A DNA stretch of 59,938 nt from Syntrophaceae bacterium (GTDB taxonomy: Bacteria; Desulfobacterota; Syntrophia; Syntrophales; Smithellaceae): contig PLGI01000116.1 of assembly GCA_003139775.1 (NCBI GenBank), forward strand, positions 1 through 59,938, read 5' to 3'. Below are positions 1 through 59,938 of the stretch, in pieces. The notes below the pieces were generated by a model, which did no database searches, was not told the DNA's origin, and saw only the letters and a program-made list of their open reading frames with translations. Every line of letters starts with the position of its first letter. The first letter of the stretch is position 1. The position numbers and the translations under genes are program-made.

Positions 1-204
1 GCCAGTTCTCTACTCTACTGAAGTCTTGCATTTTCGTTGAGGTTGTTAGCTTGCGGACTTCAAAAAGGCGTCAGTATCACACTCGACAATATTTTTATCA
101 ACTATCCCCTCCTTTTAATTCCATATTCACCTTGAAAAAGGGCAATCTCTTAGGCGTCACTAAGATTTGCCAGAGGTTGCGCGGAGCGGCAAATTTTTTG
201 AGTG

Positions 205-840
205 TTATCCGCAAATGCCGCTGATAGCGGTAACTGATTTTTCCGGAAGGAGGATGAAGCTGGGAGTAATCGTTACGCCAAATTTTCCCATTTGCAGCAT
301 ATCATAAATTGCTCTCTGATTTTCCAGATTAAAGTCGGCATAGCCGGCTGAAAAGCGTCGCGGCAAAAGAGTTTTTCCTTCGCGGCGAAGATGCTGATTT
401 AGATAATCCATAATCCAATCCAGGCCTGCGTCTGTCATTTCACTGGCCGTGGCGTCATAAACGACCGCGGCGGCTAAATCGTCCTGACGGGTTTTTTCTT
501 TAATTGCTTCCATGATGGCGCTGCCTGCCGTCGCGCCCATGAGGACGGTTTCCCGGCAATCGCGCAGTAAAGCGGACAACTTCTTACTTGCAAAGATCAA
601 ACCTCCGGCCAGAATTATTTTCTCGCCATCGTTATGCTTAATGGCCAGACGCAGGAACGATCCCTTAAGTGAAATAAGAAATGAAGCTTCATTGATAAAA
701 CGATCGGTTTCTTTTTGCTGTATTTCCGAAATTCGGGTTGTTCTTTTTTTAAAACCGAGACGCTGATATATTTTTTCGCAAGGAGGATCAATTGATATCT
801 TTTCCAGAAAAACGATAGATCCCATCTTTTCCTTCCCCAC
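205..840 (-). CDS. B12-dependent methionine synthase activation-domain-like protein
   Basis: 211-aa ORF. The C-terminal half (RRFSAGYADFNLENQRAIYDMLQ...GVTITPSFILLPEKSVTAISGI) resembles the SPGYGDW...P.KS..a..G signature of the MetH AdoMet-binding/activation domain. The start could be ATG at 825 rather than GTG at 840. Confidence 0.5.
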   Translation of the reverse strand: MGKEKMGSIVFLEKISIDPPCEKIYQRLGFKKRTTRISEIQQKETDRFINEASFLISLKGSFLRLAIKHNDGEKIILAGGLIFASKKLSALLRDCRETVLMGATAGSAIMEAIKEKTRQDDLAAAVVYDATASEMTDAGLDWIMDYLNQHLRREGKTLLPRRFSAGYADFNLENQRAIYDMLQMGKFGVTITPSFILLPEKSVTAISGICG

Positions 841-877
841 TAAAGCCGCTTACAACAGGTGTTTCATAAGACGTTCG

Positions 878-1972
878 TTAATTTAGAAGTTTACGTAGGT
901 TTTTGGCAACGGCATCGCCCATTTTTCCCGTGCCGATGAGTTTCTTGTCCTTCTGATGAATATCCTGCGTCCGGAAACCTTCTTTTAATGTTTGCGCAAC
1001 GGCTTTTTCGATCAAACCGGCCTCCTGCGGCATGGACAAAGAGTAGCGTAACATCAGAGCCACCGACAGAATTGTGGCCATTGGATTGGCAATATTTAAT
1101 CCGGCTATATCCGGGGCCGAACCATGAATAGGTTCATATAAGGCGGTTTTTTCCCCCAGACTGGCTGAAGGAAGCATGCCGATGGAACCGGTCAGCATGG
1201 CGGCCTCATCGCTTAATATATCTCCAAATAAATTGGTCGTGACAATCACGTCAAACTGCGCCGGATTGCGGATAAGCTGCATTGCACAGTTATCAACATA
1301 CATGTGTTTTAGGATAACGTCGGGATAATTCCGTCCGACTTCTGTTACCACATTCCGCCAGAGTTCTGTACTTTCAAGTACATTAGCTTTATCTACCGAA
1401 AGGAGATTTTTTTTACGCGTTTGGGCAATTTCAAAGGCGCGAACGGCAATTCTGCGAATTTCATCTTCAGAATAAACCATAGTGTTAACGCCTGTGCGTT
1501 TGCCGTCTTTTCCCTTTGTTATGCCGCGCGGTTTGCCGAAATAAACATCACCGGTCAATTCGCGGACAATCATGATGTCAATGCCCCGCACGACATTTTT
1601 CTTGAGCGGGGATGAGTCCAGAAGCTCGTCAAAGGCAACAACCGGCCGCAAATTGGCAAAAAGGCCTAATTTTTCCCGCAAGCCCAGAAGCGCTCTTTCC
1701 GGCCTCAAACTATAATCGAGCCCCTCCCATTTGGGGCCGCCCACAGCTCCCAGTAAGATAGCGTCGCTTTGCAGTGCAAGTTCCAGACTTGAATCCGGCA
1801 GGGGGACACCGAAATGATCGTAGGCGCTGCCGCCGACAAGCCCTTCAGTAAGTTGCAGAGTAATATTTTTCTTGTTGGCGATCAGCTTTAAAATCTTTAA
1901 AGCTTCTTTCATTATTTCCGGCCCGACGCCATCACCGGCAAATACGGCTATTTTAAAATTGTTTTGTTTCAT
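878..1972 (-). CDS. leuB: 3-isopropylmalate dehydrogenase
   Basis: 364 aa. N-terminal [14 protein letters not shown] and the [12 protein letters not shown] motif are typical of the isocitrate/isopropylmalate dehydrogenase family. It sits in a leu operon context. Confidence 0.93.
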
Positions 1973-1979
1973 TCTTCCC

Positions 1980-2465
1980 TCATTTCCGAGAAATATGCTT
2001 CATCAAACCGCCATCGGCAATGAGTTTTTCCATGAAAGGCGGGATTGGATTAATCATGAATGTTTTATTTTCCTTAGTGACAGTGATGGTTCCCTTGGCG
2101 CTGTCCACAGTTATTTTTTCTCCTTCTCTAATTGCATCGCCAAGTTCTCTGGATTCGAAAATGGGCAGTCCCATATTGAAGGCGTTGCGATAAAAAATGC
2201 GGGCGAAACTTTTAGCCACAACGCAGGCAATTCCTGCCGCTTTAATGGCGATGGGCGCGTGTTCGCGCGAAGAGCCGCAGCCGAAATTTTCTCCTCCCAG
2301 AATAATATCACCGGGCTTCATCCGGACAACAAAATTTGGATCAGCATCTTCCATGCAGTGAGCGGCAAGCTCTCGCGAGTCTGATGTCGTTAAATAGCGC
2401 GCCGGAATGATCGCGTCGGTATCCACATTATCTCCAAATTTCCAAACTTTACCTTTAAATATCAT
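1980..2465 (-). CDS. leuD: 3-isopropylmalate dehydratase small subunit
   Basis: 161 aa, short (archaeal-type) LeuD with [17 protein letters not shown] and [14 protein letters not shown] motifs. It lies between leuC and leuB. Confidence 0.9.
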
Positions 2466-2482
2466 ATTAAGAAAGCCTTTCT

Positions 2483-2646
2483 AATGAAACTCCAATTTCG
2501 AAAGCGAAGCGCATCGAAATTGGTAAGTTGTAATGAGGCTTAAACTTCAAAAGCAACGCGCATTGAAGTTCTTTAGCCGAATTATCCAATCCCGATTAAT
2601 CGGGATTGGGAATTATCCCACGTGCGAAGCTAAGTGGGACTTGTAC
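2483..2646. repeat. Mosaic hairpin repeat patch (4 consecutive hairpins) in the leuD-leuC spacer
   Basis: Stems: ccaatttc/gaaattgg (2492-2522), aacttcaa/ttgaagtt (2543-2570), the 24-nt palindrome ccaatcccgattaatcgggattgg (2586-2609) and tcccac/gtggga (2626-2649). Loops contain GCGAAGC. Modules recur at 5650-5850, 6123-6290, 38011-38235, 44351-44403 and 57891-58050. Confidence 0.85.
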
Positions 2647-2652
2647 ATTTTG

Positions 2653-3912
2653 TTATAACTCCAACGGAGACGCAATTCTGCCTAATACAGCAGAAGCCGC
2701 TGCTACAGCAGGGCTGGCCAGATAGACTTCACTTTTGGGATGGCCCATGCGGCCGACAAAGTTACGGTTCGTTGTAGAGACAGCTCTTTCTCCTTCCGCC
2801 AGAATTCCCATGTGCCCGCCTAAACAGGCACCGCAGGAAGGCGGGCTGATTATGGCGTCGGCGTTCATGAAAATCTCAATCAATCCTTCCTTCAATGCTT
2901 GCTTGTAAATCGCCGGAGTTGCCGGAACAACAATCAACCTTACATGGGACGCGGCTTTACGTTTTTTCAGAATCTGTGCGGCAATTCTCAAATCTTCAAT
3001 CCGGCCGTTGGTACAGGAGCCGATGAGCGACTGGTCGATTTTTACCTTGCCTGCTTTGCTTATTGGTTTGACATTGGAAGGCAAATGAGGGAACGCCACC
3101 TGCGGCTCAATATCGCCGGCGTTGATTTCGATAATGTCGGAATAGACGGCATCGGCATCGGAGGTATAAAATTTATAATCGCGCTTCGCTCTTTTTTTGA
3201 CGTATTCTCTGGTAATCGCATCAGGAGCGAAAATGCCGTTTTTTGCGCCGGCTTCAATGGCCATGTTGGCCATGGAGAGTCTGTCGGCCATCGGCAATTT
3301 GCCGATTGTTTCTCCGGTAAATTCCATCGCCTTATATAGAGCTCCGTCAACACCAATGCGGCCTATGATATGCAAAATTAAATCCTTGCCGGAAACCCAT
3401 TTTTGCAGTTTGCCGTAAACAACGAATTTGATCGATTGCGGCACTTTGAACCAGAGCTCTCCGGTGAGCATGACGGCGGCAAGATCCGTGCTGCCCACGC
3501 CGGTGGCAAATGCGCCCAGTGCACCGTAAGTGCAGGTATGGCTGTCCGCGCCAATGACTAAATCTCCGGGCAGAACAATGCCCTGTTCCGGCAATAAAGC
3601 GTGCTCAATGCCCACTTGTCCGCCTTCGTAAAAATGAGTTACTTTCTGTTTCAGCGCAAATTCGCGCACAGCCTTGCATTGCTGGGCGGAATTAATATCT
3701 TTATTCGGCGTGAAATGGTCCAGAACTAAAGCAACTTTGTTTTTGTCAAAAACTTTTTTCCCGCCCGCCTTTTGGAATTCATTAATCGCTATAGGCGCGG
3801 TGACATCGTTGCCCAAAGCGATATCCACTCTGGCGTTGATCAACTGACCGGCAGAGATTTTTTTCAGGGCGGTGTGTGCCATTAAAATTTTTTCCGTAAT
3901 AGTGTTGCCCAC
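2653..3912 (-). CDS. leuC: 3-isopropylmalate dehydratase large subunit
   Basis: Aconitase-family motifs ([21 protein letters not shown]). I shortened the 445-aa track ORF to the GTG at 3912 ([13 protein letters not shown]...), which has AAGGAG 7 nt upstream (complement of 3920-3925). This gives about 419 aa. Confidence 0.9.
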
Positions 3913-4087
3913 GATTATGCTCCTTTTTGAAAGTAATACCAATTTGCTTTCTTTGGCTAACTTTGTTGGCAGCGTCGTCGGCTTCCTCAACGTATTAATA
4001 ATACGCCTGCGGAGCCTCCTCCTTGCCGCCGCGTTATCCTTTGAAAGCGAAATGGTATTAGAATTTTCCTTATACTGTTTTTAATGT

Positions 4088-5632
4088 TTATTCAACTTTA
4101 ACCTTTTTGACGCTGTCTTTTAAAAACTCCAGGCGATTCAGCGCGTTGATATAGGCTTTCGCGGAAGCAACAATAACATCAGGATGCGCGCCGCGGCCCA
4201 CAACCGAATGATTGTTATATTTGAGCTGAACAGCAACCTCGCCTTGCGCGTCACTGCCGCCGGTTATAGCATTGACGACATATTTCATTAACGGATAATT
4301 GGTTTTGGTGATGTTACGAATCGCCGCGAAAGTCGCGTCCACCGGGCCGTTGCCAAATCCAGCTTCCCGCACAACGTCTTTACCTACCTGAATTTCCATG
4401 GTCGCCGTGGGAATGGCCACATTGCCGCTGACCACATTCAGATAAACCAGATTGTATTTATCCTCTCCCCGGTAAATTTCTTCAGAAATAATCGCTTCCA
4501 GATCTTCATCATAAATATCTTTCTTGACATCGGCCAGTTCTTTGACTCTTGCCGCGACCTTGTTGATTTGCTCATCGCTCAGCGTATAACCCATTTTTTT
4601 CATATGGTGCGAAATGGCGTTACGGCCAGAGTGCTTACCCAGCACGATATGCGTATCGTTGATGCCGACGGATTGCGGCGTCATAATTTCATATGTGATT
4701 TTTTCCTTAATCAAACCATCCTGATGAATGCCGGATTCATGCGCGAAAGCGTTTGCTCCCACGATGGCTTTATTCGGCTGCACCGATATGCCGGTAATCT
4801 GTGTCAACAGACGCGATGTCTTGTAAATCTGGTCGGTATTGATTTTTGTATACAGACCATAAAGGTCTTTGCGCGTTTGCAGGGCCATGACGATTTCTTC
4901 CATTGCCGTGTTACCCGCTCGCTCACCGATACCGTTGATCGTGCATTCCACCTGGCGTGCCCCATGTCTTATCCCGGCCAATGAATTGGCTACAGCTAAA
5001 CCTAAATCATTATGACAATGAGTGGCTATAATAGTGTTACCCATGTTTTTGACGTTAGCGAACAGATAGGCGATAAGTTTACCGAATTCTTCGGGAATGG
5101 TGTAGCCGACCGTATCGGGGATATTGACGGTACAGGCTCCGGCGTCGATAACCGCCGATACAATTTCCACCAGATATTCTTTATCCGAGCGTGTGGCGTC
5201 CATCGGCGAGAATTCGACGTTTTCCGTGTAAGAGCGAGCCAGCTTGACGGCGGCGATAGCTTCTTTGAGCACTTGCTCCCGGCTCTTTTTGAGCTGATAC
5301 TTCAAATGAATATCCGACGAAGAGATAAAAGTATGAATGCGAGGATGAGCAGCGCCTTTTATCGCCTGCCAGGCACGATCAATATCAACTTTGTTGGCGC
5401 GGGCCAGACCAGCTACCTGAGATTTCTTAATCTCCCTGGCGATTTGGCGCACCGCGTCAAAATCTCCCTCGGAAGCGATGGGAAATCCCGCCTCGATTAT
5501 ATCAACGCCTAGTTTTTCGAGCTGCCGGGCGAGAATCAATTTTTCTTCCGTGTTCATGCTGCAGCCTGGTGATTGCTCGCCATCTCTTAATGTTGTATCG
5601 AAAATATAAACGCGATTTTTATCCTTTTTCAT
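4088..5632 (-). CDS. leuA: 2-isopropylmalate synthase
   Basis: 514 aa. N-terminal IFDTTLRDGEQSPG, HCHNDLGLAVANSLA and a C-terminal LeuA dimerisation/regulatory domain. AAGGAG lies upstream of the ATG. Confidence 0.93.
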   Translation of the reverse strand: MKKDKNRVYIFDTTLRDGEQSPGCSMNTEEKLILARQLEKLGVDIIEAGFPIASEGDFDAVRQIAREIKKSQVAGLARANKVDIDRAWQAIKGAAHPRIHTFISSSDIHLKYQLKKSREQVLKEAIAAVKLARSYTENVEFSPMDATRSDKEYLVEIVSAVIDAGACTVNIPDTVGYTIPEEFGKLIAYLFANVKNMGNTIIATHCHNDLGLAVANSLAGIRHGARQVECTINGIGERAGNTAMEEIVMALQTRKDLYGLYTKINTDQIYKTSRLLTQITGISVQPNKAIVGANAFAHESGIHQDGLIKEKITYEIMTPQSVGINDTHIVLGKHSGRNAISHHMKKMGYTLSDEQINKVAARVKELADVKKDIYDEDLEAIISEEIYRGEDKYNLVYLNVVSGNVAIPTATMEIQVGKDVVREAGFGNGPVDATFAAIRNITKTNYPLMKYVVNAITGGSDAQGEVAVQLKYNNHSVVGRGAHPDVIVASAKAYINALNRLEFLKDSVKKVKVE

Positions 5633-5649
5633 GATGTATAATCTCCTTT

Positions 5650-5850
5650 CAATGAGACTCTACTATTACAAGCGGTATTTCACGGACCCCCGCATACGCG
5701 AGGTTGTTCGGCTTATCAATTCTGCGGCACTCCGCTTCTCGAAGCTGCATCTCTTTACAATACACCCCCACTTGCTTCGCACGTGGGATAATTCAACTTA
5801 CAGATATTACTTCACTGCGCTCGTAATATCTGAGTTTCATTAAATTGGAG
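5650..5850. repeat. Mosaic hairpin repeat patch (inverted orientation) in the leuA 5' leader
   Basis: Read on the minus strand, 5788-5842 is aatgaaact-CAGATATTAC-gagcgcagtgaa-GTAATATCTG-taagttgaattatccc, the same module as 44351-44403. 5768-5790 is the cccac..GCGAAGC..gtggg hairpin also seen at 2626-2649. Confidence 0.8.
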
Positions 5851-5856
5851 CCTCAC

Positions 5857-5893
5857 AAAAAAAGGCCGTGGGTTTTTTCGCCCACGGCCTTTT
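5857..5893 (-). terminator. Rho-independent terminator/attenuator hairpin upstream of leuA
   Basis: ggccgtggg (5864-5872) pairs with cccacggcc (5881-5889) across an 8-nt loop. A 7-A run at 5857-5863 gives a U-tract on the minus-strand transcript, and there is a shorter T-run on the plus side. Confidence 0.7.
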
Positions 5894-5916
5894 AGGTAAT
5901 CAGTTATTTTTATATG

Positions 5917-6036
5917 CTAGCGATGACCTAAAAACGATGGGCAGGTGGCCTCAAGTAAAAGGCGCAACAGGGCGAAGCCCAGAAGCATGGGCAGAGTGTT
6001 GATTGCTAAATTCTTATTTTTCGCTATGTCCGACAT
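5917..6036 (-). CDS. Candidate Leu-rich leader peptide (39 aa) of the leu operon
   Basis: Hand translation: MSDIAKNKNLAINTLPMLLGFALLRLLLEATCPSFLGHR*. It has 10 Leu of 39 and the run LLRLLL. It lies between a sigma70-like promoter and the terminator at 5857-5893. No good SD is present, so translation is uncertain. Confidence 0.3.
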   Translation of the reverse strand: MSDIAKNKNLAINTLPMLLGFALLRLLLEATCPSFLGHR

Positions 6037-6071
6037 CGTTTTTATATAGCCTTCACTTAATAAGTGATGAC

Positions 6072-6100
6072 ATCCTAGTGTAAAAATTAATTATTGTCAA
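6072..6100 (-). promoter_or_regulatory. Sigma70-like promoter for the leu leader/operon
   Basis: On the minus strand: TTGACA (6100-6095), a 17-nt spacer, then TAGGAT (6077-6072). Confidence 0.5.
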
Positions 6101-6122
6101 AATATTTTTTCGATTTGGCAAT

Positions 6123-6290
6123 TGTAATGAAACTCAAGTTTCAGGAACATAGTGAACTAAAACTTGTAAGTTGAATTAGTGAGACCCAATTTTCAGAAGC
6201 GAAGCGACCTGAAACTTGTTGGACGAACTATCCAGTATGCGAAGCATACAGTGGTATCCCGATAGCGCAGCGTATCGGGATTGACCGGTA
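6123..6290. repeat. Mosaic hairpin repeat patch between the leu promoter and the tRNA cluster
   Basis: The patch contains aatgaaact-caagtttcag...ctaaaacttg-taagttgaatta (6126-6178). It also has gagacccaattttcagaagcGAAGCgacctgaaa (6181-6215), tatGCGAAGCata, and atcccgat..atcggga. It is homologous to 35783-35880 and 46016-46100. Confidence 0.85.
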
Positions 6291-6494
6291 TACCCCTTGA
6301 AAAGAGATGATGAACAATGATTTAGAACCACTTAACAGGGCAAATAATCGGAACGCTTATGCTCTCGGTGAATTTGCCATTAGGCCATAACAAAAAAATA
6401 TCTTCCATAATTGAAGTGTGGGGAAAAAGCTTTCGTGTATTCATGCGGTCAGTTAAGATTTCAAGCCTATCTATAAGATTTTTAAAAAATTTAC

Positions 6495-6523
6495 TTGACA
6501 AAAACAATCATAAAAATTAGATT
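6495..6523 (+). promoter_or_regulatory. Sigma70-like promoter for the tRNA-rpmG-secE-nusG cluster
   Basis: TTGACA (6495-6500), a 17-nt spacer, TAGATT (6518-6523), with an A/T-rich UP-like tract upstream. Confidence 0.55.
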
Positions 6524-6611
6524 CCACAATTCGCATTAGTAGGCGTTTTTGTTTTTTTGCGCTCAAGATTGCGTAAATGCTGAATATTAAAAGATGATTA
6601 GAGCGAGATTT

Positions 6612-6687
6612 GCTGGTGTAGCTCAATCGGTAGAGCAGCTGATTTGTAATCAGCAGGTTGCGGGTTCAAGTCCCATCACCAGCTCCA
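6612..6687 (+). tRNA. tRNA-Thr (anticodon TGT)
   Basis: Cloverleaf read by hand: acceptor gctggtg/caccagc, anticodon arm gctga-ttTGTaa-tcagc, T-arm gggttcaagtccc, encoded CCA. Confidence 0.9.
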
Positions 6688-6706
6688 GTTTAATTATATG
6701 TAAGCT

Positions 6707-6791
<85 letters not shown>

Positions 6792-6813
6792 GGGATTTTT
6801 GAAGTTTAAATAG

Positions 6814-6889
6814 GCGGGAGTAGCTCAGGGGCTAGAGCGTCAGCCTTCCAAGCTGAGGGTCGCGGGTTCGAATCCCGTTTCCCGCTCCA
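6814..6889 (+). tRNA. tRNA-Gly (anticodon TCC)
   Basis: Acceptor gcgggag/ttcccgc, anticodon arm tcagc-ctTCCaa-gctga, T-arm cgggttcgaatcccg, encoded CCA. Confidence 0.9.
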
Positions 6890-6934
6890 AGTATTTTTGA
6901 ATAGGGACAAAAAAGAAACATATTAAAAGATTGT

Positions 6935-7010
6935 GCCCACGTAGCTCAGTTGGTAGAGCACATCCTTGGTAAGGATGAGGTCACCAGTTCAATCCTGGTC
7001 GTGGGCTCCA
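6935..7010 (+). tRNA. tRNA-Thr (anticodon GGT)
   Basis: Acceptor gcccacg/cgtgggc, anticodon arm catcc-ttGGTaa-ggatg, T-arm ccagttcaatcctgg, encoded CCA. Confidence 0.9.
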
Positions 7011-7023
7011 GTTAAGGGGTGTT

Positions 7024-7173
7024 ATGCGGAATAATATTATTTTGGCTTGTACGGAGTGCAAGCAGAGAAATTATACAACGACAAAAAACAAACGGACCAT
7101 GCAAAACCGCTTGGAAATGAAAAAATACTGCAAGTTTTGCCGGGGGCATAAACTGCACAGGGAAACCAAGTAG
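7024..7173 (+). CDS. rpmG: 50S ribosomal protein L33 (zinc-ribbon C+ form)
   Basis: Below the ORF-track cutoff, so translated by hand: [49 protein letters not shown] (49 aa). It has CxxC...CxxC and the canonical position before tRNA-Trp/secE. Confidence 0.9.
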
Positions 7174-7186
7174 TTAATATTGGTAT

Positions 7187-7263
7187 AGGCCAGTAGCTCT
7201 AATGGATAGAGCGCCGGACTCCAAATCCGGATGCTGGGGGTTCAAGTCCCTCCTGGCCTGCCA
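7187..7263 (+). tRNA. tRNA-Trp (anticodon CCA)
   Basis: Acceptor aggccag/ctggcct, anticodon arm ccgga-ctCCAaa-tccgg, T-arm gggggttcaagtccctc, encoded CCA. Confidence 0.88.
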
Positions 7264-7291
7264 TTTTTTCCGTTATTAAGGATTTTAAAGT

Positions 7292-7495
7292 ATGGAAAAA
7301 GTAAAAGAAGTAATGCAAAAGATAATCCAGTTTATCAAAGAAGCTAAGATAGAACTGAAGAAAGTTACTTGGCCGACTCCGAAGCAGACGTTAGCTTCGA
7401 CGGCGGTTGTAATAATTATAGTTTTTATAGTAGCAATTTACTTGGGCTTAGTTGATTATGTCCTCGCTAAATTGGTCAAATTTATATTAGGTTAG
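7292..7495 (+). CDS. secE: Preprotein translocase subunit SecE
   Basis: 67 aa with a single C-terminal TM helix, the KVTWPT motif, and a position immediately before nusG. Confidence 0.85.
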   Translation: MEKVKEVMQKIIQFIKEAKIELKKVTWPTPKQTLASTAVVIIIVFIVAIYLGLVDYVLAKLVKFILG

Positions 7496-7499
7496 CAAA

Positions 7500-8030
7500 A
7501 TGGCTTTTAAATGGTACGTTGTTCATACCTATTCCGGGTATGAGAACAAAGTAAAAATGAGTCTTCAGGAAAGAATTGAGATAACAGGCTCTCAGGCTTA
7601 TTTTTCTGACATTCTTATTCCTGAGGAAGATGTTGTGGAATTGATTTCAGGGGAAAAGAAAAATTCCAAACGTAAGTTTTTCCCCGGATATATTCTTGTC
7701 CGAATGGAAATGAATGACGATGCCTGGCATATTGTAAAAGACACTCCTAAAGTTACCGGTTTCATTGGCACTAAAGACAAACCTTCGCCCATACCGGATA
7801 AAGATGTGGAAAATTTAAAGTTCAGAATTGATGAAGGAACTTTAAAGCCCAAGCCTAAGTTCAAATTCGATGTTGGCGATCATGTAAAAATTATCGATGG
7901 CCCGTTTACCAATTTTGATGGAGTTATTGACGAATTAAAACCGGAAAAAAGTAAATTGAGAGTTATAGTAAGTATTTTTGGCCGACCGACACCGGTGGAG
8001 TTAGATTTTATTCAGGTAACGCAGGGTTAA
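7500..8030 (+). CDS. nusG: Transcription termination/antitermination factor NusG
   Basis: 176 aa. N-terminal WYVVHTYSGYENKV (NGN domain) and a C-terminal KOW (GDHVKIIDGPFTNFDGVI). Confidence 0.93.
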   Translation: MAFKWYVVHTYSGYENKVKMSLQERIEITGSQAYFSDILIPEEDVVELISGEKKNSKRKFFPGYILVRMEMNDDAWHIVKDTPKVTGFIGTKDKPSPIPDKDVENLKFRIDEGTLKPKPKFKFDVGDHVKIIDGPFTNFDGVIDELKPEKSKLRVIVSIFGRPTPVELDFIQVTQG

Positions 8031-8086
8031 GGTATTAAGAGGCAGACTAGCGAAGTTTTAAAAATATTTAGATCAGGGTGATCAAC

Positions 8087-8512
8087 ATGGCAAAAAAAAT
8101 TATTGCGAGCATAAAATTGCAAATAAAGGCGGGCAAGGCGACGCCTTCACCTCCTATCGGTCCGGCATTGGGACAGCACGGCGTCAATATTATGGAATTT
8201 TGCAAAGCGTATAATGCTATGACGCAAAGTCAGGAAGGAATGATTATTCCTGTCGTGATTACCGTCTATGCTGACAGGTCGTTTACATTTATAACCAAAA
8301 CACCTCCGGTATCTGTGCTGCTTAAGCAAGCGGCCAAAATTGCTAAAGGAGCCAGCGATCCGAAAAGGGAAAAAGTTGGAATAGTTACGGCCGGGCAAGT
8401 GAAAGAAATTGCCGAATTAAAGTTTAAAGATTTAAATGCCGTGAATATTGAAGGCGCTATAAAGACAATCGCCGGTACGGCAAGGTCAATGGGAATTGAA
8501 ATTACAGGTTAA
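8087..8512 (+). CDS. rplK: 50S ribosomal protein L11
   Basis: [39 protein letters not shown] prefer the ATG at 8087 to the track's GTG at 8078. Confidence 0.93.
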
Positions 8513-8532
8513 TAAATACACGAGGTTTTATC

Positions 8533-9234
8533 ATGTTAAGAAGAGGCAAACGTATGTTGGCGGCAAAAGCGAAAGTTGAACCAAACAAAAGATATTCGCT
8601 TAAAGAGGCTACGGAAATTGTTGTATCGACGGCTGGCACCAAATTTGATGAAACTGTGGATGCTGCCATTCGTTTAGGCGTTAACCCTGCTCATGCCGAT
8701 CAAATGGTCCGGGGCAGCGTGGTTTTACCCAATGGTTTGGGCAAAACGGTGCGTATTTTAGTATTCGCCAAAGGGGAAAAAGAAAAAGAAGCTCTGGACG
8801 CCGGTGCGGATTTAGTCGGCAATGATGAAGTCATTGAAAAAATTAAAGGCGGCTGGATGGAGTTTGATCGTGTTATTGCCACGCCGGATATGATGGGTGC
8901 CGTGGGAAAGATTGGTAAGATTTTAGGTCCACGCGGTTTAATGCCCAATCCCAAGGTAGGAACAGTTACTTTTGAAATTGCCAAAGCAGTGAATGAACTT
9001 AAAGCGGGTAAAGTTGAATTCCGCGTGGAAAAAGCGGGAATCGTGCACTCTCCCGTGGGGAAAGTGTCCTTTGGCGCTGAAAAATTAAGTGAAAATGTTA
9101 GCGCTTTGTTGGAAACAATTATTAAGTTAAAACCGGCATCCAGTAAGGGAATTTATATTAAAAGTATTTCTATTTCCAGCACAATGGGTGTAGGTGTGAG
9201 AATTGATCCTCTAGAGATTAAAGCTGCTCAATAG
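8533..9234 (+). CDS. rplA: 50S ribosomal protein L1
   Basis: 233 aa. It has the L1 signature region ([11 protein letters not shown]...[13 protein letters not shown]) and the expected synteny. Confidence 0.93.
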
Positions 9235-9254
9235 AAAAATATTGAGCGTTTGAT

Positions 9255-9468
9255 ATAAGAAGGTCGAAGACAGCAGGTACGGAAGTTTAAACGTAAGATG
9301 GCCTGCCGAGACTCGTAGAATAAAAATAGTTACTTTATTTTTTGTAAAGGTAAACAATTTTTGGAAAACGGGAATCGGAGTCAGGCAAGGTTACCGTTTT
9401 TCGTTCTGTATGTGGCTAGATTCTCCGGCCTCAGGGAAATAAAATAATTTTGAAAGGAGGCTGATAGA
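9255..9468 (+). promoter_or_regulatory. Probable L10 (rplJ) leader RNA
   Basis: This is a 234-nt untranslated gap before rplJ. It contains aaggtcgaagacagcaggtac...ggcctgccgag (9260-9315), a helix resembling the L10-leader/23S stalk-base mimic, and a later aaaacgg...ccgtttt hairpin. Confidence 0.4.
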
Positions 9469-9993
9469 TTGGATCGGAGAACGAAAGAGCAAATTGTATC
9501 CGAACTGCAAAAGAAACTCAAAGAGGCCAAGCTAGGCGTTTTGACCAGTTTCAGCGGGATGAACGTCGAGAAGATGGAAACTTTAAGAAATGCGTTGCGC
9601 AAGTCCGATGCTGAATGGAAGGTTGTAAAAAACACTCTTTTGAGGATCGCCTCAAAAGAAACCGATTTCAGTATTCTTGCCGATCATTTCAAATGGCCTG
9701 TTGCCATTGTTTTGGGCTATAAAGATCCGGTTACGCCGACTAAGATTCTAATTGATTTTGCGAAGAAAAATCCGGAATTGGAAATCAAAGTCGGGATGCT
9801 GGATAAAAAGCTTTTAACTAAGGGTGATATTAATGTTTTAGCGGAATTACCCAGCAAAGAGGTTCTTTTAGGCAAATTAGTTTCGGTAATGGCAGCGGTA
9901 CCGACATCGTTCGTGACCGTTTTAAGTGGCGTTCCGAGAAGCTTTGTGCAAGTGCTCAATGCCTATTGTGATAAGAAAAAAACTTTAAATTAA
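9469..9993 (+). CDS. rplJ: 50S ribosomal protein L10
   Basis: 174 aa with a TTG start preceded by AAAGGAGG. Position is between rplA and rplL. Confidence 0.9.
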   Translation: MDRRTKEQIVSELQKKLKEAKLGVLTSFSGMNVEKMETLRNALRKSDAEWKVVKNTLLRIASKETDFSILADHFKWPVAIVLGYKDPVTPTKILIDFAKKNPELEIKVGMLDKKLLTKGDINVLAELPSKEVLLGKLVSVMAAVPTSFVTVLSGVPRSFVQVLNAYCDKKKTLN

Positions 9994-10018
9994 TAAAACA
10001 TACAGAGAGGAATAGAAA

Positions 10019-10402
10019 ATGTCAGAAATTACTAAAGACGACGTAGTCAAATTTATTGAAGGAATGACAGTATTGGAGCTTTCTGCCCTGGTGAAGGAAT
10101 TGGAAGAAAAATTCGGCGTTTCCGCTGCTGCCCCCATGATGGCCGCTGTTGCTGTTGGTGGCGCCGCTCCTGCCGCTGCTGCTGAAGAGCAGACTGAATT
10201 CAACGCCATCCTGACCGGATTCGGCGCGGAAAAAATTCAAGTAATTAAAGTTGTTCGTGCAATTACCAATTTGGGACTTAAAGAAGCAAAAGATTTGGTG
10301 GAAGGTGTGCCCAAGCCTATTAAAGAAGCTGTTTCCAAAGATGAAGCTGCCGATATTAAGAAGAAAATTGAAGCAGTCGGCGGGACCGTCGAGATTAAAT
10401 AA
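10019..10402 (+). CDS. rplL: 50S ribosomal protein L7/L12
   Basis: 127 aa with an Ala-rich hinge ([10 protein letters not shown]) and the C-terminal domain [19 protein letters not shown]. Confidence 0.95.
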
Positions 10403-10437
10403 CATAATCTCTAATATATTATTTTATTAAGGACGCT

Positions 10438-13400
10438 ATGGGTGACTTTAGAAAATATTTTGGTCAGATAAAAAAAGTACTGGATATTCCCAATTTAATT
10501 GAGATTCAGACGCAATCTTATGAAAAATTCCTCCAGAAGGGATTTGCGCCGGCAAAGCGGGGTAATCTTGGTTTGCAGGGTGCTTTTAAGAGTGTTTTTC
10601 CCATTTCTGATTTTAGCGGGAAATGTTCTCTGGAGTTTGTCAGTTATAAGCTTGGTGATATCCGGTATGATGTGAAGGAGTGTGTTCAAAAAGGCATGAC
10701 TTATGCGGCTCCTTTAAAAATTGTTGTCAGGCTGGTGGTTTTTGACGTCGATCGCCTTGCTGACGGCAAAATCAACCGGGAAGCAGCCGAAACAAAGCAG
10801 ATTCGCGATATTAAAGAGCAGGAAGTTTACTTTGGCGAAATCCCGCTGATGACTGAAAATGGAACTTTTATCATAAACGGAACGGAGCGGGTTATTGTTA
10901 ATCAACTCCACCGTTCGCCGGGCATCTTTTTTGATCACGATAAAGGTAAAATCGTCGCCAGCGGTAAGTTAATTTATTCAGCACGAATTATTCCCATCAG
11001 AGGTTCCTGGCTGGACTTGGAATTTGATTCTAAAGACATCATCTATGTCCGGATCGACCGACGTAGAAAAATGCCTGTCACTATTTTGTTGAAGGCGCTG
11101 GGTAATGCGACAGATTTTATTTTAAATTATTTTTACAGCATCGATAAAGTTATCATTGAAGGTAAAAAGATTTTTTTCGCCGTTGACGATGCTCTCGCCG
11201 GTCAAAAAGCACCCGAAGACATAAAAGATCCTAAAAGCGCTGAAGTGATTGTTAAAAAAGGACGTAAGCTGACTAAGCCTCTTTTGAAGAAAATAATGGA
11301 TGCCGGTATTAAGCGTGTTGCAATCGATGAAACTGACCTTGCCGGTAAGATTCCTTCTTCGGACATTCTTGATCAGAAAACAGGAGAAATTATTTTCCGC
11401 TGTAACGAGGAATTGCCGCTAAACTGTTTGGAAATAGCCCGGGAAAAAGGTATCAAAGAATTAAATCTTATCCATCTTGATGAAGATATGGATAATGCTT
11501 CCATTCGGGATACTTTGTTGATGGATCGCATTGATACCTCCGAGGACGCGATAATGGAAATATATCGCCGGTTGCGTCCCAGCAATCCTCCCACTCCGGA
11601 GACGGCAGCGAAATTTTTCAAAAGCCTCTTCTTTGAACCGGAGACTTATGATTTATCGAATGTCGGTCGCGCCAAGATGAATTACAAATTACATCTGAAT
11701 GTATCGACTGATCTGACTGTATTGCGTAATGAAGATATTTTATCCGCGGTTAAATATTTGATCGATTTGAAAAATGGTGTTGGGGATTGCAGTGTCGATG
11801 ACATTGACCATTTAGGAAACCGCAGGGTGCGATCTGTTGGTGAGCTTATTGAAAACCAGTACCGTATTGGTTTGGTGCGTATGGAACGGGCGATCAAAGA
11901 AAAAATGAGTTTGCAGGATATCGAAACAATGATGCCGCATGATTTGATTAACGCTAAGCCCGTTTCTGCAGTTGTCAATGAATTTTTTAATTCTAGCCAG
12001 CTTTCTCAGTTTATGGATCAGACTAATCCCCTTTCTGAAATTACGCACAAGAGACGCTTGTCAGCATTAGGGCCTGGCGGTTTGACGCGGGAAAGAGCCG
12101 GATTTGAAGTCCGGGATGTACATCCCACTCATTACGGCCGTATTTGTCCGATAGAGACGCCAGAAGGACCTAATATCGGCTTGATCGTTTCTCTGAGTAC
12201 TTATGCCAGGGTTAACGAATTTGGCTTTATTGAAACACCTTATAGGATAGTAGAAAATGGTCACGTGTTAGATGAAGTCCGTTTCATAACAGCGATTGAA
12301 GAAGAAAATCAAAATGTCGCGTCGGCAGACCGTCCCCTTAATAAACATGACAAATTTGTTGAAGAATTGATATCTGTTAGAAAAGGTGGCGATTTTATTT
12401 CAGTTGTGCCGGAAGAAATTAAAATGATGGACGTTTCGCCCACCCAGCTTGTCAGTGTAGCGGCGGCATTAATTCCTTTTTTGGAACATGATGATGCCAA
12501 TCGTGCGCTGATGGGGTCAAACATGCAGAGACAATCTGTTCCTCTGATGACTCCGGAAGTGCCGGTAGTAGGGACAGGTATGGAATCAATTATCGCCCGT
12601 GATTCCGGGGCAGTTCTCTCCGTCAAGAGGGCGGGGGTTGTGGAAAGCGTTGATGCCTCGCGGATTATTGTCCGGGTTGACCATCCCGAAGAAGATGGCA
12701 TTGATAGCGGCGTTGATATTTATACTTTAGCTAAATATCAACGCTCTAACCAGGATACTTGTTTTAATCAGAAACCTATAGTCGCTGTTGGTGATCATCT
12801 CCATAAAAAAGATATACTGGCCGATGGGCCGGCAATTGATAATGGTGAGTTGGCGCTGGGCAGAAATGTTATGGTTGCCTTCATGTCTTGGGGTGGTTAC
12901 AACTACGAAGACTCTATTTTGGTTAGCGAAAGAATAGTTAAAGAGGACATTTTCACATCAATTCATATCGAAGAATTTGAAACCATGTCCCGTGATACCA
13001 AATTGGGCAAAGAAGAAATTACACGTGACATTCCCAACGTTGGCGAGGAAGTGCTTAAGAATTTAGATGAAAGCGGAATTATTTGCATTGGCGTTTCGGT
13101 TAAGCCCGGAGATATTCTTGTCGGTAAGATCACACCTAAAGGTGAAACTCAGTTGTCTGCCGAGGAAAAACTCTTGCGGGCAATATTTGGCGAAAAAGCC
13201 AGCGATGTGCGTGACACATCTTTACATGTTCCTCCCGGTGTTGAAGGCACAGTAATTGATGCTAAAATATTTACTAGGAAAGGTGCGGATAGTGATTTGC
13301 GTTCGCAGGCCATAGAAATAGAAGCTATTGAACAAATAACCAAAGACCGGGATGATGAAATCCGTATCCTGACTGAAACAATTAAAAAAGATATTACAAA

Positions 13401-14565
13401 AGTTATTATCGGAAAAACTGCAGCAACAAAAATAGTGGATGCTAAAAAGAAAACAATTTTAAAGAAAGGCGATAAAATTACAAAAGAGGTTTGGGCGGAT
13501 CTGCCTTTCTACTGCTGGAAAGAAATTACCATTGCTGAAAACGACGGCTCAGAAGAAAAGATAAATAACTTGATTGCTTCTCTGGAGAGAAAAATTGATT
13601 TTGTCCATGCTCATTTTGCGGAGAAACTGGATAAGATCAAAGCCAGTGATGAGCTTCCTCCTGGTGTTATTAAAATGGTCAAGGTTTATGTCGCTATTAA
13701 AAGAAAACTTTCCGTAGGTGACAAGATGGCGGGAAGGCACGGCAACAAAGGTGTTTTGTCGCGTATTTTACCGGAAGAAGATATGCCTTATTTTGCTGAT
13801 GGGTCCACTGTAGATATTGTCCTGAATCCCCTGGGTGTTCCTTCGCGAATGAATGTTGGACAAATTCTGGAGACGCATTTAGGCTGGGCGGCAAAATCAA
13901 TAGGCGAAGGTTTGAATGAACTGTGGAAAAAGAACTCTAATTTGAATAATATTAAAAGCGAATTGAAAAAAGCTTATTCTTCTCCGGATTTTGACAAATT
14001 TATTGATCAAGCTTCTGTTGAAGAGATCAAAAGATTTATGGGGCGTTTGAAAAAAGGAATGCTTGTAGCGAGCCCGGTTTTTGATGGTTGCCCTGAAAAT
14101 CAAATTAGAGAGATGTTAAAAAAAGCTGATTTGCCGGAAACAGGACAATCAATTCTTTTTGATGGTAGAACCGGCGAGCCCTTTGATCAGGAAGTTACAG
14201 TGGGCATTATTTACATGATGAAGTTACACCATTTGGTTGATAATAAAATTCATGCGCGTTCTATTGGTCCCTATTCGCTGGTAACTCAGCAGCCATTGGG
14301 TGGTAAAGCTCAATTCGGTGGTCAGAGGTTGGGCGAAATGGAAGTCTGGGCGATGGAGGCTTACGGTGCAGCTTATGCTTTGCAGGAATTTCTCACGGTC
14401 AAATCCGATGACGTAGCAGGAAGAACAAGGATTTACGAATCTATCGTAAAAGGTGAACATACATTTGAGTCGGGTCTGCCGGAATCCTTTAACGTGCTTG
14501 TTAAAGAACTCCAAGGGCTTGGATTAGACGTGGAGTTGATTGAGGAAGCCGACGAATTGAGCTGA
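10438..14565 (+). CDS. rpoB: DNA-directed RNA polymerase subunit beta
   Basis: 1375 aa. Conserved blocks: [73 protein letters not shown]. Confidence 0.97.
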
Positions 14566-14646
14566 CAAAGATAGCCCATTTAAGGAAACTTAACATAAGT
14601 AACTCAAAAATTTCACTTAAGCTTTTAATAGTACAGGAGAAAATCT

Positions 14647-17600
14647 GTGGAAGACGTTTTCAATTATTTTGAAAAACCAAAAAATCTGATCAGATTCAAT
14701 GCAATGAAGATTTCTATTGCTTCGCCGGAGAAGATCATTTCGTTGTCTCGTGGCGAAGTTAAGAAACCGGAAACAATCAACTACCGGACATTTAAACCGG
14801 AAAAAGATGGACTTTTTTGCGCAAAGATTTTTGGGCCGGTAAAGGATTACGAATGCCTTTGCGGGCGTTATAAGCGAATGAAACACCGTGGAGTAGTTTG
14901 CGAAAAATGTGGTGTAGAAGTTATTCAATCCAAAGTCCGCCGGGAAAGAATGGGACATATTACTTTGGCGACTCCCGTGGCTCATATTTGGTTTTTAAAG
15001 AGTCTTCCCAGCCGTATTGGCAATGCCGTGGATTTGCCGTTGAAGGAACTGGAAAAGGTTCTTTATTTTGAATCCTGGATTGTTCTTGATCCCAAAGAAA
15101 CTCCTTTGAAGAAAAAAGAGCTGCTTACGGATGAAGAATACGATGAAGCCAGAGAACAGTATGGTTCTAGTGGTTTCGTCGCGGGAATCGGCGCTGAAGC
15201 GATCAGGCAATTGCTGGAAGAAATGGATTTGGAAAAACTCTACGAAGAACTGCGCGCGGAAATTGTTACTTCCGTTTCCGATACCAAGAAAAAGAAATTG
15301 GTTAAAAGATTGAAGGTAGTGGAAGCGTTGCGTAAGTCAGGGAATAAACCGGAATGGATGATTTTAACAGTTCTGCCCGTGATCCCGCCTGATTTGCGGC
15401 CATTAGTTCCTCTGGATGGCGGCCGTTTTGCCACATCTGATCTTAACGATTTATATAGGCGGGTTATCAACAGAAATAACCGCTTAAAGCGTTTGCAGGA
15501 ATTAAATGCTCCGGAAATAATTATCCGCAATGAAAAGCGTATGTTACAGGAAGCGGTAGATGTTCTGTTTGATAATGGCCGTCGTGGCAGAGCGATTACC
15601 GGAACAAATAAAAGACCGCTTCGCTCCTTATCGGATATGTTGAAGGGTAAACAGGGCCGTTTCCGCCAGAATCTGCTGGGCAAACGTGTTGATTATTCCG
15701 GACGTTCAGTTGTTACGGTCGGGCCTGATTTAAGACTTCATCAGTGCGGTCTGCCCAAAAAAATGGCCATAGAACTCTTTAAACCTTTTATTTATAATCG
15801 TTTGTTGGAAAAAGGATATGTCACCACCGTAAAAAGCGCCAAGAAAATGGTGGAAAAGGAAACGGCCGAAGTTTGGGACGCGCTGGATGAAGTTGTGCGC
15901 GAATATCCGGTTATTCTGAACCGGGCGCCAACCCTGCACCGTTTGGGTATGCAAGCTTTTGAGCCGGTGTTAATTGAAGGTAAGGCCATCCGGCTTCACC
16001 CGTTAGTTTGTACAGCTTTTAATGCGGACTTTGATGGCGACCAGATGGCTGTCCACATTCCACTATCCATTGAGGCGCAAACAGAAGCCCGTGTCCTCAT
16101 GATGTCCACCAACAATATTCTTTCTCCGGCAAACGGGAGCCCGATTATCATTCCCAGCCAGGATATCGTTTTGGGCATTTATTATCTGACAAGAGCAAAA
16201 AATGAAGTTAAAGGCGAGGGAATGGTTTTTGCGTCTCCTGACGAAGTGCGTTCGGCTATTGATGCAGGCGCAATTGATTTGCATTCACGTATTAAAGTAC
16301 GCATTGGTTCGGATTTAAAAGACACCACAGCCGGAAGAATTATACTTTCAGAAATAGTTCCTCAGGAAATTGATTTCAACATGGTCAATAAGTTAATGAA
16401 TAAAAAAGAACTGACCAACTTAATAGATTATTGTTATCGTTTATGTGGCGACAAGATAACGATTCTTTTGTGCGACAGGCTCAAGGACCTGGGCTTTAAA
16501 TATGCGACTATTTCCGGGCTTTCATTTGCTGTGGGCAACATGATTATTCCAGAAAATAAAAAACGCATTGTTTCTCAGGCCGATAAGGATGTGCTGAAAA
16601 TTCAAAAACAGTATATGGACGGTTTGATTACCGATGGTGAGCGTTATAATAAAGTTGTTGATATTTGGGCACAGGCCACCGAGAAAATAGCTTCCGAAAT
16701 GTTGAAAGGTATCAGCACTGAAGAAGTCCCTGCTGCTGACGGCAAAAAGCGTAAAATTGAAAGTTTTAACCCAATTTACATGATGGCCGATTCCGGCGCT
16801 AGAGGCTCTGCAGTACAATTAAGACAATTGGCCGGTATGCGTGGATTGATGGCCAAGCCCTCGGGAGAAATTATCGAGACGCCGATCACAGCTAATTTCC
16901 GTGAAGGCTTAACCGTTCTGCAATACTTTATTTCCACCCACGGAGCGCGCAAAGGTTTGGCCGATACGGCGTTAAAAACAGCGAATTCCGGTTATCTGAC
17001 CAGAAGATTGGTGGATGTGGCGCAAGACTGCATCATTACGGAACATGATTGCGAAACAGTTGATGGAGTTTATGTTTCCGCGCTTATGGAAGGCGGCGAA
17101 ATTATCGAAACAGCCGGGGAGCGTGTGCTGGGTAGAGTTGCCTTGCAGAAAATTAAGGATCCATTTACCGGTGAAGTCATAGTTAAAGCCAATGAAGAGA
17201 TCGATGAAGCCTTGGCTGAAAAGATCGACCATGCCGGTATTGAGCGGATTAATATACGATCAGTTTTAACTTGTCGTTCCAAGCATGGCGTTTGCGCCAA
17301 GTGCTATGGCCGTGATTTGGCTCATGGCCATCTGGTTAATATTGGTGAAGCGGTTGGTATCGTTGCGGCTCAATCCATTGGTGAACCGGGTACACAGTTG
17401 ACCATGAGAACTTTCCATATCGGTGGTACAGCGAAATTTGACGAACATTCCACTCTGGAAGCGCGTCATGATGGTGTGATCAAATTTGTTAATTTAACTA
17501 CAGTGAAAACCAGAGAAGGTGATTTGGTGGTAATGAGACGTCATGGTGAAGTTCATGTTTTGGATGAACAAAAACGCAGTCGCGGCAAGTACCCCTTGTC

Positions 17601-18741
17601 TTATGGCGCCCATTTGAAAGTAAGTGATAATAGCACTGTTAAAAAAGGGCAATTAATTGCCGAATGGGATCCTTTCTCTATACCGATTTTGGCTGAAGTA
17701 GATGGCACAATTAAATTCGATGACATTATCGAAGGAAAAACGATGCAGGAGCAGGTTGATGAAGTTACCGGCCTGTCTCGTAAAATTATTGTAGAATTTA
17801 AAGGCGGAGATTTAAGGCCGCGTGTTTCGATCAAAGATAGCAAAGGCAAAACAGTCAAGTTTGCCGACTCGAATTCTGTTGCCCGCTACCTCTTGTCTGT
17901 AGGAGTTAACATAGTTGTTACTGAAGGAGATCAAGTCCGTGCGGGAGATATTATTGCCAAAATTCCGCGTGAAACAACAAAAACTAAGGATATCACAGGT
18001 GGTTTGCCTCGTGTTGCCGAACTTTTTGAGGCTCGTAAGCCCAAAGATTTTGCTGTTATCAGTGAGATTAACGGTGTTGTCTCTTATGGCAAGGATGCCA
18101 AGGGTAAACGCAAGATAATTGTAACCCCGGAAGTTGGAGAAGAAAAAGAATACCTTATTGCCAAGGGCAAACATATCAGTGTTCAGGAAGGCGACCACGT
18201 TATACCGGGCGACGCTTTGATGTCTGGCGTAAACAATCCCCATGACCTTTTAGCCATTAAGGGTGAGAAAGAACTGGCTAGATATTTGGTTGATGAAGTG
18301 CAGGAGGTTTACCGTTTGCAGGGAGTTAAGATTAACGATAAACACATGGAAGTCATTGTTCGTCAAATGCTCCGCAGAGTTAAGGTAAGTGATCCGGGCG
18401 ATACGGCTTTTATCGCTGATGAAAAAGTCGAGCGTTACCGCTTTCAGGAAGAGAACGAAAAGGTTGTAACTCAAGGCGGCCGTCCAGCAATAGGTGAACC
18501 GATGCTTTTGGGTATTACCAAAGCATCGCTGAGTACCCAGAGTTTTATTTCTGCTGCTTCATTCCAGGAAACTACCAAAGTGCTTACTGAAGCCGCACTT
18601 TCAGGTAAATCTGATTATTTAAGAGGTCTTAAAGAAAACGTTATTATGGGCAGATTGATAACGGCAGGTACTGGTCTGGTGATGTACCGGAAATTGGGTA
18701 TTAAGATTGCAAATGACAATCCTGAGGTGAACGTAGAATAA
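14647..18741 (+). CDS. rpoC: DNA-directed RNA polymerase subunit beta'
   Basis: 1364 aa with a GTG start. It has the Zn-finger [23 protein letters not shown] and the catalytic NADFDGDQM. Confidence 0.97.
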
Positions 18742-18764
18742 ATTTAAATAAGCTCAGAAAAGGC

Positions 18765-18793
18765 TTGACATATTTAAGCTGAATTGATAGTTA
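18765..18793 (+). promoter_or_regulatory. Possible sigma70-like promoter of the str operon
   Basis: TTGACA (18765-18770), a 17-nt spacer, TAGTTA (18788-18793). The -10 element is imperfect. Confidence 0.35.
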
Positions 18794-18848
18794 CCAGCGA
18801 TTTGCTGCTATAGTCAAAATGAGGGCAGTGATTTAGTTTAGGAGGAAA

Positions 18849-19220
18849 ATGCCGACGATAAGTCAATTGATTCGGAAAGGCCGAATCAAAGTACAAAAGA
18901 AAACAAATACACCGGCGCTGGCGGGTTCACCTCAACGTCGCGGTGTTTGCGTCAGGGTATATACGACGACACCAAAGAAGCCAAATTCAGCTTTGCGGAA
19001 AGTGGCCAGGGTTCGTCTCACCAGCGGGTATGAAGTTACTTCTTACATTCCGGGTATCGGTCACAATCTGCAGGAGCATTCCGTTGTTCTGGTGCGTGGG
19101 GGTAGGGTTAAGGATTTGCCGGGTGTAAGGTATCATGTCGTCAGAGGTACGCTCGACACTGTGGGGGTACAAGACCGCAAACAGAGTAGATCAAAGTACG
19201 GTGCAAAAAAGCCAAGCTAG
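18849..19220 (+). CDS. rpsL: 30S ribosomal protein S12
   Basis: [12 protein letters not shown]...[16 protein letters not shown], 123 aa. Confidence 0.96.
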
Positions 19221-19234
19221 ACGGAGATGATTAA

Positions 19235-19705
19235 ATGCCGAGAAGACGGGAAGTCGAAAAAAGAGATATTTTGCCCGATCCCAAGTTTAATAATAAACTG
19301 GTAGCAAAATTTGTTAATTCCTTGTTAAAAAAAGGTAAAAAAAGCGTTGCGGAAAGTATTCTTTATGGTGCTTTTGACATTATCGAAAAGAAATTGAAAG
19401 AGCAACCTGTTGAACTTTTCGAAAAAGCGGTAAATAACGTAAAACCAGTAATTGAGGTAAAATCAAGGCGTGTCGGTGGTTCTACTTACCAAGTGCCGAC
19501 AGAAGTTGTGCCGGCGAGACGCACGGCGTTGGCAATTCGCTGGTTGATATCCAATGCTCAGGAGCGCACAGAAAAAACCATGCGCGAAAAGCTGTCCGGT
19601 GAATTGATCGATGCTGCCAACAACCGTGGTGGGGCGATCAAGAAAAAAGAAAGTGTGCATAAGATGGCTGAAGCAAATAAAGCTTTTGCTCATTATAAAT
19701 TTTAA
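19235..19705 (+). CDS. rpsG: 30S ribosomal protein S7
   Basis: [20 protein letters not shown]..., 156 aa. Confidence 0.96.
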
Positions 19706-19771
19706 CCCATAAGGGAATAATACTTACACGATAAGTGGATTAACCATTCAAAGTTAAGGAGGTAAATTGAC

Positions 19772-20962
19772 ATGGCTAAGAAGAAATTTGAAAGGACTAA
19801 GCCGCATTTTAATATCGGAACAATCGGTCACGTTGATCACGGCAAGACAACATTAACAGCCGCAATTACCAAGCATTTGGCGAAAAAAGGTTTTGCGGAA
19901 TTCAGGCCTTTCGATTCAATTGATAATGCTCCCGAAGAAAAAGAACGCGGGGTTACGATTAATATTTCCCATGTGGAATATGAAACAGAAGCAAGGCATT
20001 ACGCTCATGTTGATTGCCCCGGTCATGCTGACTATATTAAGAATATGATTTCCGGTGCGGCGCACATGGATGGAACGATTCTGGTTGTGGCCGCCTCCGA
20101 TGGTCCCATGCCTCAAACAAGAGAACATATTCTTCTTGCCCGACAGGTGCAGGTTCCTTGCATTGTTGTTTATCTTAATAAAGTTGATTTGGTTGATGAT
20201 CCTGAGCTTTTAGATCTGGTTGAACTAGAATTAAGAGAACTTTTAACCCAATATGAATTTCCCGGTGATGATATTGCAATCATTCGCGGGTCGGCGCTGA
20301 AAGCGCTGGAAGCCGAGGATGGCAATTCCCCCGATGTCAAATCTATTTGGGAACTTTTGACTGCTATTGATAAACTCCCACAGCCGAAACGTGATACCGA
20401 TAAACCTTTCCTGATGCCGGTTGGCGATGTCTTTACTATTTCCGGTCGTGGTACAGTTGTGACCGGTAGAGTAGATAGAGGTATTGTCAAGGTTGGTGAG
20501 GACGTGGAAATCATCGGTATCAGGCCAACTATTAAGACGGTTGTTACCGGTGTGGAAATGTTCCGCAAAACCCTTGACGAAGGCCGTGCTGGCGATGATG
20601 TTGGTTTACTTTTAAGAGGAATTAAACGCGAGGATGTGGAAAGAGGGCAAGTTGTCGCCAAACCTGGCTCCATCACCCCTCATACAAAATTTGAAGCTGC
20701 TGTTTACGTATTGACCAAGGAAGAAGGCGGCAGGCATACGCCATTCTTCTCCGGCTATCGCCCTCAGTTTTACTTCCGTACAACCGACGTAACCGGAGTG
20801 GCAACTTTGCCCGAAGGCATAGAAATGGTTATGCCCGGAGATAATGTCAAAATGTCGATAGAGTTGATTATGCCCATTGCCATGGAAGAGCAACTAAGAT
20901 TCGCCATTCGCGAGGGTGGAAGAACTGTAGGTGCTGGAGTCGTAAGCAAGGTTATTGAATAG
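19772..20962 (+). CDS. tuf: Elongation factor Tu
   Basis: 396 aa with [17 protein letters not shown] and NKVD motifs. It follows rpsG directly, with no fusA between them. Confidence 0.97.
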
Positions 20963-20987
20963 AAACAGGGAATAGGTTATCCGATCA

Positions 20988-21296
20988 ATGAAAGAACAAA
21001 AGATTAGAATTCGTCTCAAAGCTTACGATTATAAACTTTTAGATCGTTCCGTAGAAGAAATAGTGGAAACGGCAAAAAGAACCGGTGCGCGTGTTGCCGG
21101 TCCTATCCCTATCCCTACCGAAATTAATAAGTATTGCGTAAATCGTTCACCGCATGTGGACAAAAAATCTCGCGAGCAGTTTGAAATCAGAACACATAAA
21201 AGATTGATTGATATCGTCGGTCCTACTCAAGCCACAGTGGACGCTTTGATGAAATTAGATCTCTCGGCCGGAGTGGATGTAGAAATAAAAGCGTAG
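20988..21296 (+). CDS. rpsJ: 30S ribosomal protein S10
   Basis: 102 aa, [16 protein letters not shown]... Confidence 0.95.
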
Positions 21297-21388
21297 GCAT
21301 GCTTTTTGAGTGTTGGGAGATGGTATCGAATCATGGCCATTCTTCAAAGTGAAGATTATTGACTTATATTTAAAAATTGGAATATTAG

Positions 21389-22021
21389 ATGAGTAAGGGA
21401 ATTATTGGAAAAAAATTGGGAATGACTCAAGTGTTTGCAGATGATGGAGCTACCGTCGGTGTGACTGCTATTGAAGTGGAACCGTCCGTTATCGTGCAGG
21501 TAAAAACAAAAGATAAGGATGGATATGATGCCATTCAACTTGGCTACGGCAGAATTAAACAAAAGAATGTAACCAAGCCATTGCAGGGTCATTTTAGCAA
21601 AGCTAATAAAGGATTTTTCCGTAAACTAAAAGAATTTCAGGCGGAATCGGAAAAATATGAAACTGGGCAGGAAATTACTGCGGACATTTTTCAAGCTGGT
21701 GATTTCGTTGATGTAGTTGGCACTTCCAAGGGTAAAGGTTTTGCGGGTGTAGTCAAGAGACATGGCTTTGCCGGTGGCAAGGCCACTCATGGTTCCATGC
21801 ATCATCGGGCGCCAGGTTCCATTGGTGCCAGTGCCGATCCGGCGCGTGTATTTAAGGGCACGAAAATGGGTGGTCAAATGGGCAATGTACGTAAAACTAT
21901 CCAGAATTTACAAGTATGGCAGGTGCGTCCCGATAGAAATTTGCTTTTGTTAAAGGGTTCGATTCCTGGCAGCGAAAACGGGTTTGTATTAATTAAAAAA
22001 GCTACGAAAAAGAGTGCTTAA
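21389..22021 (+). CDS. rplC: 50S ribosomal protein L3
   Basis: MSKGIIGKKLGMTQVF..., 210 aa. Confidence 0.95.
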   Translation: MSKGIIGKKLGMTQVFADDGATVGVTAIEVEPSVIVQVKTKDKDGYDAIQLGYGRIKQKNVTKPLQGHFSKANKGFFRKLKEFQAESEKYETGQEITADIFQAGDFVDVVGTSKGKGFAGVVKRHGFAGGKATHGSMHHRAPGSIGASADPARVFKGTKMGGQMGNVRKTIQNLQVWQVRPDRNLLLLKGSIPGSENGFVLIKKATKKSA

Positions 22022-22042
22022 GTCACATCTGGAGTTATAAAA

Positions 22043-22666
22043 ATGGCAGTTGCAGATGTTTTTAATATTGAGAATAAGAAAGTTGCTCAAGTTGATTTGA
22101 ATGATTCTGTATTCGGCGCTGAAGTCAACGAAGCTATCATATACGATGTAGTTAAAATGCAATTGGCGTCGCGCCGTTCCGGTACTGCTTCCACTAAAAC
22201 GAGAAGTGATGTCAGTGGCGGCGGAAAAAAGCCCTGGCGCCAAAAAGGAACAGGCCGGGCCAGAGCGGGAACTACAAGATCACCTATTTGGCGGGGTGGA
22301 GGAATTGTTTTTGGGCCGCATCCTCGAGATTTTTCTTATAGCATACCTAAGAAGGTACGTAAAAGAGCTATAATATGCGCGCTGAGTATGAAATTCAAAG
22401 AAAATAAGATGTTGATTATGAAAGATTTTCCGATGGAAAAGATCAGTACGCGTATATTTAAAGGCGTTTTTGATCTTTTTAACCTGAAAAAGGCGCTTTT
22501 TGTTTTAGATGATGACAATGTGTTTTTGCTAAAGTCGTCGCGAAATATAAAAAATGTAAAGATGATCAGGTCAGAGGGTATTAATGTTTATGATATTCTT
22601 AATCATGAACATTTAATCCTTCTTGAACCCTCTGTAAAGAAGATTGAGGGAGCATTGCTGGCATAA
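22043..22666 (+). CDS. rplD: 50S ribosomal protein L4
   Basis: 207 aa with GGGKKPWRQKGTGRARAGTTRSPIWRGGG. Confidence 0.95.
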   Translation: MAVADVFNIENKKVAQVDLNDSVFGAEVNEAIIYDVVKMQLASRRSGTASTKTRSDVSGGGKKPWRQKGTGRARAGTTRSPIWRGGGIVFGPHPRDFSYSIPKKVRKRAIICALSMKFKENKMLIMKDFPMEKISTRIFKGVFDLFNLKKALFVLDDDNVFLLKSSRNIKNVKMIRSEGINVYDILNHEHLILLEPSVKKIEGALLA

Positions 22667-22953
22667 TGGAAATACATCAAATTGTTAAGAAAATACTGGT
22701 TACAGAAAAAAGCACTGTAGCACGTGATAAATCGAATAAATATTTTTTTGAAGTCAATCGCAATGCAAACAAAGTGGAAATCAGCGAAGCAGTGGAAAAG
22801 CTGTTTAAAGTCAAGGTTGCCGATGTTCGCGTTATGCACGTTTTAGGAAAAAAGAAGAGAACGGGCCGTACTATGGGACAAAAGAGTTCCTGGAAGAAAG
22901 CGATCGTGACTTTAGCTGCCGGCAGCCGTATCGAAATTGCTGAAGGCGTATAA
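22666..22953 (+). CDS. rplW: 50S ribosomal protein L23
   Basis: 95 aa, ...LVTEKS... N-terminus, expected synteny. Confidence 0.92.
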
Positions 22954-22976
22954 GAACTGGTTTAAGGATTAGGCTA

Positions 22977-23798
22977 ATGGGAATTATTAAGTATAAACCA
23001 ACATCACCGGGCAGAAGATTTCAGAGCGTTTCTGATTTTGCAGAGATTACTTCTGCTGAACCAGTGAAAAGTCTGTTGAAACCTTTGAAGAGGACAGGTG
23101 GCCGCAATTGTCATGGCAGAATTACAGCCCGGTTTATTGGCGGCGGTCATAAACGCAAATATCGTGTAATAGATTTTTGCCGCAACAAGGCAGATATTCC
23201 CGCCAAGGTTGCCGCAATTGAATATGATCCGAACAGGTCGGCAAGAATTGCGCTGCTCAACTATCGTGACGGCGAAAAAAGATACATTGTCGCTCCGGCG
23301 CAGGTTAATGTCGGAGATGTTTTATTCAGTGGTGATAAGGCGGATATCAAGCCGGGCAACGCTGTTCCTTTAAAATACATACCTTTGGGTTCGTTAATTC
23401 ATAATGTGGAATTGAAGGTTGGCCGCGGTGGACAATTAATCAGATCTGCGGGGGCTTACGGTCAGTTAATGGCAAAAGAAGAAAGTTATGCTCAAGTCCG
23501 GCTCCCGTCAGGTGAAGTGCGCAAAGTATTTATTGAGTGCATGGCGACTATCGGGCAGGTGGGAAACAACGATCACGAAAATATTAGTCTCGGTAAAGCT
23601 GGACGAAAACGGTGGTTAGGGAAAAAGCCGCATAATCGCGGTGTTGTAATGAACCCGGTTGATCATCCGATGGGTGGTGGTGAAGGCAAGTCATCAGGTG
23701 GAAGACATCCCTGTACTCCATGGGGTATACCGACAAAGGGTCACAAAACACGGAAAAATAAGAGTACGGATAAATATATTGTTAAGAGAAGGGGTTAA
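22977..23798 (+). CDS. rplB: 50S ribosomal protein L2
   Basis: 273 aa with GGGHKRKYR and [14 protein letters not shown]. Confidence 0.96.
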
Positions 23799-23801
23799 AG
23801 C

Positions 23802-24083
23802 GTGGCACGTTCGATCAAAAAAGGTCCATATATTGAAGAAAGGTTGCTTGCCAGGGTCAGAAAAATGGAAACCGAGAGTAGCAAGAATGTTATCAAGACT
23901 TGGTCGCGGCGTTCAACCATAACACCGGAACTAATTGGTTACACATTTGCCGTACATAATGGAAAAAAATTTATTCCGGTTTATGTGACAGAGAATATGG
24001 TAGGGCATAAACTCGGCGAGTTTGCGCCGACGAGGATTTTTTATTCGCATTCAGGTGATCGGAAGACGAAAGTCCGCGCTTAA
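23802..24083 (+). CDS. rpsS: 30S ribosomal protein S19
   Basis: 93 aa, GTG start, [10 protein letters not shown]...[11 protein letters not shown]. Confidence 0.95.
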
Positions 24084-24115
24084 AAACATGGCGGATACGT
24101 TTGGGGTTGATAAAC

Positions 24116-24448
24116 ATGGAAGCAAAAGCAGTTGCAAAATATATAAGAATGTCACCGCAGAAAGTCAGGCTGGTGGTTGATTTAGTAAGGGGGAAAAAGG
24201 TGCAGGAAGCACGCAATATACTTCTTTACACCAGAAAATATGCGGCAGGTATTGTTGCCAGTGTCCTAAAATCCGCTGTTGCCAATGCTGCCCAGAATCC
24301 TAACATTGACGAAAAAATTCTTTACGTTAAAGAAATCTTCGTGGATCAGGGACCTACATTAAAACGTTGGCGGGCAAGAGCTCAAGGAAGAGCAGCGGGA
24401 ATTAAAAAGAAAAGTTCACATATTACAATTGTTTTGGAAGAAATGTAA
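24116..24448 (+). CDS. rplV: 50S ribosomal protein L22
   Basis: MEAKAVAKYIRMSPQKVRLVVDLVRG. I prefer the ATG at 24116 to the track's TTG at 24101. Confidence 0.93.
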   Translation: MEAKAVAKYIRMSPQKVRLVVDLVRGKKVQEARNILLYTRKYAAGIVASVLKSAVANAAQNPNIDEKILYVKEIFVDQGPTLKRWRARAQGRAAGIKKKSSHITIVLEEM

Positions 24449-24460
24449 GGAGGTACGATA

Positions 24461-25105
24461 TTGGGTCAGAAGGTTAACCCGGTAGGATTACGATTAGGCT
24501 ACATTAAAAAGTGGCAATCAGTATGGTTCGCCGATAAAAAATATAGTGAGTTGTTGCATGAGGATTTGCAGATCAGGAAGTACCTCAAGAAAAAGCTGTA
24601 TCATGCAGGAATTTCCAAGATTGAGATTGAACGGGCGGCTAATAAAGCCAAGGTAAATATTTACTCGGCCAGGCCTGGTGTAATTATCGGAAAAAAAGGC
24701 TCCGAGATCGAAAAGCTGAAATCGGAAATAGAAAAGTTTTCGCAAGCGGAAATTATCATCAATATTTTAGAAGTTCGTAAACCGGAAGTCGATGCCCAGC
24801 TTGTGGCGGAAAATGTTGCCATGCAATTGGAACGAAGAGTTGCTTTCCGTCGTGCGATGAAAAAATGTGTTGGTTATGCTTTAAAATTTGGCGCTAAAGG
24901 AATTAAAATAGCCTGTTCCGGTAGATTAGGCGGTGCGGAAATGTCGCGGTCGGAATGGTATCGGGAAGGTCGGGTGCCACTGCATACTTTGCGTGCGGAT
25001 ATTGATTATGGATTTATCGAAGCACACACCGCTTACGGATTGATAGGTGTTAAGGTTTTTATTTTCCATGGAGAAGTTTTACCAACGAAGAATGAAAAAA
25101 AATAA
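24461..25105 (+). CDS. rpsC: 30S ribosomal protein S3
   Basis: 214 aa, TTG start, [12 protein letters not shown] plus a KH domain. Confidence 0.95.
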
Positions 25106-25187
25106 TGTTCTTCTCGCCTGCCGGTTTATTTGTCTGATTATACCGAGTAAGGAATTATGTAGTTGGGAACAACGGGAGTTTTAGCTT

Positions 25188-25610
25188 ATGTTAATGCCAA
25201 AAAGGGTAAAATACAGAAAGTTGCAAAAAGGCCGAATGGGAGGCAAAGCAACAAGAGGAAGTTCGATTGCTTTTGGTGAATATGGATTGCAGGCGGCGGA
25301 ATGCGGCTGGATCACTGCTAGACAAATCGAAGCCGCGCGTATCGCGATGACCCGTCATGTCAAACGTGGTGGTAAGATTTGGATAAGAGTATTTCCTCAT
25401 AAATCCGTGACTAGTAAGCCTGCCGAAACCCGCATGGGTAAAGGAAAGGGTGCTCCCGAAGGATGGGTAGCCGTGGTTAAACCCGGTTCAGTTCTTTACG
25501 AAATGGAAGGTGTAACCAGAGAAGTTGCCAAAGAAGCGTTTCGCTTGGCAGCGCACAAATTATCTATTGCCACTAAGTTTTTATCAAGGGAGATATCTGA
25601 TGAAAATTAA
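25188..25610 (+). CDS. rplP: 50S ribosomal protein L16
   Basis: [17 protein letters not shown]..., 140 aa. Confidence 0.95.
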
Positions 25611-25794
25611 AGAAATCAGAGTTCTCGGTATCAACGAACTCAAACAAAAGAGTGGTGAATTAATGGAAGAACTTTTCCGGTTGAAGATTAGACATGCATC
25701 CGGACAGTTGGAATCAACAGTGATGTTGGGACGCTTCCGCAAGGATATCGCCCGTGTAAACACGGTGCTGAAGGAAAAGGAGGCTGCAAGTTAA
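25600..25794 (+). CDS. rpmC: 50S ribosomal protein L29
   Basis: [37 protein letters not shown] (64 aa). AAGGGAG lies upstream. The gene overlaps the rplP end by 11 nt. The track ORF start at 25525 is an over-extension. Confidence 0.92.
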
Positions 25795-25795
25795 C

Positions 25796-26053
25796 ATGGC
25801 TGAGAAGGGGAATAAACGCACTATTAAGGGCGTAGTGATAAGTGGTAAAATGGATAAAACAATCGTGGTTAAAACCGAACGTTTAGTAAAACATCCTATT
25901 TTTCATAAGTATGTGCGCAAACACGTTAAATACAAGGCCCATGATGAGCAAAATCAGTGCAAGTTGGGAGATACCGTTCTGATTATTGAGGCGCGACCGT
26001 TGAGTAAAGAAAAACGCTGGCGGATGCTGGAAATTCTGGAGAAAGCAAAATAG
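25796..26053 (+). CDS. rpsQ: 30S ribosomal protein S17
   Basis: 85 aa, ...[14 protein letters not shown]...HDE...GD.V.I.E.RPLSK. Confidence 0.94.
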
Positions 26054-26094
26054 ACAGACTTGCATTCAGGCAAGCAGTTTGATGGGGTTTTTTT

Positions 26095-26463
26095 ATGATT
26101 CAGATGCAGACCATACTAAATGTTGCAGATAATTCTGGCGCCAAGAAGGTTGCTTGCATTAAGGTGCTTGGTGGATCGAAGCGGCGTTATGCAAGTTTGG
26201 GTGATGTTATTGTGGTTTCGGTAAAAGAAGCAATTCCGAATTCCAAGGTAAAAAAAGGCGATGTGATGAAAGCAGTTATCGTCCGAACAGTTAAAGAAGT
26301 AAAAAGGCCGGACGGTTCTTATCTGAAGTTTGATGACAACTCGGCGGTTTTAATTTCCAATCAGTTGGAACCAGTCGGGACAAGAATTTTTGGACCGGTT
26401 GCTCGTGAATTGAGAGCAAAACAGTTCATGAAGATTATATCTCTAGCTCCAGAAGTTTTGTAA
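26095..26463 (+). CDS. rplN: 50S ribosomal protein L14
   Basis: [27 protein letters not shown], 122 aa. Confidence 0.96.
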
Positions 26464-26485
26464 AAATGTTTTGCAGAGGAAGAAA

Positions 26486-26809
26486 ATGAGTTTAAGTAAA
26501 TTGAAAAAAGGCGATATGGTTAAAATTCTTGCTGGTAAAGATAAAGGAAAAACCGGTAAAGTATTGACGATTATTCCCGAGAAATACAGAATAGTAATAG
26601 AGAAAGTTAATTTGATTAAGAAACATAAAAGGCCTGATCAGAAAACTAAGGGCGGCATCGTAGAAAAAGAAGGATCTATTCATATATCTAAAGTTGGATT
26701 ATTGTGTAATAAATGCAATACAGCTGTGAGGATAAAAAGCAAGGTCCTTGAAGATGGGAAAAAGGTACGTCTCTGTAGCAAATGCAATGACGTAATCAAT
26801 GTGGGTTAG
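26486..26809 (+). CDS. rplX: 50S ribosomal protein L24 (with C-terminal CxxC...CxxC)
   Basis: KOW motif [21 protein letters not shown] prefer the ATG at 26486, preceded by GAGGAAG. The C-terminus is [28 protein letters not shown]. Confidence 0.92.
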
Positions 26810-26816
26810 AGGAAAA

Positions 26817-27356
26817 ATGGCAAGATTAAAGGATTATTATTCAAAAACAGTAGTTCCTGCTCTGATTAAGGAGTTTAATTACAAAAATCCGATGCAAGTG
26901 CCCAAGATGGAAAAGATTGTCATCAACATGGGTCTTGGCGAAGCCATTCAAAATGTAAAAATTATTGATGGCGCCGTGCAGGAGTTGGCTGCGATTACCG
27001 GACAGAAACCGATAATAAACAAGGCAAAGAAATCCATAGCGACGTTTAAGTTAAGGCAGGGTATGCCTATTGGTTGTTCAGTTACCTTACGAAAAAACAA
27101 TATGTATGAGTTTTTTGATCGCTTGGTCAATGCCGCTTTACCTAAGGTAAGAGATTTCCGCGGTATATCGCCCAATGCATTTGACGGCAGGGGAAATTTT
27201 TCCATTGGTTTGCAGGAACAAATTATTTTTCCTGAAATTGAATACGATAAAGTGGAAAAAGTCAAGGGAATGAACATCACTATCGTGACTACGGCGAAAA
27301 CTGATGCCGAAGCTAGGCTTTTACTAAAGCTGATGGGTGTACCTTTTAAGCATTAA
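26817..27356 (+). CDS. rplE: 50S ribosomal protein L5
   Basis: [31 protein letters not shown] prefer the ATG at 26817. Confidence 0.95.
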
Positions 27357-27382
27357 ATAAGGAAGTTCCGGAGGAATTTGGC

Positions 27383-27568
27383 GTGGCAAAGAAGTCATTA
27401 ATCGCAAAAGCGAAAAGAAAGATGAAGTTTTCGGTCAGAGAATATAATCGCTGCCCGCTTTGTGGACGGCCGCGGGCATATTATAGGAAATTTGATATGT
27501 GCAGGATTTGTTTACGAAAACTTTCCTTACAGGGAGAACTTCCCGGGGTAATAAAATCGAGTTGGTAA
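27383..27568 (+). CDS. rpsN: 30S ribosomal protein S14 type Z (zinc-binding)
   Basis: 61 aa, GTG start, [22 protein letters not shown]. Confidence 0.94.
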
Positions 27569-27591
27569 CTTTAGTTTAAGGAGAAAAATGC

Positions 27592-27993
27592 ATGGGAATG
27601 ACGGATCCTATTGCCGATATGTTGACTAGAATCAGGAATGCGAATAAGGCTCGTTTCAAAACGGTTATTATTCATATGTCACAGATGAACATTAATATTG
27701 CCAAAGTATTGAAGAAGGCGGGATACATCAATACTTACAATAAGATAAAAAATGAAAAGGGGCAGCAGATGTTAGAAATAATTCTTAAATATCCTGATGC
27801 CAAGCGTACTATGATTACAAATATTAAAAGAGTTAGTAAGCCGGGGCGCAGGGTTTATGTTGCTTCTGATAGCATCCCTAAAGTTTTAAATGGTTTTGGA
27901 ATTTCTATTCTCTCGACTTCAAGCGGTGTTATTACTGATGCGGAAGCCAGAGAATTGAATGTTGGTGGTGAAGTTCTTTGTAACATTTGGTAA
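27592..27993 (+). CDS. rpsH: 30S ribosomal protein S8
   Basis: MGMTDPIADMLTRIRNA, 133 aa, with AAGGAG 8 nt upstream. Confidence 0.95.
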   Translation: MGMTDPIADMLTRIRNANKARFKTVIIHMSQMNINIAKVLKKAGYINTYNKIKNEKGQQMLEIILKYPDAKRTMITNIKRVSKPGRRVYVASDSIPKVLNGFGISILSTSSGVITDAEARELNVGGEVLCNIW

Positions 27994-28028
27994 TTTGAAT
28001 AAATGATATTAAGCAGGAGCGCTTGTTC

Positions 28029-28571
28029 ATGTCGAGAATAGGTAAAAAACCGATAGTTTTTCCCAAAAATATTAAAATCAGCCAAAGTGCCGATATCGTT
28101 AAAGTGCAAGGTCCCAAAGGGATTCTTTCTTCTAAATTGCCGGAAGGTATTACTCTGACAATAGGTGACGGTAGTATGGTGGTTGAAAGAAAATCAGAAG
28201 AAATACTCGCGCGATCTTATCATGGTTTAGCTAGAACATTAATAGCAAACATGGTGAATGGCGTCAGCGCTGGTTTTGAAAAAAAATTGGAGATATCCGG
28301 AGTCGGTTATCGTGCCGAACTTAGTGAAAACAGCTTAAAGTTTATTTTAGGTTTTTCCAGCCCGGTGCAATACGATATTCCCAAGGGAATAGACATTAAG
28401 GTGGACAAACAAGTTAATATAATTGTCTCTGGGATTGATAAACAATTAGTTGGCCGGGTTGCGGCGGAAATTAGATCGTTGAAAAAGCCGGAGCCTTACA
28501 AGGGCAAGGGTATTAAGTATGCTAACGAGTATATTAAACGTAAAGCTGGAAAATCGGCTGAGCGCGCTTAA
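28029..28571 (+). CDS. rplF: 50S ribosomal protein L6
   Basis: MSRIGKKPIVFPKNIKI... I prefer the ATG at 28029 to the TTG at 28023. Confidence 0.94.
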   Translation: MSRIGKKPIVFPKNIKISQSADIVKVQGPKGILSSKLPEGITLTIGDGSMVVERKSEEILARSYHGLARTLIANMVNGVSAGFEKKLEISGVGYRAELSENSLKFILGFSSPVQYDIPKGIDIKVDKQVNIIVSGIDKQLVGRVAAEIRSLKKPEPYKGKGIKYANEYIKRKAGKSAERA

Positions 28572-28614
28572 TTAAGTAAATAAAAAAATTATATTGCCAT
28601 AAAGAGGTGGAACA

Positions 28615-28980
28615 TTGGCTTCCAAAAAGACATTAAAGATCAGGGAAAAGAGAGCAAAAAGAATAAGGGGCAAAATTACCGGAACACAAGAAAAGCCTCG
28701 TCTTTCCGTATTTCGGAGTGATAAGCATATTTATGTTCAAGCCATCAATGACACACAGGCGAGTACCTTGGCAACGGCATCTACTTTGTGCAAAGAGTTA
28801 GCCTCAAAGATCAAAGGCAAGAAAAAAGTAGATATAGCAAAGGAAGTGGGCAAGTTAATTGCAATACGCTTACAATCTCTGGGTGTGGATAAAGTCATTT
28901 TTGATAGAGGAAGTTTCCTCTATCATGGTCGTGTAAAGGCATTAGCAGACGCTGCACGGGAAAATGGTCTTAAATTTTAA
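28615..28980 (+). CDS. rplR: 50S ribosomal protein L18
   Basis: 121 aa, TTG start after AGGTGG, ...[17 protein letters not shown]...[14 protein letters not shown]. Confidence 0.94.
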
Positions 28981-29017
28981 TTGTTGTACATAATACTCGA
29001 TAATAAAGGAAGAATCG

Positions 29018-29509
29018 TTGGATAAGAGATCGGATAAGAGAGAGATGAAAGATGCGGAGTTCCTTGACCGAGTTGTTGCCATTAACAGAACGGCAAAAGT
29101 AGTCAAGGGTGGCAGACGGTTCCGTTTTAGTGCTATTGTGGTTGTCGGTGATGGCAAGGGAATGATCGGTACGGGACTGGGGAAGGCTCATGAAGTGCCG
29201 GAAGCTATTCGTAAGGGGATGGATATGGCCAAAAAAAATATGGTGAAAGTTGCCGTTTTAGCAAAGACGATTCCTTACGAAGTCATCGGCCGCTCCGGCG
29301 CAGGAAAAGTTCTATTAAAACCCGCATCCGAAGGAACTGGGTTGATTGCTGGAGGCGCTGTAAGAGCAGTACTGGAAGTTGCCGGTGTCCATAATATTTT
29401 GACGAAGTGTCTTGGATCTCATAATCCACATAATTTGGTAAAAGCAACTCTTGATGGCCTTTGTCAGTTAAGAGATCCAGCGGAAATTGCCGCGCAAAGA
29501 GGTAAGTAG
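29018..29509 (+). CDS. rpsE: 30S ribosomal protein S5
   Basis: 163 aa, TTG start, [28 protein letters not shown]. Confidence 0.94.
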
Positions 29510-29540
29510 TCTTATCACTGATTCGATGAGGTAGTTTAAA

Positions 29541-29729
29541 GTGGGTAAAATATTAAAAATTAAAAAAGTTAAAAGTGAGATCGGCCGTCCGGAGGCGCAA
29601 AGAAAAATTTTAAGAGGAATGGGACTGACCAAATTAAATAAAACAGTAACTTTAGTTGACACTCCGCAGACCCGCGGTATGATAAATAAAGTTAACCATT
29701 TAGTTTCTGTGGAAGAGTCAAAGGAGTAG
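29541..29729 (+). CDS. rpmD: 50S ribosomal protein L30
   Basis: 62 aa, GTG start, ...KVKSEIGRPEAQRKILRGMGL. Confidence 0.92.
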   Translation: MGKILKIKKVKSEIGRPEAQRKILRGMGLTKLNKTVTLVDTPQTRGMINKVNHLVSVEESKE

Positions 29730-29732
29730 GTT

Positions 29733-30179
29733 ATGGATTTGAGTTCGCTTAAGGCTCCGACCGGTGCGACTAAAAAGAGAAAACGGGTTGGTCGTGGTGA
29801 TGCTTCCGGTCAGGGCGGAACATCCGGCAGAGGCGATAAGGGACAAAAAGCCCGTTCCGGCGGAAAAGTACGAGCTGGGTTTGAAGGTGGGCAAATGCCT
29901 ATGGCCCGGAGATTGCCGAAGCGGGGTTTCCGTAATCCTTTCCGCGATAAATATATTGCTGTAAATCTTACCGATTTATGCAGAAAATTCACCAAGGGTG
30001 CGATTATAGATGAAGCCGCTCTTTTTGATAGTGGCATTATAAAGAAAAAAGGCAGTGATATTAAGATTCTGGCTAAGGGTGAAATTGATTTTCCCGTCAC
30101 TGTAAAAATAGTCAGAATTAGTCAAGCCGCAAAAGACAAAATTACCGCCGCCGGCGGTTCAATAGAAGAGGTAATATAA
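29733..30179 (+). CDS. rplO: 50S ribosomal protein L15
   Basis: 148 aa with a Gly/Arg-rich N-terminus, RVGRGDASGQGGTSGRGDKGQKARSG. Confidence 0.94.
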   Translation: MDLSSLKAPTGATKKRKRVGRGDASGQGGTSGRGDKGQKARSGGKVRAGFEGGQMPMARRLPKRGFRNPFRDKYIAVNLTDLCRKFTKGAIIDEAALFDSGIIKKKGSDIKILAKGEIDFPVTVKIVRISQAAKDKITAAGGSIEEVI

Positions 30180-30180
30180 T

Positions 30181-31488
30181 TTGTTAGAAGGGCTGGGCAG
30201 CGTATCCAAAATTCCAGAATTGCAAAGAAGAATATTATTTACTATCCTTCTTTTAGCTGTTTATCGGGTTGGTGTATATATCCCAACTCCGGGAATTGAT
30301 AATGTAGCGTTATTGGCTTATTTTGAGCAGGCAAAAGGTTCCTTGTTTGGCCTGATGGACATGTTTGCCGGCGGTGCTTTTAGTCATTTTTCCATTTTTG
30401 CCTTGGGCATTATGCCCTATATTAGTGCTTCAATTATTCTGCAGTTATTAACTATTGCCGTCCCTCATTTGGAAAGACTTTCTAAAGAAGGCGAAACTGG
30501 ACGGCGCAAAATTACGCAATACACCCGATACGGAACAGTTCTTTTAAGTATGATTCAGGGTTTTGGTATTGCTTACGGTTTGCAACAAATGGCCGGTCCC
30601 TCAGGTTCCCCCATTGTTTTGCAGTCGGGCTGGTCATTTATAATGCTAACAGTTATCACCTTGACCTCCGGTACGGCCTTTATTATGTGGCTTGGTGAAA
30701 CGATTACGGAAAAAGGAGTCGGCAACGGTATATCGCTGATAATTTTTGCCGGTATTGTTTGCCGCATGCCGGCAGCAATTGGCAATACATACAGACTGGC
30801 TATTGCCGGTGAACTGGGTGTTTTGATTATTTTGTTGATTACCGCACTAATGATATTAGTAGTAGGCGCCATTGTTTTTGTGGAAGCTGGTCAACGCCGA
30901 ATTCCGGTGCAATATGCTAAAAGAATAGTGGGTCGTAAAATGTTTGGTGGACAGACCACACATTTACCTCTTAAGGTAAATACATCTGGAGTCATTCCTC
31001 CGATTTTTGCTTCTTCGGTGATAATGTTTCCGGCAACCATTGCTACTTTCGCGCATGAAGGTTGGATAAAAAATATTGCCGGATATTTGGTTCCGGGCAA
31101 GATTGGTTACGAAGTTCTTTATGTAGCTTTTATCTTTTTCTTTTGTTTTTTTTATACGGCAGTTACCTTTAAGCCGGATGATGTTGCCGAAAATATGAAA
31201 AAATTTGGCGGTTATGTTCCTGGAATAAGGCCCGGGAAAAAAACTGCTGAATATATTGAAAACGTATTGGAAAAACTAACTTTTAGCGGAGCTATTTACG
31301 TTTCCCTAGTTTGCGTACTGCCCAGCGTTTTAATTTCTCAATTAAATGTTCCTTTTTATTTTGGTGGCACAGCGCTGCTGATTGTTGTCGGTGTAGCTAT
31401 GGATACGGCGAGTCAAATTGAATCGCATTTACTTACAAGGCAATACGAAGGGTTTATGAAGAAAGGGCATATTGCCCGCAGGAGATAA
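30181..31488 (+). CDS. secY: Preprotein translocase subunit SecY
   Basis: 435 aa polytopic membrane protein with a TTG start. It has ...IFALGIMPYISASII... and the expected synteny. Confidence 0.95.
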   Translation: MLEGLGSVSKIPELQRRILFTILLLAVYRVGVYIPTPGIDNVALLAYFEQAKGSLFGLMDMFAGGAFSHFSIFALGIMPYISASIILQLLTIAVPHLERLSKEGETGRRKITQYTRYGTVLLSMIQGFGIAYGLQQMAGPSGSPIVLQSGWSFIMLTVITLTSGTAFIMWLGETITEKGVGNGISLIIFAGIVCRMPAAIGNTYRLAIAGELGVLIILLITALMILVVGAIVFVEAGQRRIPVQYAKRIVGRKMFGGQTTHLPLKVNTSGVIPPIFASSVIMFPATIATFAHEGWIKNIAGYLVPGKIGYEVLYVAFIFFFCFFYTAVTFKPDDVAENMKKFGGYVPGIRPGKKTAEYIENVLEKLTFSGAIYVSLVCVLPSVLISQLNVPFYFGGTALLIVVGVAMDTASQIESHLLTRQYEGFMKKGHIARRR

Positions 31489-31509
31489 CGGAAGATTGGT
31501 TAGTGGATA

Positions 31510-32259
31510 ATGGTAATTTTGAAGCTTCCGGATGAAATTGAAAAAGCGAGAGCAAGTAATCGTATAGTTGCATATGTTTTAAGCAAGCTCAGGGAAAAAG
31601 TAAAACCCGGTGTAAGAACAAAAGATCTGGATAAACTTGCCGAGGAAATTGCGGAAAAAAGGGGAGCAAAACCGGCATTTAAAGGTTACCATGGTTATCC
31701 TTATTCTCTTTGCGTTTCAATAAATGAAGTTGTAGTGCACGGGATGCCTTCAGATAGGGTGTTGATCGAAGGCGATATTGTAGGGCTTGATTTTGGTGTT
31801 TATTATCAGGGCTTTTTCGGCGATGCAACCGTAACATTGCCGGTAGGAAAGGTGACCCAAAAAGCTTCACGACTTATGCAGGTTACCGAGAAGAGTTTAT
31901 ACGCGGGCATAGCTCAAGCCAAAGATGGTAACAGGTTGGGAGACATATCCGCCGCTGTGCAGGATATGGTGGAAGATGCCGGTTACTCAGTAGTGAGAGA
32001 TTTTGTTGGCCATGGAATAGGTAAAAATCTGCATGAAGACCCGCAGATTCCCAATTTCGGGAAAAAAGGACGCGGGATTGAACTGAAAAGTGGGATGATT
32101 TTGGCCATTGAGCCGATGGTCAATGAAGGAAAATATAAAGTACAAGTATTGCCGGACGGTTGGACGGTGATTACAAAAGATGGAAGCTTATCGGCTCATT
32201 TTGAGCACTCGGTTGCAATTACTGATAACGGGCCAGACATTTTAAGTAAATTGAATTAA
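31510..32259 (+). CDS. map: Type I methionine aminopeptidase
   Basis: 249 aa with metal ligands in context (DIVGLDFG, GHGIG, LAIEPM, EHSV). It follows secY directly, with no adk between them. Confidence 0.93.
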   Translation: MVILKLPDEIEKARASNRIVAYVLSKLREKVKPGVRTKDLDKLAEEIAEKRGAKPAFKGYHGYPYSLCVSINEVVVHGMPSDRVLIEGDIVGLDFGVYYQGFFGDATVTLPVGKVTQKASRLMQVTEKSLYAGIAQAKDGNRLGDISAAVQDMVEDAGYSVVRDFVGHGIGKNLHEDPQIPNFGKKGRGIELKSGMILAIEPMVNEGKYKVQVLPDGWTVITKDGSLSAHFEHSVAITDNGPDILSKLN

Positions 32260-32317
32260 ATTTGTTCTTAATTGAAACTGGTTGTAATTTTTTAAACGGG
32301 AATATAGATAATAAAGT

Positions 32318-32536
32318 ATGGCCAAAGAGGAAGCAATCGAAGTTGAAGGTCGGGTTCTTGAACCGCTACCCAATGCCATGTTCAGGGTAGAGCTTGAAAA
32401 TGGGCATAAAGTTTTAGCTCATATTTCCGGTAAAATGCGCATGCATTTCATCAAAATACTTCCAGGGGATAAAGTAACGGTAGAACTTTCGCCTTATGAT
32501 TTAACCCGGGGCCGAATTACTTATAGGACGAAGTAA
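32318..32536 (+). CDS. infA: Translation initiation factor IF-1
   Basis: 72 aa, [40 protein letters not shown]. Confidence 0.96.
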
Positions 32537-32571
32537 AAATATTTTTTTACTGAGAATAAGGAGCTGAAATC

Positions 32572-32685
32572 GTGAAAGTAAGGTCGTCTGTGAAAAAAAT
32601 ATGCGAGAAGTGTAAGATTGTCAAACGCAAAGGTGTTTTGCGGGTAATTTGTGAAAATCCCAAGCATAAACAACGTCAGGGCTAG
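32572..32685 (+). CDS. rpmJ: 50S ribosomal protein L36
   Basis: Below the track cutoff, so translated by hand from GTG: [37 protein letters not shown] (37 aa). GGAG lies upstream. Confidence 0.92.
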
Positions 32686-32709
32686 TTTTTAATATTCAGG
32701 AGGTTATAG

Positions 32710-33084
32710 GTGGCACGAATTTCAGGTGTTGATTTACCGAAAAATAAAAGAATGGAAGTTGCTTTGACGTATATTTATGGCATTGGCCAGACAAAGGCAA
32801 AGCAAATCCTGAAAAATGCGAGCGTCAGTCCGGATACAAGAACAGATGAACTAGCCGACTCGGAAATATCAGCAATTAGAAATATAATTGATAAAGATCA
32901 CAGGGTTGAAGGCGACCTGCGCAGGGATGTTTCCATGTCTATTAAACGTTTGATGGATATTGGCGCTTATCGTGGGTTGCGGCATCGTAAGGGACTACCT
33001 GTTAGGGGACAGAGAACTCATACAAATGGCCGTACAAGAAAAGGTCCGCGGCGGGCTATTGCAGGCAAGAAAAAAGCAATTTAA
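32710..33084 (+). CDS. rpsM: 30S ribosomal protein S13
   Basis: 124 aa, GTG start, [25 protein letters not shown]. Confidence 0.95.
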
Positions 33085-33105
33085 TTATTCTGAGCTGGAG
33101 GCAAA

Positions 33106-33498
33106 ATGGTTAAGGCAGTCAGAAAAACTGGCAAGAAAAAAGAGAAGAGAAATATTACCGAAGGGGTTGCACATATTCAATCCACTTTTAATAATACAAT
33201 TGTTACAATAACTGATTTAAGTGGTAATGTAATTGCATGGTCGTCATCCGGTTTACAGGGTTTTAAGGGGTCGCGTAAAAGTACTCCTTTTGCCGCACAA
33301 ATGGCTGCGGAAGATGTTGTGCGTAAAGCCAAGGAACAGGGAATGCGTAAGGTGCAAGTGTATATAAAAGGTCCCGGCGCCGGCAGAGAATCAGCATTGC
33401 GATCATTGCAGCTGGCCGGGCTTACTATTACGATGATCCGCGATGTGACGCCTGTTCCGCATAATGGGTGCAGGCCGCCGAAGCGTCGCAGAGTATAA
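33106..33498 (+). CDS. rpsK: 30S ribosomal protein S11
   Basis: 130 aa, [18 protein letters not shown]...[13 protein letters not shown]. Confidence 0.95.
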
Positions 33499-33545
33499 CA
33501 GAACAGTAAATTACGAATAATAATTGGAGAATAAGGGAGGCTTTT

Positions 33546-34175
33546 TTGGCAAGATATACAGATTCCTCATGTAGATTGTGTCGCCGTGAAGGATTAAAAC
33601 TCTTTTTTAAAGGCGACAGGTGCTATTCGGAAAAATGCTCCTTCGAGAGAAGGGATTATGTTCCGGGAGATCATGGTCAGGTGCATAAAAAACAACGTTC
33701 TGATTATGGTGTTCAGTTGCGAGAGAAGCAAAAGCTTAAAAGAATGTATGGTCTTTTGGAAAAGCAGTTCAGAGGCTATTTTGAAAAGGCCGATCAGCAA
33801 AAGGGCATTACAGGAGTAAATTTGCTTGTACTTCTGGAAAGAAGACTGGACAACATGATTTTCCGCATGGGATTTGCTAATTCCAGAGTGGAGGCAAGAC
33901 AATTAATTAGTCATGGACATTTTTTAGTTAATGACAAAGCGGTTAATATCCCATCATTTTTGCTTAAAGCAGGAGATGGAGTTAGCGTTAAGGAAGGCAG
34001 CCGTAAGATAACGCGTATAATGGGAGCAATTGAAACTGTAGCAAGACGTGGCGTGCCTCATTGGCTGGAATTGGATAAAGATAACTTTAAGGCCTCCATT
34101 AAAATGTTGCCGGTGCGGGAAGATTTAACCATGCCTGTGCAGGAACAATTGGTTGTAGAACTTTATTCGAAGTAA
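33546..34175 (+). CDS. rpsD: 30S ribosomal protein S4
   Basis: 209 aa, TTG start, ARYTDSSCRLCRREGLKLFFKGDRC. Confidence 0.95.
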   Translation: MARYTDSSCRLCRREGLKLFFKGDRCYSEKCSFERRDYVPGDHGQVHKKQRSDYGVQLREKQKLKRMYGLLEKQFRGYFEKADQQKGITGVNLLVLLERRLDNMIFRMGFANSRVEARQLISHGHFLVNDKAVNIPSFLLKAGDGVSVKEGSRKITRIMGAIETVARRGVPHWLELDKDNFKASIKMLPVREDLTMPVQEQLVVELYSK

Positions 34176-34220
34176 AAAATTAAATTATTTTCATAAACCA
34201 GCTAAAGGATGGGTTTAATT

Positions 34221-35189
34221 ATGCAGAGGAACTGGTCAAGTTTGATTCGTCCCAAACGTATAGATGTTGATGAAGCGACGCATGCGAATTTCTATGGAGA
34301 GTTTACCATTCAGCCCTTGGAAAGGGGTTTTGGTATAACATTAGGTAATGCGTTAAGAAGGGTGCTACTTTCTTCTATTCAAGGTACTGCTATTGTTTCA
34401 GCAAAGATCGATGGTGTATTGCACGAATTTTCAACTGTACCCGGAGTTAAAGAAGATGTAACAGATATTATTTTAAACTTAAAAGGTGTACGCTTTAAAT
34501 TGGGACAAGCGGACACAAAGGAAGTGAGCATTAATGTAGATCGCGCTGGAGCCATTACAGCCAACGATATTATCACTGATGGAACAATCGAGGTTTTAAA
34601 CCCCGATCATCATATTGCCACTCTATCAAGTGGATCTTTTAAGGCAAAATTGGTAGTAAAAATGGGCAAGGGATACCTTCCGGCGAAAAAAGAACTTGAA
34701 CCTGACCAGCCTAAAGGGACAATTAATATTGACGCCATTTTTTCACCGATTAAAAAAGTAAATTATGTCGTTTCTTATGCGCGAGTCGGTCAAATTGCCG
34801 ATTATGATAAGCTCACTCTCGAAGTTTGGACTGATGGCAGTGTAAAGCCGGAAGATGCCATTGCTTATTCCGCAAAAATAATGAAGCAGCAATTAGACGC
34901 ATTTATTAACTTTGAAGAAGTTGAGGAAGAAATTCTGCCGGAAAAAGAAGATGAACAGGAAAATGTAAATAAAGTCTTGCTGCGTTCAGTGGAAGATTTG
35001 GAACTTTCCGTGCGGTCGGCTAATTGTTTGAAGAATGCAGGTATTAACACTATTGGAGAGTTAGTAAAGAAGACAGAAGCGGAGATGCTCAAAACAAAGA
35101 ATTTTGGCCGCAAATCGTTAAGTGAAATCAAAGATATTCTTAATGAATACGGCTTTACTTTTGGAATGGATATTGATTCCGTAAAGTAA
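34221..35189 (+). CDS. rpoA: DNA-directed RNA polymerase subunit alpha
   Basis: MQRNWSSLIRPKRI...; the C-terminal domain has LELSVRSANCLKNAGI. I prefer the ATG at 34221 to 34209. Confidence 0.95.
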   Translation: MQRNWSSLIRPKRIDVDEATHANFYGEFTIQPLERGFGITLGNALRRVLLSSIQGTAIVSAKIDGVLHEFSTVPGVKEDVTDIILNLKGVRFKLGQADTKEVSINVDRAGAITANDIITDGTIEVLNPDHHIATLSSGSFKAKLVVKMGKGYLPAKKELEPDQPKGTINIDAIFSPIKKVNYVVSYARVGQIADYDKLTLEVWTDGSVKPEDAIAYSAKIMKQQLDAFINFEEVEEEILPEKEDEQENVNKVLLRSVEDLELSVRSANCLKNAGINTIGELVKKTEAEMLKTKNFGRKSLSEIKDILNEYGFTFGMDIDSVK

Positions 35190-35264
35190 AATAAAAAGAT
35201 TTACTAAATAATAGCGCAAATAGTTTTTTAGAATTTAACTGGTTAGGAAAGGAAGATATTAGCG

Positions 35265-35684
35265 ATGCATCATGGTAAGACTGGTAGTAAGCTAGGGAGA
35301 ACTTCTAGCCATAAGGAAGCCATGCTTCGTAATATGGTTACTTCTGTTATAAAATTTGAACGTATTCGTACTACAGATATGAAGGCAAAAGAACTGAGAA
35401 AAGTGGCGGATAAGATGATTACCTTAGGCAAAAAGGGCAGTTTACATGCTCGCCGTCAGGCCTTGTCTGTTGTCCGGGATAAATCATTAGTAAGTAAACT
35501 TTTTGGTGAGCTTACCGAACGCTACCGTAACCGTGCAGGCGGATACACGAGAATTATCAAGGTCGGGTATCGATTTGGTGACAACGCGCCTGTTTCCATT
35601 TTGGAATTTATTCCTGATGAGAAAAAGAAGGAAAAATCAAAGCCAAAGGTTAAAGCGAAAGCAAAAGAAAAGACAGCCGAATAG
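35265..35684 (+). CDS. rplQ: 50S ribosomal protein L17
   Basis: 139 aa, [24 protein letters not shown], with a Lys-rich tail. Confidence 0.94.
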
Positions 35685-35712
35685 CTTGTCTATAAATTAG
35701 AAAATAAAAAAA

Positions 35713-35739
35713 GGCAGGGTTTTGACCCTGCCTTTTTTT
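35713..35739 (+). terminator. Rho-independent terminator after rplQ
   Basis: ggcagggt-tttg-accctgcc followed by TTTTTTT. Confidence 0.85.
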
Positions 35740-35774
35740 ATTGTTGTTTTTTCACATCAAAAAATGTATTTACA

Positions 35775-35880
35775 ATGACATAGTGAGACCCAAATTTCAG
35801 AAGCGGAGCGCACTGAAATTTTCAGGTCGAACTATCTCAGGAGCGAAGCGACTGGGGACTAGGAAGCACCGGTCACATTT
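35775..35880. repeat. Mosaic hairpin repeat patch
   Basis: gtgagacccaaatttcagaagcggagcgcactgaaatt...ctcaggaGCGAAGCgactgggg. It is collinear with 6179-6260 and 46016-46100. Confidence 0.8.
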
Positions 35881-35932
35881 CACACCAATTGAAGCATTAA
35901 TTTGCATATATAGTAATAAAGGAGGTTTGGTT

Positions 35933-36193
35933 ATGGCGGAAAAAAAGATTGGCGAAGTAATGAAGTATTTTTCGAAACCTTCTGTGGCTGCGGTAAAAAT
36001 AATAGAAGGAGAAGTAATTGTTGGCGACAGCATTAAATTCTCCGGCCACACTACGGACTTTATCGATGTTATCGAATCCATGGAAGTGGATAATAAATCC
36101 GTGCAAAAGGCTGTCGCCGGTGATTTCATCGGCGTCAAGGTTTCCGACCGCGTGCGGCCCGGAGATGAAGTATTTAAGGTAATACCGGATTAA
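35933..36193 (+). CDS. Small EF-Tu-domain-2-like beta-barrel protein (hypothetical)
   Basis: 86 aa from the ATG at 35933, preceded by AAAGGAGG. The track's 150-aa ORF N-terminus runs through the repeat patch. The pattern IGEV..YF.K..VA.VKI..G.V.VGD.I.F.G....F...ESMEVD...V..A..GD.IG.KV...VR.GD.V resembles the translation-factor domain II barrel. Confidence 0.55.
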   Translation: MAEKKIGEVMKYFSKPSVAAVKIIEGEVIVGDSIKFSGHTTDFIDVIESMEVDNKSVQKAVAGDFIGVKVSDRVRPGDEVFKVIPD

Positions 36194-36307
36194 TTTCCAT
36201 TCCACTTACGTGTCCCGGACTTTTGTGAATTTCTTTTACAACAAGTTAAAGGGAGGTTGCGCTTAAAATGCAACATTCAACACATCCTGCAAATGGTTTA
36301 AATTTTT

Positions 36308-37006
36308 ATGTCTAAAATTTTGATTGTAGATGACGAACAGGATATTGTGGAACTCCTCTCTTATAATCTGGAGAAAGAGGGGTTTTCTACAGTAAAAGCC
36401 TATGACGGAGAAGACGCCCTTGGGTTGGTCCATTCAGAAAAGCCGGACTTGATGATTCTCGATCTTATGCTGCCTAAAATGAATGGATTGGATGTTTGTA
36501 AAGCTATCCGGCGTAATCCGGAGACTGTAAATTTGCCAATCATTATGTTGACGGCGAAAGGCGATGAAATTGATAAAATAATCGGATTGGAAGTTGGAGC
36601 GGATGATTACATTACCAAGCCCTTTAGCATTAAAGAGCTTATTGCGCGGGTGAGAGCTGTATTGCGCCGTATGCATGATAATGATAATAAAACCGGCAAG
36701 GAAGAATTTAATTATAAAGAACTGGCAATAAATTACGCTTCCTGTCTGGTACAAATCAGTGGTAAACCGGTAACACTAAGCCCGACGGAGCTCAAACTTC
36801 TTTTCTTTTTTTCGCGCAATCCGGGCCGGGTCTATTCGAGAAGCCAGATTCTTGATCACGTCTGGGGTGATGACACTTTTATTACTGATCGTGCGGTTGA
36901 TGTGCACATCAGGCGTTTGCGCAGCCAGATTGAGAAGGATATGGAAAACCCGCAGTATATTTTGACTGTCAGGGGATTTGGTTATAAGTTTGCCGATAAA
37001 AAATAG
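36308..37006 (+). CDS. phoB: OmpR-family response regulator, PhoB-like
   Basis: 232 aa. It has a receiver domain (ILIVDDE...DLMILDLMLP...LTAK) plus a winged-helix domain (LSPTELKLL...RAVDVHIRRLR...RGFGYKF). It is adjacent to pstS, and the symbol is assigned by context. Confidence 0.75.
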   Translation: MSKILIVDDEQDIVELLSYNLEKEGFSTVKAYDGEDALGLVHSEKPDLMILDLMLPKMNGLDVCKAIRRNPETVNLPIIMLTAKGDEIDKIIGLEVGADDYITKPFSIKELIARVRAVLRRMHDNDNKTGKEEFNYKELAINYASCLVQISGKPVTLSPTELKLLFFFSRNPGRVYSRSQILDHVWGDDTFITDRAVDVHIRRLRSQIEKDMENPQYILTVRGFGYKFADKK

Positions 37007-37013
37007 CTTCCAA

Positions 37014-37069
37014 TTGTTATTACATTTTCACCTAACTGTCATCATATTGTAACATTTAACATGTAGATT
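37014..37069 (+). promoter_or_regulatory. Pho-box-like array plus -10 upstream of pstS
   Basis: Four 7-mers at exact 11-bp phasing: TTGTTAT(37014) taca TTTTCAC(37025) ctaa CTGTCAT(37036) cata TTGTAAC(37047). Ten nt later comes TAGATT (37064-37069). Confidence 0.6.
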
Positions 37070-37098
37070 ACTTAAAAATTTATTTGGAGGACAAGAAA

Positions 37099-37947
37099 AT
37101 GTTCAATATCGCAAGAAAAGCAGTTTTTGTACTGATAATATTTTGTTTGATAGCAGGTTCGGTGTTTGCCGCTGAATCAATTGTGATTAAAGGATCAACA
37201 ACGGTTTTGCCGATTGCTCAGGCAGCTTTGGAGGCCTACATGAAGGCCAATCCCGGGGTTCAGATTTCTTTATCTGGCGGTGGTTCCGGTGAAGGCATCA
37301 AAGCTTTACTTGATAAGACAACCGATATCGCCGATTCTTCGCGCGAAATTAAGAAAGAAGAAATTGAGTTGGCAGAAAAGAACGGTGTAAAGCCGCTTGC
37401 TCATGTTGTGGCTTACGACGCTATTATTCCTGTTGTTCATCCTAAAAACAAAGTAACCAACTTATCCATTGATCAGTTAAGCCAGATTTATCAGGGTAAA
37501 ATTACCAACTGGAAAGAAGTAGGCGGAGAAGATTTGAAGATTGTAGTCATTTCCCGCGATTCATCTTCCGGCACCTTTGAATCATGGGATCATTTCATTA
37601 TGAAAAAAGCCAGGGTTACCCCCCAGGCGCAGATGCTGGCTTCTAATGGCGCAATTGTTACCGCAGTTTCCAAAAATCGTTATGCCATCGGCTATCTCGG
37701 CATGGGTTATGTCAATAAAAGTTTAAAGCCTCTGCCGGTCGATGGGATTAAAGCTTCCGTGGAAACAGCTCTTTCTAAAGAATATCCATTATCCCGCGAA
37801 CTTTACATGTACACCAACGGTGAACCGACAGGCGAAGTGGCTAAATTTATCGCCTTTGTAAAATCTGCCGATGGGCAGAAAATAGTGGCCAAGGAAGGAT
37901 TTGTTCCTTTGGTGACATTAAAAAAGAGTAAGAGCGGTAAGAAATAA
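37099..37947 (+). CDS. pstS: Phosphate ABC transporter substrate-binding protein
   Basis: It has a signal peptide and the PBP motifs IKGSTTVLPIAQAA and SGGGSGEG. The ATG at 37099 follows GGAGGA. Confidence 0.88.
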   Translation: MFNIARKAVFVLIIFCLIAGSVFAAESIVIKGSTTVLPIAQAALEAYMKANPGVQISLSGGGSGEGIKALLDKTTDIADSSREIKKEEIELAEKNGVKPLAHVVAYDAIIPVVHPKNKVTNLSIDQLSQIYQGKITNWKEVGGEDLKIVVISRDSSSGTFESWDHFIMKKARVTPQAQMLASNGAIVTAVSKNRYAIGYLGMGYVNKSLKPLPVDGIKASVETALSKEYPLSRELYMYTNGEPTGEVAKFIAFVKSADGQKIVAKEGFVPLVTLKKSKSGKK

Positions 37948-37994
37948 AAACCCCTGCTTACTTTCGGAAGATTTTCGGAAAATGTATTCCGAGA

Positions 37995-38235
37995 AGAAAA
38001 GCGTTTTATTGTGAAACTCCAATTCCGAAAGCGAAACGTATAACCTAATAACCTGAAGGTCACGCGAGGTCACACGTTGGAATTGGTAAGTTGTAATGAG
38101 ACAAGCTGAAAACGAATGAAATGAAGTTTGAAGCGTTAGTCGAATTATCCCGCAAAGCGGAGGGTGCAATACCCCGCAGCTTGCTGCGAAATGTTTCCAA
38201 AGCTTGCTTTGGGGTTCATACCCGTGATTTATTTG
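37995..38235. repeat. Mosaic hairpin repeat patch (pstS-pstC spacer, part 1)
   Basis: gtgaaactCCAATTCCG...TTGGAATTGGtaagttgtaatgag (38011-38100) has a nested insert. It is followed by gaattatcccgcaaagcgg and accccgcagcttgctgcg...ccaaagcttgctttgg...acccgtgatt. The patch is collinear with 57891-58050. Confidence 0.85.
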
Positions 38236-38288
38236 CACCCATAATGCAGCCCGGTCGCAGATGGTTGAGGCGATATTAAATAAATTTT

Positions 38289-38332
38289 AAAGGGATCGGT
38301 ATACGGCGTTCAGCGCCGGTACCGATCCTGCG
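38289..38332 (+). other. Long imperfect hairpin in the pstS-pstC spacer
   Basis: ggatcggta...taccgatcc outer stem enclosing cggcg-ttcag-cgccg. Confidence 0.5.
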
Positions 38333-38393
38333 CAAATTGATCCTCTTGTTGTCTTGGTGATGAAATAAAAAATTGAATTGAAAAATAATTTGG

Positions 38394-38598
38394 TTAATCC
38401 TGCGGTTTGGAATATCCCGGCTTCAGCCGGGCGAGGAATGCGGTGCAACCTGCGGGAAGGTCGCGTTATCCTCTACTTCACGGGATAATTCGACCTGCAA
38501 GCTTCAGTCGTAGATGACCTTCAGGTTGTGCACTTTGTCTCTGAAGCTTTGGTCTCATTATTGTGGGGAACCTACGGCTCCTGCCGGTGGGGGCTCGA
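38394..38598. repeat. Mosaic hairpin repeat patch (pstS-pstC spacer, part 2)
   Basis: It aligns by eye over its whole length with the reverse complement of 44216-44489, starting ttaatcctgcgg.ttggaata.cccgg...ggaatgcgg and ending ...cctgccggtgggggctc. Confidence 0.8.
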
Positions 38599-38661
38599 CT
38601 ATTTGTATTTGCCCGCCAGTAATTATTTTAAAATTGGGCTTAAATTCTTAAGGGAAATATT

Positions 38662-39549
38662 ATGACCAGACAAACAAAAGAAATAATCATCAAGTATGTC
38701 TTTTTCACTTTTTCTCTGGTCTCTATTATTGTCCTGGGGTTGATTGTTTTTTCTCTCTTCCGGGAAGGCCTGCCGATATTCGGGAAAGTCTCTGTTAAAG
38801 ATTTTTTACTGGGAATGGAATGGTACCCGACTTCCGATCCGCCTTCATTTGGAATTTTTCCTTTGATAATTGGTTCGCTTATCGTAACGGTTCTGGCAAC
38901 GATTATTGCCGTGCCGCTGGGCGTTATGGCCGCTATTTATATTTCCGAAATCGCACCTCAGGCAATTAAGGAAATTCTCAAATCAGTCATTGAACTTTTG
39001 GCTGGATTACCTTCCGTTGTACTTGGCTTCTTCGGGATGGTGGTGGTAGCTCCCTGGCTGCAGGATACGTTTGATCTTCCCACCGGTTTAAACATCATCA
39101 ATGCATCCATGATTCTGGCCATTATGGCTATACCAACTATTTCCAGTCTTTCTGAGGATGCCTTGTATGCTGTACCCCGGGAGTTCAAAGAAGCGTCGTA
39201 CGCTCTGGGCGCCACTAAATTTGAGACCATTACGCGGGTGATCATTCCGTCGGCTCTGTCCGGTATTTCCACGGCTGTGATGCTGGGTATGGCGAGGGTC
39301 ATTGGCGAGACCATGGTTGTTTTGATGGTGGCCGGAGGCGCGGCCGCTATTCCCGGGAGCATTTTCGATTCGGTTCGCCCGATGCCCGCAAGCATTGCCG
39401 CAGAAATGGGAGAAGCGCCTTTTCGCAGCGCCCATTATCAGGCACTTTTCGCTATTGGCATCGTTTTATTTTTTCTTACACTCTTTTTTAATCTGGTTGC
39501 CGATTATGTTTCCCACAAATTCCGCCAAGTTGGGTCGGGGACTCTTTAG
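38662..39549 (+). CDS. pstC: Phosphate ABC transporter permease PstC
   Basis: 295 aa with 6 TM-like segments and the EAA-type loop EASYALGATKFETITRVIIPSA. Confidence 0.9.
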   Translation: MTRQTKEIIIKYVFFTFSLVSIIVLGLIVFSLFREGLPIFGKVSVKDFLLGMEWYPTSDPPSFGIFPLIIGSLIVTVLATIIAVPLGVMAAIYISEIAPQAIKEILKSVIELLAGLPSVVLGFFGMVVVAPWLQDTFDLPTGLNIINASMILAIMAIPTISSLSEDALYAVPREFKEASYALGATKFETITRVIIPSALSGISTAVMLGMARVIGETMVVLMVAGGAAAIPGSIFDSVRPMPASIAAEMGEAPFRSAHYQALFAIGIVLFFLTLFFNLVADYVSHKFRQVGSGTL

Positions 39550-40440
39550 ATGGAAGATATGATGAAGTCATTCAAAAATAATTCCATGAAGTGGCGCTAT
39601 TTTAAACAAACTCTTTTTTTCGGCGCTGTGCGTTTGTCAGCGTTGATCATCGCATTGGCTCTGGGTGGCATACTGTTTTATATTATTGTGAACGGCATTG
39701 GCGCAATCAGCTGGGATTTCATCACCAAGCCTCCTACGGATTCCATGACTAAGGGCGGCATTATGCCGGCAATTCTCGGTACAATCTATCTCACCATCGG
39801 CGCAATCGCCATTGGTTTGCCTCTGGGTATTGCGTCGGCTATCTATCTAACGGAATATGCCAAGCAGGGAAGAGTCATCCGTCTGATAAAAGTCGGGATT
39901 AATTGTCTGGCCGGTGTTCCTTCGGTTGTTTTTGGCTTATTCGGACTTGGTTTTTTCGTTATCTTTTTGAAATTCGGGTCGAGTATTTTATCCGGATCGC
40001 TCACTTTGGGATTTCTGATTCTGCCGACAATCATCGGCGCAGCGGAAGAAGCTCTAAAGGCCGTGCCGCAGACTTTCAGGGAAGCGTCACTATCATTGGG
40101 TGTTTCCAAGTGGCAGACCATTTATCGGATTGTTTTACCCAACGCGCTACCGGGAATTTTAACCGGTTCTATTTTAGGCATCGGCCGTGCCGCCGGAGAA
40201 ACAGCGCCGATTATGTTTACCGCCGCCGCGTATTTCACCGCCAAACTGCCCGGTTCTATTTTTGATGAAGTGATGGCTCTGCCTTATCATATTTATGTGC
40301 TGGCCACAGCCGGCACAAACATTGAGGCAACAAGGCCCATACAGTATGGAACAGTGCTTGTTTTGGTAGCGGTGGTTCTGAGTATAGATCTGATCGCGAT
40401 AATCATTCGCAGTTATATGAGAAAAAATAAAAGGTGGTAA
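39550..40440 (+). CDS. pstA: Phosphate ABC transporter permease PstA
   Basis: 296 aa with the loop [25 protein letters not shown]. It abuts pstC. Confidence 0.9.
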
Positions 40441-40442
40441 GA

Positions 40443-41201
40443 ATGGATTCCGATATTATTATTAAATTGAATAAAGTGAACTTTTATTATGGGCAGTCGC
40501 GCGCCTTGACGGATATAACTATGAACTTCAGGAAAAATAAAGTCTCCGCCCTGATCGGGCCTTCAGGGTGTGGCAAATCCACGCTGCTGCGGCTTTTAAA
40601 TCGAATGAACGACCTCATCGACGGAACAAGAATTGAAGGAGAGATATTTTTTGAAGAGAAGAATATCTACGCTAAGGATGTTGATCCGGTGGAAATACGC
40701 CGGAAGGTCGGCATGGTTTTTCAGAAACCCAATCCCTTTCCGAAAACAATTTATAATAATATTGCCTATGGCCCAAAACTGACATCAATGAACACAGATG
40801 ATCTTGATACCCTGGTCGAGCAAAGCCTCAAACAGGCTGTCTTGTGGGATGAAGTCAAGGATATTTTAAATAAATCCGCTATGAATCTTTCCGGCGGCCA
40901 GCAGCAGCGGCTCTGCATTGCCCGGGCGCTGGCGATGAAACCGGACATTTTATTAATGGATGAGCCGACTTCGGCGCTAGATCCAATTTCCACTGCCAAG
41001 ATAGAAGAATTGATTGAAGAGTTGAAAAAAAACTATACAATCATTATCGTAACGCATAATATGCAGCAGGCAGCGCGCATCTCCGATGAAACAGCATTCT
41101 TTTACCTGGGAAACATGGTTGAGTATAATAAGACGGAGAAAATATTTACCAATCCGGATGTAAAGCACACAGAAGAATATATAACAGGCAGGTTCGGATG
41201 A
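40443..41201 (+). CDS. pstB: Phosphate ABC transporter ATP-binding protein
   Basis: Walker [10 protein letters not shown], signature [14 protein letters not shown], Walker [13 protein letters not shown]. The ATG at 40443 follows AAGGTGG. Confidence 0.94.
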
Positions 41202-41222
41202 TATTCGATTGGAGGAATTACT

Positions 41223-41921
41223 ATGGAAGAAAGAAAACACACAAGTTCGCATTATGAAATGGAACTGCAGGAAATAAAAAATGGCCTCATTTACATTGGC
41301 GTTCTGACCGAAACGGCGATTCAAATGGCCATGAAATCTCTGACCGAAAGAGACTCGGATCTTGCCCATAAGGTCATTAAAGATGATGATGAAATTGATA
41401 CGCTTGATACTGACCTGGAAGAAAGATGCATTAAAATATTAGCTTTGAGGCAGCCGACTGCCATTGATTTAAGATTCATTACGACGGCGATAAAAATCAC
41501 CGGGCATTTGGAGAGAATCGGCGATATGGCCGCTAACATTGCCGAGAAGGCGATCCAGTTGAACGAAGAGCCTAAACTCAAACCATATATTGATTTGCCG
41601 CGCATGGCTGAACTTGTAGGAGAGATGATTAAAAAATCTCTGGATAGTTTTATCGGAAATGATTTGAACATGGCCGAAGAAGTCCGGCGGATGGAACAAG
41701 TCACCGACGATCTTAATGAACAGATTTTCCGCGAGCTTCTGACATTTATGATGGAGGATTCCAAAACGATTCACCGGTCTTTAATGATTATGCAGGTATC
41801 AAAAAATCTGGAGCGTATTGCCGATCATGCCAAGGGCATTGCCGATATGGTTACCTATATGGTTACCGGCGAAAGTGTGCGTCATCAATCTTGTGTCTCA
41901 GACGAAAAGGAGCCTGCGTGA
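41223..41921 (+). CDS. phoU: Phosphate signalling complex protein PhoU
   Basis: 232 aa with two PhoU repeats (ERIGDMAANIAE / ERIADHAKGIAD). Confidence 0.92.
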   Translation: MEERKHTSSHYEMELQEIKNGLIYIGVLTETAIQMAMKSLTERDSDLAHKVIKDDDEIDTLDTDLEERCIKILALRQPTAIDLRFITTAIKITGHLERIGDMAANIAEKAIQLNEEPKLKPYIDLPRMAELVGEMIKKSLDSFIGNDLNMAEEVRRMEQVTDDLNEQIFRELLTFMMEDSKTIHRSLMIMQVSKNLERIADHAKGIADMVTYMVTGESVRHQSCVSDEKEPA

Positions 41922-43669
41922 AACGCAATCTTTTTTTTAAAATATTATTCAGCTATCTGGTTATTGTCTGTTTGTCATTTTTTATTCTGGATCTATTGAT
42001 TAAGGACGAGATTAAAAAAGTCATGACGGATAAGATTGAGGCTGAACTATTTGCCTATGCCGAACTAATTGATTTGAATCCGGCACAGAAAATGTCTGAT
42101 CAGCTCCAGCAAATTGCCCGGATATCCAACTCCCGAGTTACACTGGTGGACGCGCAGGGCAGAGTGTTAGCTGATTCGGAGAAAGATATCATCACAATGG
42201 AGAATCATTTTAATCGTCCGGAATTGCAGGAAGCCCGGCTAAAGGGCAAGGGCAAATCCATCCGCTTCAGCCAGACCATCGGCGTGGATATGCTTTACGT
42301 GGCCATACCCATGAAGTCAGGATCACAGATAACAGGATATGTGCGTTTCGCACGCCCTCTTCATGATGTACAGAGCGCGATTGAAAAAATCTATCAATCT
42401 ATTTTTCTGGCAATGATGATTGTTGCGATTATAGCGCTTGTCATTGCACTGATCTTTTCTTACCGTTTAACTGCGCCGATTCGAGCGCTGGAAAAATTCA
42501 CTGAAAGATTGCGTCAGGGCGAGCCTTCGGGGAGCATTATTTTAAAAACGTCAGATGAAACGAAGAATCTGGCCGATAACATCAATTATCTTGTAGATGA
42601 ACTGCAAAGTCAGATTCGGCTGGCCAATGAAGAGAAAAGTAAGCTGATGACGGCTTTTACCAGCATGACCGAAGGAGTTCTTATTCTCAATGCGGAAGAT
42701 AAAATAGAATTTGTCAATCAGGCATTGGGTAACATGCTGGCTGAACAATACGGAGATATTAATGGTAAAACGCTGATGGAAGCCTTCCTCAATGCAGACT
42801 TGCAAAAATCATTTCTTAAATTTAAGGAGAAACATATCACGGTAGTTGAGGAAGTCACTCTGGGCAGCTTCGAGCCGGTCATCTTAGGAGTCAGTATCTC
42901 TTCCGTGCATAATTATCCGGGCGAAGAAAAAGTAATGGTGGTCTTTCATGATGTTACAAGGTTGAAGAAACTGGAAAAGATTCGTGTTGATTTTGTAGCC
43001 AATGTCACGCATGAAATTCGTACACCGCTTACAGCTATTATAGGCTATCTGGAAACAATTAATGCCGGAGCAATCAATAACACGGATGACGCTAAAAGAT
43101 TTATTGATATAAGCTTGAAACAGGCCCGGCGTTTGAATCGTCTAGTTGAAGATTTACTGGTCATATCAAAAGTTGAGCTGGGTGAAATTAAATTACATTT
43201 TGAAGGAGTTTCTGTACGTGATGTTTTCGTAAGTGCCATGCCGCTTGTTGAGGCGAAGGCCGGATTAAAAAAAATAAACATACAAAATAACTTGCAGAAA
43301 AATCTCCCACACATTTGGGCAGACAGAGACAGGCTTACTCAGATACTGGTAAATGTTTTAGACAATGCCGTCAAGTTCACGCCGGAGGATGGCAGTATTT
43401 TTATTGATGCCGGGCAAAAAGATAACTATATTGTATTGACAATAACAGACACGGGAATCGGCATACCGAAAGAAGAAGTTCAGCGTCTTGGTGAGCGTTT
43501 TTACCGGGTGGAACGGTCGCGTTCGCGCGATTTGGGCGGAACCGGGCTCGGGCTGTCAATTGTTAAGCATCTGATGATTGCTCACGGCGGCAAAATGGAA
43601 ATCGAAAGCCAATTGGGTCGTGGAACTAAAGTGTCTTTATTTTTCCCAATGAGAATAATTAATTGCTAG
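41918..43669 (+). CDS. phoR: Phosphate-sensing histidine kinase, PhoR-like
   Basis: It has TM segments, a PAS-like region, the H-box FVANVTHEIRTPLT and the HATPase boxes DTGIGI and GGTGLGLSIVKH. The GTG start at 41918 follows AAAGGAG and overlaps the phoU stop (GTGA). Confidence 0.85.
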   Translation: MKRNLFFKILFSYLVIVCLSFFILDLLIKDEIKKVMTDKIEAELFAYAELIDLNPAQKMSDQLQQIARISNSRVTLVDAQGRVLADSEKDIITMENHFNRPELQEARLKGKGKSIRFSQTIGVDMLYVAIPMKSGSQITGYVRFARPLHDVQSAIEKIYQSIFLAMMIVAIIALVIALIFSYRLTAPIRALEKFTERLRQGEPSGSIILKTSDETKNLADNINYLVDELQSQIRLANEEKSKLMTAFTSMTEGVLILNAEDKIEFVNQALGNMLAEQYGDINGKTLMEAFLNADLQKSFLKFKEKHITVVEEVTLGSFEPVILGVSISSVHNYPGEEKVMVVFHDVTRLKKLEKIRVDFVANVTHEIRTPLTAIIGYLETINAGAINNTDDAKRFIDISLKQARRLNRLVEDLLVISKVELGEIKLHFEGVSVRDVFVSAMPLVEAKAGLKKINIQNNLQKNLPHIWADRDRLTQILVNVLDNAVKFTPEDGSIFIDAGQKDNYIVLTITDTGIGIPKEEVQRLGERFYRVERSRSRDLGGTGLGLSIVKHLMIAHGGKMEIESQLGRGTKVSLFFPMRIINC

Positions 43670-43761
43670 TAATAAAATTTAACAAACCTAATGCGGCGAA
43701 ATTTTTCTCCGTTTAAATCCGCCATTAGCCAATATAATATAAAAATATAAGGAGAAATATT

Positions 43762-44061
43762 ATGAACAATGAATCCCCATGGTATTTGAAAAAGTCACCA
43801 TTAGGTGCCGCGTACCAGCATTTTTCAAATGTTGCCAAACAGAAAACTGTTTTAGATGCAAAAACAAAAGAATTAATCAGATTAGCTATAGCGTCGGTTT
43901 TTAGGTGTAATCATTGTACAGAGCATCATATTAAAGACGCACTTGATGCGGGGGCAACAAAAGAGGAAATTTCGGAAGCTTTGCTTCTTGCTTCGTTACA
44001 GGCAGCAGGGACCCAGCTCAATTGGAGCAAAGAATTATTTGAAAAATATTTAGGCGATTAG
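43762..44061 (+). CDS. Carboxymuconolactone decarboxylase/AhpD-like family protein
   Basis: 99 aa with the CxxC-containing FRCNHCTEHHIKDALDAGATKEEISEAL, typical of CMD/AhpD-fold proteins. Confidence 0.7.
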   Translation: MNNESPWYLKKSPLGAAYQHFSNVAKQKTVLDAKTKELIRLAIASVFRCNHCTEHHIKDALDAGATKEEISEALLLASLQAAGTQLNWSKELFEKYLGD

Positions 44062-44215
44062 TGACCTGCGCGAGTTTAAATATTTGATTTGCTCATTAGC
44101 GATGCCGCAATTCAAATGGTATTAATTTTATTTTAAGTAACATGTACGGACTCGTGGGTGTTGTCGAGAATATTTTTTTCATCCATTCCTTCCTGAAAAC
44201 AGTAAATCGTCAGCT

Positions 44216-44489
44216 TTGAGTGGAGCCTCCTCCGGCAGGTGCCGGAGGCTTCCCGTAATAATAAGATCCAAACTTCAGAAATAAAGTGCATAACCTAATA
44301 ACCTGAAGGTCACGCGAGGTCATCTATGACTGATGCTTGCAGGTCGAATGAATGAAACTCAAATATTACAAACGCAGTGCCGTAATATTTGTAAGTTGAA
44401 TTCATCCCGCGAAGCAGAGGATAGCGCGGCCTTCCGCGGGTTTTAGCGCATTCCTTCCCCGGCTGGGGGATTCCAAGTCGCGGGATTAA
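44216..44489. repeat. Mosaic hairpin repeat patch (inverted copy of 38394-38598 with extra modules)
   Basis: Its reverse complement aligns with 38394-38598. It also carries the aatgaaact-CAAATATTAC...GTAATATTTG-taagttgaatt module (44351-44403). A 33-nt block (44290-44322) is identical to 38040-38072. Confidence 0.85.
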
Positions 44490-44535
44490 AATACACTATT
44501 TCAAACGATCTTTTTTTCTTTATATCTTAACTGGC

Positions 44536-44569
44536 TCGTCATCATTCTGTAATACAAAGCGTGTAAACT
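44536..44569 (+). promoter_or_regulatory. Pho-box-like site plus -10 upstream of the porin-like gene
   Basis: TCGTCAT catt CTGTAAT (44536-44553), then TAAACT (44564-44569) 10 nt later. The box-to-(-10) spacing is the same as at pstS. Confidence 0.45.
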
Positions 44570-44618
44570 GCCCGCAAAATTGTAAAAGATAAAAAAACTT
44601 TTAATTTAGGAGGGAAAA

Positions 44619-45944
44619 ATGAAGAGATTTTGGTTAATTTTATTATCACTGGGGCTGATTATGGTCTTCAGCGCGTCGGCTTTCGCGGTCGATGTCAAGG
44701 TTAGCGGCGATTTTTATATCGCCGGATTGTATTTAGATAAAACTAGTTTAGCAAAAGATGCGGAAACTAATCCGAGCACCGCATTTTATTATCAGCGGTT
44801 AAGAGTCAGGACTGATTTTATTGTTTCTCCCGGTCTTACCCTGGTTACCCGTTTCGATGCTCTGGAAAGAGTTTGGGGTGGAGCAAGAAGCGCTCCCGGT
44901 ACGACTTTGGCCCCAAATTCAGATGATACGTTAGCGGAAAAACAAAACATTGCTTTCGAGTGGGCTTATATCGATTATGTATCGCCTATCGGTACTTTCG
45001 ACATCGGCTTGATGAATGACGGAGAAACAGGAACAATATTCGGAAACACCTATCAACCTCTTGGCCGGATAAAATGGAACAAAGCCTTTGGTCAGTTCAC
45101 CCTTAAAGCTGATATTACAAAAGCCAAAGACCAGAGCTACTCGGCCGTTAATTCTACTGCAACCTACACAGATGCGGATGATGATAAATATGGTCTGGAA
45201 GGAGTTTATCAATGGAAGGATGGCAGAGCAGGTATGAAAGTTACTTACTACCGCTATGCCGATAGTGAACCAGCACCAGGCAACTATAGGAAAACTTACT
45301 TCAAATTTGAGCCATATGTTATTACCAAAATCGGGCCTGTGGACATACAGTCAGAAATCAACTACGCCAATGGTAATTTAAAAAGTTATGATGACACCAG
45401 TCTAGGTGCAGACGTTAAACTGGTAAATTTGAGCGGTTGGATTGACGCAACCGCCAAATTAGGTATGGCTTATTTCGGCGGCACTATTGCTTATGTATCG
45501 GGTGATGATCCCAACACTAAAGACAGGCAGGAAGGCGGTACTTTAAATGGTGGCACTGAGTGGAATCCCTGTTTGATTCTATTCAACTATTATGATCGTA
45601 CTTACTGGGTTGGCGGTCTTGCCGGTGATGGCACCTCTACCAATAGTGGACCGATGTCCAATGCCTGGTTCTATCAAGGCCGGGCTGGTGTGAAGCCCAT
45701 TGCTGATCTGGATATTATGGCATCACTGTCCCATGCAGACGTCGATAAGAAACCGGCTGGTTTTGTCGGTGGCACCTATGGTACGGAAGTTGATCTTACC
45801 GGCACCTACAAAATCACCAATAATCTGTCATACATGCTGGGTGTAGCTTACTTATTCACCGGCGATTACTTTAAAGGCACCAGCGCAACTGGCGAAGTTG
45901 GCAATGACTACATGCTCATTAACAAACTTACTCTTACCTTTTAA
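44619..45944 (+). CDS. Outer-membrane beta-barrel porin-like protein
   Basis: 441 aa with a signal peptide (...SASAFA/VD), alternating beta-strand patterning, many Gly/Tyr/Asp, and a C-terminal ...NKLTLTF ending in Phe, as in OMP sorting signals. Confidence 0.65.
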   Translation: MKRFWLILLSLGLIMVFSASAFAVDVKVSGDFYIAGLYLDKTSLAKDAETNPSTAFYYQRLRVRTDFIVSPGLTLVTRFDALERVWGGARSAPGTTLAPNSDDTLAEKQNIAFEWAYIDYVSPIGTFDIGLMNDGETGTIFGNTYQPLGRIKWNKAFGQFTLKADITKAKDQSYSAVNSTATYTDADDDKYGLEGVYQWKDGRAGMKVTYYRYADSEPAPGNYRKTYFKFEPYVITKIGPVDIQSEINYANGNLKSYDDTSLGADVKLVNLSGWIDATAKLGMAYFGGTIAYVSGDDPNTKDRQEGGTLNGGTEWNPCLILFNYYDRTYWVGGLAGDGTSTNSGPMSNAWFYQGRAGVKPIADLDIMASLSHADVDKKPAGFVGGTYGTEVDLTGTYKITNNLSYMLGVAYLFTGDYFKGTSATGEVGNDYMLINKLTLTF

Positions 45945-45977
45945 TAACAAGAGAGTTGTTTAATTGTTATTTTGAAA

Positions 45978-46008
45978 CCCCGGGAGGGTGGATAAAAACT
46001 TCCCGGGG
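45978..46008 (+). terminator. Possible terminator hairpin after the porin-like gene
   Basis: ccccggga...tcccgggg stem, with a weak T-tract (attta). Confidence 0.4.
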
Positions 46009-46011
46009 ATT

Positions 46012-46198
46012 TATAATGAGTCCCAAATTTTAGAAGCGGAGCGCACTGAAATTTGCTGGACGATTTATCCCCAAAGCGTAGCGAAGTGGGATTTGAGACT
46101 CGCTGACTATAGGAAGCGTTAGTCGAATTATCCCCCAAGCATAGTACCCTGAAGGGCATCTGCGACGACGTGAGATTTGAGACTCCAATTTCAGAAAA
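46012..46198. repeat. Mosaic hairpin repeat patch
   Basis: It contains gagtcccaaattttagaagcggagcgcactgaaatt, ccccaaagcgtaGCGAAGTgggg, cgaattatccc and gagactccaatttcag. It is collinear with 6179-6260 and 35783-35880. Confidence 0.85.
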
Positions 46199-46208
46199 GG
46201 TATAAAAA

Positions 46209-46661
46209 ATGAAGATTCCGACCATGAATAATATATTTAATCTGGCCATTAGAATTATCGTCATCATACTTACAGTGTTTATTATTGCTGTGCTGTTTGT
46301 TGGCCTGTTTCATACGATTTGGGGGATTAAGGAATTTTTACTTACAAAGTCTATCGGCCAATCGTTCAACGTCATCGTTGTCAATATTTTAACTTTTCTT
46401 GTCATTATCGAATTGTTCCGGAGTTTTGTCGTTTATTTTGAGACGCACCGGTTTCGCCTGAACACGATGATTGATCCGGCTATTATCTTTGTTATCCGTG
46501 AATTAATTGTCAAGCTTTACGGCGAACAAAACATGTCCTGGGAAACGATTGCAGCTTTTGGATTCCTTCTGTTGTGTCTGGGGATCATTCGAAGCCTTGC
46601 CGTCAAATACAGTCCCAGTGATGAAACTGGGGAATGCAAACCGCTTTCGCCGTCTTCATAA
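46209..46661 (+). CDS. PsiE-like (phosphate-starvation-inducible) membrane protein
   Basis: 150 aa with 4 hydrophobic segments. The core IIELFRSFVVYFETHRFRL...IFVIRELIV resembles the PsiE family pattern (FEFIALIVKYF...RYF..IGITAIVR.I). It lies in the Pho neighbourhood. Confidence 0.5.
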   Translation: MKIPTMNNIFNLAIRIIVIILTVFIIAVLFVGLFHTIWGIKEFLLTKSIGQSFNVIVVNILTFLVIIELFRSFVVYFETHRFRLNTMIDPAIIFVIRELIVKLYGEQNMSWETIAAFGFLLLCLGIIRSLAVKYSPSDETGECKPLSPSS

Positions 46662-46712
46662 TGCTAAGAAAGAATGAGATGCGTTGAGCATCCATCGGTC
46701 TTAGTGCAGATA

Positions 46713-46870
46713 GGCCTTTTCCATCGGATGGGCTGGTCGCGTTCGCGAGATTTGGGCGGAACTAGTTTCGGATTGTCGATAGTGAAACATTTGATGATTG
46801 CTCATGGAGGCAAGATAGAAATTTAATGACAGTTTGACTGCGGCACAAAAGTATCTTTATTTTTCCCGAT
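46713..46870 (+). pseudogene. Decayed fragment of a histidine-kinase 3' end (paralogous to the phoR 3' end)
   Basis: It aligns by eye with phoR 43495-43650 (...ggtcgcgttcgcg.gatttgggcggaac...catttgatgattgctca.gg.ggcaa.at.gaaat...gt.tctttatttttccc). It would encode ...SRSRDLGGTSFGLSIVKHLMIAHGGKIEI but has in-frame TAA TGA. No upstream kinase body is present. Confidence 0.8.
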
Positions 46871-47019
46871 ACAAAAAGTATAATCCTTCAGAAAAAATGA
46901 TAAGCCTTATCCTTGCGAAAAACGAAGTGACGAAGCAATCTAAATGTCAGGGAATGGTCAGCCTGCCAGACGTATGTCTGGACGATCTTTTCTCTGCCTT
47001 ATTCATGGAGGTATAGACA

Positions 47020-47844
47020 ATGGAAAGCGCGATAGCAAAAGCAATTCAACTCAAATACCAGCCGGTGGCTCTGCTCTGGTCTAATGAAAAGCCGCAAGGC
47101 GCAATGCAGTTTCAGGAAGGCAAATGGGGCTGTGTCATGTGGCTTGCCGCCCATGCCGCGAAAGGAAAAACGGCTGTCGCCGATATAAAAACATTCGGCT
47201 GTTTCGGCGGAGGAGTCGGCCTGGGTTTCGGCAATCAATATAAAAATTTCCCCGGCGGTGAAGAAGGCTTTTGCAATTTTCTTTCCGATGGAAACGCAAA
47301 CAGGAAAGACGGGGAGGAACTGGCCGAAAAAATAAAGCCGTTTATGCGCGCTGAAGCTTACGATAATTTCCTGCATGGTGAACGCTACGTTAAATCTCCC
47401 GCTCTCGTTAAAAAATTTGTTGAAAACCTTCCGCTGACAGAAATTCCGAAACAGTATGTTGTTTTTCAGCCATTGGATACCATTGATACAAAGAAGGAAA
47501 AACCTCAGACGATTATTTTCTTTGTTAATCCCGATCAGCTTTCCGCATTAGTCGTTCTGGCAAACTTCGGACGCGAGGATAATGAGAATGTGATTATTCC
47601 TTATGCCGCCGGGTGCCAGACCATAGGCATTTATCCGTACCTGGAGGCTAAGTCAGCCAAGCCGCGTGCCGTTGTGGGCCTGACCGATCTTTCCGCGCGC
47701 GTCTATATCCGCAAACAATTAGGCGATAATCATCTTATGACTTTTTCTGCGCCATTTGCTTTTTTTGAAGAGATGGAGCAAAATGTTCCCGGCTCTTTTT
47801 TGGAGCGACATACCTGGGAGAGCCTGCTTTCTGAAAAAAGTTAG
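47020..47844 (+). CDS. DUF169-family protein (hypothetical)
   Basis: 274 aa. The overall pattern (PVALLWS...GCVMW...FGCFGGGVGLGFG...IIFFVNPDQLSALVVLANF...AGCQTIG) resembles DUF169/COG2043 proteins. Confidence 0.5.
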   Translation: MESAIAKAIQLKYQPVALLWSNEKPQGAMQFQEGKWGCVMWLAAHAAKGKTAVADIKTFGCFGGGVGLGFGNQYKNFPGGEEGFCNFLSDGNANRKDGEELAEKIKPFMRAEAYDNFLHGERYVKSPALVKKFVENLPLTEIPKQYVVFQPLDTIDTKKEKPQTIIFFVNPDQLSALVVLANFGREDNENVIIPYAAGCQTIGIYPYLEAKSAKPRAVVGLTDLSARVYIRKQLGDNHLMTFSAPFAFFEEMEQNVPGSFLERHTWESLLSEKS

Positions 47845-47847
47845 TTT

Positions 47848-48135
47848 TTTGTCATTGCGATGATCAGCCAAAAGCGGAGAAGAAGCAATCCCATAACTAG
47901 ACGGATGCCACTTTGAACGAATGCGAGAAGTCTTAAGACAGTTGAAGGAAGTGTCGTTGCCCAAAAATCCTTTTCGCTGCCGGAAAGCGTTTTGGATAAA
48001 TCTAAGGCTTGCTTCAGGCGATTACAAAACTCGCCTTCGGCTCAATCAGTTGTAATCGCTGATCTTACGCTTCGCCAAGATTTATTAGCCAATACGCTTT
48101 CAATGGCCGTTCAAATAGATATTTTTTGGGCAACA
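47848..48135. repeat. Hairpin-rich repeat/MITE-like segment
   Basis: It begins with gtcattgcga...gaagcaatc. A 12-bp inverted repeat, gttgcccaaaaa (47956-47967) / tttttgggcaac (48123-48134), encloses a 10-bp stem gcgattacaa (48018-48027) / ttgtaatcgc (48050-48059). Confidence 0.6.
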
Positions 48136-48243
48136 GGTCAACTGCGATTTTATATTTTACAAAAAATATTGTGTGTTATATAGAATAAGAAAAAGTGAAG
48201 TTCATATATTAATTGTTAGCATTAAAATATTGGAAAGTGTTGC

Positions 48244-48894
48244 ATGAAGGAATATATTAAAAAATTGGGGGAAAAATCTTCTTCTGAAATACTTAAGATA
48301 GTGCATTTTCATGCATTAACAGCGTATACATATTATTTTACAGAAAAAAAGGTCACTTCTGGAGAAAAACTTACACTTATACTTGCCGATCCAAGATTTA
48401 ATAAAGAAACTATTTCAGGTACAGAACTTCTCCCTAGGTTAAGAGATTACAATAAAACTTATTTAATAGATTTATCATTCCTTCATTGCGTTTCAATATT
48501 TGAATGGTATTTATTTGATTTATTAGAGGCATTGCTAAAGTTAAGGCCAGAACACATTGGCAGTAAGAAGCAATTAGAGTTAAGTATAGTTTTTGACTCA
48601 GCAGATAAATCTGAAATCATTGAAAAAATAATTGACGCTGAGTTAAACAAACTAAAATATCAAAATGTCATTGAATGGATGGTCTATCTAAATAAAATAG
48701 TAAAAATTAAATATCCATCAGATAGTGACATTAAAAAATTGGCAGAAATAAAAGCCAGCAGAGATATAATAGTGCACAATAATTATATAGTGAATGATGT
48801 ATACTTAAGGAAATCGGGGAAATGTGCTAGGTTTAAGCTTGGAGGAAAGCTAAATGTAAATGAAAAGGAGTATTTTAATCTTGTTTGGGGTTAA
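48244..48894 (+). CDS. HEPN-like (RxxxxH) hypothetical protein, possibly 3'-truncated
   Basis: 216 aa, all-helical-looking and very AT-rich. It has an Rx4H motif in ...KLAEIKASRDIIVHNNYIVND about 40 aa from the C-terminus, as in HEPN RNase-type domains. It is flanked by repeat patches, and no partner gene was seen. Confidence 0.5.
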   Translation: MKEYIKKLGEKSSSEILKIVHFHALTAYTYYFTEKKVTSGEKLTLILADPRFNKETISGTELLPRLRDYNKTYLIDLSFLHCVSIFEWYLFDLLEALLKLRPEHIGSKKQLELSIVFDSADKSEIIEKIIDAELNKLKYQNVIEWMVYLNKIVKIKYPSDSDIKKLAEIKASRDIIVHNNYIVNDVYLRKSGKCARFKLGGKLNVNEKEYFNLVWG

Positions 48895-48896
48895 TT

Positions 48897-48916
48897 CCCC
48901 GTAGCTTGCTGCGGGG
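48897..48916. repeat. Palindromic repeat unit ccccgtagc-tt-gctgcgggg
   Basis: Same unit as accccgcagcttgctgcg (38171-38188) and accccacagcttgctg (57974-57989). It starts 2 nt after the HEPN-like ORF stop. Confidence 0.8.
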
Positions 48917-49195
48917 TAGTTCATTGATTGTGCGGCATTTATAAAGAATATCATAGAAAATATTAGCATAAAAGTAGTTAGCAATTTCAACTTTATAATC
49001 TAACGATGCAATCTACAGGACGCTCATTCCTCGCGCCGGTGGTCTTTACGTTAGCCCAAATCTATAATCATCAAATTATCAAATAAACATAGTATCCATA
49101 AACCACTTTATAAATTCATTGCCTGTCTGAAAAAGGTGTGCTAGTTTACGACACATTCAAGAGGAATAATCTGTATTTAAATAACCGATAAATAA

Positions 49196-50482
49196 ATGAA
49201 TAAATTAAATCCTTCCGCATATCTTGATAGTTTGAATGTTGATACGATGCGTTTTGGGCTTACGGCAATTACTGATCTGTTGTCGCGGCTGGGAAATCCG
49301 CAAAATTCATATAAAATAATATTGATTGCCGGTACCAATGGCAAAGGATCAACTGCGGCGATGACCTCTTCGATCTTGTGCAGCGCCGGTTATAAGGTTG
49401 GTCTATACACCTCCCCGCATTTGGTTGATGTCCGGGAAAGGATTGTCATCAACGGGAAGAAAATATCCCTGAAGGAATTTAACCGGACTATTGCGTATGT
49501 GAAAGATAAAAAGGAACAACTGGTGACTTATTTTGAATTTTTAACCGCTGTGGCCTATGTATATTTTCAACGCCAGAAAGTAGATATTGCTGTGCTGGAG
49601 GTCGGTTTAGGCGGCAGGCTTGATGCAACAAATGTTTGTAAGCCGATGGTTTCGATAATCACCAATATTGCTTTCGACCATATCGATTATCTAGGCAATA
49701 CTCTGGATTCAATTGCCCGCGAAAAGGCAGGAATCATCAAGCAAAAAGGCGTCTGTATTACAGCGGCAAAACAAAAAAAAGTTTTGGAAGTGTTAAAAAA
49801 TGTATGCCTGCGCCGCCGCGCGAAACTTTATTGCCTGAATAGCGATATAAAGATCAAAAAGCAAAAGGATGGTTTTTTAAACTATCAAGGCTTGTATCGT
49901 AATCTGAAAAATTTAAAGATTCCTCTGCAAGGCGATCATCAGTTATCCAATGCCGCTCTGGCTTTGGCGGCAATCGAACTTTGCACAAAGAAGGGTTTTA
50001 ATATTGCTGATACAGCGATTTATGCGGGACTCAAAAATACACATTGGGAAGCCAGACTGGAAGTTTTGCAAAATCAGCCTCTTTTTCTTCTCGATGGAGC
50101 TCATAATCCCGCGGGCATCAGCGTTTTATGCCGGTCTTTAAAAAAAGATTTTTCTTATCGCCGTTTAATTCTTATCTTTGGAGCTCTTGCTGATAAGGAC
50201 TATAGTCAAATGTTACAAAAAATAGTTCCTCTCGCCTCAATAATAATATTAACACAACTAAAAACCAAGCGGGCTGTGCCGGTGAACGATATTATGGAAA
50301 CAGTGAAAAAAATGGGCTATCCGGCAATTGTCACTGAAAATGTAAAGCAAGCAATTGAGCGGGCACAGGCCTTAGCAAAAAAGCAGGACTTGATCTGTGC
50401 CACCGGTTCTTTTTATCTTGCCGGTGAAGTAAAACAGGCATTTCCTAAACTTGTCTTATGTGATAATACAAAATCACAATAA
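49196..50482 (+). CDS. folC: Bifunctional folylpolyglutamate synthase/dihydrofolate synthase
   Basis: 428 aa, Mur-ligase-type, with AGTNGKGST, YTSPHL and GLGGRLDATN. Confidence 0.9.
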   Translation: MNKLNPSAYLDSLNVDTMRFGLTAITDLLSRLGNPQNSYKIILIAGTNGKGSTAAMTSSILCSAGYKVGLYTSPHLVDVRERIVINGKKISLKEFNRTIAYVKDKKEQLVTYFEFLTAVAYVYFQRQKVDIAVLEVGLGGRLDATNVCKPMVSIITNIAFDHIDYLGNTLDSIAREKAGIIKQKGVCITAAKQKKVLEVLKNVCLRRRAKLYCLNSDIKIKKQKDGFLNYQGLYRNLKNLKIPLQGDHQLSNAALALAAIELCTKKGFNIADTAIYAGLKNTHWEARLEVLQNQPLFLLDGAHNPAGISVLCRSLKKDFSYRRLILIFGALADKDYSQMLQKIVPLASIIILTQLKTKRAVPVNDIMETVKKMGYPAIVTENVKQAIERAQALAKKQDLICATGSFYLAGEVKQAFPKLVLCDNTKSQ

Positions 50483-50533
50483 AAAGTATACCAAACTGAT
50501 GAATGCCGCTCCGGGAGTTGCAGCAAAGGTAGA

Positions 50534-52975
50534 ATGATGAACGCGATTGGGCATAAGAAACTCAACATATTAAATCTCGATTTAACTATTGCCTTTTTGA
50601 TTACGATAATAATTTTTATTTCCTGCCCCGGAGCTTCCGCTTCTGAAACTAAAAATAATGACAATCCTGTGAATATTAAAGCGGACAGCATGAACGGCGA
50701 TGATCTTTCCGATGTATCCCGTGTTCAAGGAAAAATAACCCTAATTTATAAAGGTCCTGCTCCCGATGCCGAGGATACAGGGGGAGATAATAAAAACAAT
50801 ATTGCCGCCGCTCCCGGAGCTTCGGCTGTTGAAACTAAAAATAATGGCAATCCCGCGAACATTGAAGCGGACAGTATGGACTACGACAATGTTCGCGACG
50901 TATACCATGCTCAAGGTAAAGTGAATATAATTTATAGCGGCGCCACTCTCTATGCCGATGACATGGAACTGGATAATAAAAACAATATTGCCACCGCTCA
51001 GGGCAGTGCCTCTCTGAAGATGGGAGAGGATACTTTGCAGGGCGATAAAATTGTTTTCAATATTGAAGACAAGACCGGAGCTGTTTATAAAGCCCATGCT
51101 TTTTATGCGAGGAACCATTTCTATATAACAGGCGATAAAATTGAGAAAACCGGAGAAAATACATATTTCATCGAAAACCCGGTTGCCACAACATGTGATG
51201 GCGATAATCCTGATTGGAAAATCACCGGCAGTGAAATGAAGGTAACAATTGAAGGTTATGGCCTGATGAAAAACGCCTGGTTACTGGCGAGAGGTTTGCC
51301 GGTGTTCTATTCTCCATTTCTTCCTTTTCCCGCAAAAACTCAACGTCAATCGGGATTTCTTGTTCCCTATCTTTCCTCCTCCGGGAATGATGGTATCGAT
51401 GTTGAGGTCCCTTATTTTTGGGCGATTTCTCCGCAGATGGACGCAACGTTTTATCAGCGTTACATCGAAAAAAGAGGATTTAAAGAAGGCGCGGAATTCA
51501 GATACTATTTAGGAAATAATTCATCCGGTACTTTTTACGGCGATTACATGGAGGATACTAAACACGTTACCGAAACGACCGATGCCGCAACCAGCCGCGA
51601 CTGGCAGGAAATGCATCAGCGTTGGTCTTATTATTTAAATCACCAAACAGACTTTGATCCACAATTTTATGTAAGGACTGATTTGCGCCAGGTTTCCGAC
51701 AAATGGTACTTTAAAGATTTTTCAGCGCACAACTACTACCTTGATCATTATAGCCAAACAGCGGATGACCCGTTTAAGAAGGTTCCTTTTCAGGGCGATC
51801 AAACTATGCGTTATCTGGACTCAACTATCCGCGTGGTTAAAAGCTGGTCTAATTACAATTTGACGGGATTGATCAGTTCCACTGACGATTTTGCGGCCGT
51901 TAATAATGATCAAACTTTGCAAAAATATCCGGAGATCGTTTTTACGGGCATCAAACAGCCATTTTTGAAGACACCCTTATATTATGAATTTGCGGGCACT
52001 TATGATTATTTCTACCGCGGCGAAGGCCAGAAGGGCCAATATGGTGATTTTTCACCAACTGTTTCTTTGCCGTTTAATATATTCGACTATATTAAAGTAA
52101 TTCCACAGTTTGCTTTGAAAGAGACATTCTGGAGCCGGGATGACAATTTAGCGGGAGCGGAAAGCAAAAGCGGTGACAGAACTATTCTCAACGCTTCATT
52201 GGACTTGAGCAGTCAGCTTTCCCGTGTCTTTGATGTAAATGTGCAAAATTGGGAAAAAATCCAACACGTAATAAAATCCGAAATAACCTATTCTTACGTT
52301 CCAAACGTGTCGCGAGATAATTTGCCTGATTACTATTTGCCTGCCTTTTCGCCATTCGTAATGCCCATCACATCTGTAGGCACTATAATGCCCATCACAT
52401 CTTCATCTTTGGATGAACAAAACGCCATTGCCTGGTCGCTTACGAACACTTTTATTGCTAAAATAAGAGATGAAAAAGGAGCCTATAGCTACTTGGAATT
52501 TCTCCGGCTTAAACTGTTTCAAACTTATGACCTAAATGAAGCGAATAAAAGTATGGAGGGGGTTATTGGTGAAAGACGGCCTTTTTCTGATCTCGGAATG
52601 GAGTTTGATTTTACTCCTTATAAATATTTTTCTTTTACGGCGCGCAATCTTTACAGTGTTTATGATGGCTGGACACAAACGAATTATGATTTGAATCTAA
52701 AAGATTGGCGCGGAGATACGCTGGTGCTAGGTTATCTTTATACTTTAGGATCTATTGAAGAAATCAACGTTAACTTAAAAGCGGTAATTACCCCAAATAT
52801 TGACGGCACATTTATTACGGCAATCGATCGATATAATTCCCAAACAGTAGGGACTACAGTGGGGCTTATTTATCACAAACAATGTTGGAGCATGGGATTA
52901 GAGTATACCCAGACCGCTACCGACAGTAGAGTTGTATTTAAAATATCACTGGCCGGTTTGGGTAAGTTGCTTTAA
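50534..52975 (+). CDS. lptD: LPS-assembly protein LptD (OstA family)
   Basis: 813 aa with a signal peptide, an OstA_N-like N-terminus (ADSMDYDN...AQGKVNIIY...DNKNN) and a large C-terminal beta-barrel region (FLVPY.S.S...G..V..PYFWAISP..D). Confidence 0.85.
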   Translation: MMNAIGHKKLNILNLDLTIAFLITIIIFISCPGASASETKNNDNPVNIKADSMNGDDLSDVSRVQGKITLIYKGPAPDAEDTGGDNKNNIAAAPGASAVETKNNGNPANIEADSMDYDNVRDVYHAQGKVNIIYSGATLYADDMELDNKNNIATAQGSASLKMGEDTLQGDKIVFNIEDKTGAVYKAHAFYARNHFYITGDKIEKTGENTYFIENPVATTCDGDNPDWKITGSEMKVTIEGYGLMKNAWLLARGLPVFYSPFLPFPAKTQRQSGFLVPYLSSSGNDGIDVEVPYFWAISPQMDATFYQRYIEKRGFKEGAEFRYYLGNNSSGTFYGDYMEDTKHVTETTDAATSRDWQEMHQRWSYYLNHQTDFDPQFYVRTDLRQVSDKWYFKDFSAHNYYLDHYSQTADDPFKKVPFQGDQTMRYLDSTIRVVKSWSNYNLTGLISSTDDFAAVNNDQTLQKYPEIVFTGIKQPFLKTPLYYEFAGTYDYFYRGEGQKGQYGDFSPTVSLPFNIFDYIKVIPQFALKETFWSRDDNLAGAESKSGDRTILNASLDLSSQLSRVFDVNVQNWEKIQHVIKSEITYSYVPNVSRDNLPDYYLPAFSPFVMPITSVGTIMPITSSSLDEQNAIAWSLTNTFIAKIRDEKGAYSYLEFLRLKLFQTYDLNEANKSMEGVIGERRPFSDLGMEFDFTPYKYFSFTARNLYSVYDGWTQTNYDLNLKDWRGDTLVLGYLYTLGSIEEINVNLKAVITPNIDGTFITAIDRYNSQTVGTTVGLIYHKQCWSMGLEYTQTATDSRVVFKISLAGLGKLL
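50627..50998 (+). repeat. In-frame 186-bp tandem duplication inside lptD
   Basis: 50627-50812 and 50813-50998 align head-to-tail (cccggagcttc.gct..tgaaactaaaaataatg.caatcc.g.gaa.attaa/gaagcggacag.atg...gataataaaaacaatattgcc.ccgct). They encode PGASA.ETKNN.NP.NI.ADSM...QGK...IY...DNKNNIA.A twice. Confidence 0.9.
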
Positions 52976-52995
52976 ATATACGGGAGGATAAAAAG

Positions 52996-53223
52996 ATGAA
53001 TTTCAAAATCACACTGGTTGTTATTCTTGTTTGTCTCGCTCTTATCTTTGTGGCTCAAAATATACAAGTCGTCACTGTGAGCTTTTTATTCTGGGAAATT
53101 TCCATGTCACGCGCGGTGTTGTTATTCTTTTCCCTGCTAACAGGTTTTATTATCGGATGGTTCCTGCACAGCTATCTTTCATATCGTAAAGATAAAAAAG
53201 AATTTTCCGATTTTAAGGCCTAA
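52996..53223 (+). CDS. LapA-domain (DUF1049) small inner-membrane protein
   Basis: 75 aa with two TM helices (VVILVCLALIFVAQN...V.F.FWE...LLFFSLLTGFIIGW), the typical LapA-like architecture. It lies downstream of lptD. Confidence 0.6.
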   Translation: MNFKITLVVILVCLALIFVAQNIQVVTVSFLFWEISMSRAVLLFFSLLTGFIIGWFLHSYLSYRKDKKEFSDFKA

Positions 53224-53534
53224 AGAACATCACAAAAGGGAGAGGATTTTCGGCGACGGTCTGGATCGGACGAGCCAAAAAATAAATGTACGTGTTTTCT
53301 CTATAATTGTAAGTGAGCATTTAGGAATTTTCATGGACATGCTTTCTTTCGGATGGTATTCCTTACTGACTGGAAAAACTCAATTCAAACCAGATGACAA
53401 ACATCGACACCACACCCCACATTTTGTGGTCAAGATTTTTAACATAAAAGTCGGCTTTTCCACACTCCCTTTTCCAGAATGCAAGTTCTTATCATAAACG
53501 CGCCCCGCTTTGCATCGGACAAGGAATCCCCTGT

Positions 53535-54308
53535 CTAATCATCCATCAAATTGCGCGGACCATAAAGTATGGCCTCCATGACAGGCATATACTGGAAGAA
53601 AAGTGGTTTCGGACTAAGGTTGATCTCCTTAAGCGTTTTGGCGATGTCGTGGTTGCCCAGTGAAAGCGTTGCCGCCTTCCCGTTCATGGATTTGCCGAAT
53701 TCGATGGGATTCATATAAACGTTTGCCGCCAGTGGAACCCCATCCTTCACAGAGAAGGTCTTGAACCGGTTTACCTTTTCCACGGAAGTCTTGAGAGTTT
53801 GTCCCTTCAGGGTGAGGATGTTTTTCCCACCCTCAGATAGCGTACAGCCGAGTATGCCGTTTTCTTTTGCGAATGTGATGTCGGCAAGGAATTTGGGATA
53901 CCCGTACATTTCCACGCCACCCTTGCGCGCTCGTTCGGTCGTGACGGGAAGCTGCCAGACGTATGCCGTGAAGTATCTCCTTGCCATCATCCCTAAGACG
54001 GTAATGCCCGGAATAGACTTTTTCCGGAATGTGATGGGAAAGGAAATTGAAAATTCGTTGTAGGGATCGATATCCGTTTTGCGGTATTCGAAAGCGGTAA
54101 AGGCAACCAGAGCCCTACCGCCCATAATCTCCACAGGGTGCATATCGGGAAGGGGTAAAAGCCTTCTCACCTTGTCGGTGGAGGCGGTGTAGATTGTCGT
54201 CATAGACGTGTTGTCATAATAGAAAACCGGAAGCTTGCCTTCGAGAGACAAGTCCTTCGTCATCATATCCCACTGGATAACCCCTTTGAAAAAATCACCT
54301 CTATTCAT
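53535..54308 (-). CDS. Acetoacetate decarboxylase (ADC)-family protein
   Basis: 257 aa. The pattern ...PVFYYDNTSMTTIYTAS.DKVRRLLP...VAFTAFEYR.TDIDPYNEFSISFPI... resembles the ADC/beta-cone family. Confidence 0.6.
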   Translation of the reverse strand: MNRGDFFKGVIQWDMMTKDLSLEGKLPVFYYDNTSMTTIYTASTDKVRRLLPLPDMHPVEIMGGRALVAFTAFEYRKTDIDPYNEFSISFPITFRKKSIPGITVLGMMARRYFTAYVWQLPVTTERARKGGVEMYGYPKFLADITFAKENGILGCTLSEGGKNILTLKGQTLKTSVEKVNRFKTFSVKDGVPLAANVYMNPIEFGKSMNGKAATLSLGNHDIAKTLKEINLSPKPLFFQYMPVMEAILYGPRNLMDD

Positions 54309-54352
54309 AGAACCTCCTTTGTCCAGAATGTTTGCCGAATTTTATGGTATCC

Positions 54353-55189
54353 TTATTTGTTGGCATATTTTTGGGCAGTCCTCCTGCTGAACACGTTGCT
54401 CAAGGTTACGGCGGTCACCGGGAAAAATCGGGTGAGCAGATCCAGTGCCTTGGCATCCACCCCCACCAGAATGCGCCTTTTGTTGCGCCTGATGCCGGAG
54501 ATGATGATTTTTGCCGCATCGTCTGCCGTGGTCCGGAAGACCACCTCTTCGTAAATGTTTTCGCCTTTTTCCCTGGTCAGATCGAACATGGCCCGGTTCA
54601 CACGGGCGTTGCGGGCAATGTTGGTCTTGATGCCGCCGGGATGAACACAGCTGACATAGATGCTCGTTCCGTGCATCTCCTGGGCAAGGGTCTCCGTGTA
54701 TCCCTTGACTGCAAACTTTGCCGCACAATAGGGACCGTTGTTGGGATTCGGCATGATGCCGTTGATACTGGATATGTTGACGATATGCCCTTCCGGGCGC
54801 TTCTTCAAATGGGGCAGGAAGGCCATGGTGCCATACACAACACCCCAGAAGTTGATGCCCATGAGCCATTCAAAGTCTTCCAAGGGAATCGTCTCCAGAA
54901 AATCACCCACGGCTACGCCGGCATTGTTGATGATAAGATCCACGCCGCCGTGACGTCCGGCCGCCTCATCGGCATATTGGAAGACCTGCTCTCGCCGGGA
55001 CACGTCCACAATATGGGTCGTCACTTTCACCCGGTCGCCGACGAGTTTTGCGGTCTCCTGCAATTCCGAGGCATTGATGTCCGCAAGCGCCAGGTTGCAT
55101 CCCTCATTCGCCAGATTGATGGCAAGCATCCTGCCGATGCCTGAAGCCGCCCCAGTGACGGCCGCTGTCTTGTTTATCAGAATCTTCAT
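54353..55189 (-). CDS. Short-chain dehydrogenase/reductase (SDR)
   Basis: 278 aa with TGAASGIGR cofactor motif, NNAG, and YCAAKFAVKG (YxxxK). Confidence 0.88.
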   Translation of the reverse strand: MKILINKTAAVTGAASGIGRMLAINLANEGCNLALADINASELQETAKLVGDRVKVTTHIVDVSRREQVFQYADEAAGRHGGVDLIINNAGVAVGDFLETIPLEDFEWLMGINFWGVVYGTMAFLPHLKKRPEGHIVNISSINGIMPNPNNGPYCAAKFAVKGYTETLAQEMHGTSIYVSCVHPGGIKTNIARNARVNRAMFDLTREKGENIYEEVVFRTTADDAAKIIISGIRRNKRRILVGVDAKALDLLTRFFPVTAVTLSNVFSRRTAQKYANK

Positions 55190-55215
55190 GCTTTCTTATT
55201 CCTTAATCGTATTGT

Positions 55216-56355
55216 TCACACATTGTTTGGGTTTGTGTTCGTCGCTTGCCGGATGATGTCAAGTTTCTTGAAAGGCACTGTGCCGAGCAGCGCCTGCACC
55301 ATTCGTGCGTCTCGGTAACGTTTCTCCTGAGCATAGTCCTTCATGTAGCCGTATCCGCCGAGAATTTGAATGCCGTCGCTTGTGGCATCGCAGGACAACT
55401 CTGCGATATGCAGAGCCGCCGCGGATACACGGGGTTCATAACCGCTCTTTTTTTGTTCCAGTTCCAGACATGACTGATGAACGCACATCGCGGCGACATC
55501 GGCCTTGACGGATATGGAAGCGAGCATCATGCCGATTTCGCTCCAGTTGACAATCGGCCTGCCGCCCTGCTCGCGCTTTTGGGAATAGGCTAGGGCTTCG
55601 TTAAAAGCACCGCGGAGAATTCCGGCATTCATAGCGGCCGCGGCAGCGTTCATTTCCGGTGATATCTCTTCAAAATAGTGACGCCCCGTATTTTCTTCGC
55701 CGATAAGACGAGCCCGGACGCCGGAAAACGTTACGTCCACTGCAGGACAGGCGTGCAGTCCCAGCGTGAAGACCGGCTCGCTTTTTTCCACGTTTTGATC
55801 GTCGAGATTGACCAGGAAAAAACTGTAGGATGGCCCAATGCCTGAGCGCGCCGGAATAATAGCCTGCCGCGCGAGGTTGCCCAAAACAAGAAGTTCAAGC
55901 CGCCCTGTGAGGTTGTAATCGCTTCCAGCACTTTGTGCCAGGGGGAGCGAGTCGGTCTGCGCGGGATTGGTGTAGGCGGGAAAGGCAACAAGCAAATCCT
56001 TTGCCGATGAGGCTCCGGGAAAAATGCTCTGCGCAAGATCCTGCGCTCCGGCCGCAAGCATAATTTTCTGGGAAAACGCCTGCGTGAAAATGATGCCGCC
56101 CGGGGATGCGTCGGCCTCGCAGATATGTAGGAGAATTTCACAAAGCGCCGCAATGCCGCCTCCGATGCCCCCTAGTGATTCCGGTAGTATGGCACCCAGA
56201 AATCCTACTTCGTGTGCCTTGTCCAGCACATGGTCGTAAAATTCGCCGAAAGGATAGCGGTCGTGTTTCCCGGTCTTTCCGACAAGTTCCCTGGCGGCAA
56301 AAGATTGCGCCAGATCAGTAATGGGTTTCAGGTCGTTACTGTATGAGGTGAGCAT
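55216..56355 (-). CDS. Acyl-CoA dehydrogenase-family protein lacking the canonical YEG catalytic Glu
   Basis: 379 aa from the ATG at 56355, with AAGGAGG upstream, 10 nt after the upstream gene's stop. It has the ACAD fold pattern. The C-terminal RDARMVQALLGTVPF aligns with the RDAKI.QIYEGT motif, with LL in place of YE. Confidence 0.75.
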   Translation of the reverse strand: MLTSYSNDLKPITDLAQSFAARELVGKTGKHDRYPFGEFYDHVLDKAHEVGFLGAILPESLGGIGGGIAALCEILLHICEADASPGGIIFTQAFSQKIMLAAGAQDLAQSIFPGASSAKDLLVAFPAYTNPAQTDSLPLAQSAGSDYNLTGRLELLVLGNLARQAIIPARSGIGPSYSFFLVNLDDQNVEKSEPVFTLGLHACPAVDVTFSGVRARLIGEENTGRHYFEEISPEMNAAAAAMNAGILRGAFNEALAYSQKREQGGRPIVNWSEIGMMLASISVKADVAAMCVHQSCLELEQKKSGYEPRVSAAALHIAELSCDATSDGIQILGGYGYMKDYAQEKRYRDARMVQALLGTVPFKKLDIIRQATNTNPNNV

Positions 56356-56365
56356 ATGGTCCTCC

Positions 56366-57871
56366 TTACTCTTCAAAGACTTGTGCCTGTGGCACCTGAG
56401 GTGCGATGAGGCATTTGAAAGCATTGAGTCTGTTGAGCTGATTTGTTCCCTCGTAAATCTGCAAAAGTTTGATGTCGCGCAGCATCTTTTCAACACCGGC
56501 ATCCTGTCTTAGTCCTTTTTGACCCATGATCTCTATGGCCATCTGACAATTTTTGACGCCAAGATCAGTCCCGGTGATTTTTGCCACCGACGCCCAGCCC
56601 GAGCAACAGCGTTGGTCTTCAGGTTTCGGCATATCAAATAAAAGTTTGCCCATGACTCTGGCCGTGATCTCCCAATTGAGCATCGGTGAGATAACTTTGT
56701 CAAACCAGAACCGCGGCATGGCCTTGAGATAATAATAGACCGGTTTGCTTTGCAGGAGCCGATACAAACCGCGATGACTATTGGCGTTGTTGGCTTCGGT
56801 ATAAGCAAGCCTTCCCAGAATAACGTTTTTATGCATCTCGGCGAGCATACACTGCGCCCACTCTTGATTAATCAGCAGGCGGCCGTTGACGCTGGTTGTG
56901 GACGCGTAATGCAGGGCCGTTTCAAACGCCCCGCGCGCGACGCCAATGCCGAAGGCGCAGACGCCCGGGCGCGTGGCGGACACCACATAGTCGCAGTAGC
57001 GCTGGGAAATATCTCTGGCAGGCTTATTTGTAAATTTTTTTACGAGAGCCGAACTGAAGAGAACCTGGTCATCCGGGATGAAGCAGTCTTCAAAGATAAG
57101 CACACTGGCCGGGCAGACCCTCTGTCCCATCTTATTTTCATGGCTGCCGAAGGAAAACCCTTTCGTGCCGGTCTTCACGATAAAGCCGATGGTCGTTTCG
57201 GATGGATGCTTTGTGTCTTCATACGCGTAAAGAACCGTCCATGAGGAGACATGCCCCATGGAAATGAACACCTTCGTGCCATTGACGATGAAGCCACCTT
57301 TGACGCGTTTAGCCTGACAAGTGACCTTGCCCTTATCCACAAGGTCGACCTCCTCTACATCGGTCCCGGCGCCCGGTTCCGTCGTGGCTAACGCCAGCAC
57401 ACAGGGCTTGCCCGACTTTTCGCCCTCAACAACCTCCCGAAGAATCTTTTTGGCCAGGCGGATGTTGCCCGAAGCAGTCAGACCGGCCACAGCCAGGTAA
57501 TGAACGCCGATGACATTCATAATGCCGACGCAGACAGAAGCGACTTCTTCGGAAAAGCAGGACATGGATGGCATGTTATAACCATGGCCGCCGAATATTT
57601 TCGGTATCCACATGGTGTAGAGGCCCCACCGGTTGGCTTCCTCCACCAGTTCCCAAGGCAGGTAATCCGGATCTTTGTGGGTGAGACGGTCGAGCTTAAG
57701 GGCAAGGGGGTTCGCCACTTCCTCGTTGAACTTGCGGGCGATGGCTATAACCTCCCTGGTTTCCTTCACCATATGTTTCGGCATGTGGGGAGCATAGGAC
57801 AGGCCCAGCCATGTATCTTCAAATTTAGGAAAATGTGACAGAATGGACACGACTTCTGAGTTGGTCAGCAT
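56366..57871 (-). CDS. Acyl-CoA dehydrogenase-family protein (long form, canonical IYEGTNQ)
   Basis: 501 aa with TEPGAGTD, the middle beta-domain, and C-terminal RDIKLLQIYEGTNQLNRL. Confidence 0.85.
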   Translation of the reverse strand: MLTNSEVVSILSHFPKFEDTWLGLSYAPHMPKHMVKETREVIAIARKFNEEVANPLALKLDRLTHKDPDYLPWELVEEANRWGLYTMWIPKIFGGHGYNMPSMSCFSEEVASVCVGIMNVIGVHYLAVAGLTASGNIRLAKKILREVVEGEKSGKPCVLALATTEPGAGTDVEEVDLVDKGKVTCQAKRVKGGFIVNGTKVFISMGHVSSWTVLYAYEDTKHPSETTIGFIVKTGTKGFSFGSHENKMGQRVCPASVLIFEDCFIPDDQVLFSSALVKKFTNKPARDISQRYCDYVVSATRPGVCAFGIGVARGAFETALHYASTTSVNGRLLINQEWAQCMLAEMHKNVILGRLAYTEANNANSHRGLYRLLQSKPVYYYLKAMPRFWFDKVISPMLNWEITARVMGKLLFDMPKPEDQRCCSGWASVAKITGTDLGVKNCQMAIEIMGQKGLRQDAGVEKMLRDIKLLQIYEGTNQLNRLNAFKCLIAPQVPQAQVFEE

Positions 57872-57887
57872 ATAATCCTCCTATTTA

Positions 57888-58050
57888 TTGTTGAAACTCC
57901 AATTCCGAAAGCGTAGCGTATAACCTAAAGGTCACAAGTCGGAATTGCTAAGTTGAACAATCCCGCGCAGCAGAGGGTTTAGTACCCCACAGCTTGCTGT
58001 TGAACCTGTTTCCAAAGCTTGCTTTGGGGTTCTACCCGTGATTCCCCGTC
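57888..58050. repeat. Mosaic hairpin repeat patch inside the GC-rich cluster
   Basis: ttgaaactCCAATTCCGaaagcgtagcg...CGGAATTGCtaagttgaac...accccacagcttgctg...ccaaagcttgctttgg...acccgtgatt. It is collinear with 38011-38235. Confidence 0.85.
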
Positions 58051-58113
58051 GAGTCTGAGCCAGCGCGCAGGATGATGAACCATGGCGCTGATATCGGGAT
58101 AATGTGTATCGCT

Positions 58114-59001
58114 CTACAGGCATTTTTTTAAAAACCGGATCTGATCGCCTACGGTCTGTTGGAAATGCGGGGGAACGTACAAATCGAAGTGTCCACACTG
58201 ATAGACGATCAGTTCGCCTTTCGGCGCCTTCGTTGCCGCCTTGATAGCCGGATTCAAGGGGGTGGTAAGGTCATTGGCTGCAACCTGCACCAGCCAGGGG
58301 ACTCCCAGCCGTTTCGCCAGCCGTCCCGGAGAATAGAGAGCCACTGAAAGGAAAATACGTGCGGCAACCCGTTCTTCCGGTTCGAATCCCGGGGGGTAAA
58401 GTTTCTTCACTCCCTCCACCACATCGGGGGCCGTCATTGCAGCAAGATCACCGGGAAAACCGACAGCAGGTACATAGTAAGGGCTTCGGCGCAGAATCAT
58501 GTTCGCCATGTCACGCCAGGCGGCTATACCCAGCCGAATGTTCTGCACCATGCCGGTCGCCGCCGCCGTCGCAAAACCGTTCATGTGCGGAACTTGTGAT
58601 ATGACTGCGGCGATATCGGGGTCCTGATCCGTTGCTGCTATCTCAAGGACATGGCCTCCGCTGAATGACGTTCCCCAAAGAGCGATCCGGTGTGAATCCA
58701 CCCCGGGTAGCCCTTTGGCAAACCGTATCGCGGCGCGCCAGTCCTGGTGTTGTTTTTTGATGTCGAGGATTAGTCTGGGTTCGCCTTCGCTATCGCCAAA
58801 ATGCCGGTAGTCGAAAACCAGGGCATGGTATCCGGCCCCGGCGAAGGCTTCTGCATACGCGCCGAGGCGCATTTCCTTGACCCCGCAGAAACCGTGGGCA
58901 AGAATAACACACGGGGCCTTATCCATACCGGAGGCTTTGAAAAACCAACCAGCACATTTCAACCCTTCCGAAATGAATTGAATATCCTGCCTGTCCTCCA
59001 T
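58114..59001 (-). CDS. Alpha/beta-fold hydrolase
   Basis: It has HGFCG (oxyanion region), the nucleophile elbow GTSFSGG and a C-terminal GHFD. The ATG at 59001 (MEDRQD...) has GGAAGGGA upstream, whereas the track start at 59037 has no SD. Confidence 0.8.
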   Translation of the reverse strand: MEDRQDIQFISEGLKCAGWFFKASGMDKAPCVILAHGFCGVKEMRLGAYAEAFAGAGYHALVFDYRHFGDSEGEPRLILDIKKQHQDWRAAIRFAKGLPGVDSHRIALWGTSFSGGHVLEIAATDQDPDIAAVISQVPHMNGFATAAATGMVQNIRLGIAAWRDMANMILRRSPYYVPAVGFPGDLAAMTAPDVVEGVKKLYPPGFEPEERVAARIFLSVALYSPGRLAKRLGVPWLVQVAANDLTTPLNPAIKAATKAPKGELIVYQCGHFDLYVPPHFQQTVGDQIRFLKKCL

Positions 59002-59075
59002 GTGAGATCCCTTCCGCGGCGCCGCACAATCTGACATTAAATATTGTCAGTTTCATACCAGATCTTCTTGACTTT

Positions 59076-59091
59076 GACAAGATATATTGTC
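59076..59091. promoter_or_regulatory. Candidate TetR operator (imperfect palindrome)
   Basis: GACAAGAT|ATATTGTC forms 7 of 8 pairs. It lies in the 102-bp divergent region between the hydrolase and TetR genes. The direct repeat atattgtcag also occurs at 59041-59050 and 59083-59092. Confidence 0.45.
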
Positions 59092-59103
59092 AGAATTGTT
59101 TTT

Positions 59104-59748
59104 ATGAAAAAGAAAACAACCCAGAGCCGGATCTACGGTGGTGTCAAAGCAAACCTGAGAGAAGAGGAGCGGCGAAAAAAACTGATCGAAGCGGGGCTTG
59201 AGGCATTTGGAACCAGAGGCTACGCAAAGACCAATATCAAGATGATCTGTGGAGTTGCAGGCCTGACAGAACGTTATTTCTACGAGTCGTTCCGTCATAA
59301 GGAGGATTTGTTGTGTGCCGTATACAGAGAGCTGATCGACGAAGGGCAGCGCGATTCCATGGCAGCACTGGAAGACAGTGATGGTTTCCCCTTGGAAACA
59401 GCCTTGCGGGCGCTAAAGATGTTTTATCAACGGTTTCAGCAAGATCCCCGCAGGGCGCAGATACAGCTCTTTGAAATCCTAGGAGTTAGCCAGAATATAG
59501 ATAGGGAATACCAGAATGCCATGCGCTTGCTGGCCGACATGGTGAGGCTTTTCTTATGCAAAGTCTTTCCGCATATTCATGAAGAAATACTCAACAGGAG
59601 TATGATTCCGACCGGTCTGGCAGGTTCGATCATCATGATCGCCCATGAATGGGTACTCGGTGGTTTTATAACCCCCTTGGATGACATAATTTCCCAGTGC
59701 ACGGATCTTTTTGTAGCCGTGGGGAAACACATCGAATCCCGGTCCTGA
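59104..59748 (+). CDS. TetR/AcrR-family transcriptional regulator
   Basis: 214 aa from the ATG at 59104 (MKKKTTQ...). The N-terminal HTH is ...AGLEAFGTRGYAKTNIKMICGVAGLTERYFYESFRHKEDLL. Confidence 0.85.
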   Translation: MKKKTTQSRIYGGVKANLREEERRKKLIEAGLEAFGTRGYAKTNIKMICGVAGLTERYFYESFRHKEDLLCAVYRELIDEGQRDSMAALEDSDGFPLETALRALKMFYQRFQQDPRRAQIQLFEILGVSQNIDREYQNAMRLLADMVRLFLCKVFPHIHEEILNRSMIPTGLAGSIIMIAHEWVLGGFITPLDDIISQCTDLFVAVGKHIESRS

Positions 59749-59938
59749 CTGCAAAACCACCCATAATCTTGTTTCTCGGCAGGAAGCGACCTTATCCTGC
59801 AGCTTCTCGACAACGTTCCTGGACATCCCTCGCCTCTTGTCGTTCAACTCCGAGAAAGTGATTATTTCATTACCCTTTTTCAATCCATAATACTCAGTTA
59901 TTTTAAAACTGACGTTTGCGGACTTGTAGGGTATGCCG

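What the first reader, a model, noticed from the sequence alone, without database searches (positions are those of the whole stretch)
2483..58050. Family of mosaic, hairpin-rich interspersed repeats fills nearly every long intergenic gap
At least 11 patches are built from a few recurring modules, listed below. The patches are 2483-2646, 5650-5850, 6123-6290, 35775-35880, 37995-38235, 38394-38598, 44216-44489, 46012-46198, 47848-48135, 48897-48916 and 57888-58050. (A) aatgaaact-[10-bp stem/loop]-gtaagttgaat. (B) gagacccaa(a/t)tttcagaagcg(a/g)agcg..ctgaaa. (C) gaattatccc-[hairpin]. (D) accccgcagcttgctgcg...ccaaagcttgctttgg..acccgtgatt. The modules are shuffled, nested and found in both orientations, much like the BIME/REP mosaics of enterobacteria, but the sequences are unrelated. 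No transposase lies nearby. They explain most of the otherwise unaccountable non-coding DNA here. They also generate several false ORFs in the six-frame track.
Basis: seen in the sequence. Interest (0 to 1): 0.7.

Follow-up and report, generated by a model that had tools for sequence, protein, structure and literature searches.

The report
Mobile hairpin repeat mosaics in Smithella
The window, from an uncultured Smithella bacterium, is peppered with a previously undescribed family of small hairpin-forming DNA repeats that behave like miniature mobile elements; one has landed inside a gene, and they come and go between close relatives.

Summary
Ten of the 11 patches belong to one repeat system; 47848-48135 is an unrelated element, and a further family at 3934-4058 was missed.

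Modules A and B are one 55-nt hairpin "unit". Its helices covary strongly, and its foot carries an invariant TGA...GAA pair of G·A mismatches. Its apex is usually a C-GNA-G triloop. Module C is a short hairpin that follows 64% of units. Module D is the 3' end of a composite element.

Units occur in at least 32 species-level genomes. Nearly all are Smithellaceae, one is a Prolixibacteraceae MAG, and units also occur in phage contigs. Nothing matches in Rfam or in the searched literature.

Units are intergenic and show no bias relative to gene direction. Helices show no G:U excess, which argues for DNA rather than RNA.

Two composites have fixed ends, with no inverted repeats and no target duplication. 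They sit 3' of a short specific sequence (TTATT, or TTAA on the other strand). Empty sites exist in relatives. In the window, one copy splits a phosphatase-like gene that is intact elsewhere.

Best reading: non-autonomous single-strand (HUH-type) mobile elements. The enzyme was not found.

The parts
2482..2585 (+). Two tandem hairpin units in the leuC-leuD spacer, antisense to the operon. Heads are TGAAACTC and TGAGGCTT.
   Evidence: Covariance-model hits 2488-2530 (49.9 bits) and 2531-2585 (65.8 bits). The spacer is empty (24 nt) in close relative L114 and differently filled in L089 and L026.
2586..2641 (+). Two short C-type hairpins: CCAATCCCGATTAATCGGGATTGG and TCCCACGTGCGAAGCTAAGTGGGA. The second has a GCGAAGC apex.
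   Evidence: Sequence read. Repeat coverage. The stop-proximal hairpin is conserved in L101, L116, L117 and L118.
5650..5864 (-). Degenerate type II composite in the leuA 5' leader. It includes unit 5788-5842(-) and a C hairpin.
   Evidence: Covariance-model hit at 73.5 bits. Ortholog L101 keeps TTTATT|GTGAGGCTCC at its left end. Sequence read.
6125..6290 (+). Two tandem units (6125-6179 and 6180-6227) followed by C-type hairpins.
   Evidence: Covariance-model hits at 69.7 and 49.5 bits. Repeat coverage.
35781..35858 (+). One unit (35781-35835) plus a C hairpin, downstream of the rplQ terminator.
   Evidence: Covariance-model hit at 72.2 bits. Sequence read.
38006..38010 (+). TTATT target pentanucleotide directly 5' of the type II element.
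   Evidence: The empty sites have it once: L200 GTC TTATT|TATCTGC and L201 GTG TTTTATT|TATCTGT. The window has it once.
38011..38229 (+). Type II composite element, GTGAAACTCC...ATACCCGTGATT. It contains a loop-expanded unit (38013-38094), unit 38094-38148, a C hairpin and the D module. It is inserted inside an LMWPc-type gene.
   Evidence: The same ends occur in about 36 complete copies elsewhere and in 6 near-identical copies with unrelated flanks.
37982..38394 (+). Pseudogene of a low-molecular-weight phosphatase / ArsC-like protein, split by the type II element and further decayed.
   Evidence: tblastn with the intact L201 protein. Residues 1-10 map to 37982-38011. Residues 10-55 map to 38228-38365 with an in-frame stop. 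Residues 56-126 are missing.
38398..38598 (-). Type I composite, placed directly after TTAA on the + strand. It contains unit 38490-38556(-) plus a C hairpin.
   Evidence: L202 has the empty site GGTTAA|ATTTTTC. L201 has the element without the 91-nt unit+C cassette.
44221..44485 (+). Type I composite, TGGAGCC...GTCGCGGGA followed by TTAA. It holds a loop-expanded unit (about 44262-44349) and a nested A-type unit (44350-44404).
   Evidence: (72.3 bits). L051 is empty where L111 is filled. A 33-nt loop insert is identical to 38040-38072 (family D13).
46012..46198 (+). Units 46014-46068 and 46091-46131, C hairpins, and a terminal half-unit that abuts the psiE ribosome-binding site.
   Evidence: Covariance-model hits at 65.5 and 29.3 bits. 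Sequence read.
48897..48916 (+). Solo D-type hairpin CCCCGTAGCTTGCTGCGGGG.
   Evidence: Many 17-24-nt matches to D modules in other loci.
57885..58043 (+). TTATT target (57885-57889) plus a type II composite (57890-58043), GTTGAAACTCC...CTACCCGTGATT. It abuts the ribosome-binding site of the acyl-CoA dehydrogenase gene on the opposite strand.
   Evidence: (unit 57892-57957).

Best explanation
The patches are non-autonomous mobile DNA built from one hairpin module.

The basic unit is 55 nt: TAATGA-R-nnn-C, a 9-bp stem, the loop AA(R-C-GNA-G-Y)GCA, the return stem, then G-xx-n'n'n'-Y-GAATTAT. It folds into a long imperfect hairpin. Units are usually followed by a short ATCCC...GGGAT hairpin.

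Units and short hairpins are packaged into composite elements with fixed ends:
- Type II: GTGAAACTCC ... CCCGTGATT, 104-340 nt.
- Type I: TGGAGCC ... CGCGGGA.

These composites have no terminal inverted repeats and make no target duplication. They insert immediately 3' of a short specific sequence. For type II this is TTATT, and the element's own 3' end, TGATT, mimics it. For type I it is TTAA/TTGA, read on the other strand.

I infer that they move as folded single-stranded DNA, cut and rejoined by an HUH-type endonuclease supplied in trans. Candidate enzyme kinds are an IS200/IS605-like or REP-associated Y1 enzyme, or an IS91-like Y2 enzyme. On this view the covarying hairpins with the invariant TGA/GAA foot are the enzyme's recognition structure. 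Read-through past an end, or insertion next to or into resident copies, would produce the nested and shuffled mosaics.

Shown: the structure and its covariation; the fixed ends; empty and filled sites; one gene disruption; turnover between relatives; wide distribution.

Inferred: the single-strand mechanism and the enzyme class.

Side effects on the host are plausible but untested. Examples are hairpins in 5' leaders and intercistronic spacers such as pstS-pstC.
For: Structure under selection:
- On 115 units, 93.5% of cells pair, against 73.5% in shuffles and 25-40% when partners are slid.
- The covariation score is 0.583 against 0.215, reached by 0 of 500 shuffles.
- Lower-helix pairs that were not used to pick the units also covary: 7-48 is GC 63 / AU 45, 10-45 is UA 78 / CG 32, and 23-29 is AU 53 / GC 46.
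- G5·A50 and A6·G49 are invariant in 114-115 of 115 units. 59% of apexes are C-GNA-G.

DNA rather than RNA:
- G:T 47 against A:C 49 in helices.
- Patch orientation relative to flanking genes is 39 same against 35 opposite. Density is similar in convergent, co-directional and divergent spacers.
- No Rfam match.

Intergenic: 88% of 334 units lie outside ORFs of at least 120 aa, which cover about 79% of the DNA. Shuffled sequence gives 21 hits.

Discrete elements: six near-identical about 250-nt type II copies have unrelated flanks, no inverted repeats and no duplication. About 55 left ends were found, 36 with a right end 104-340 nt away. The right end is TGATT in 49 cases.

Insertion polarity and target:
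- The window's type II copy splits an LMWPc gene that is intact in L201 and L202. The empty sites read TTATT|TAT and the filled site reads TTATT|GTGAAAC...CCCGTGATT|TAT.
- The same junction is seen in L114 (empty) against L089 (filled), and in L048 against L104.
- In L032 a right end is directly followed by a left end.
- Type I: GGTTAA|ATTTT is empty in L202 and filled in L201 and the window. The flank is TTAA or TTGA in 9 of 11 copies.

Turnover: the leuC-leuD, leuA-leuC and pstS-pstC spacers range from empty to 714 nt among relatives with 88-96% protein identity.

Spread: at least 32 species-level genomes, a Prolixibacteraceae MAG and phage contigs.

Precedent: REP-like hairpins with a conserved 5' foot tetranucleotide are the substrates of Y1 HUH enzymes. 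This includes an atypical class with foot CnGA and about 600 copies per genome (PMC6006769).
Against: - No HUH gene is linked to the repeats. No recurrent transposase was found among 716 neighbouring ORFs.
- No HUH-Y1-motif ORF was found in about 1.4 Mb of sampled loci.
- The one HUH gene found near the window, an IS91-family Y2 transposase on L203, has ends unlike the repeats. Its close homologs occur in many phyla that were not shown to carry the units.
- The left and right subterminal hairpins of type II are not alike. In IS608 they are.
- No significant orientation bias relative to GC skew was seen at patch level (p about 0.07-0.14).
- Nearest-neighbour energies favour the G·A strand only slightly, by -0.44 kcal/mol with DNA parameters.
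- Only three type II and two type I empty/filled comparisons were available, and some are between diverged sequences.
- Unit-level gains and losses are bounded by 3-4-nt repeats (ATAA, TGA). These could equally arise by slippage or recombination.
Confidence: 0.5

Rival explanations
1. Domesticated REP-RAYT system (a "REPtron"). On this view the units are REP sequences serviced by a single-copy REP-associated Y1 transposase kept by the host, rather than parasitic IS-derived elements.
For: - High copy number, strictly intergenic position, and conserved hairpins with an invariant 5' foot (NTGA).
- Wide vertical spread across a bacterial family.
- Atypical feet such as CnGA are known for other HuH-Y1 classes (PMC6006769).
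Against: - The canonical GT[AG]G foot is absent.
- Units are head-to-tail, not inverted doublets.
- Composite elements have IS-like fixed ends and a specific target, and one disrupts a gene.
- Presence in phage contigs and in a Bacteroidota MAG looks parasitic.
- No RAYT-like ORF was seen next to any of more than 300 units.
Confidence: 0.17
2. Host-selected structured RNA elements. These could be mRNA stabilisers, processing sites, protein-binding hairpins or small RNAs, with the function read from the transcript.
For: - Strong covariation.
- Location in 5' leaders and intercistronic spacers such as pstS-pstC and leuC-leuD.
- From my own knowledge, REP hairpins are known to stabilise upstream mRNA in enterobacteria.
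Against: - Orientation relative to transcription is random: 39 against 35 patches.
- G:U does not exceed A:C (47 against 49).
- Presence and absence vary between close relatives at every spacer examined.
- One copy lies inside a coding sequence.
- No terminator-like T tracts.
- No Rfam match.
Confidence: 0.07
3. Repeats with no dedicated enzyme. On this view the hairpins are spread and reshuffled only by replication slippage, gene conversion and homologous recombination between copies. They might be retained as binding sites for a nucleoid protein.
For: - Cassette-like gain and loss is bounded by 3-4-nt direct repeats (ATAA, TGA).
- One unit is replaced by another at the same position in the window against L101.
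- No linked transposase was found.
Against: - Recombination alone does not place identical 250-nt elements at unrelated loci with sharp ends.
- It does not explain repeated insertion exactly 3' of TTATT, including inside an ORF.
- It does not explain cross-phylum and phage copies.
Confidence: 0.1
4. Classical MITEs, meaning deletion derivatives of DDE-transposase insertion sequences.
For: Small size, high copy number, intergenic position, and size classes.
Against: Type I and type II have no terminal inverted repeats and no target-site duplication. One other element in the window, at 47956-48133, does have inverted repeats, but it is a different family.
Confidence: 0.03
5. Integron-like folded recombination sites (attC-like), exchanged by a tyrosine recombinase.
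For: - The units are imperfect hairpins with a conserved core, a 2-nt bulge and variable stems.
- A-type tails contain GTTGAAT, which fits GTTRRRY when read by eye.
- Unit-level cassette exchange is seen.
- A tyrosine recombinase gene lies 4.8-5.6 kb outside the window.
Against: - No gene cassettes lie between units, and no intI/attI was found.
- Units occur in either orientation relative to flanking genes at scattered loci.
- B-type tails read GTCGAAT and break the core.
- The recombinase belongs to an IS91-type element that is widespread in other phyla.
Confidence: 0.03

Closest known systems
REP / BIME elements of enterobacteria and REPINs of Pseudomonas (substrates of RAYT / TnpA-REP)
   Same: - Very abundant, strictly extragenic imperfect hairpins of tens of nucleotides.
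- A conserved short sequence at the 5' foot.
- Compensatory changes in stems.
- Clustering into mosaics.
- Occupation of spacers such as pstS-pstC.
   Different: - The foot is NTGA with a matching GAA on the 3' side (a tandem G·A), not GT[AG]G.
- Units are arranged head to tail, not as alternating inverted pairs.
- Units are 55 nt with a secondary mini-hairpin at the apex.
- They are packaged in larger elements with their own fixed ends and targets.
- No RAYT was found in any of the sequence sampled.
IS200/IS605-family elements and their non-autonomous derivatives (PATEs)
   Same: - No terminal inverted repeats and no target duplication.
- Insertion 3' of a specific tetra- or pentanucleotide.
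- The element's 3' end resembles the target.
- Subterminal hairpins, and size-variable non-coding derivatives.
   Different: - No tnpA or tnpB partner with matching ends was found.
- The left and right hairpins are dissimilar.
- The interior is a variable array of a second-order repeat (the units).
- No replication-strand bias was detected.
IS91 / ISCR rolling-circle (Y2 HUH) elements
   Same: - A target tetranucleotide abuts one end, and a target-like sequence lies at the other end.
- No duplication.
- Read-through that captures flanking DNA could explain variable cargo.
- One such IS sits 3.3-5.6 kb outside the window.
   Different: - That IS has different ends (...GGTTTAGTTC|) and a different insertion context.
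- Its relatives occur in many phyla.
BOX elements of Streptococcus pneumoniae
   Same: Modular intergenic repeats made from a few hairpin-forming box types in variable number, with no coding capacity and no known dedicated transposase. This comparison rests on my own knowledge.
   Different: The sequences are unrelated. BOX has a fixed A-Bn-C order and terminal inverted-repeat-like ends. Here there is nesting, several composite types and defined targets.
Atypical hairpin repeats flanking class 3 HuH-Y1 genes (for example about 600 copies in Solibacter usitatus; PMC6006769)
   Same: High-copy hairpins with a non-canonical 5' foot tetranucleotide (CnGA there, NTGA here), intermediate between an IS and a REPtron.
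   Different: The taxa differ (Planctomycetes, Acidobacteria, Proteobacteria).

Membership tests
REP / RAYT (REPtron) | Imperfect palindrome of about 20-65 nt, present in high copy number and extragenic | tested here: met
   55-nt hairpin. 12 units in 60 kb. 334 units in 896 kb, of which 88% lie outside long ORFs.
REP / RAYT (REPtron) | Conserved 5' GT[AG]G tetranucleotide at the hairpin foot | tested here: not met
   The foot is (A/G)TGA. T4, G5 and A6 are invariant in 115 of 115 units.
REP / RAYT (REPtron) | A Y1 HUH transposase gene (RAYT) flanked by the repeats | tested here: inconclusive
   None was found in about 1.4 Mb of sampled loci. Whole genomes could not be scanned.
BIME | REPs in alternating orientation, separated by defined linker motifs | tested here: not met
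   Units within a patch are co-oriented in 74 of 79 co-directional spacers. Junctions are head-to-tail, GAAT-N-AATGA.
IS200/IS605-derived non-autonomous element (PATE) | No terminal inverted repeats and no target-site duplication | tested here: met
   Six recent copies and the Prolixibacteraceae copies. Empty/filled junctions.
IS200/IS605-derived non-autonomous element (PATE) | Insertion 3' of a specific tetra- or pentanucleotide | tested here: met
   TTATT, or T(T/G)(A/G)TT, precedes about 55 left ends. Empty sites carry it once.
IS200/IS605-derived non-autonomous element (PATE) | Similar subterminal hairpins at both ends, recognised by TnpA | tested here: not met
   The left end is a unit-type hairpin. 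The right end is CCAAAGCTTGCTTTGG followed by 17 nt. They are not alike.
IS200/IS605-derived non-autonomous element (PATE) | An autonomous relative with the same ends that encodes TnpA | tested here: inconclusive
   No left end and right end were found enclosing an ORF in the loci. Genomes were not scanned.
IS91 family | A Y2 HUH transposase whose ends match the small elements | tested here: not met
   The L203 IS has ends GATACCACAATTC... and ...GGTTTAGTTC, unlike type I or type II.
Classical MITE (DDE-type) | Terminal inverted repeats plus a target-site duplication | tested here: not met
Rfam structured RNA family | Match to a curated covariance model | tested here: not met
   Only tRNAs at the gathering threshold. 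Nothing falls on the repeats at E<=1.
Functional RNA hairpin | A consistent strand relative to transcription, and G:U tolerated over A:C | tested here: not met
   39 against 35 patches. G:T 47 against A:C 49.
Intrinsic terminator | G+C-rich stem followed by a T tract | tested here: not met
   No terminator-like site in 37900-38700. Unit tails are GAATTAT.
Integron attC array | Gene cassettes between sites, one orientation, and intI/attI nearby | tested here: not met
   Units abut one another with no ORFs between them. Patches lie in either orientation relative to flanking genes at scattered loci.

The most novel reading that the evidence does not exclude
The 55-nt units are the recognition hairpins of an as yet unidentified HUH-type (or other single-strand-specific) enzyme class that reads an NTGA/GAA tandem-G·A foot. 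With it they would form a hierarchical system. Hairpin cassettes would be exchanged at TAA|TGA cores. Composite carriers (types I and II) would ferry them between loci, phages and even phyla. That would be a REP-like system that is both modular and horizontally mobile.
Probability: 0.3. Interest if true: 0.7.

Novelty: new variant of a known kind. Interest (0 to 1): 0.5.

Why it matters
Smithella and its relatives are key syntrophic degraders of propionate and alkanes in digesters and sediments. They are known almost only from metagenome bins.

- A repeat system at about one unit per 5 kb, with rapid turnover, will break short-read assemblies and create false ORFs. It also alters 5' leaders and operon spacers and can inactivate genes, as with the phosphatase-like gene here.
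- For mobile-DNA biology, it offers a clean natural data set. There are hundreds of covarying hairpins, sharp ends, empty sites, and copies in phages and another phylum. This could be used to find a new hairpin-recognising enzyme and to study how mosaics of small repeats are built.
- The fixed ends and high copy number also make strain-typing markers for uncultured syntrophs.

Tried and rejected
- Rfam at gathering score and at E<=1: nothing on the repeats.
- Literature searches by organism, topic and exact motif strings: nothing relevant.
- Hammerhead or K-turn readings of the TGA...GAA foot: rejected by inspection. The CUGANGA core is absent, and there is no 3-nt bulge next to the G·A pairs.
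- Recurrent neighbour genes: only housekeeping families.
- HUH-Y1 motif scans of all six-frame ORFs in all loci: zero hits.
- Replication-strand bias: a 2:1 trend at unit level disappeared at patch level after correcting for gene orientation, so I make no claim.
- Strand asymmetry of folding energy: small, so it carries little weight.
- Terminator or promoter function: no consensus sites in the pstS-pstC patches.
- A left end 2.6 kb from a right end in L029 looked like a possible autonomous copy. It encloses a radical-SAM-like gene, not a transposase.
- The IS91-family element beside the window was tested as the mobiliser. Its ends are unlike the repeats, and its homologs are spread over many phyla.
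- PADLOC, Pfam and NCBIfam on the orphan ORF 48244-48894: no hit.
- A regular expression meant to census type I left ends failed. Only right ends were tabulated.

Full report
**Source and setting.**
The window has 43.4% G+C. It carries a tRNA cluster, secE-nusG-rplKAJL-rpoBC, the ribosomal protein operons, a leuA-leuC-leuD-leuB operon, pstSCAB-phoU-phoR and lipid-metabolism genes. Identical DNA occurs in many metagenome assemblies, including a 2.08-Mb contig. Close homologs of its PstS are named Smithella sp. or Smithellaceae by NCBI. The loci found with the repeat pattern come almost entirely from Smithella, Smithellaceae or "Syntrophaceae" MAGs.

**The observation.**
- The repeat finder recovers modules A and B as one 52-nt family, with inverted copies and a 33-nt exact repeat shared by 38040-38072 and 44290-44322.
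- The motif GCGNAGC occurs 30 times in the window. Thirteen of these lie inside the patches, which make up about 3% of the DNA, and all are on the strand that carries the unit sense (read).
- Short-word BLAST against loci from other genomes, with orthologous regions excluded, validates nine patches. It also confirms the 20-nt hairpin at 48897.
- 47848-48135 is a different element of about 175 nt with terminal inverted repeats GTTGCCCAAAAA. It has one other copy, in L029.
- About 7 of about 12 long non-coding gaps outside the ribosomal operons contain the repeats.

**The unit.**
Two of these, L006 and L075, lack any hairpin and look like chance matches.

Relaxing the head and tail shows that A and B are subfamilies of one 55-nt architecture. 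The head triplets and tail triplets covary:
- ACT pairs with AGT.
- ACC pairs with GGT.
- TCC pairs with GGA.
- ATC pairs with GAT.
- GCT pairs with AGC.

On 115 distinct units I imposed the structure ((((..((((((((((((((..((...))...))))))))))..))))..)))). The results:
- 93.5% of cells pair. Shuffles give 73.5% and slid partners give 25-40%.
- The covariation score is 0.583 against 0.215, reached by 0 of 500 shuffles.

The upper stem was used to select the units. The lower helix and the apical mini-stem were not, and they covary just as clearly.

Two mismatches, G5·A50 and A6·G49, are invariant. The 3' strand carries a 2-nt bulge. The apex is C-GNA-G in 59% of units and C-ANA-G in 17%. From my own knowledge, GNA triloops closed by C-G, as in d(GCGAAGC), are unusually stable DNA mini-hairpins.

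The unit is followed by an ATCCC...GGGAT hairpin (module C) in 64% of cases and by another unit in 17%. A subset of units carries an extra ATAACCTRAAGGTCAC hairpin inside the loop.

**Abundance and spread.**
- The covariance model R1 finds 12 units in the window and 130 in 38 other loci totalling 297 kb.
- My own scanner finds 334 units in 896 kb, against 21 in shuffled sequence.
- True hits come from 32 different assemblies of the species-representative collection.
- I fetched 80 metagenomic loci through LeuC. Units occur only in three of them, with 85-88% LeuC identity. There are none in 72 loci of 77% identity or less, about 430 kb.
- Four contigs of a MAG named Prolixibacteraceae carry near-identical 215-nt composites. 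The same contigs encode sulfatases, glycoside-hydrolase-like proteins and CsgG/PorG-like proteins.
- Five stretches in four IMG/VR contigs carry units between genes, including Mu-type portal and protease genes and capsid genes.

**DNA or RNA?**
- Units lie outside long ORFs in 88% of cases, although such ORFs cover about 79% of the DNA.
- Density per kb is similar in convergent (1.97), co-directional (1.44) and divergent (1.91) spacers.
- In co-directional spacers, 39 patches share the genes' strand, 35 oppose it and 5 are mixed.
- In helices, G:T mismatches (47) do not exceed A:C mismatches (49).
- There is no Rfam match and no terminator-like site.

These results argue against a strand-specific RNA function. 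They fit a DNA-level element whose hairpin is needed for its own propagation.

Predicted folding favours the G·A strand only slightly. Patch orientation shows no significant link to GC skew. I therefore make no claim about which strand is active.

**Composite elements with fixed ends.**
Six near-identical copies from one MAG and a close relative align from TTTATT|GTGAGACTC... to ...CATACCCGTGATT|. Both flanks are unrelated. There are no inverted repeats and no duplication. Across the data there are about 55 such left ends. Thirty-six have a right end 104-340 nt downstream, and the terminal pentamer is TGATT in 49 cases. Module D is the right end of this "type II" element.

A second composite, "type I", runs from TGGAGCC... 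to ...CGCGGGA. It is followed by TTAA or TTGA in 9 of 11 copies. The window holds:
- type II at 38011-38229 and 57890-58043, plus a decayed copy at 5650-5864(-);
- type I at 44221-44485 and 38398-38598(-).

**Insertions, empty sites and turnover.**

*The pstS-pstC spacer.*
- Its length is 35 nt in L199, which has 96% PstS identity.
- L201 and L202 hold an intact 118-138-aa LMWPc-type gene there.
- L200 holds a truncated copy of that gene.
- In the window the spacer is 714 nt.

tblastn shows that the window keeps residues 1-10 and 10-55 of that gene on either side of the type II element. It also has an in-frame stop and an internal deletion. The junctions are exact:
- L201: GTG TTTTATT|TATCTGT
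- L200: GTC TTATT|TATCTGC
- window: GCG TTTTATT|GTGAAACTCC...ATACCCGTGATT|TATTTGC

So the element entered an ORF 3' of TTATT and duplicated nothing.

The same junction is seen at leuC-leuD. L114 is empty (TTTATT|TTACAG) and L089 is filled (TTTATT|AGTGAAAC...CCGTGATT|TTACAG). It is also seen in L048 against L104. In L032 a right end (…CCCGTGGTT) is directly followed by a left end. This fits a target that resembles the element's own 3' end.

*Type I.* L202 is empty (GGTTAA|ATTTTTC). L201 and the window are filled right after TTAA. L051 and L111 give another empty/filled pair.

*Units within composites.* The window's type I copy has a 91-nt unit+C cassette that L201 lacks, bounded by ATAA. L011 has two units and two C hairpins that L090 lacks, bounded by TGA.

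*The leuC-leuD spacer.* Its state differs among relatives only about 9% apart in DNA:
- It is empty in L114.
- It carries one to three units in the window, L101, L116 and L117.
- One unit is swapped between the window and L101.
- It carries a type II element in L089 and L026.

**Mechanism.**
The following features together match HUH-endonuclease elements that move as single-stranded DNA:
- fixed ends without inverted repeats;
- no duplication;
- a short specific target on one side only, mimicked by the element's other end;
- hairpins under structural selection.

The known families of this kind are IS200/IS605 and their non-coding derivatives, REP/RAYT, and the rolling-circle IS91/ISCR family. 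Their general properties are from my own knowledge and from PMC6006769, which I read; PMC3116915, PMC3479197 and PMC8266576 were only listed by the search. PMC6006769 also describes atypical high-copy hairpins with a non-canonical foot (CnGA) around a rare HuH-Y1 class. The NTGA foot here is therefore not out of line.

Two processes would account for nesting and shuffling: read-through past an end, and repeated insertion beside or inside resident copies. The second is possible because unit tails and heads contain target-like AT-rich pentamers.

This mechanism is inference. I found no enzyme.

**The search for an enzyme.**
- No transposase recurs among 716 neighbouring ORFs.
- No HUH-Y1 motif ORF exists in any fetched locus.
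- Looking just outside the window on the 2.08-Mb contig revealed two mobile elements. One is a group II intron reverse transcriptase. The other is an IS91-family element with a Y2 transposase, a zinc-binding domain and a tyrosine recombinase.
- That IS interrupts a sequence whose uninterrupted homolog is window 44078-44156. Local alignment scores are 35 and 43, against a shuffle maximum of 28.
- Its ends (...GGTTTAGTTC|) are unlike type I or type II.
- Its close homologs (78-94% identity) are named from Syntrophales, Desulfobacterales, Dehalococcoidia and others.

It shows that HUH enzymes are present in this genome. It is not a convincing partner for the repeats.

**Comparison and novelty.**
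The system works like REP/BIME and PATE-type elements but fails defining tests of each:
- no GT[AG]G foot;
- no alternating orientation;
- dissimilar end hairpins;
- no known partner gene.

No description was found in Rfam or in the searched literature. I rate it a new variant of a known kind.

It is of moderate interest in its own right. It is useful as a route to a possibly new hairpin-recognising enzyme, and for annotating and assembling Smithellaceae genomes.

Noticed in passing
window 3934-4058 (gene-sense on the - strand), leuA-leuC spacer: A second repeat family. It is a long hairpin of about 125 nt with a conserved core, GGCGGCAAGGAGGAGGCTCCGCAGGCGTATTATTAATACGTTGAGGAAGCCGACGACGCTGCC, and variable but complementary outer arms. 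It has at least 12 copies in other loci. Empty sites are seen in L101, L114 and L109.
   Followed up: partly
window 47956-48133: An element of about 175 nt with terminal inverted repeats GTTGCCCAAAAA...TTTTTGGGCAAC. It is unrelated to the hairpin units. One 91%-identical copy lies at L029 4758-4935.
   Followed up: partly
window 37982-38394: Pseudogene of an LMWPc (low-molecular-weight phosphatase / ArsC-like) gene between pstS and pstC. It is intact in relatives L201 and L202, truncated in L200 and absent in L199.
   Followed up: yes
window 5855-6036 (- strand): A candidate leu-operon attenuator. It has a 39-codon ORF rich in Leu (MSDIAKNKNLAINTLPMLLGFALLRLLLEATCPSFLGHR) after a TTGACA-N17-TAGGAT promoter-like site. 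A strong hairpin with a T run follows at 5855-5895. The repeat composite lies between it and leuA.
   Followed up: partly
L203 12057-13379 and 15175-17761 (same strain; window position 1 corresponds to L203 11972): Just outside the left edge of the window lie two mobile elements. One is a group II intron reverse transcriptase (RVT_1 + GIIM). The other is an IS91-family element that encodes a small ORF, a 396-aa Y2 transposase and a 281-aa tyrosine recombinase. Close homologs of the transposase are common on contigs of about 2.6 kb from many phyla.
   Followed up: partly
window 44078-44156: This stretch is the uninterrupted counterpart of the sequence that the IS91-family element splits in L203 (15145-15174 and 17762-17811). 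It is either a preferred target or a miniature derivative of the two ends. Only these two copies were seen.
   Followed up: partly
window 48244-48894: An AT-rich orphan ORF of 216 aa with no Pfam, NCBIfam or PADLOC hit. It contains an Rx4H-like motif (RDIIVH), noticed by eye. In the near-identical strain L002 the ORF is called as three shorter ORFs (63, 158 and 51 aa), and the only gap in the window-L002 alignment is one indel of about 5 nt; its position was not checked. A solo D hairpin follows its stop codon.
   Followed up: partly
L194-L198 (IMG/VR contigs): Hairpin units lie between phage structural genes, including Mu-type portal and protease genes and capsid genes. Phages of these bacteria therefore carry the repeats and could spread them.
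   Followed up: partly
L058, L078, L097, L102 (MAG JANQII01, named Prolixibacteraceae): Near-identical composites of about 215 nt (TTTATTTC-unit-C-...-GGGGTTGTTCAT) lie on contigs that encode sulfatases, GH-like proteins and CsgG/PorG-like proteins. This suggests transfer of the element to another phylum.
   Followed up: partly
window 43498-43650 and 46718-46870; window 50627-50998: A 153-nt direct repeat (76% identity) links the end of the phoR-like kinase gene with the gap upstream of the DUF169 gene. A tandem 186-nt duplication (76% identity) lies inside the lptD gene.
   Followed up: no
window 9246-9348: A sub-threshold Rfam match to the ribosomal protein L10 leader (34.8 bits, E=0.057), in the expected place upstream of rplJ.
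   Followed up: no
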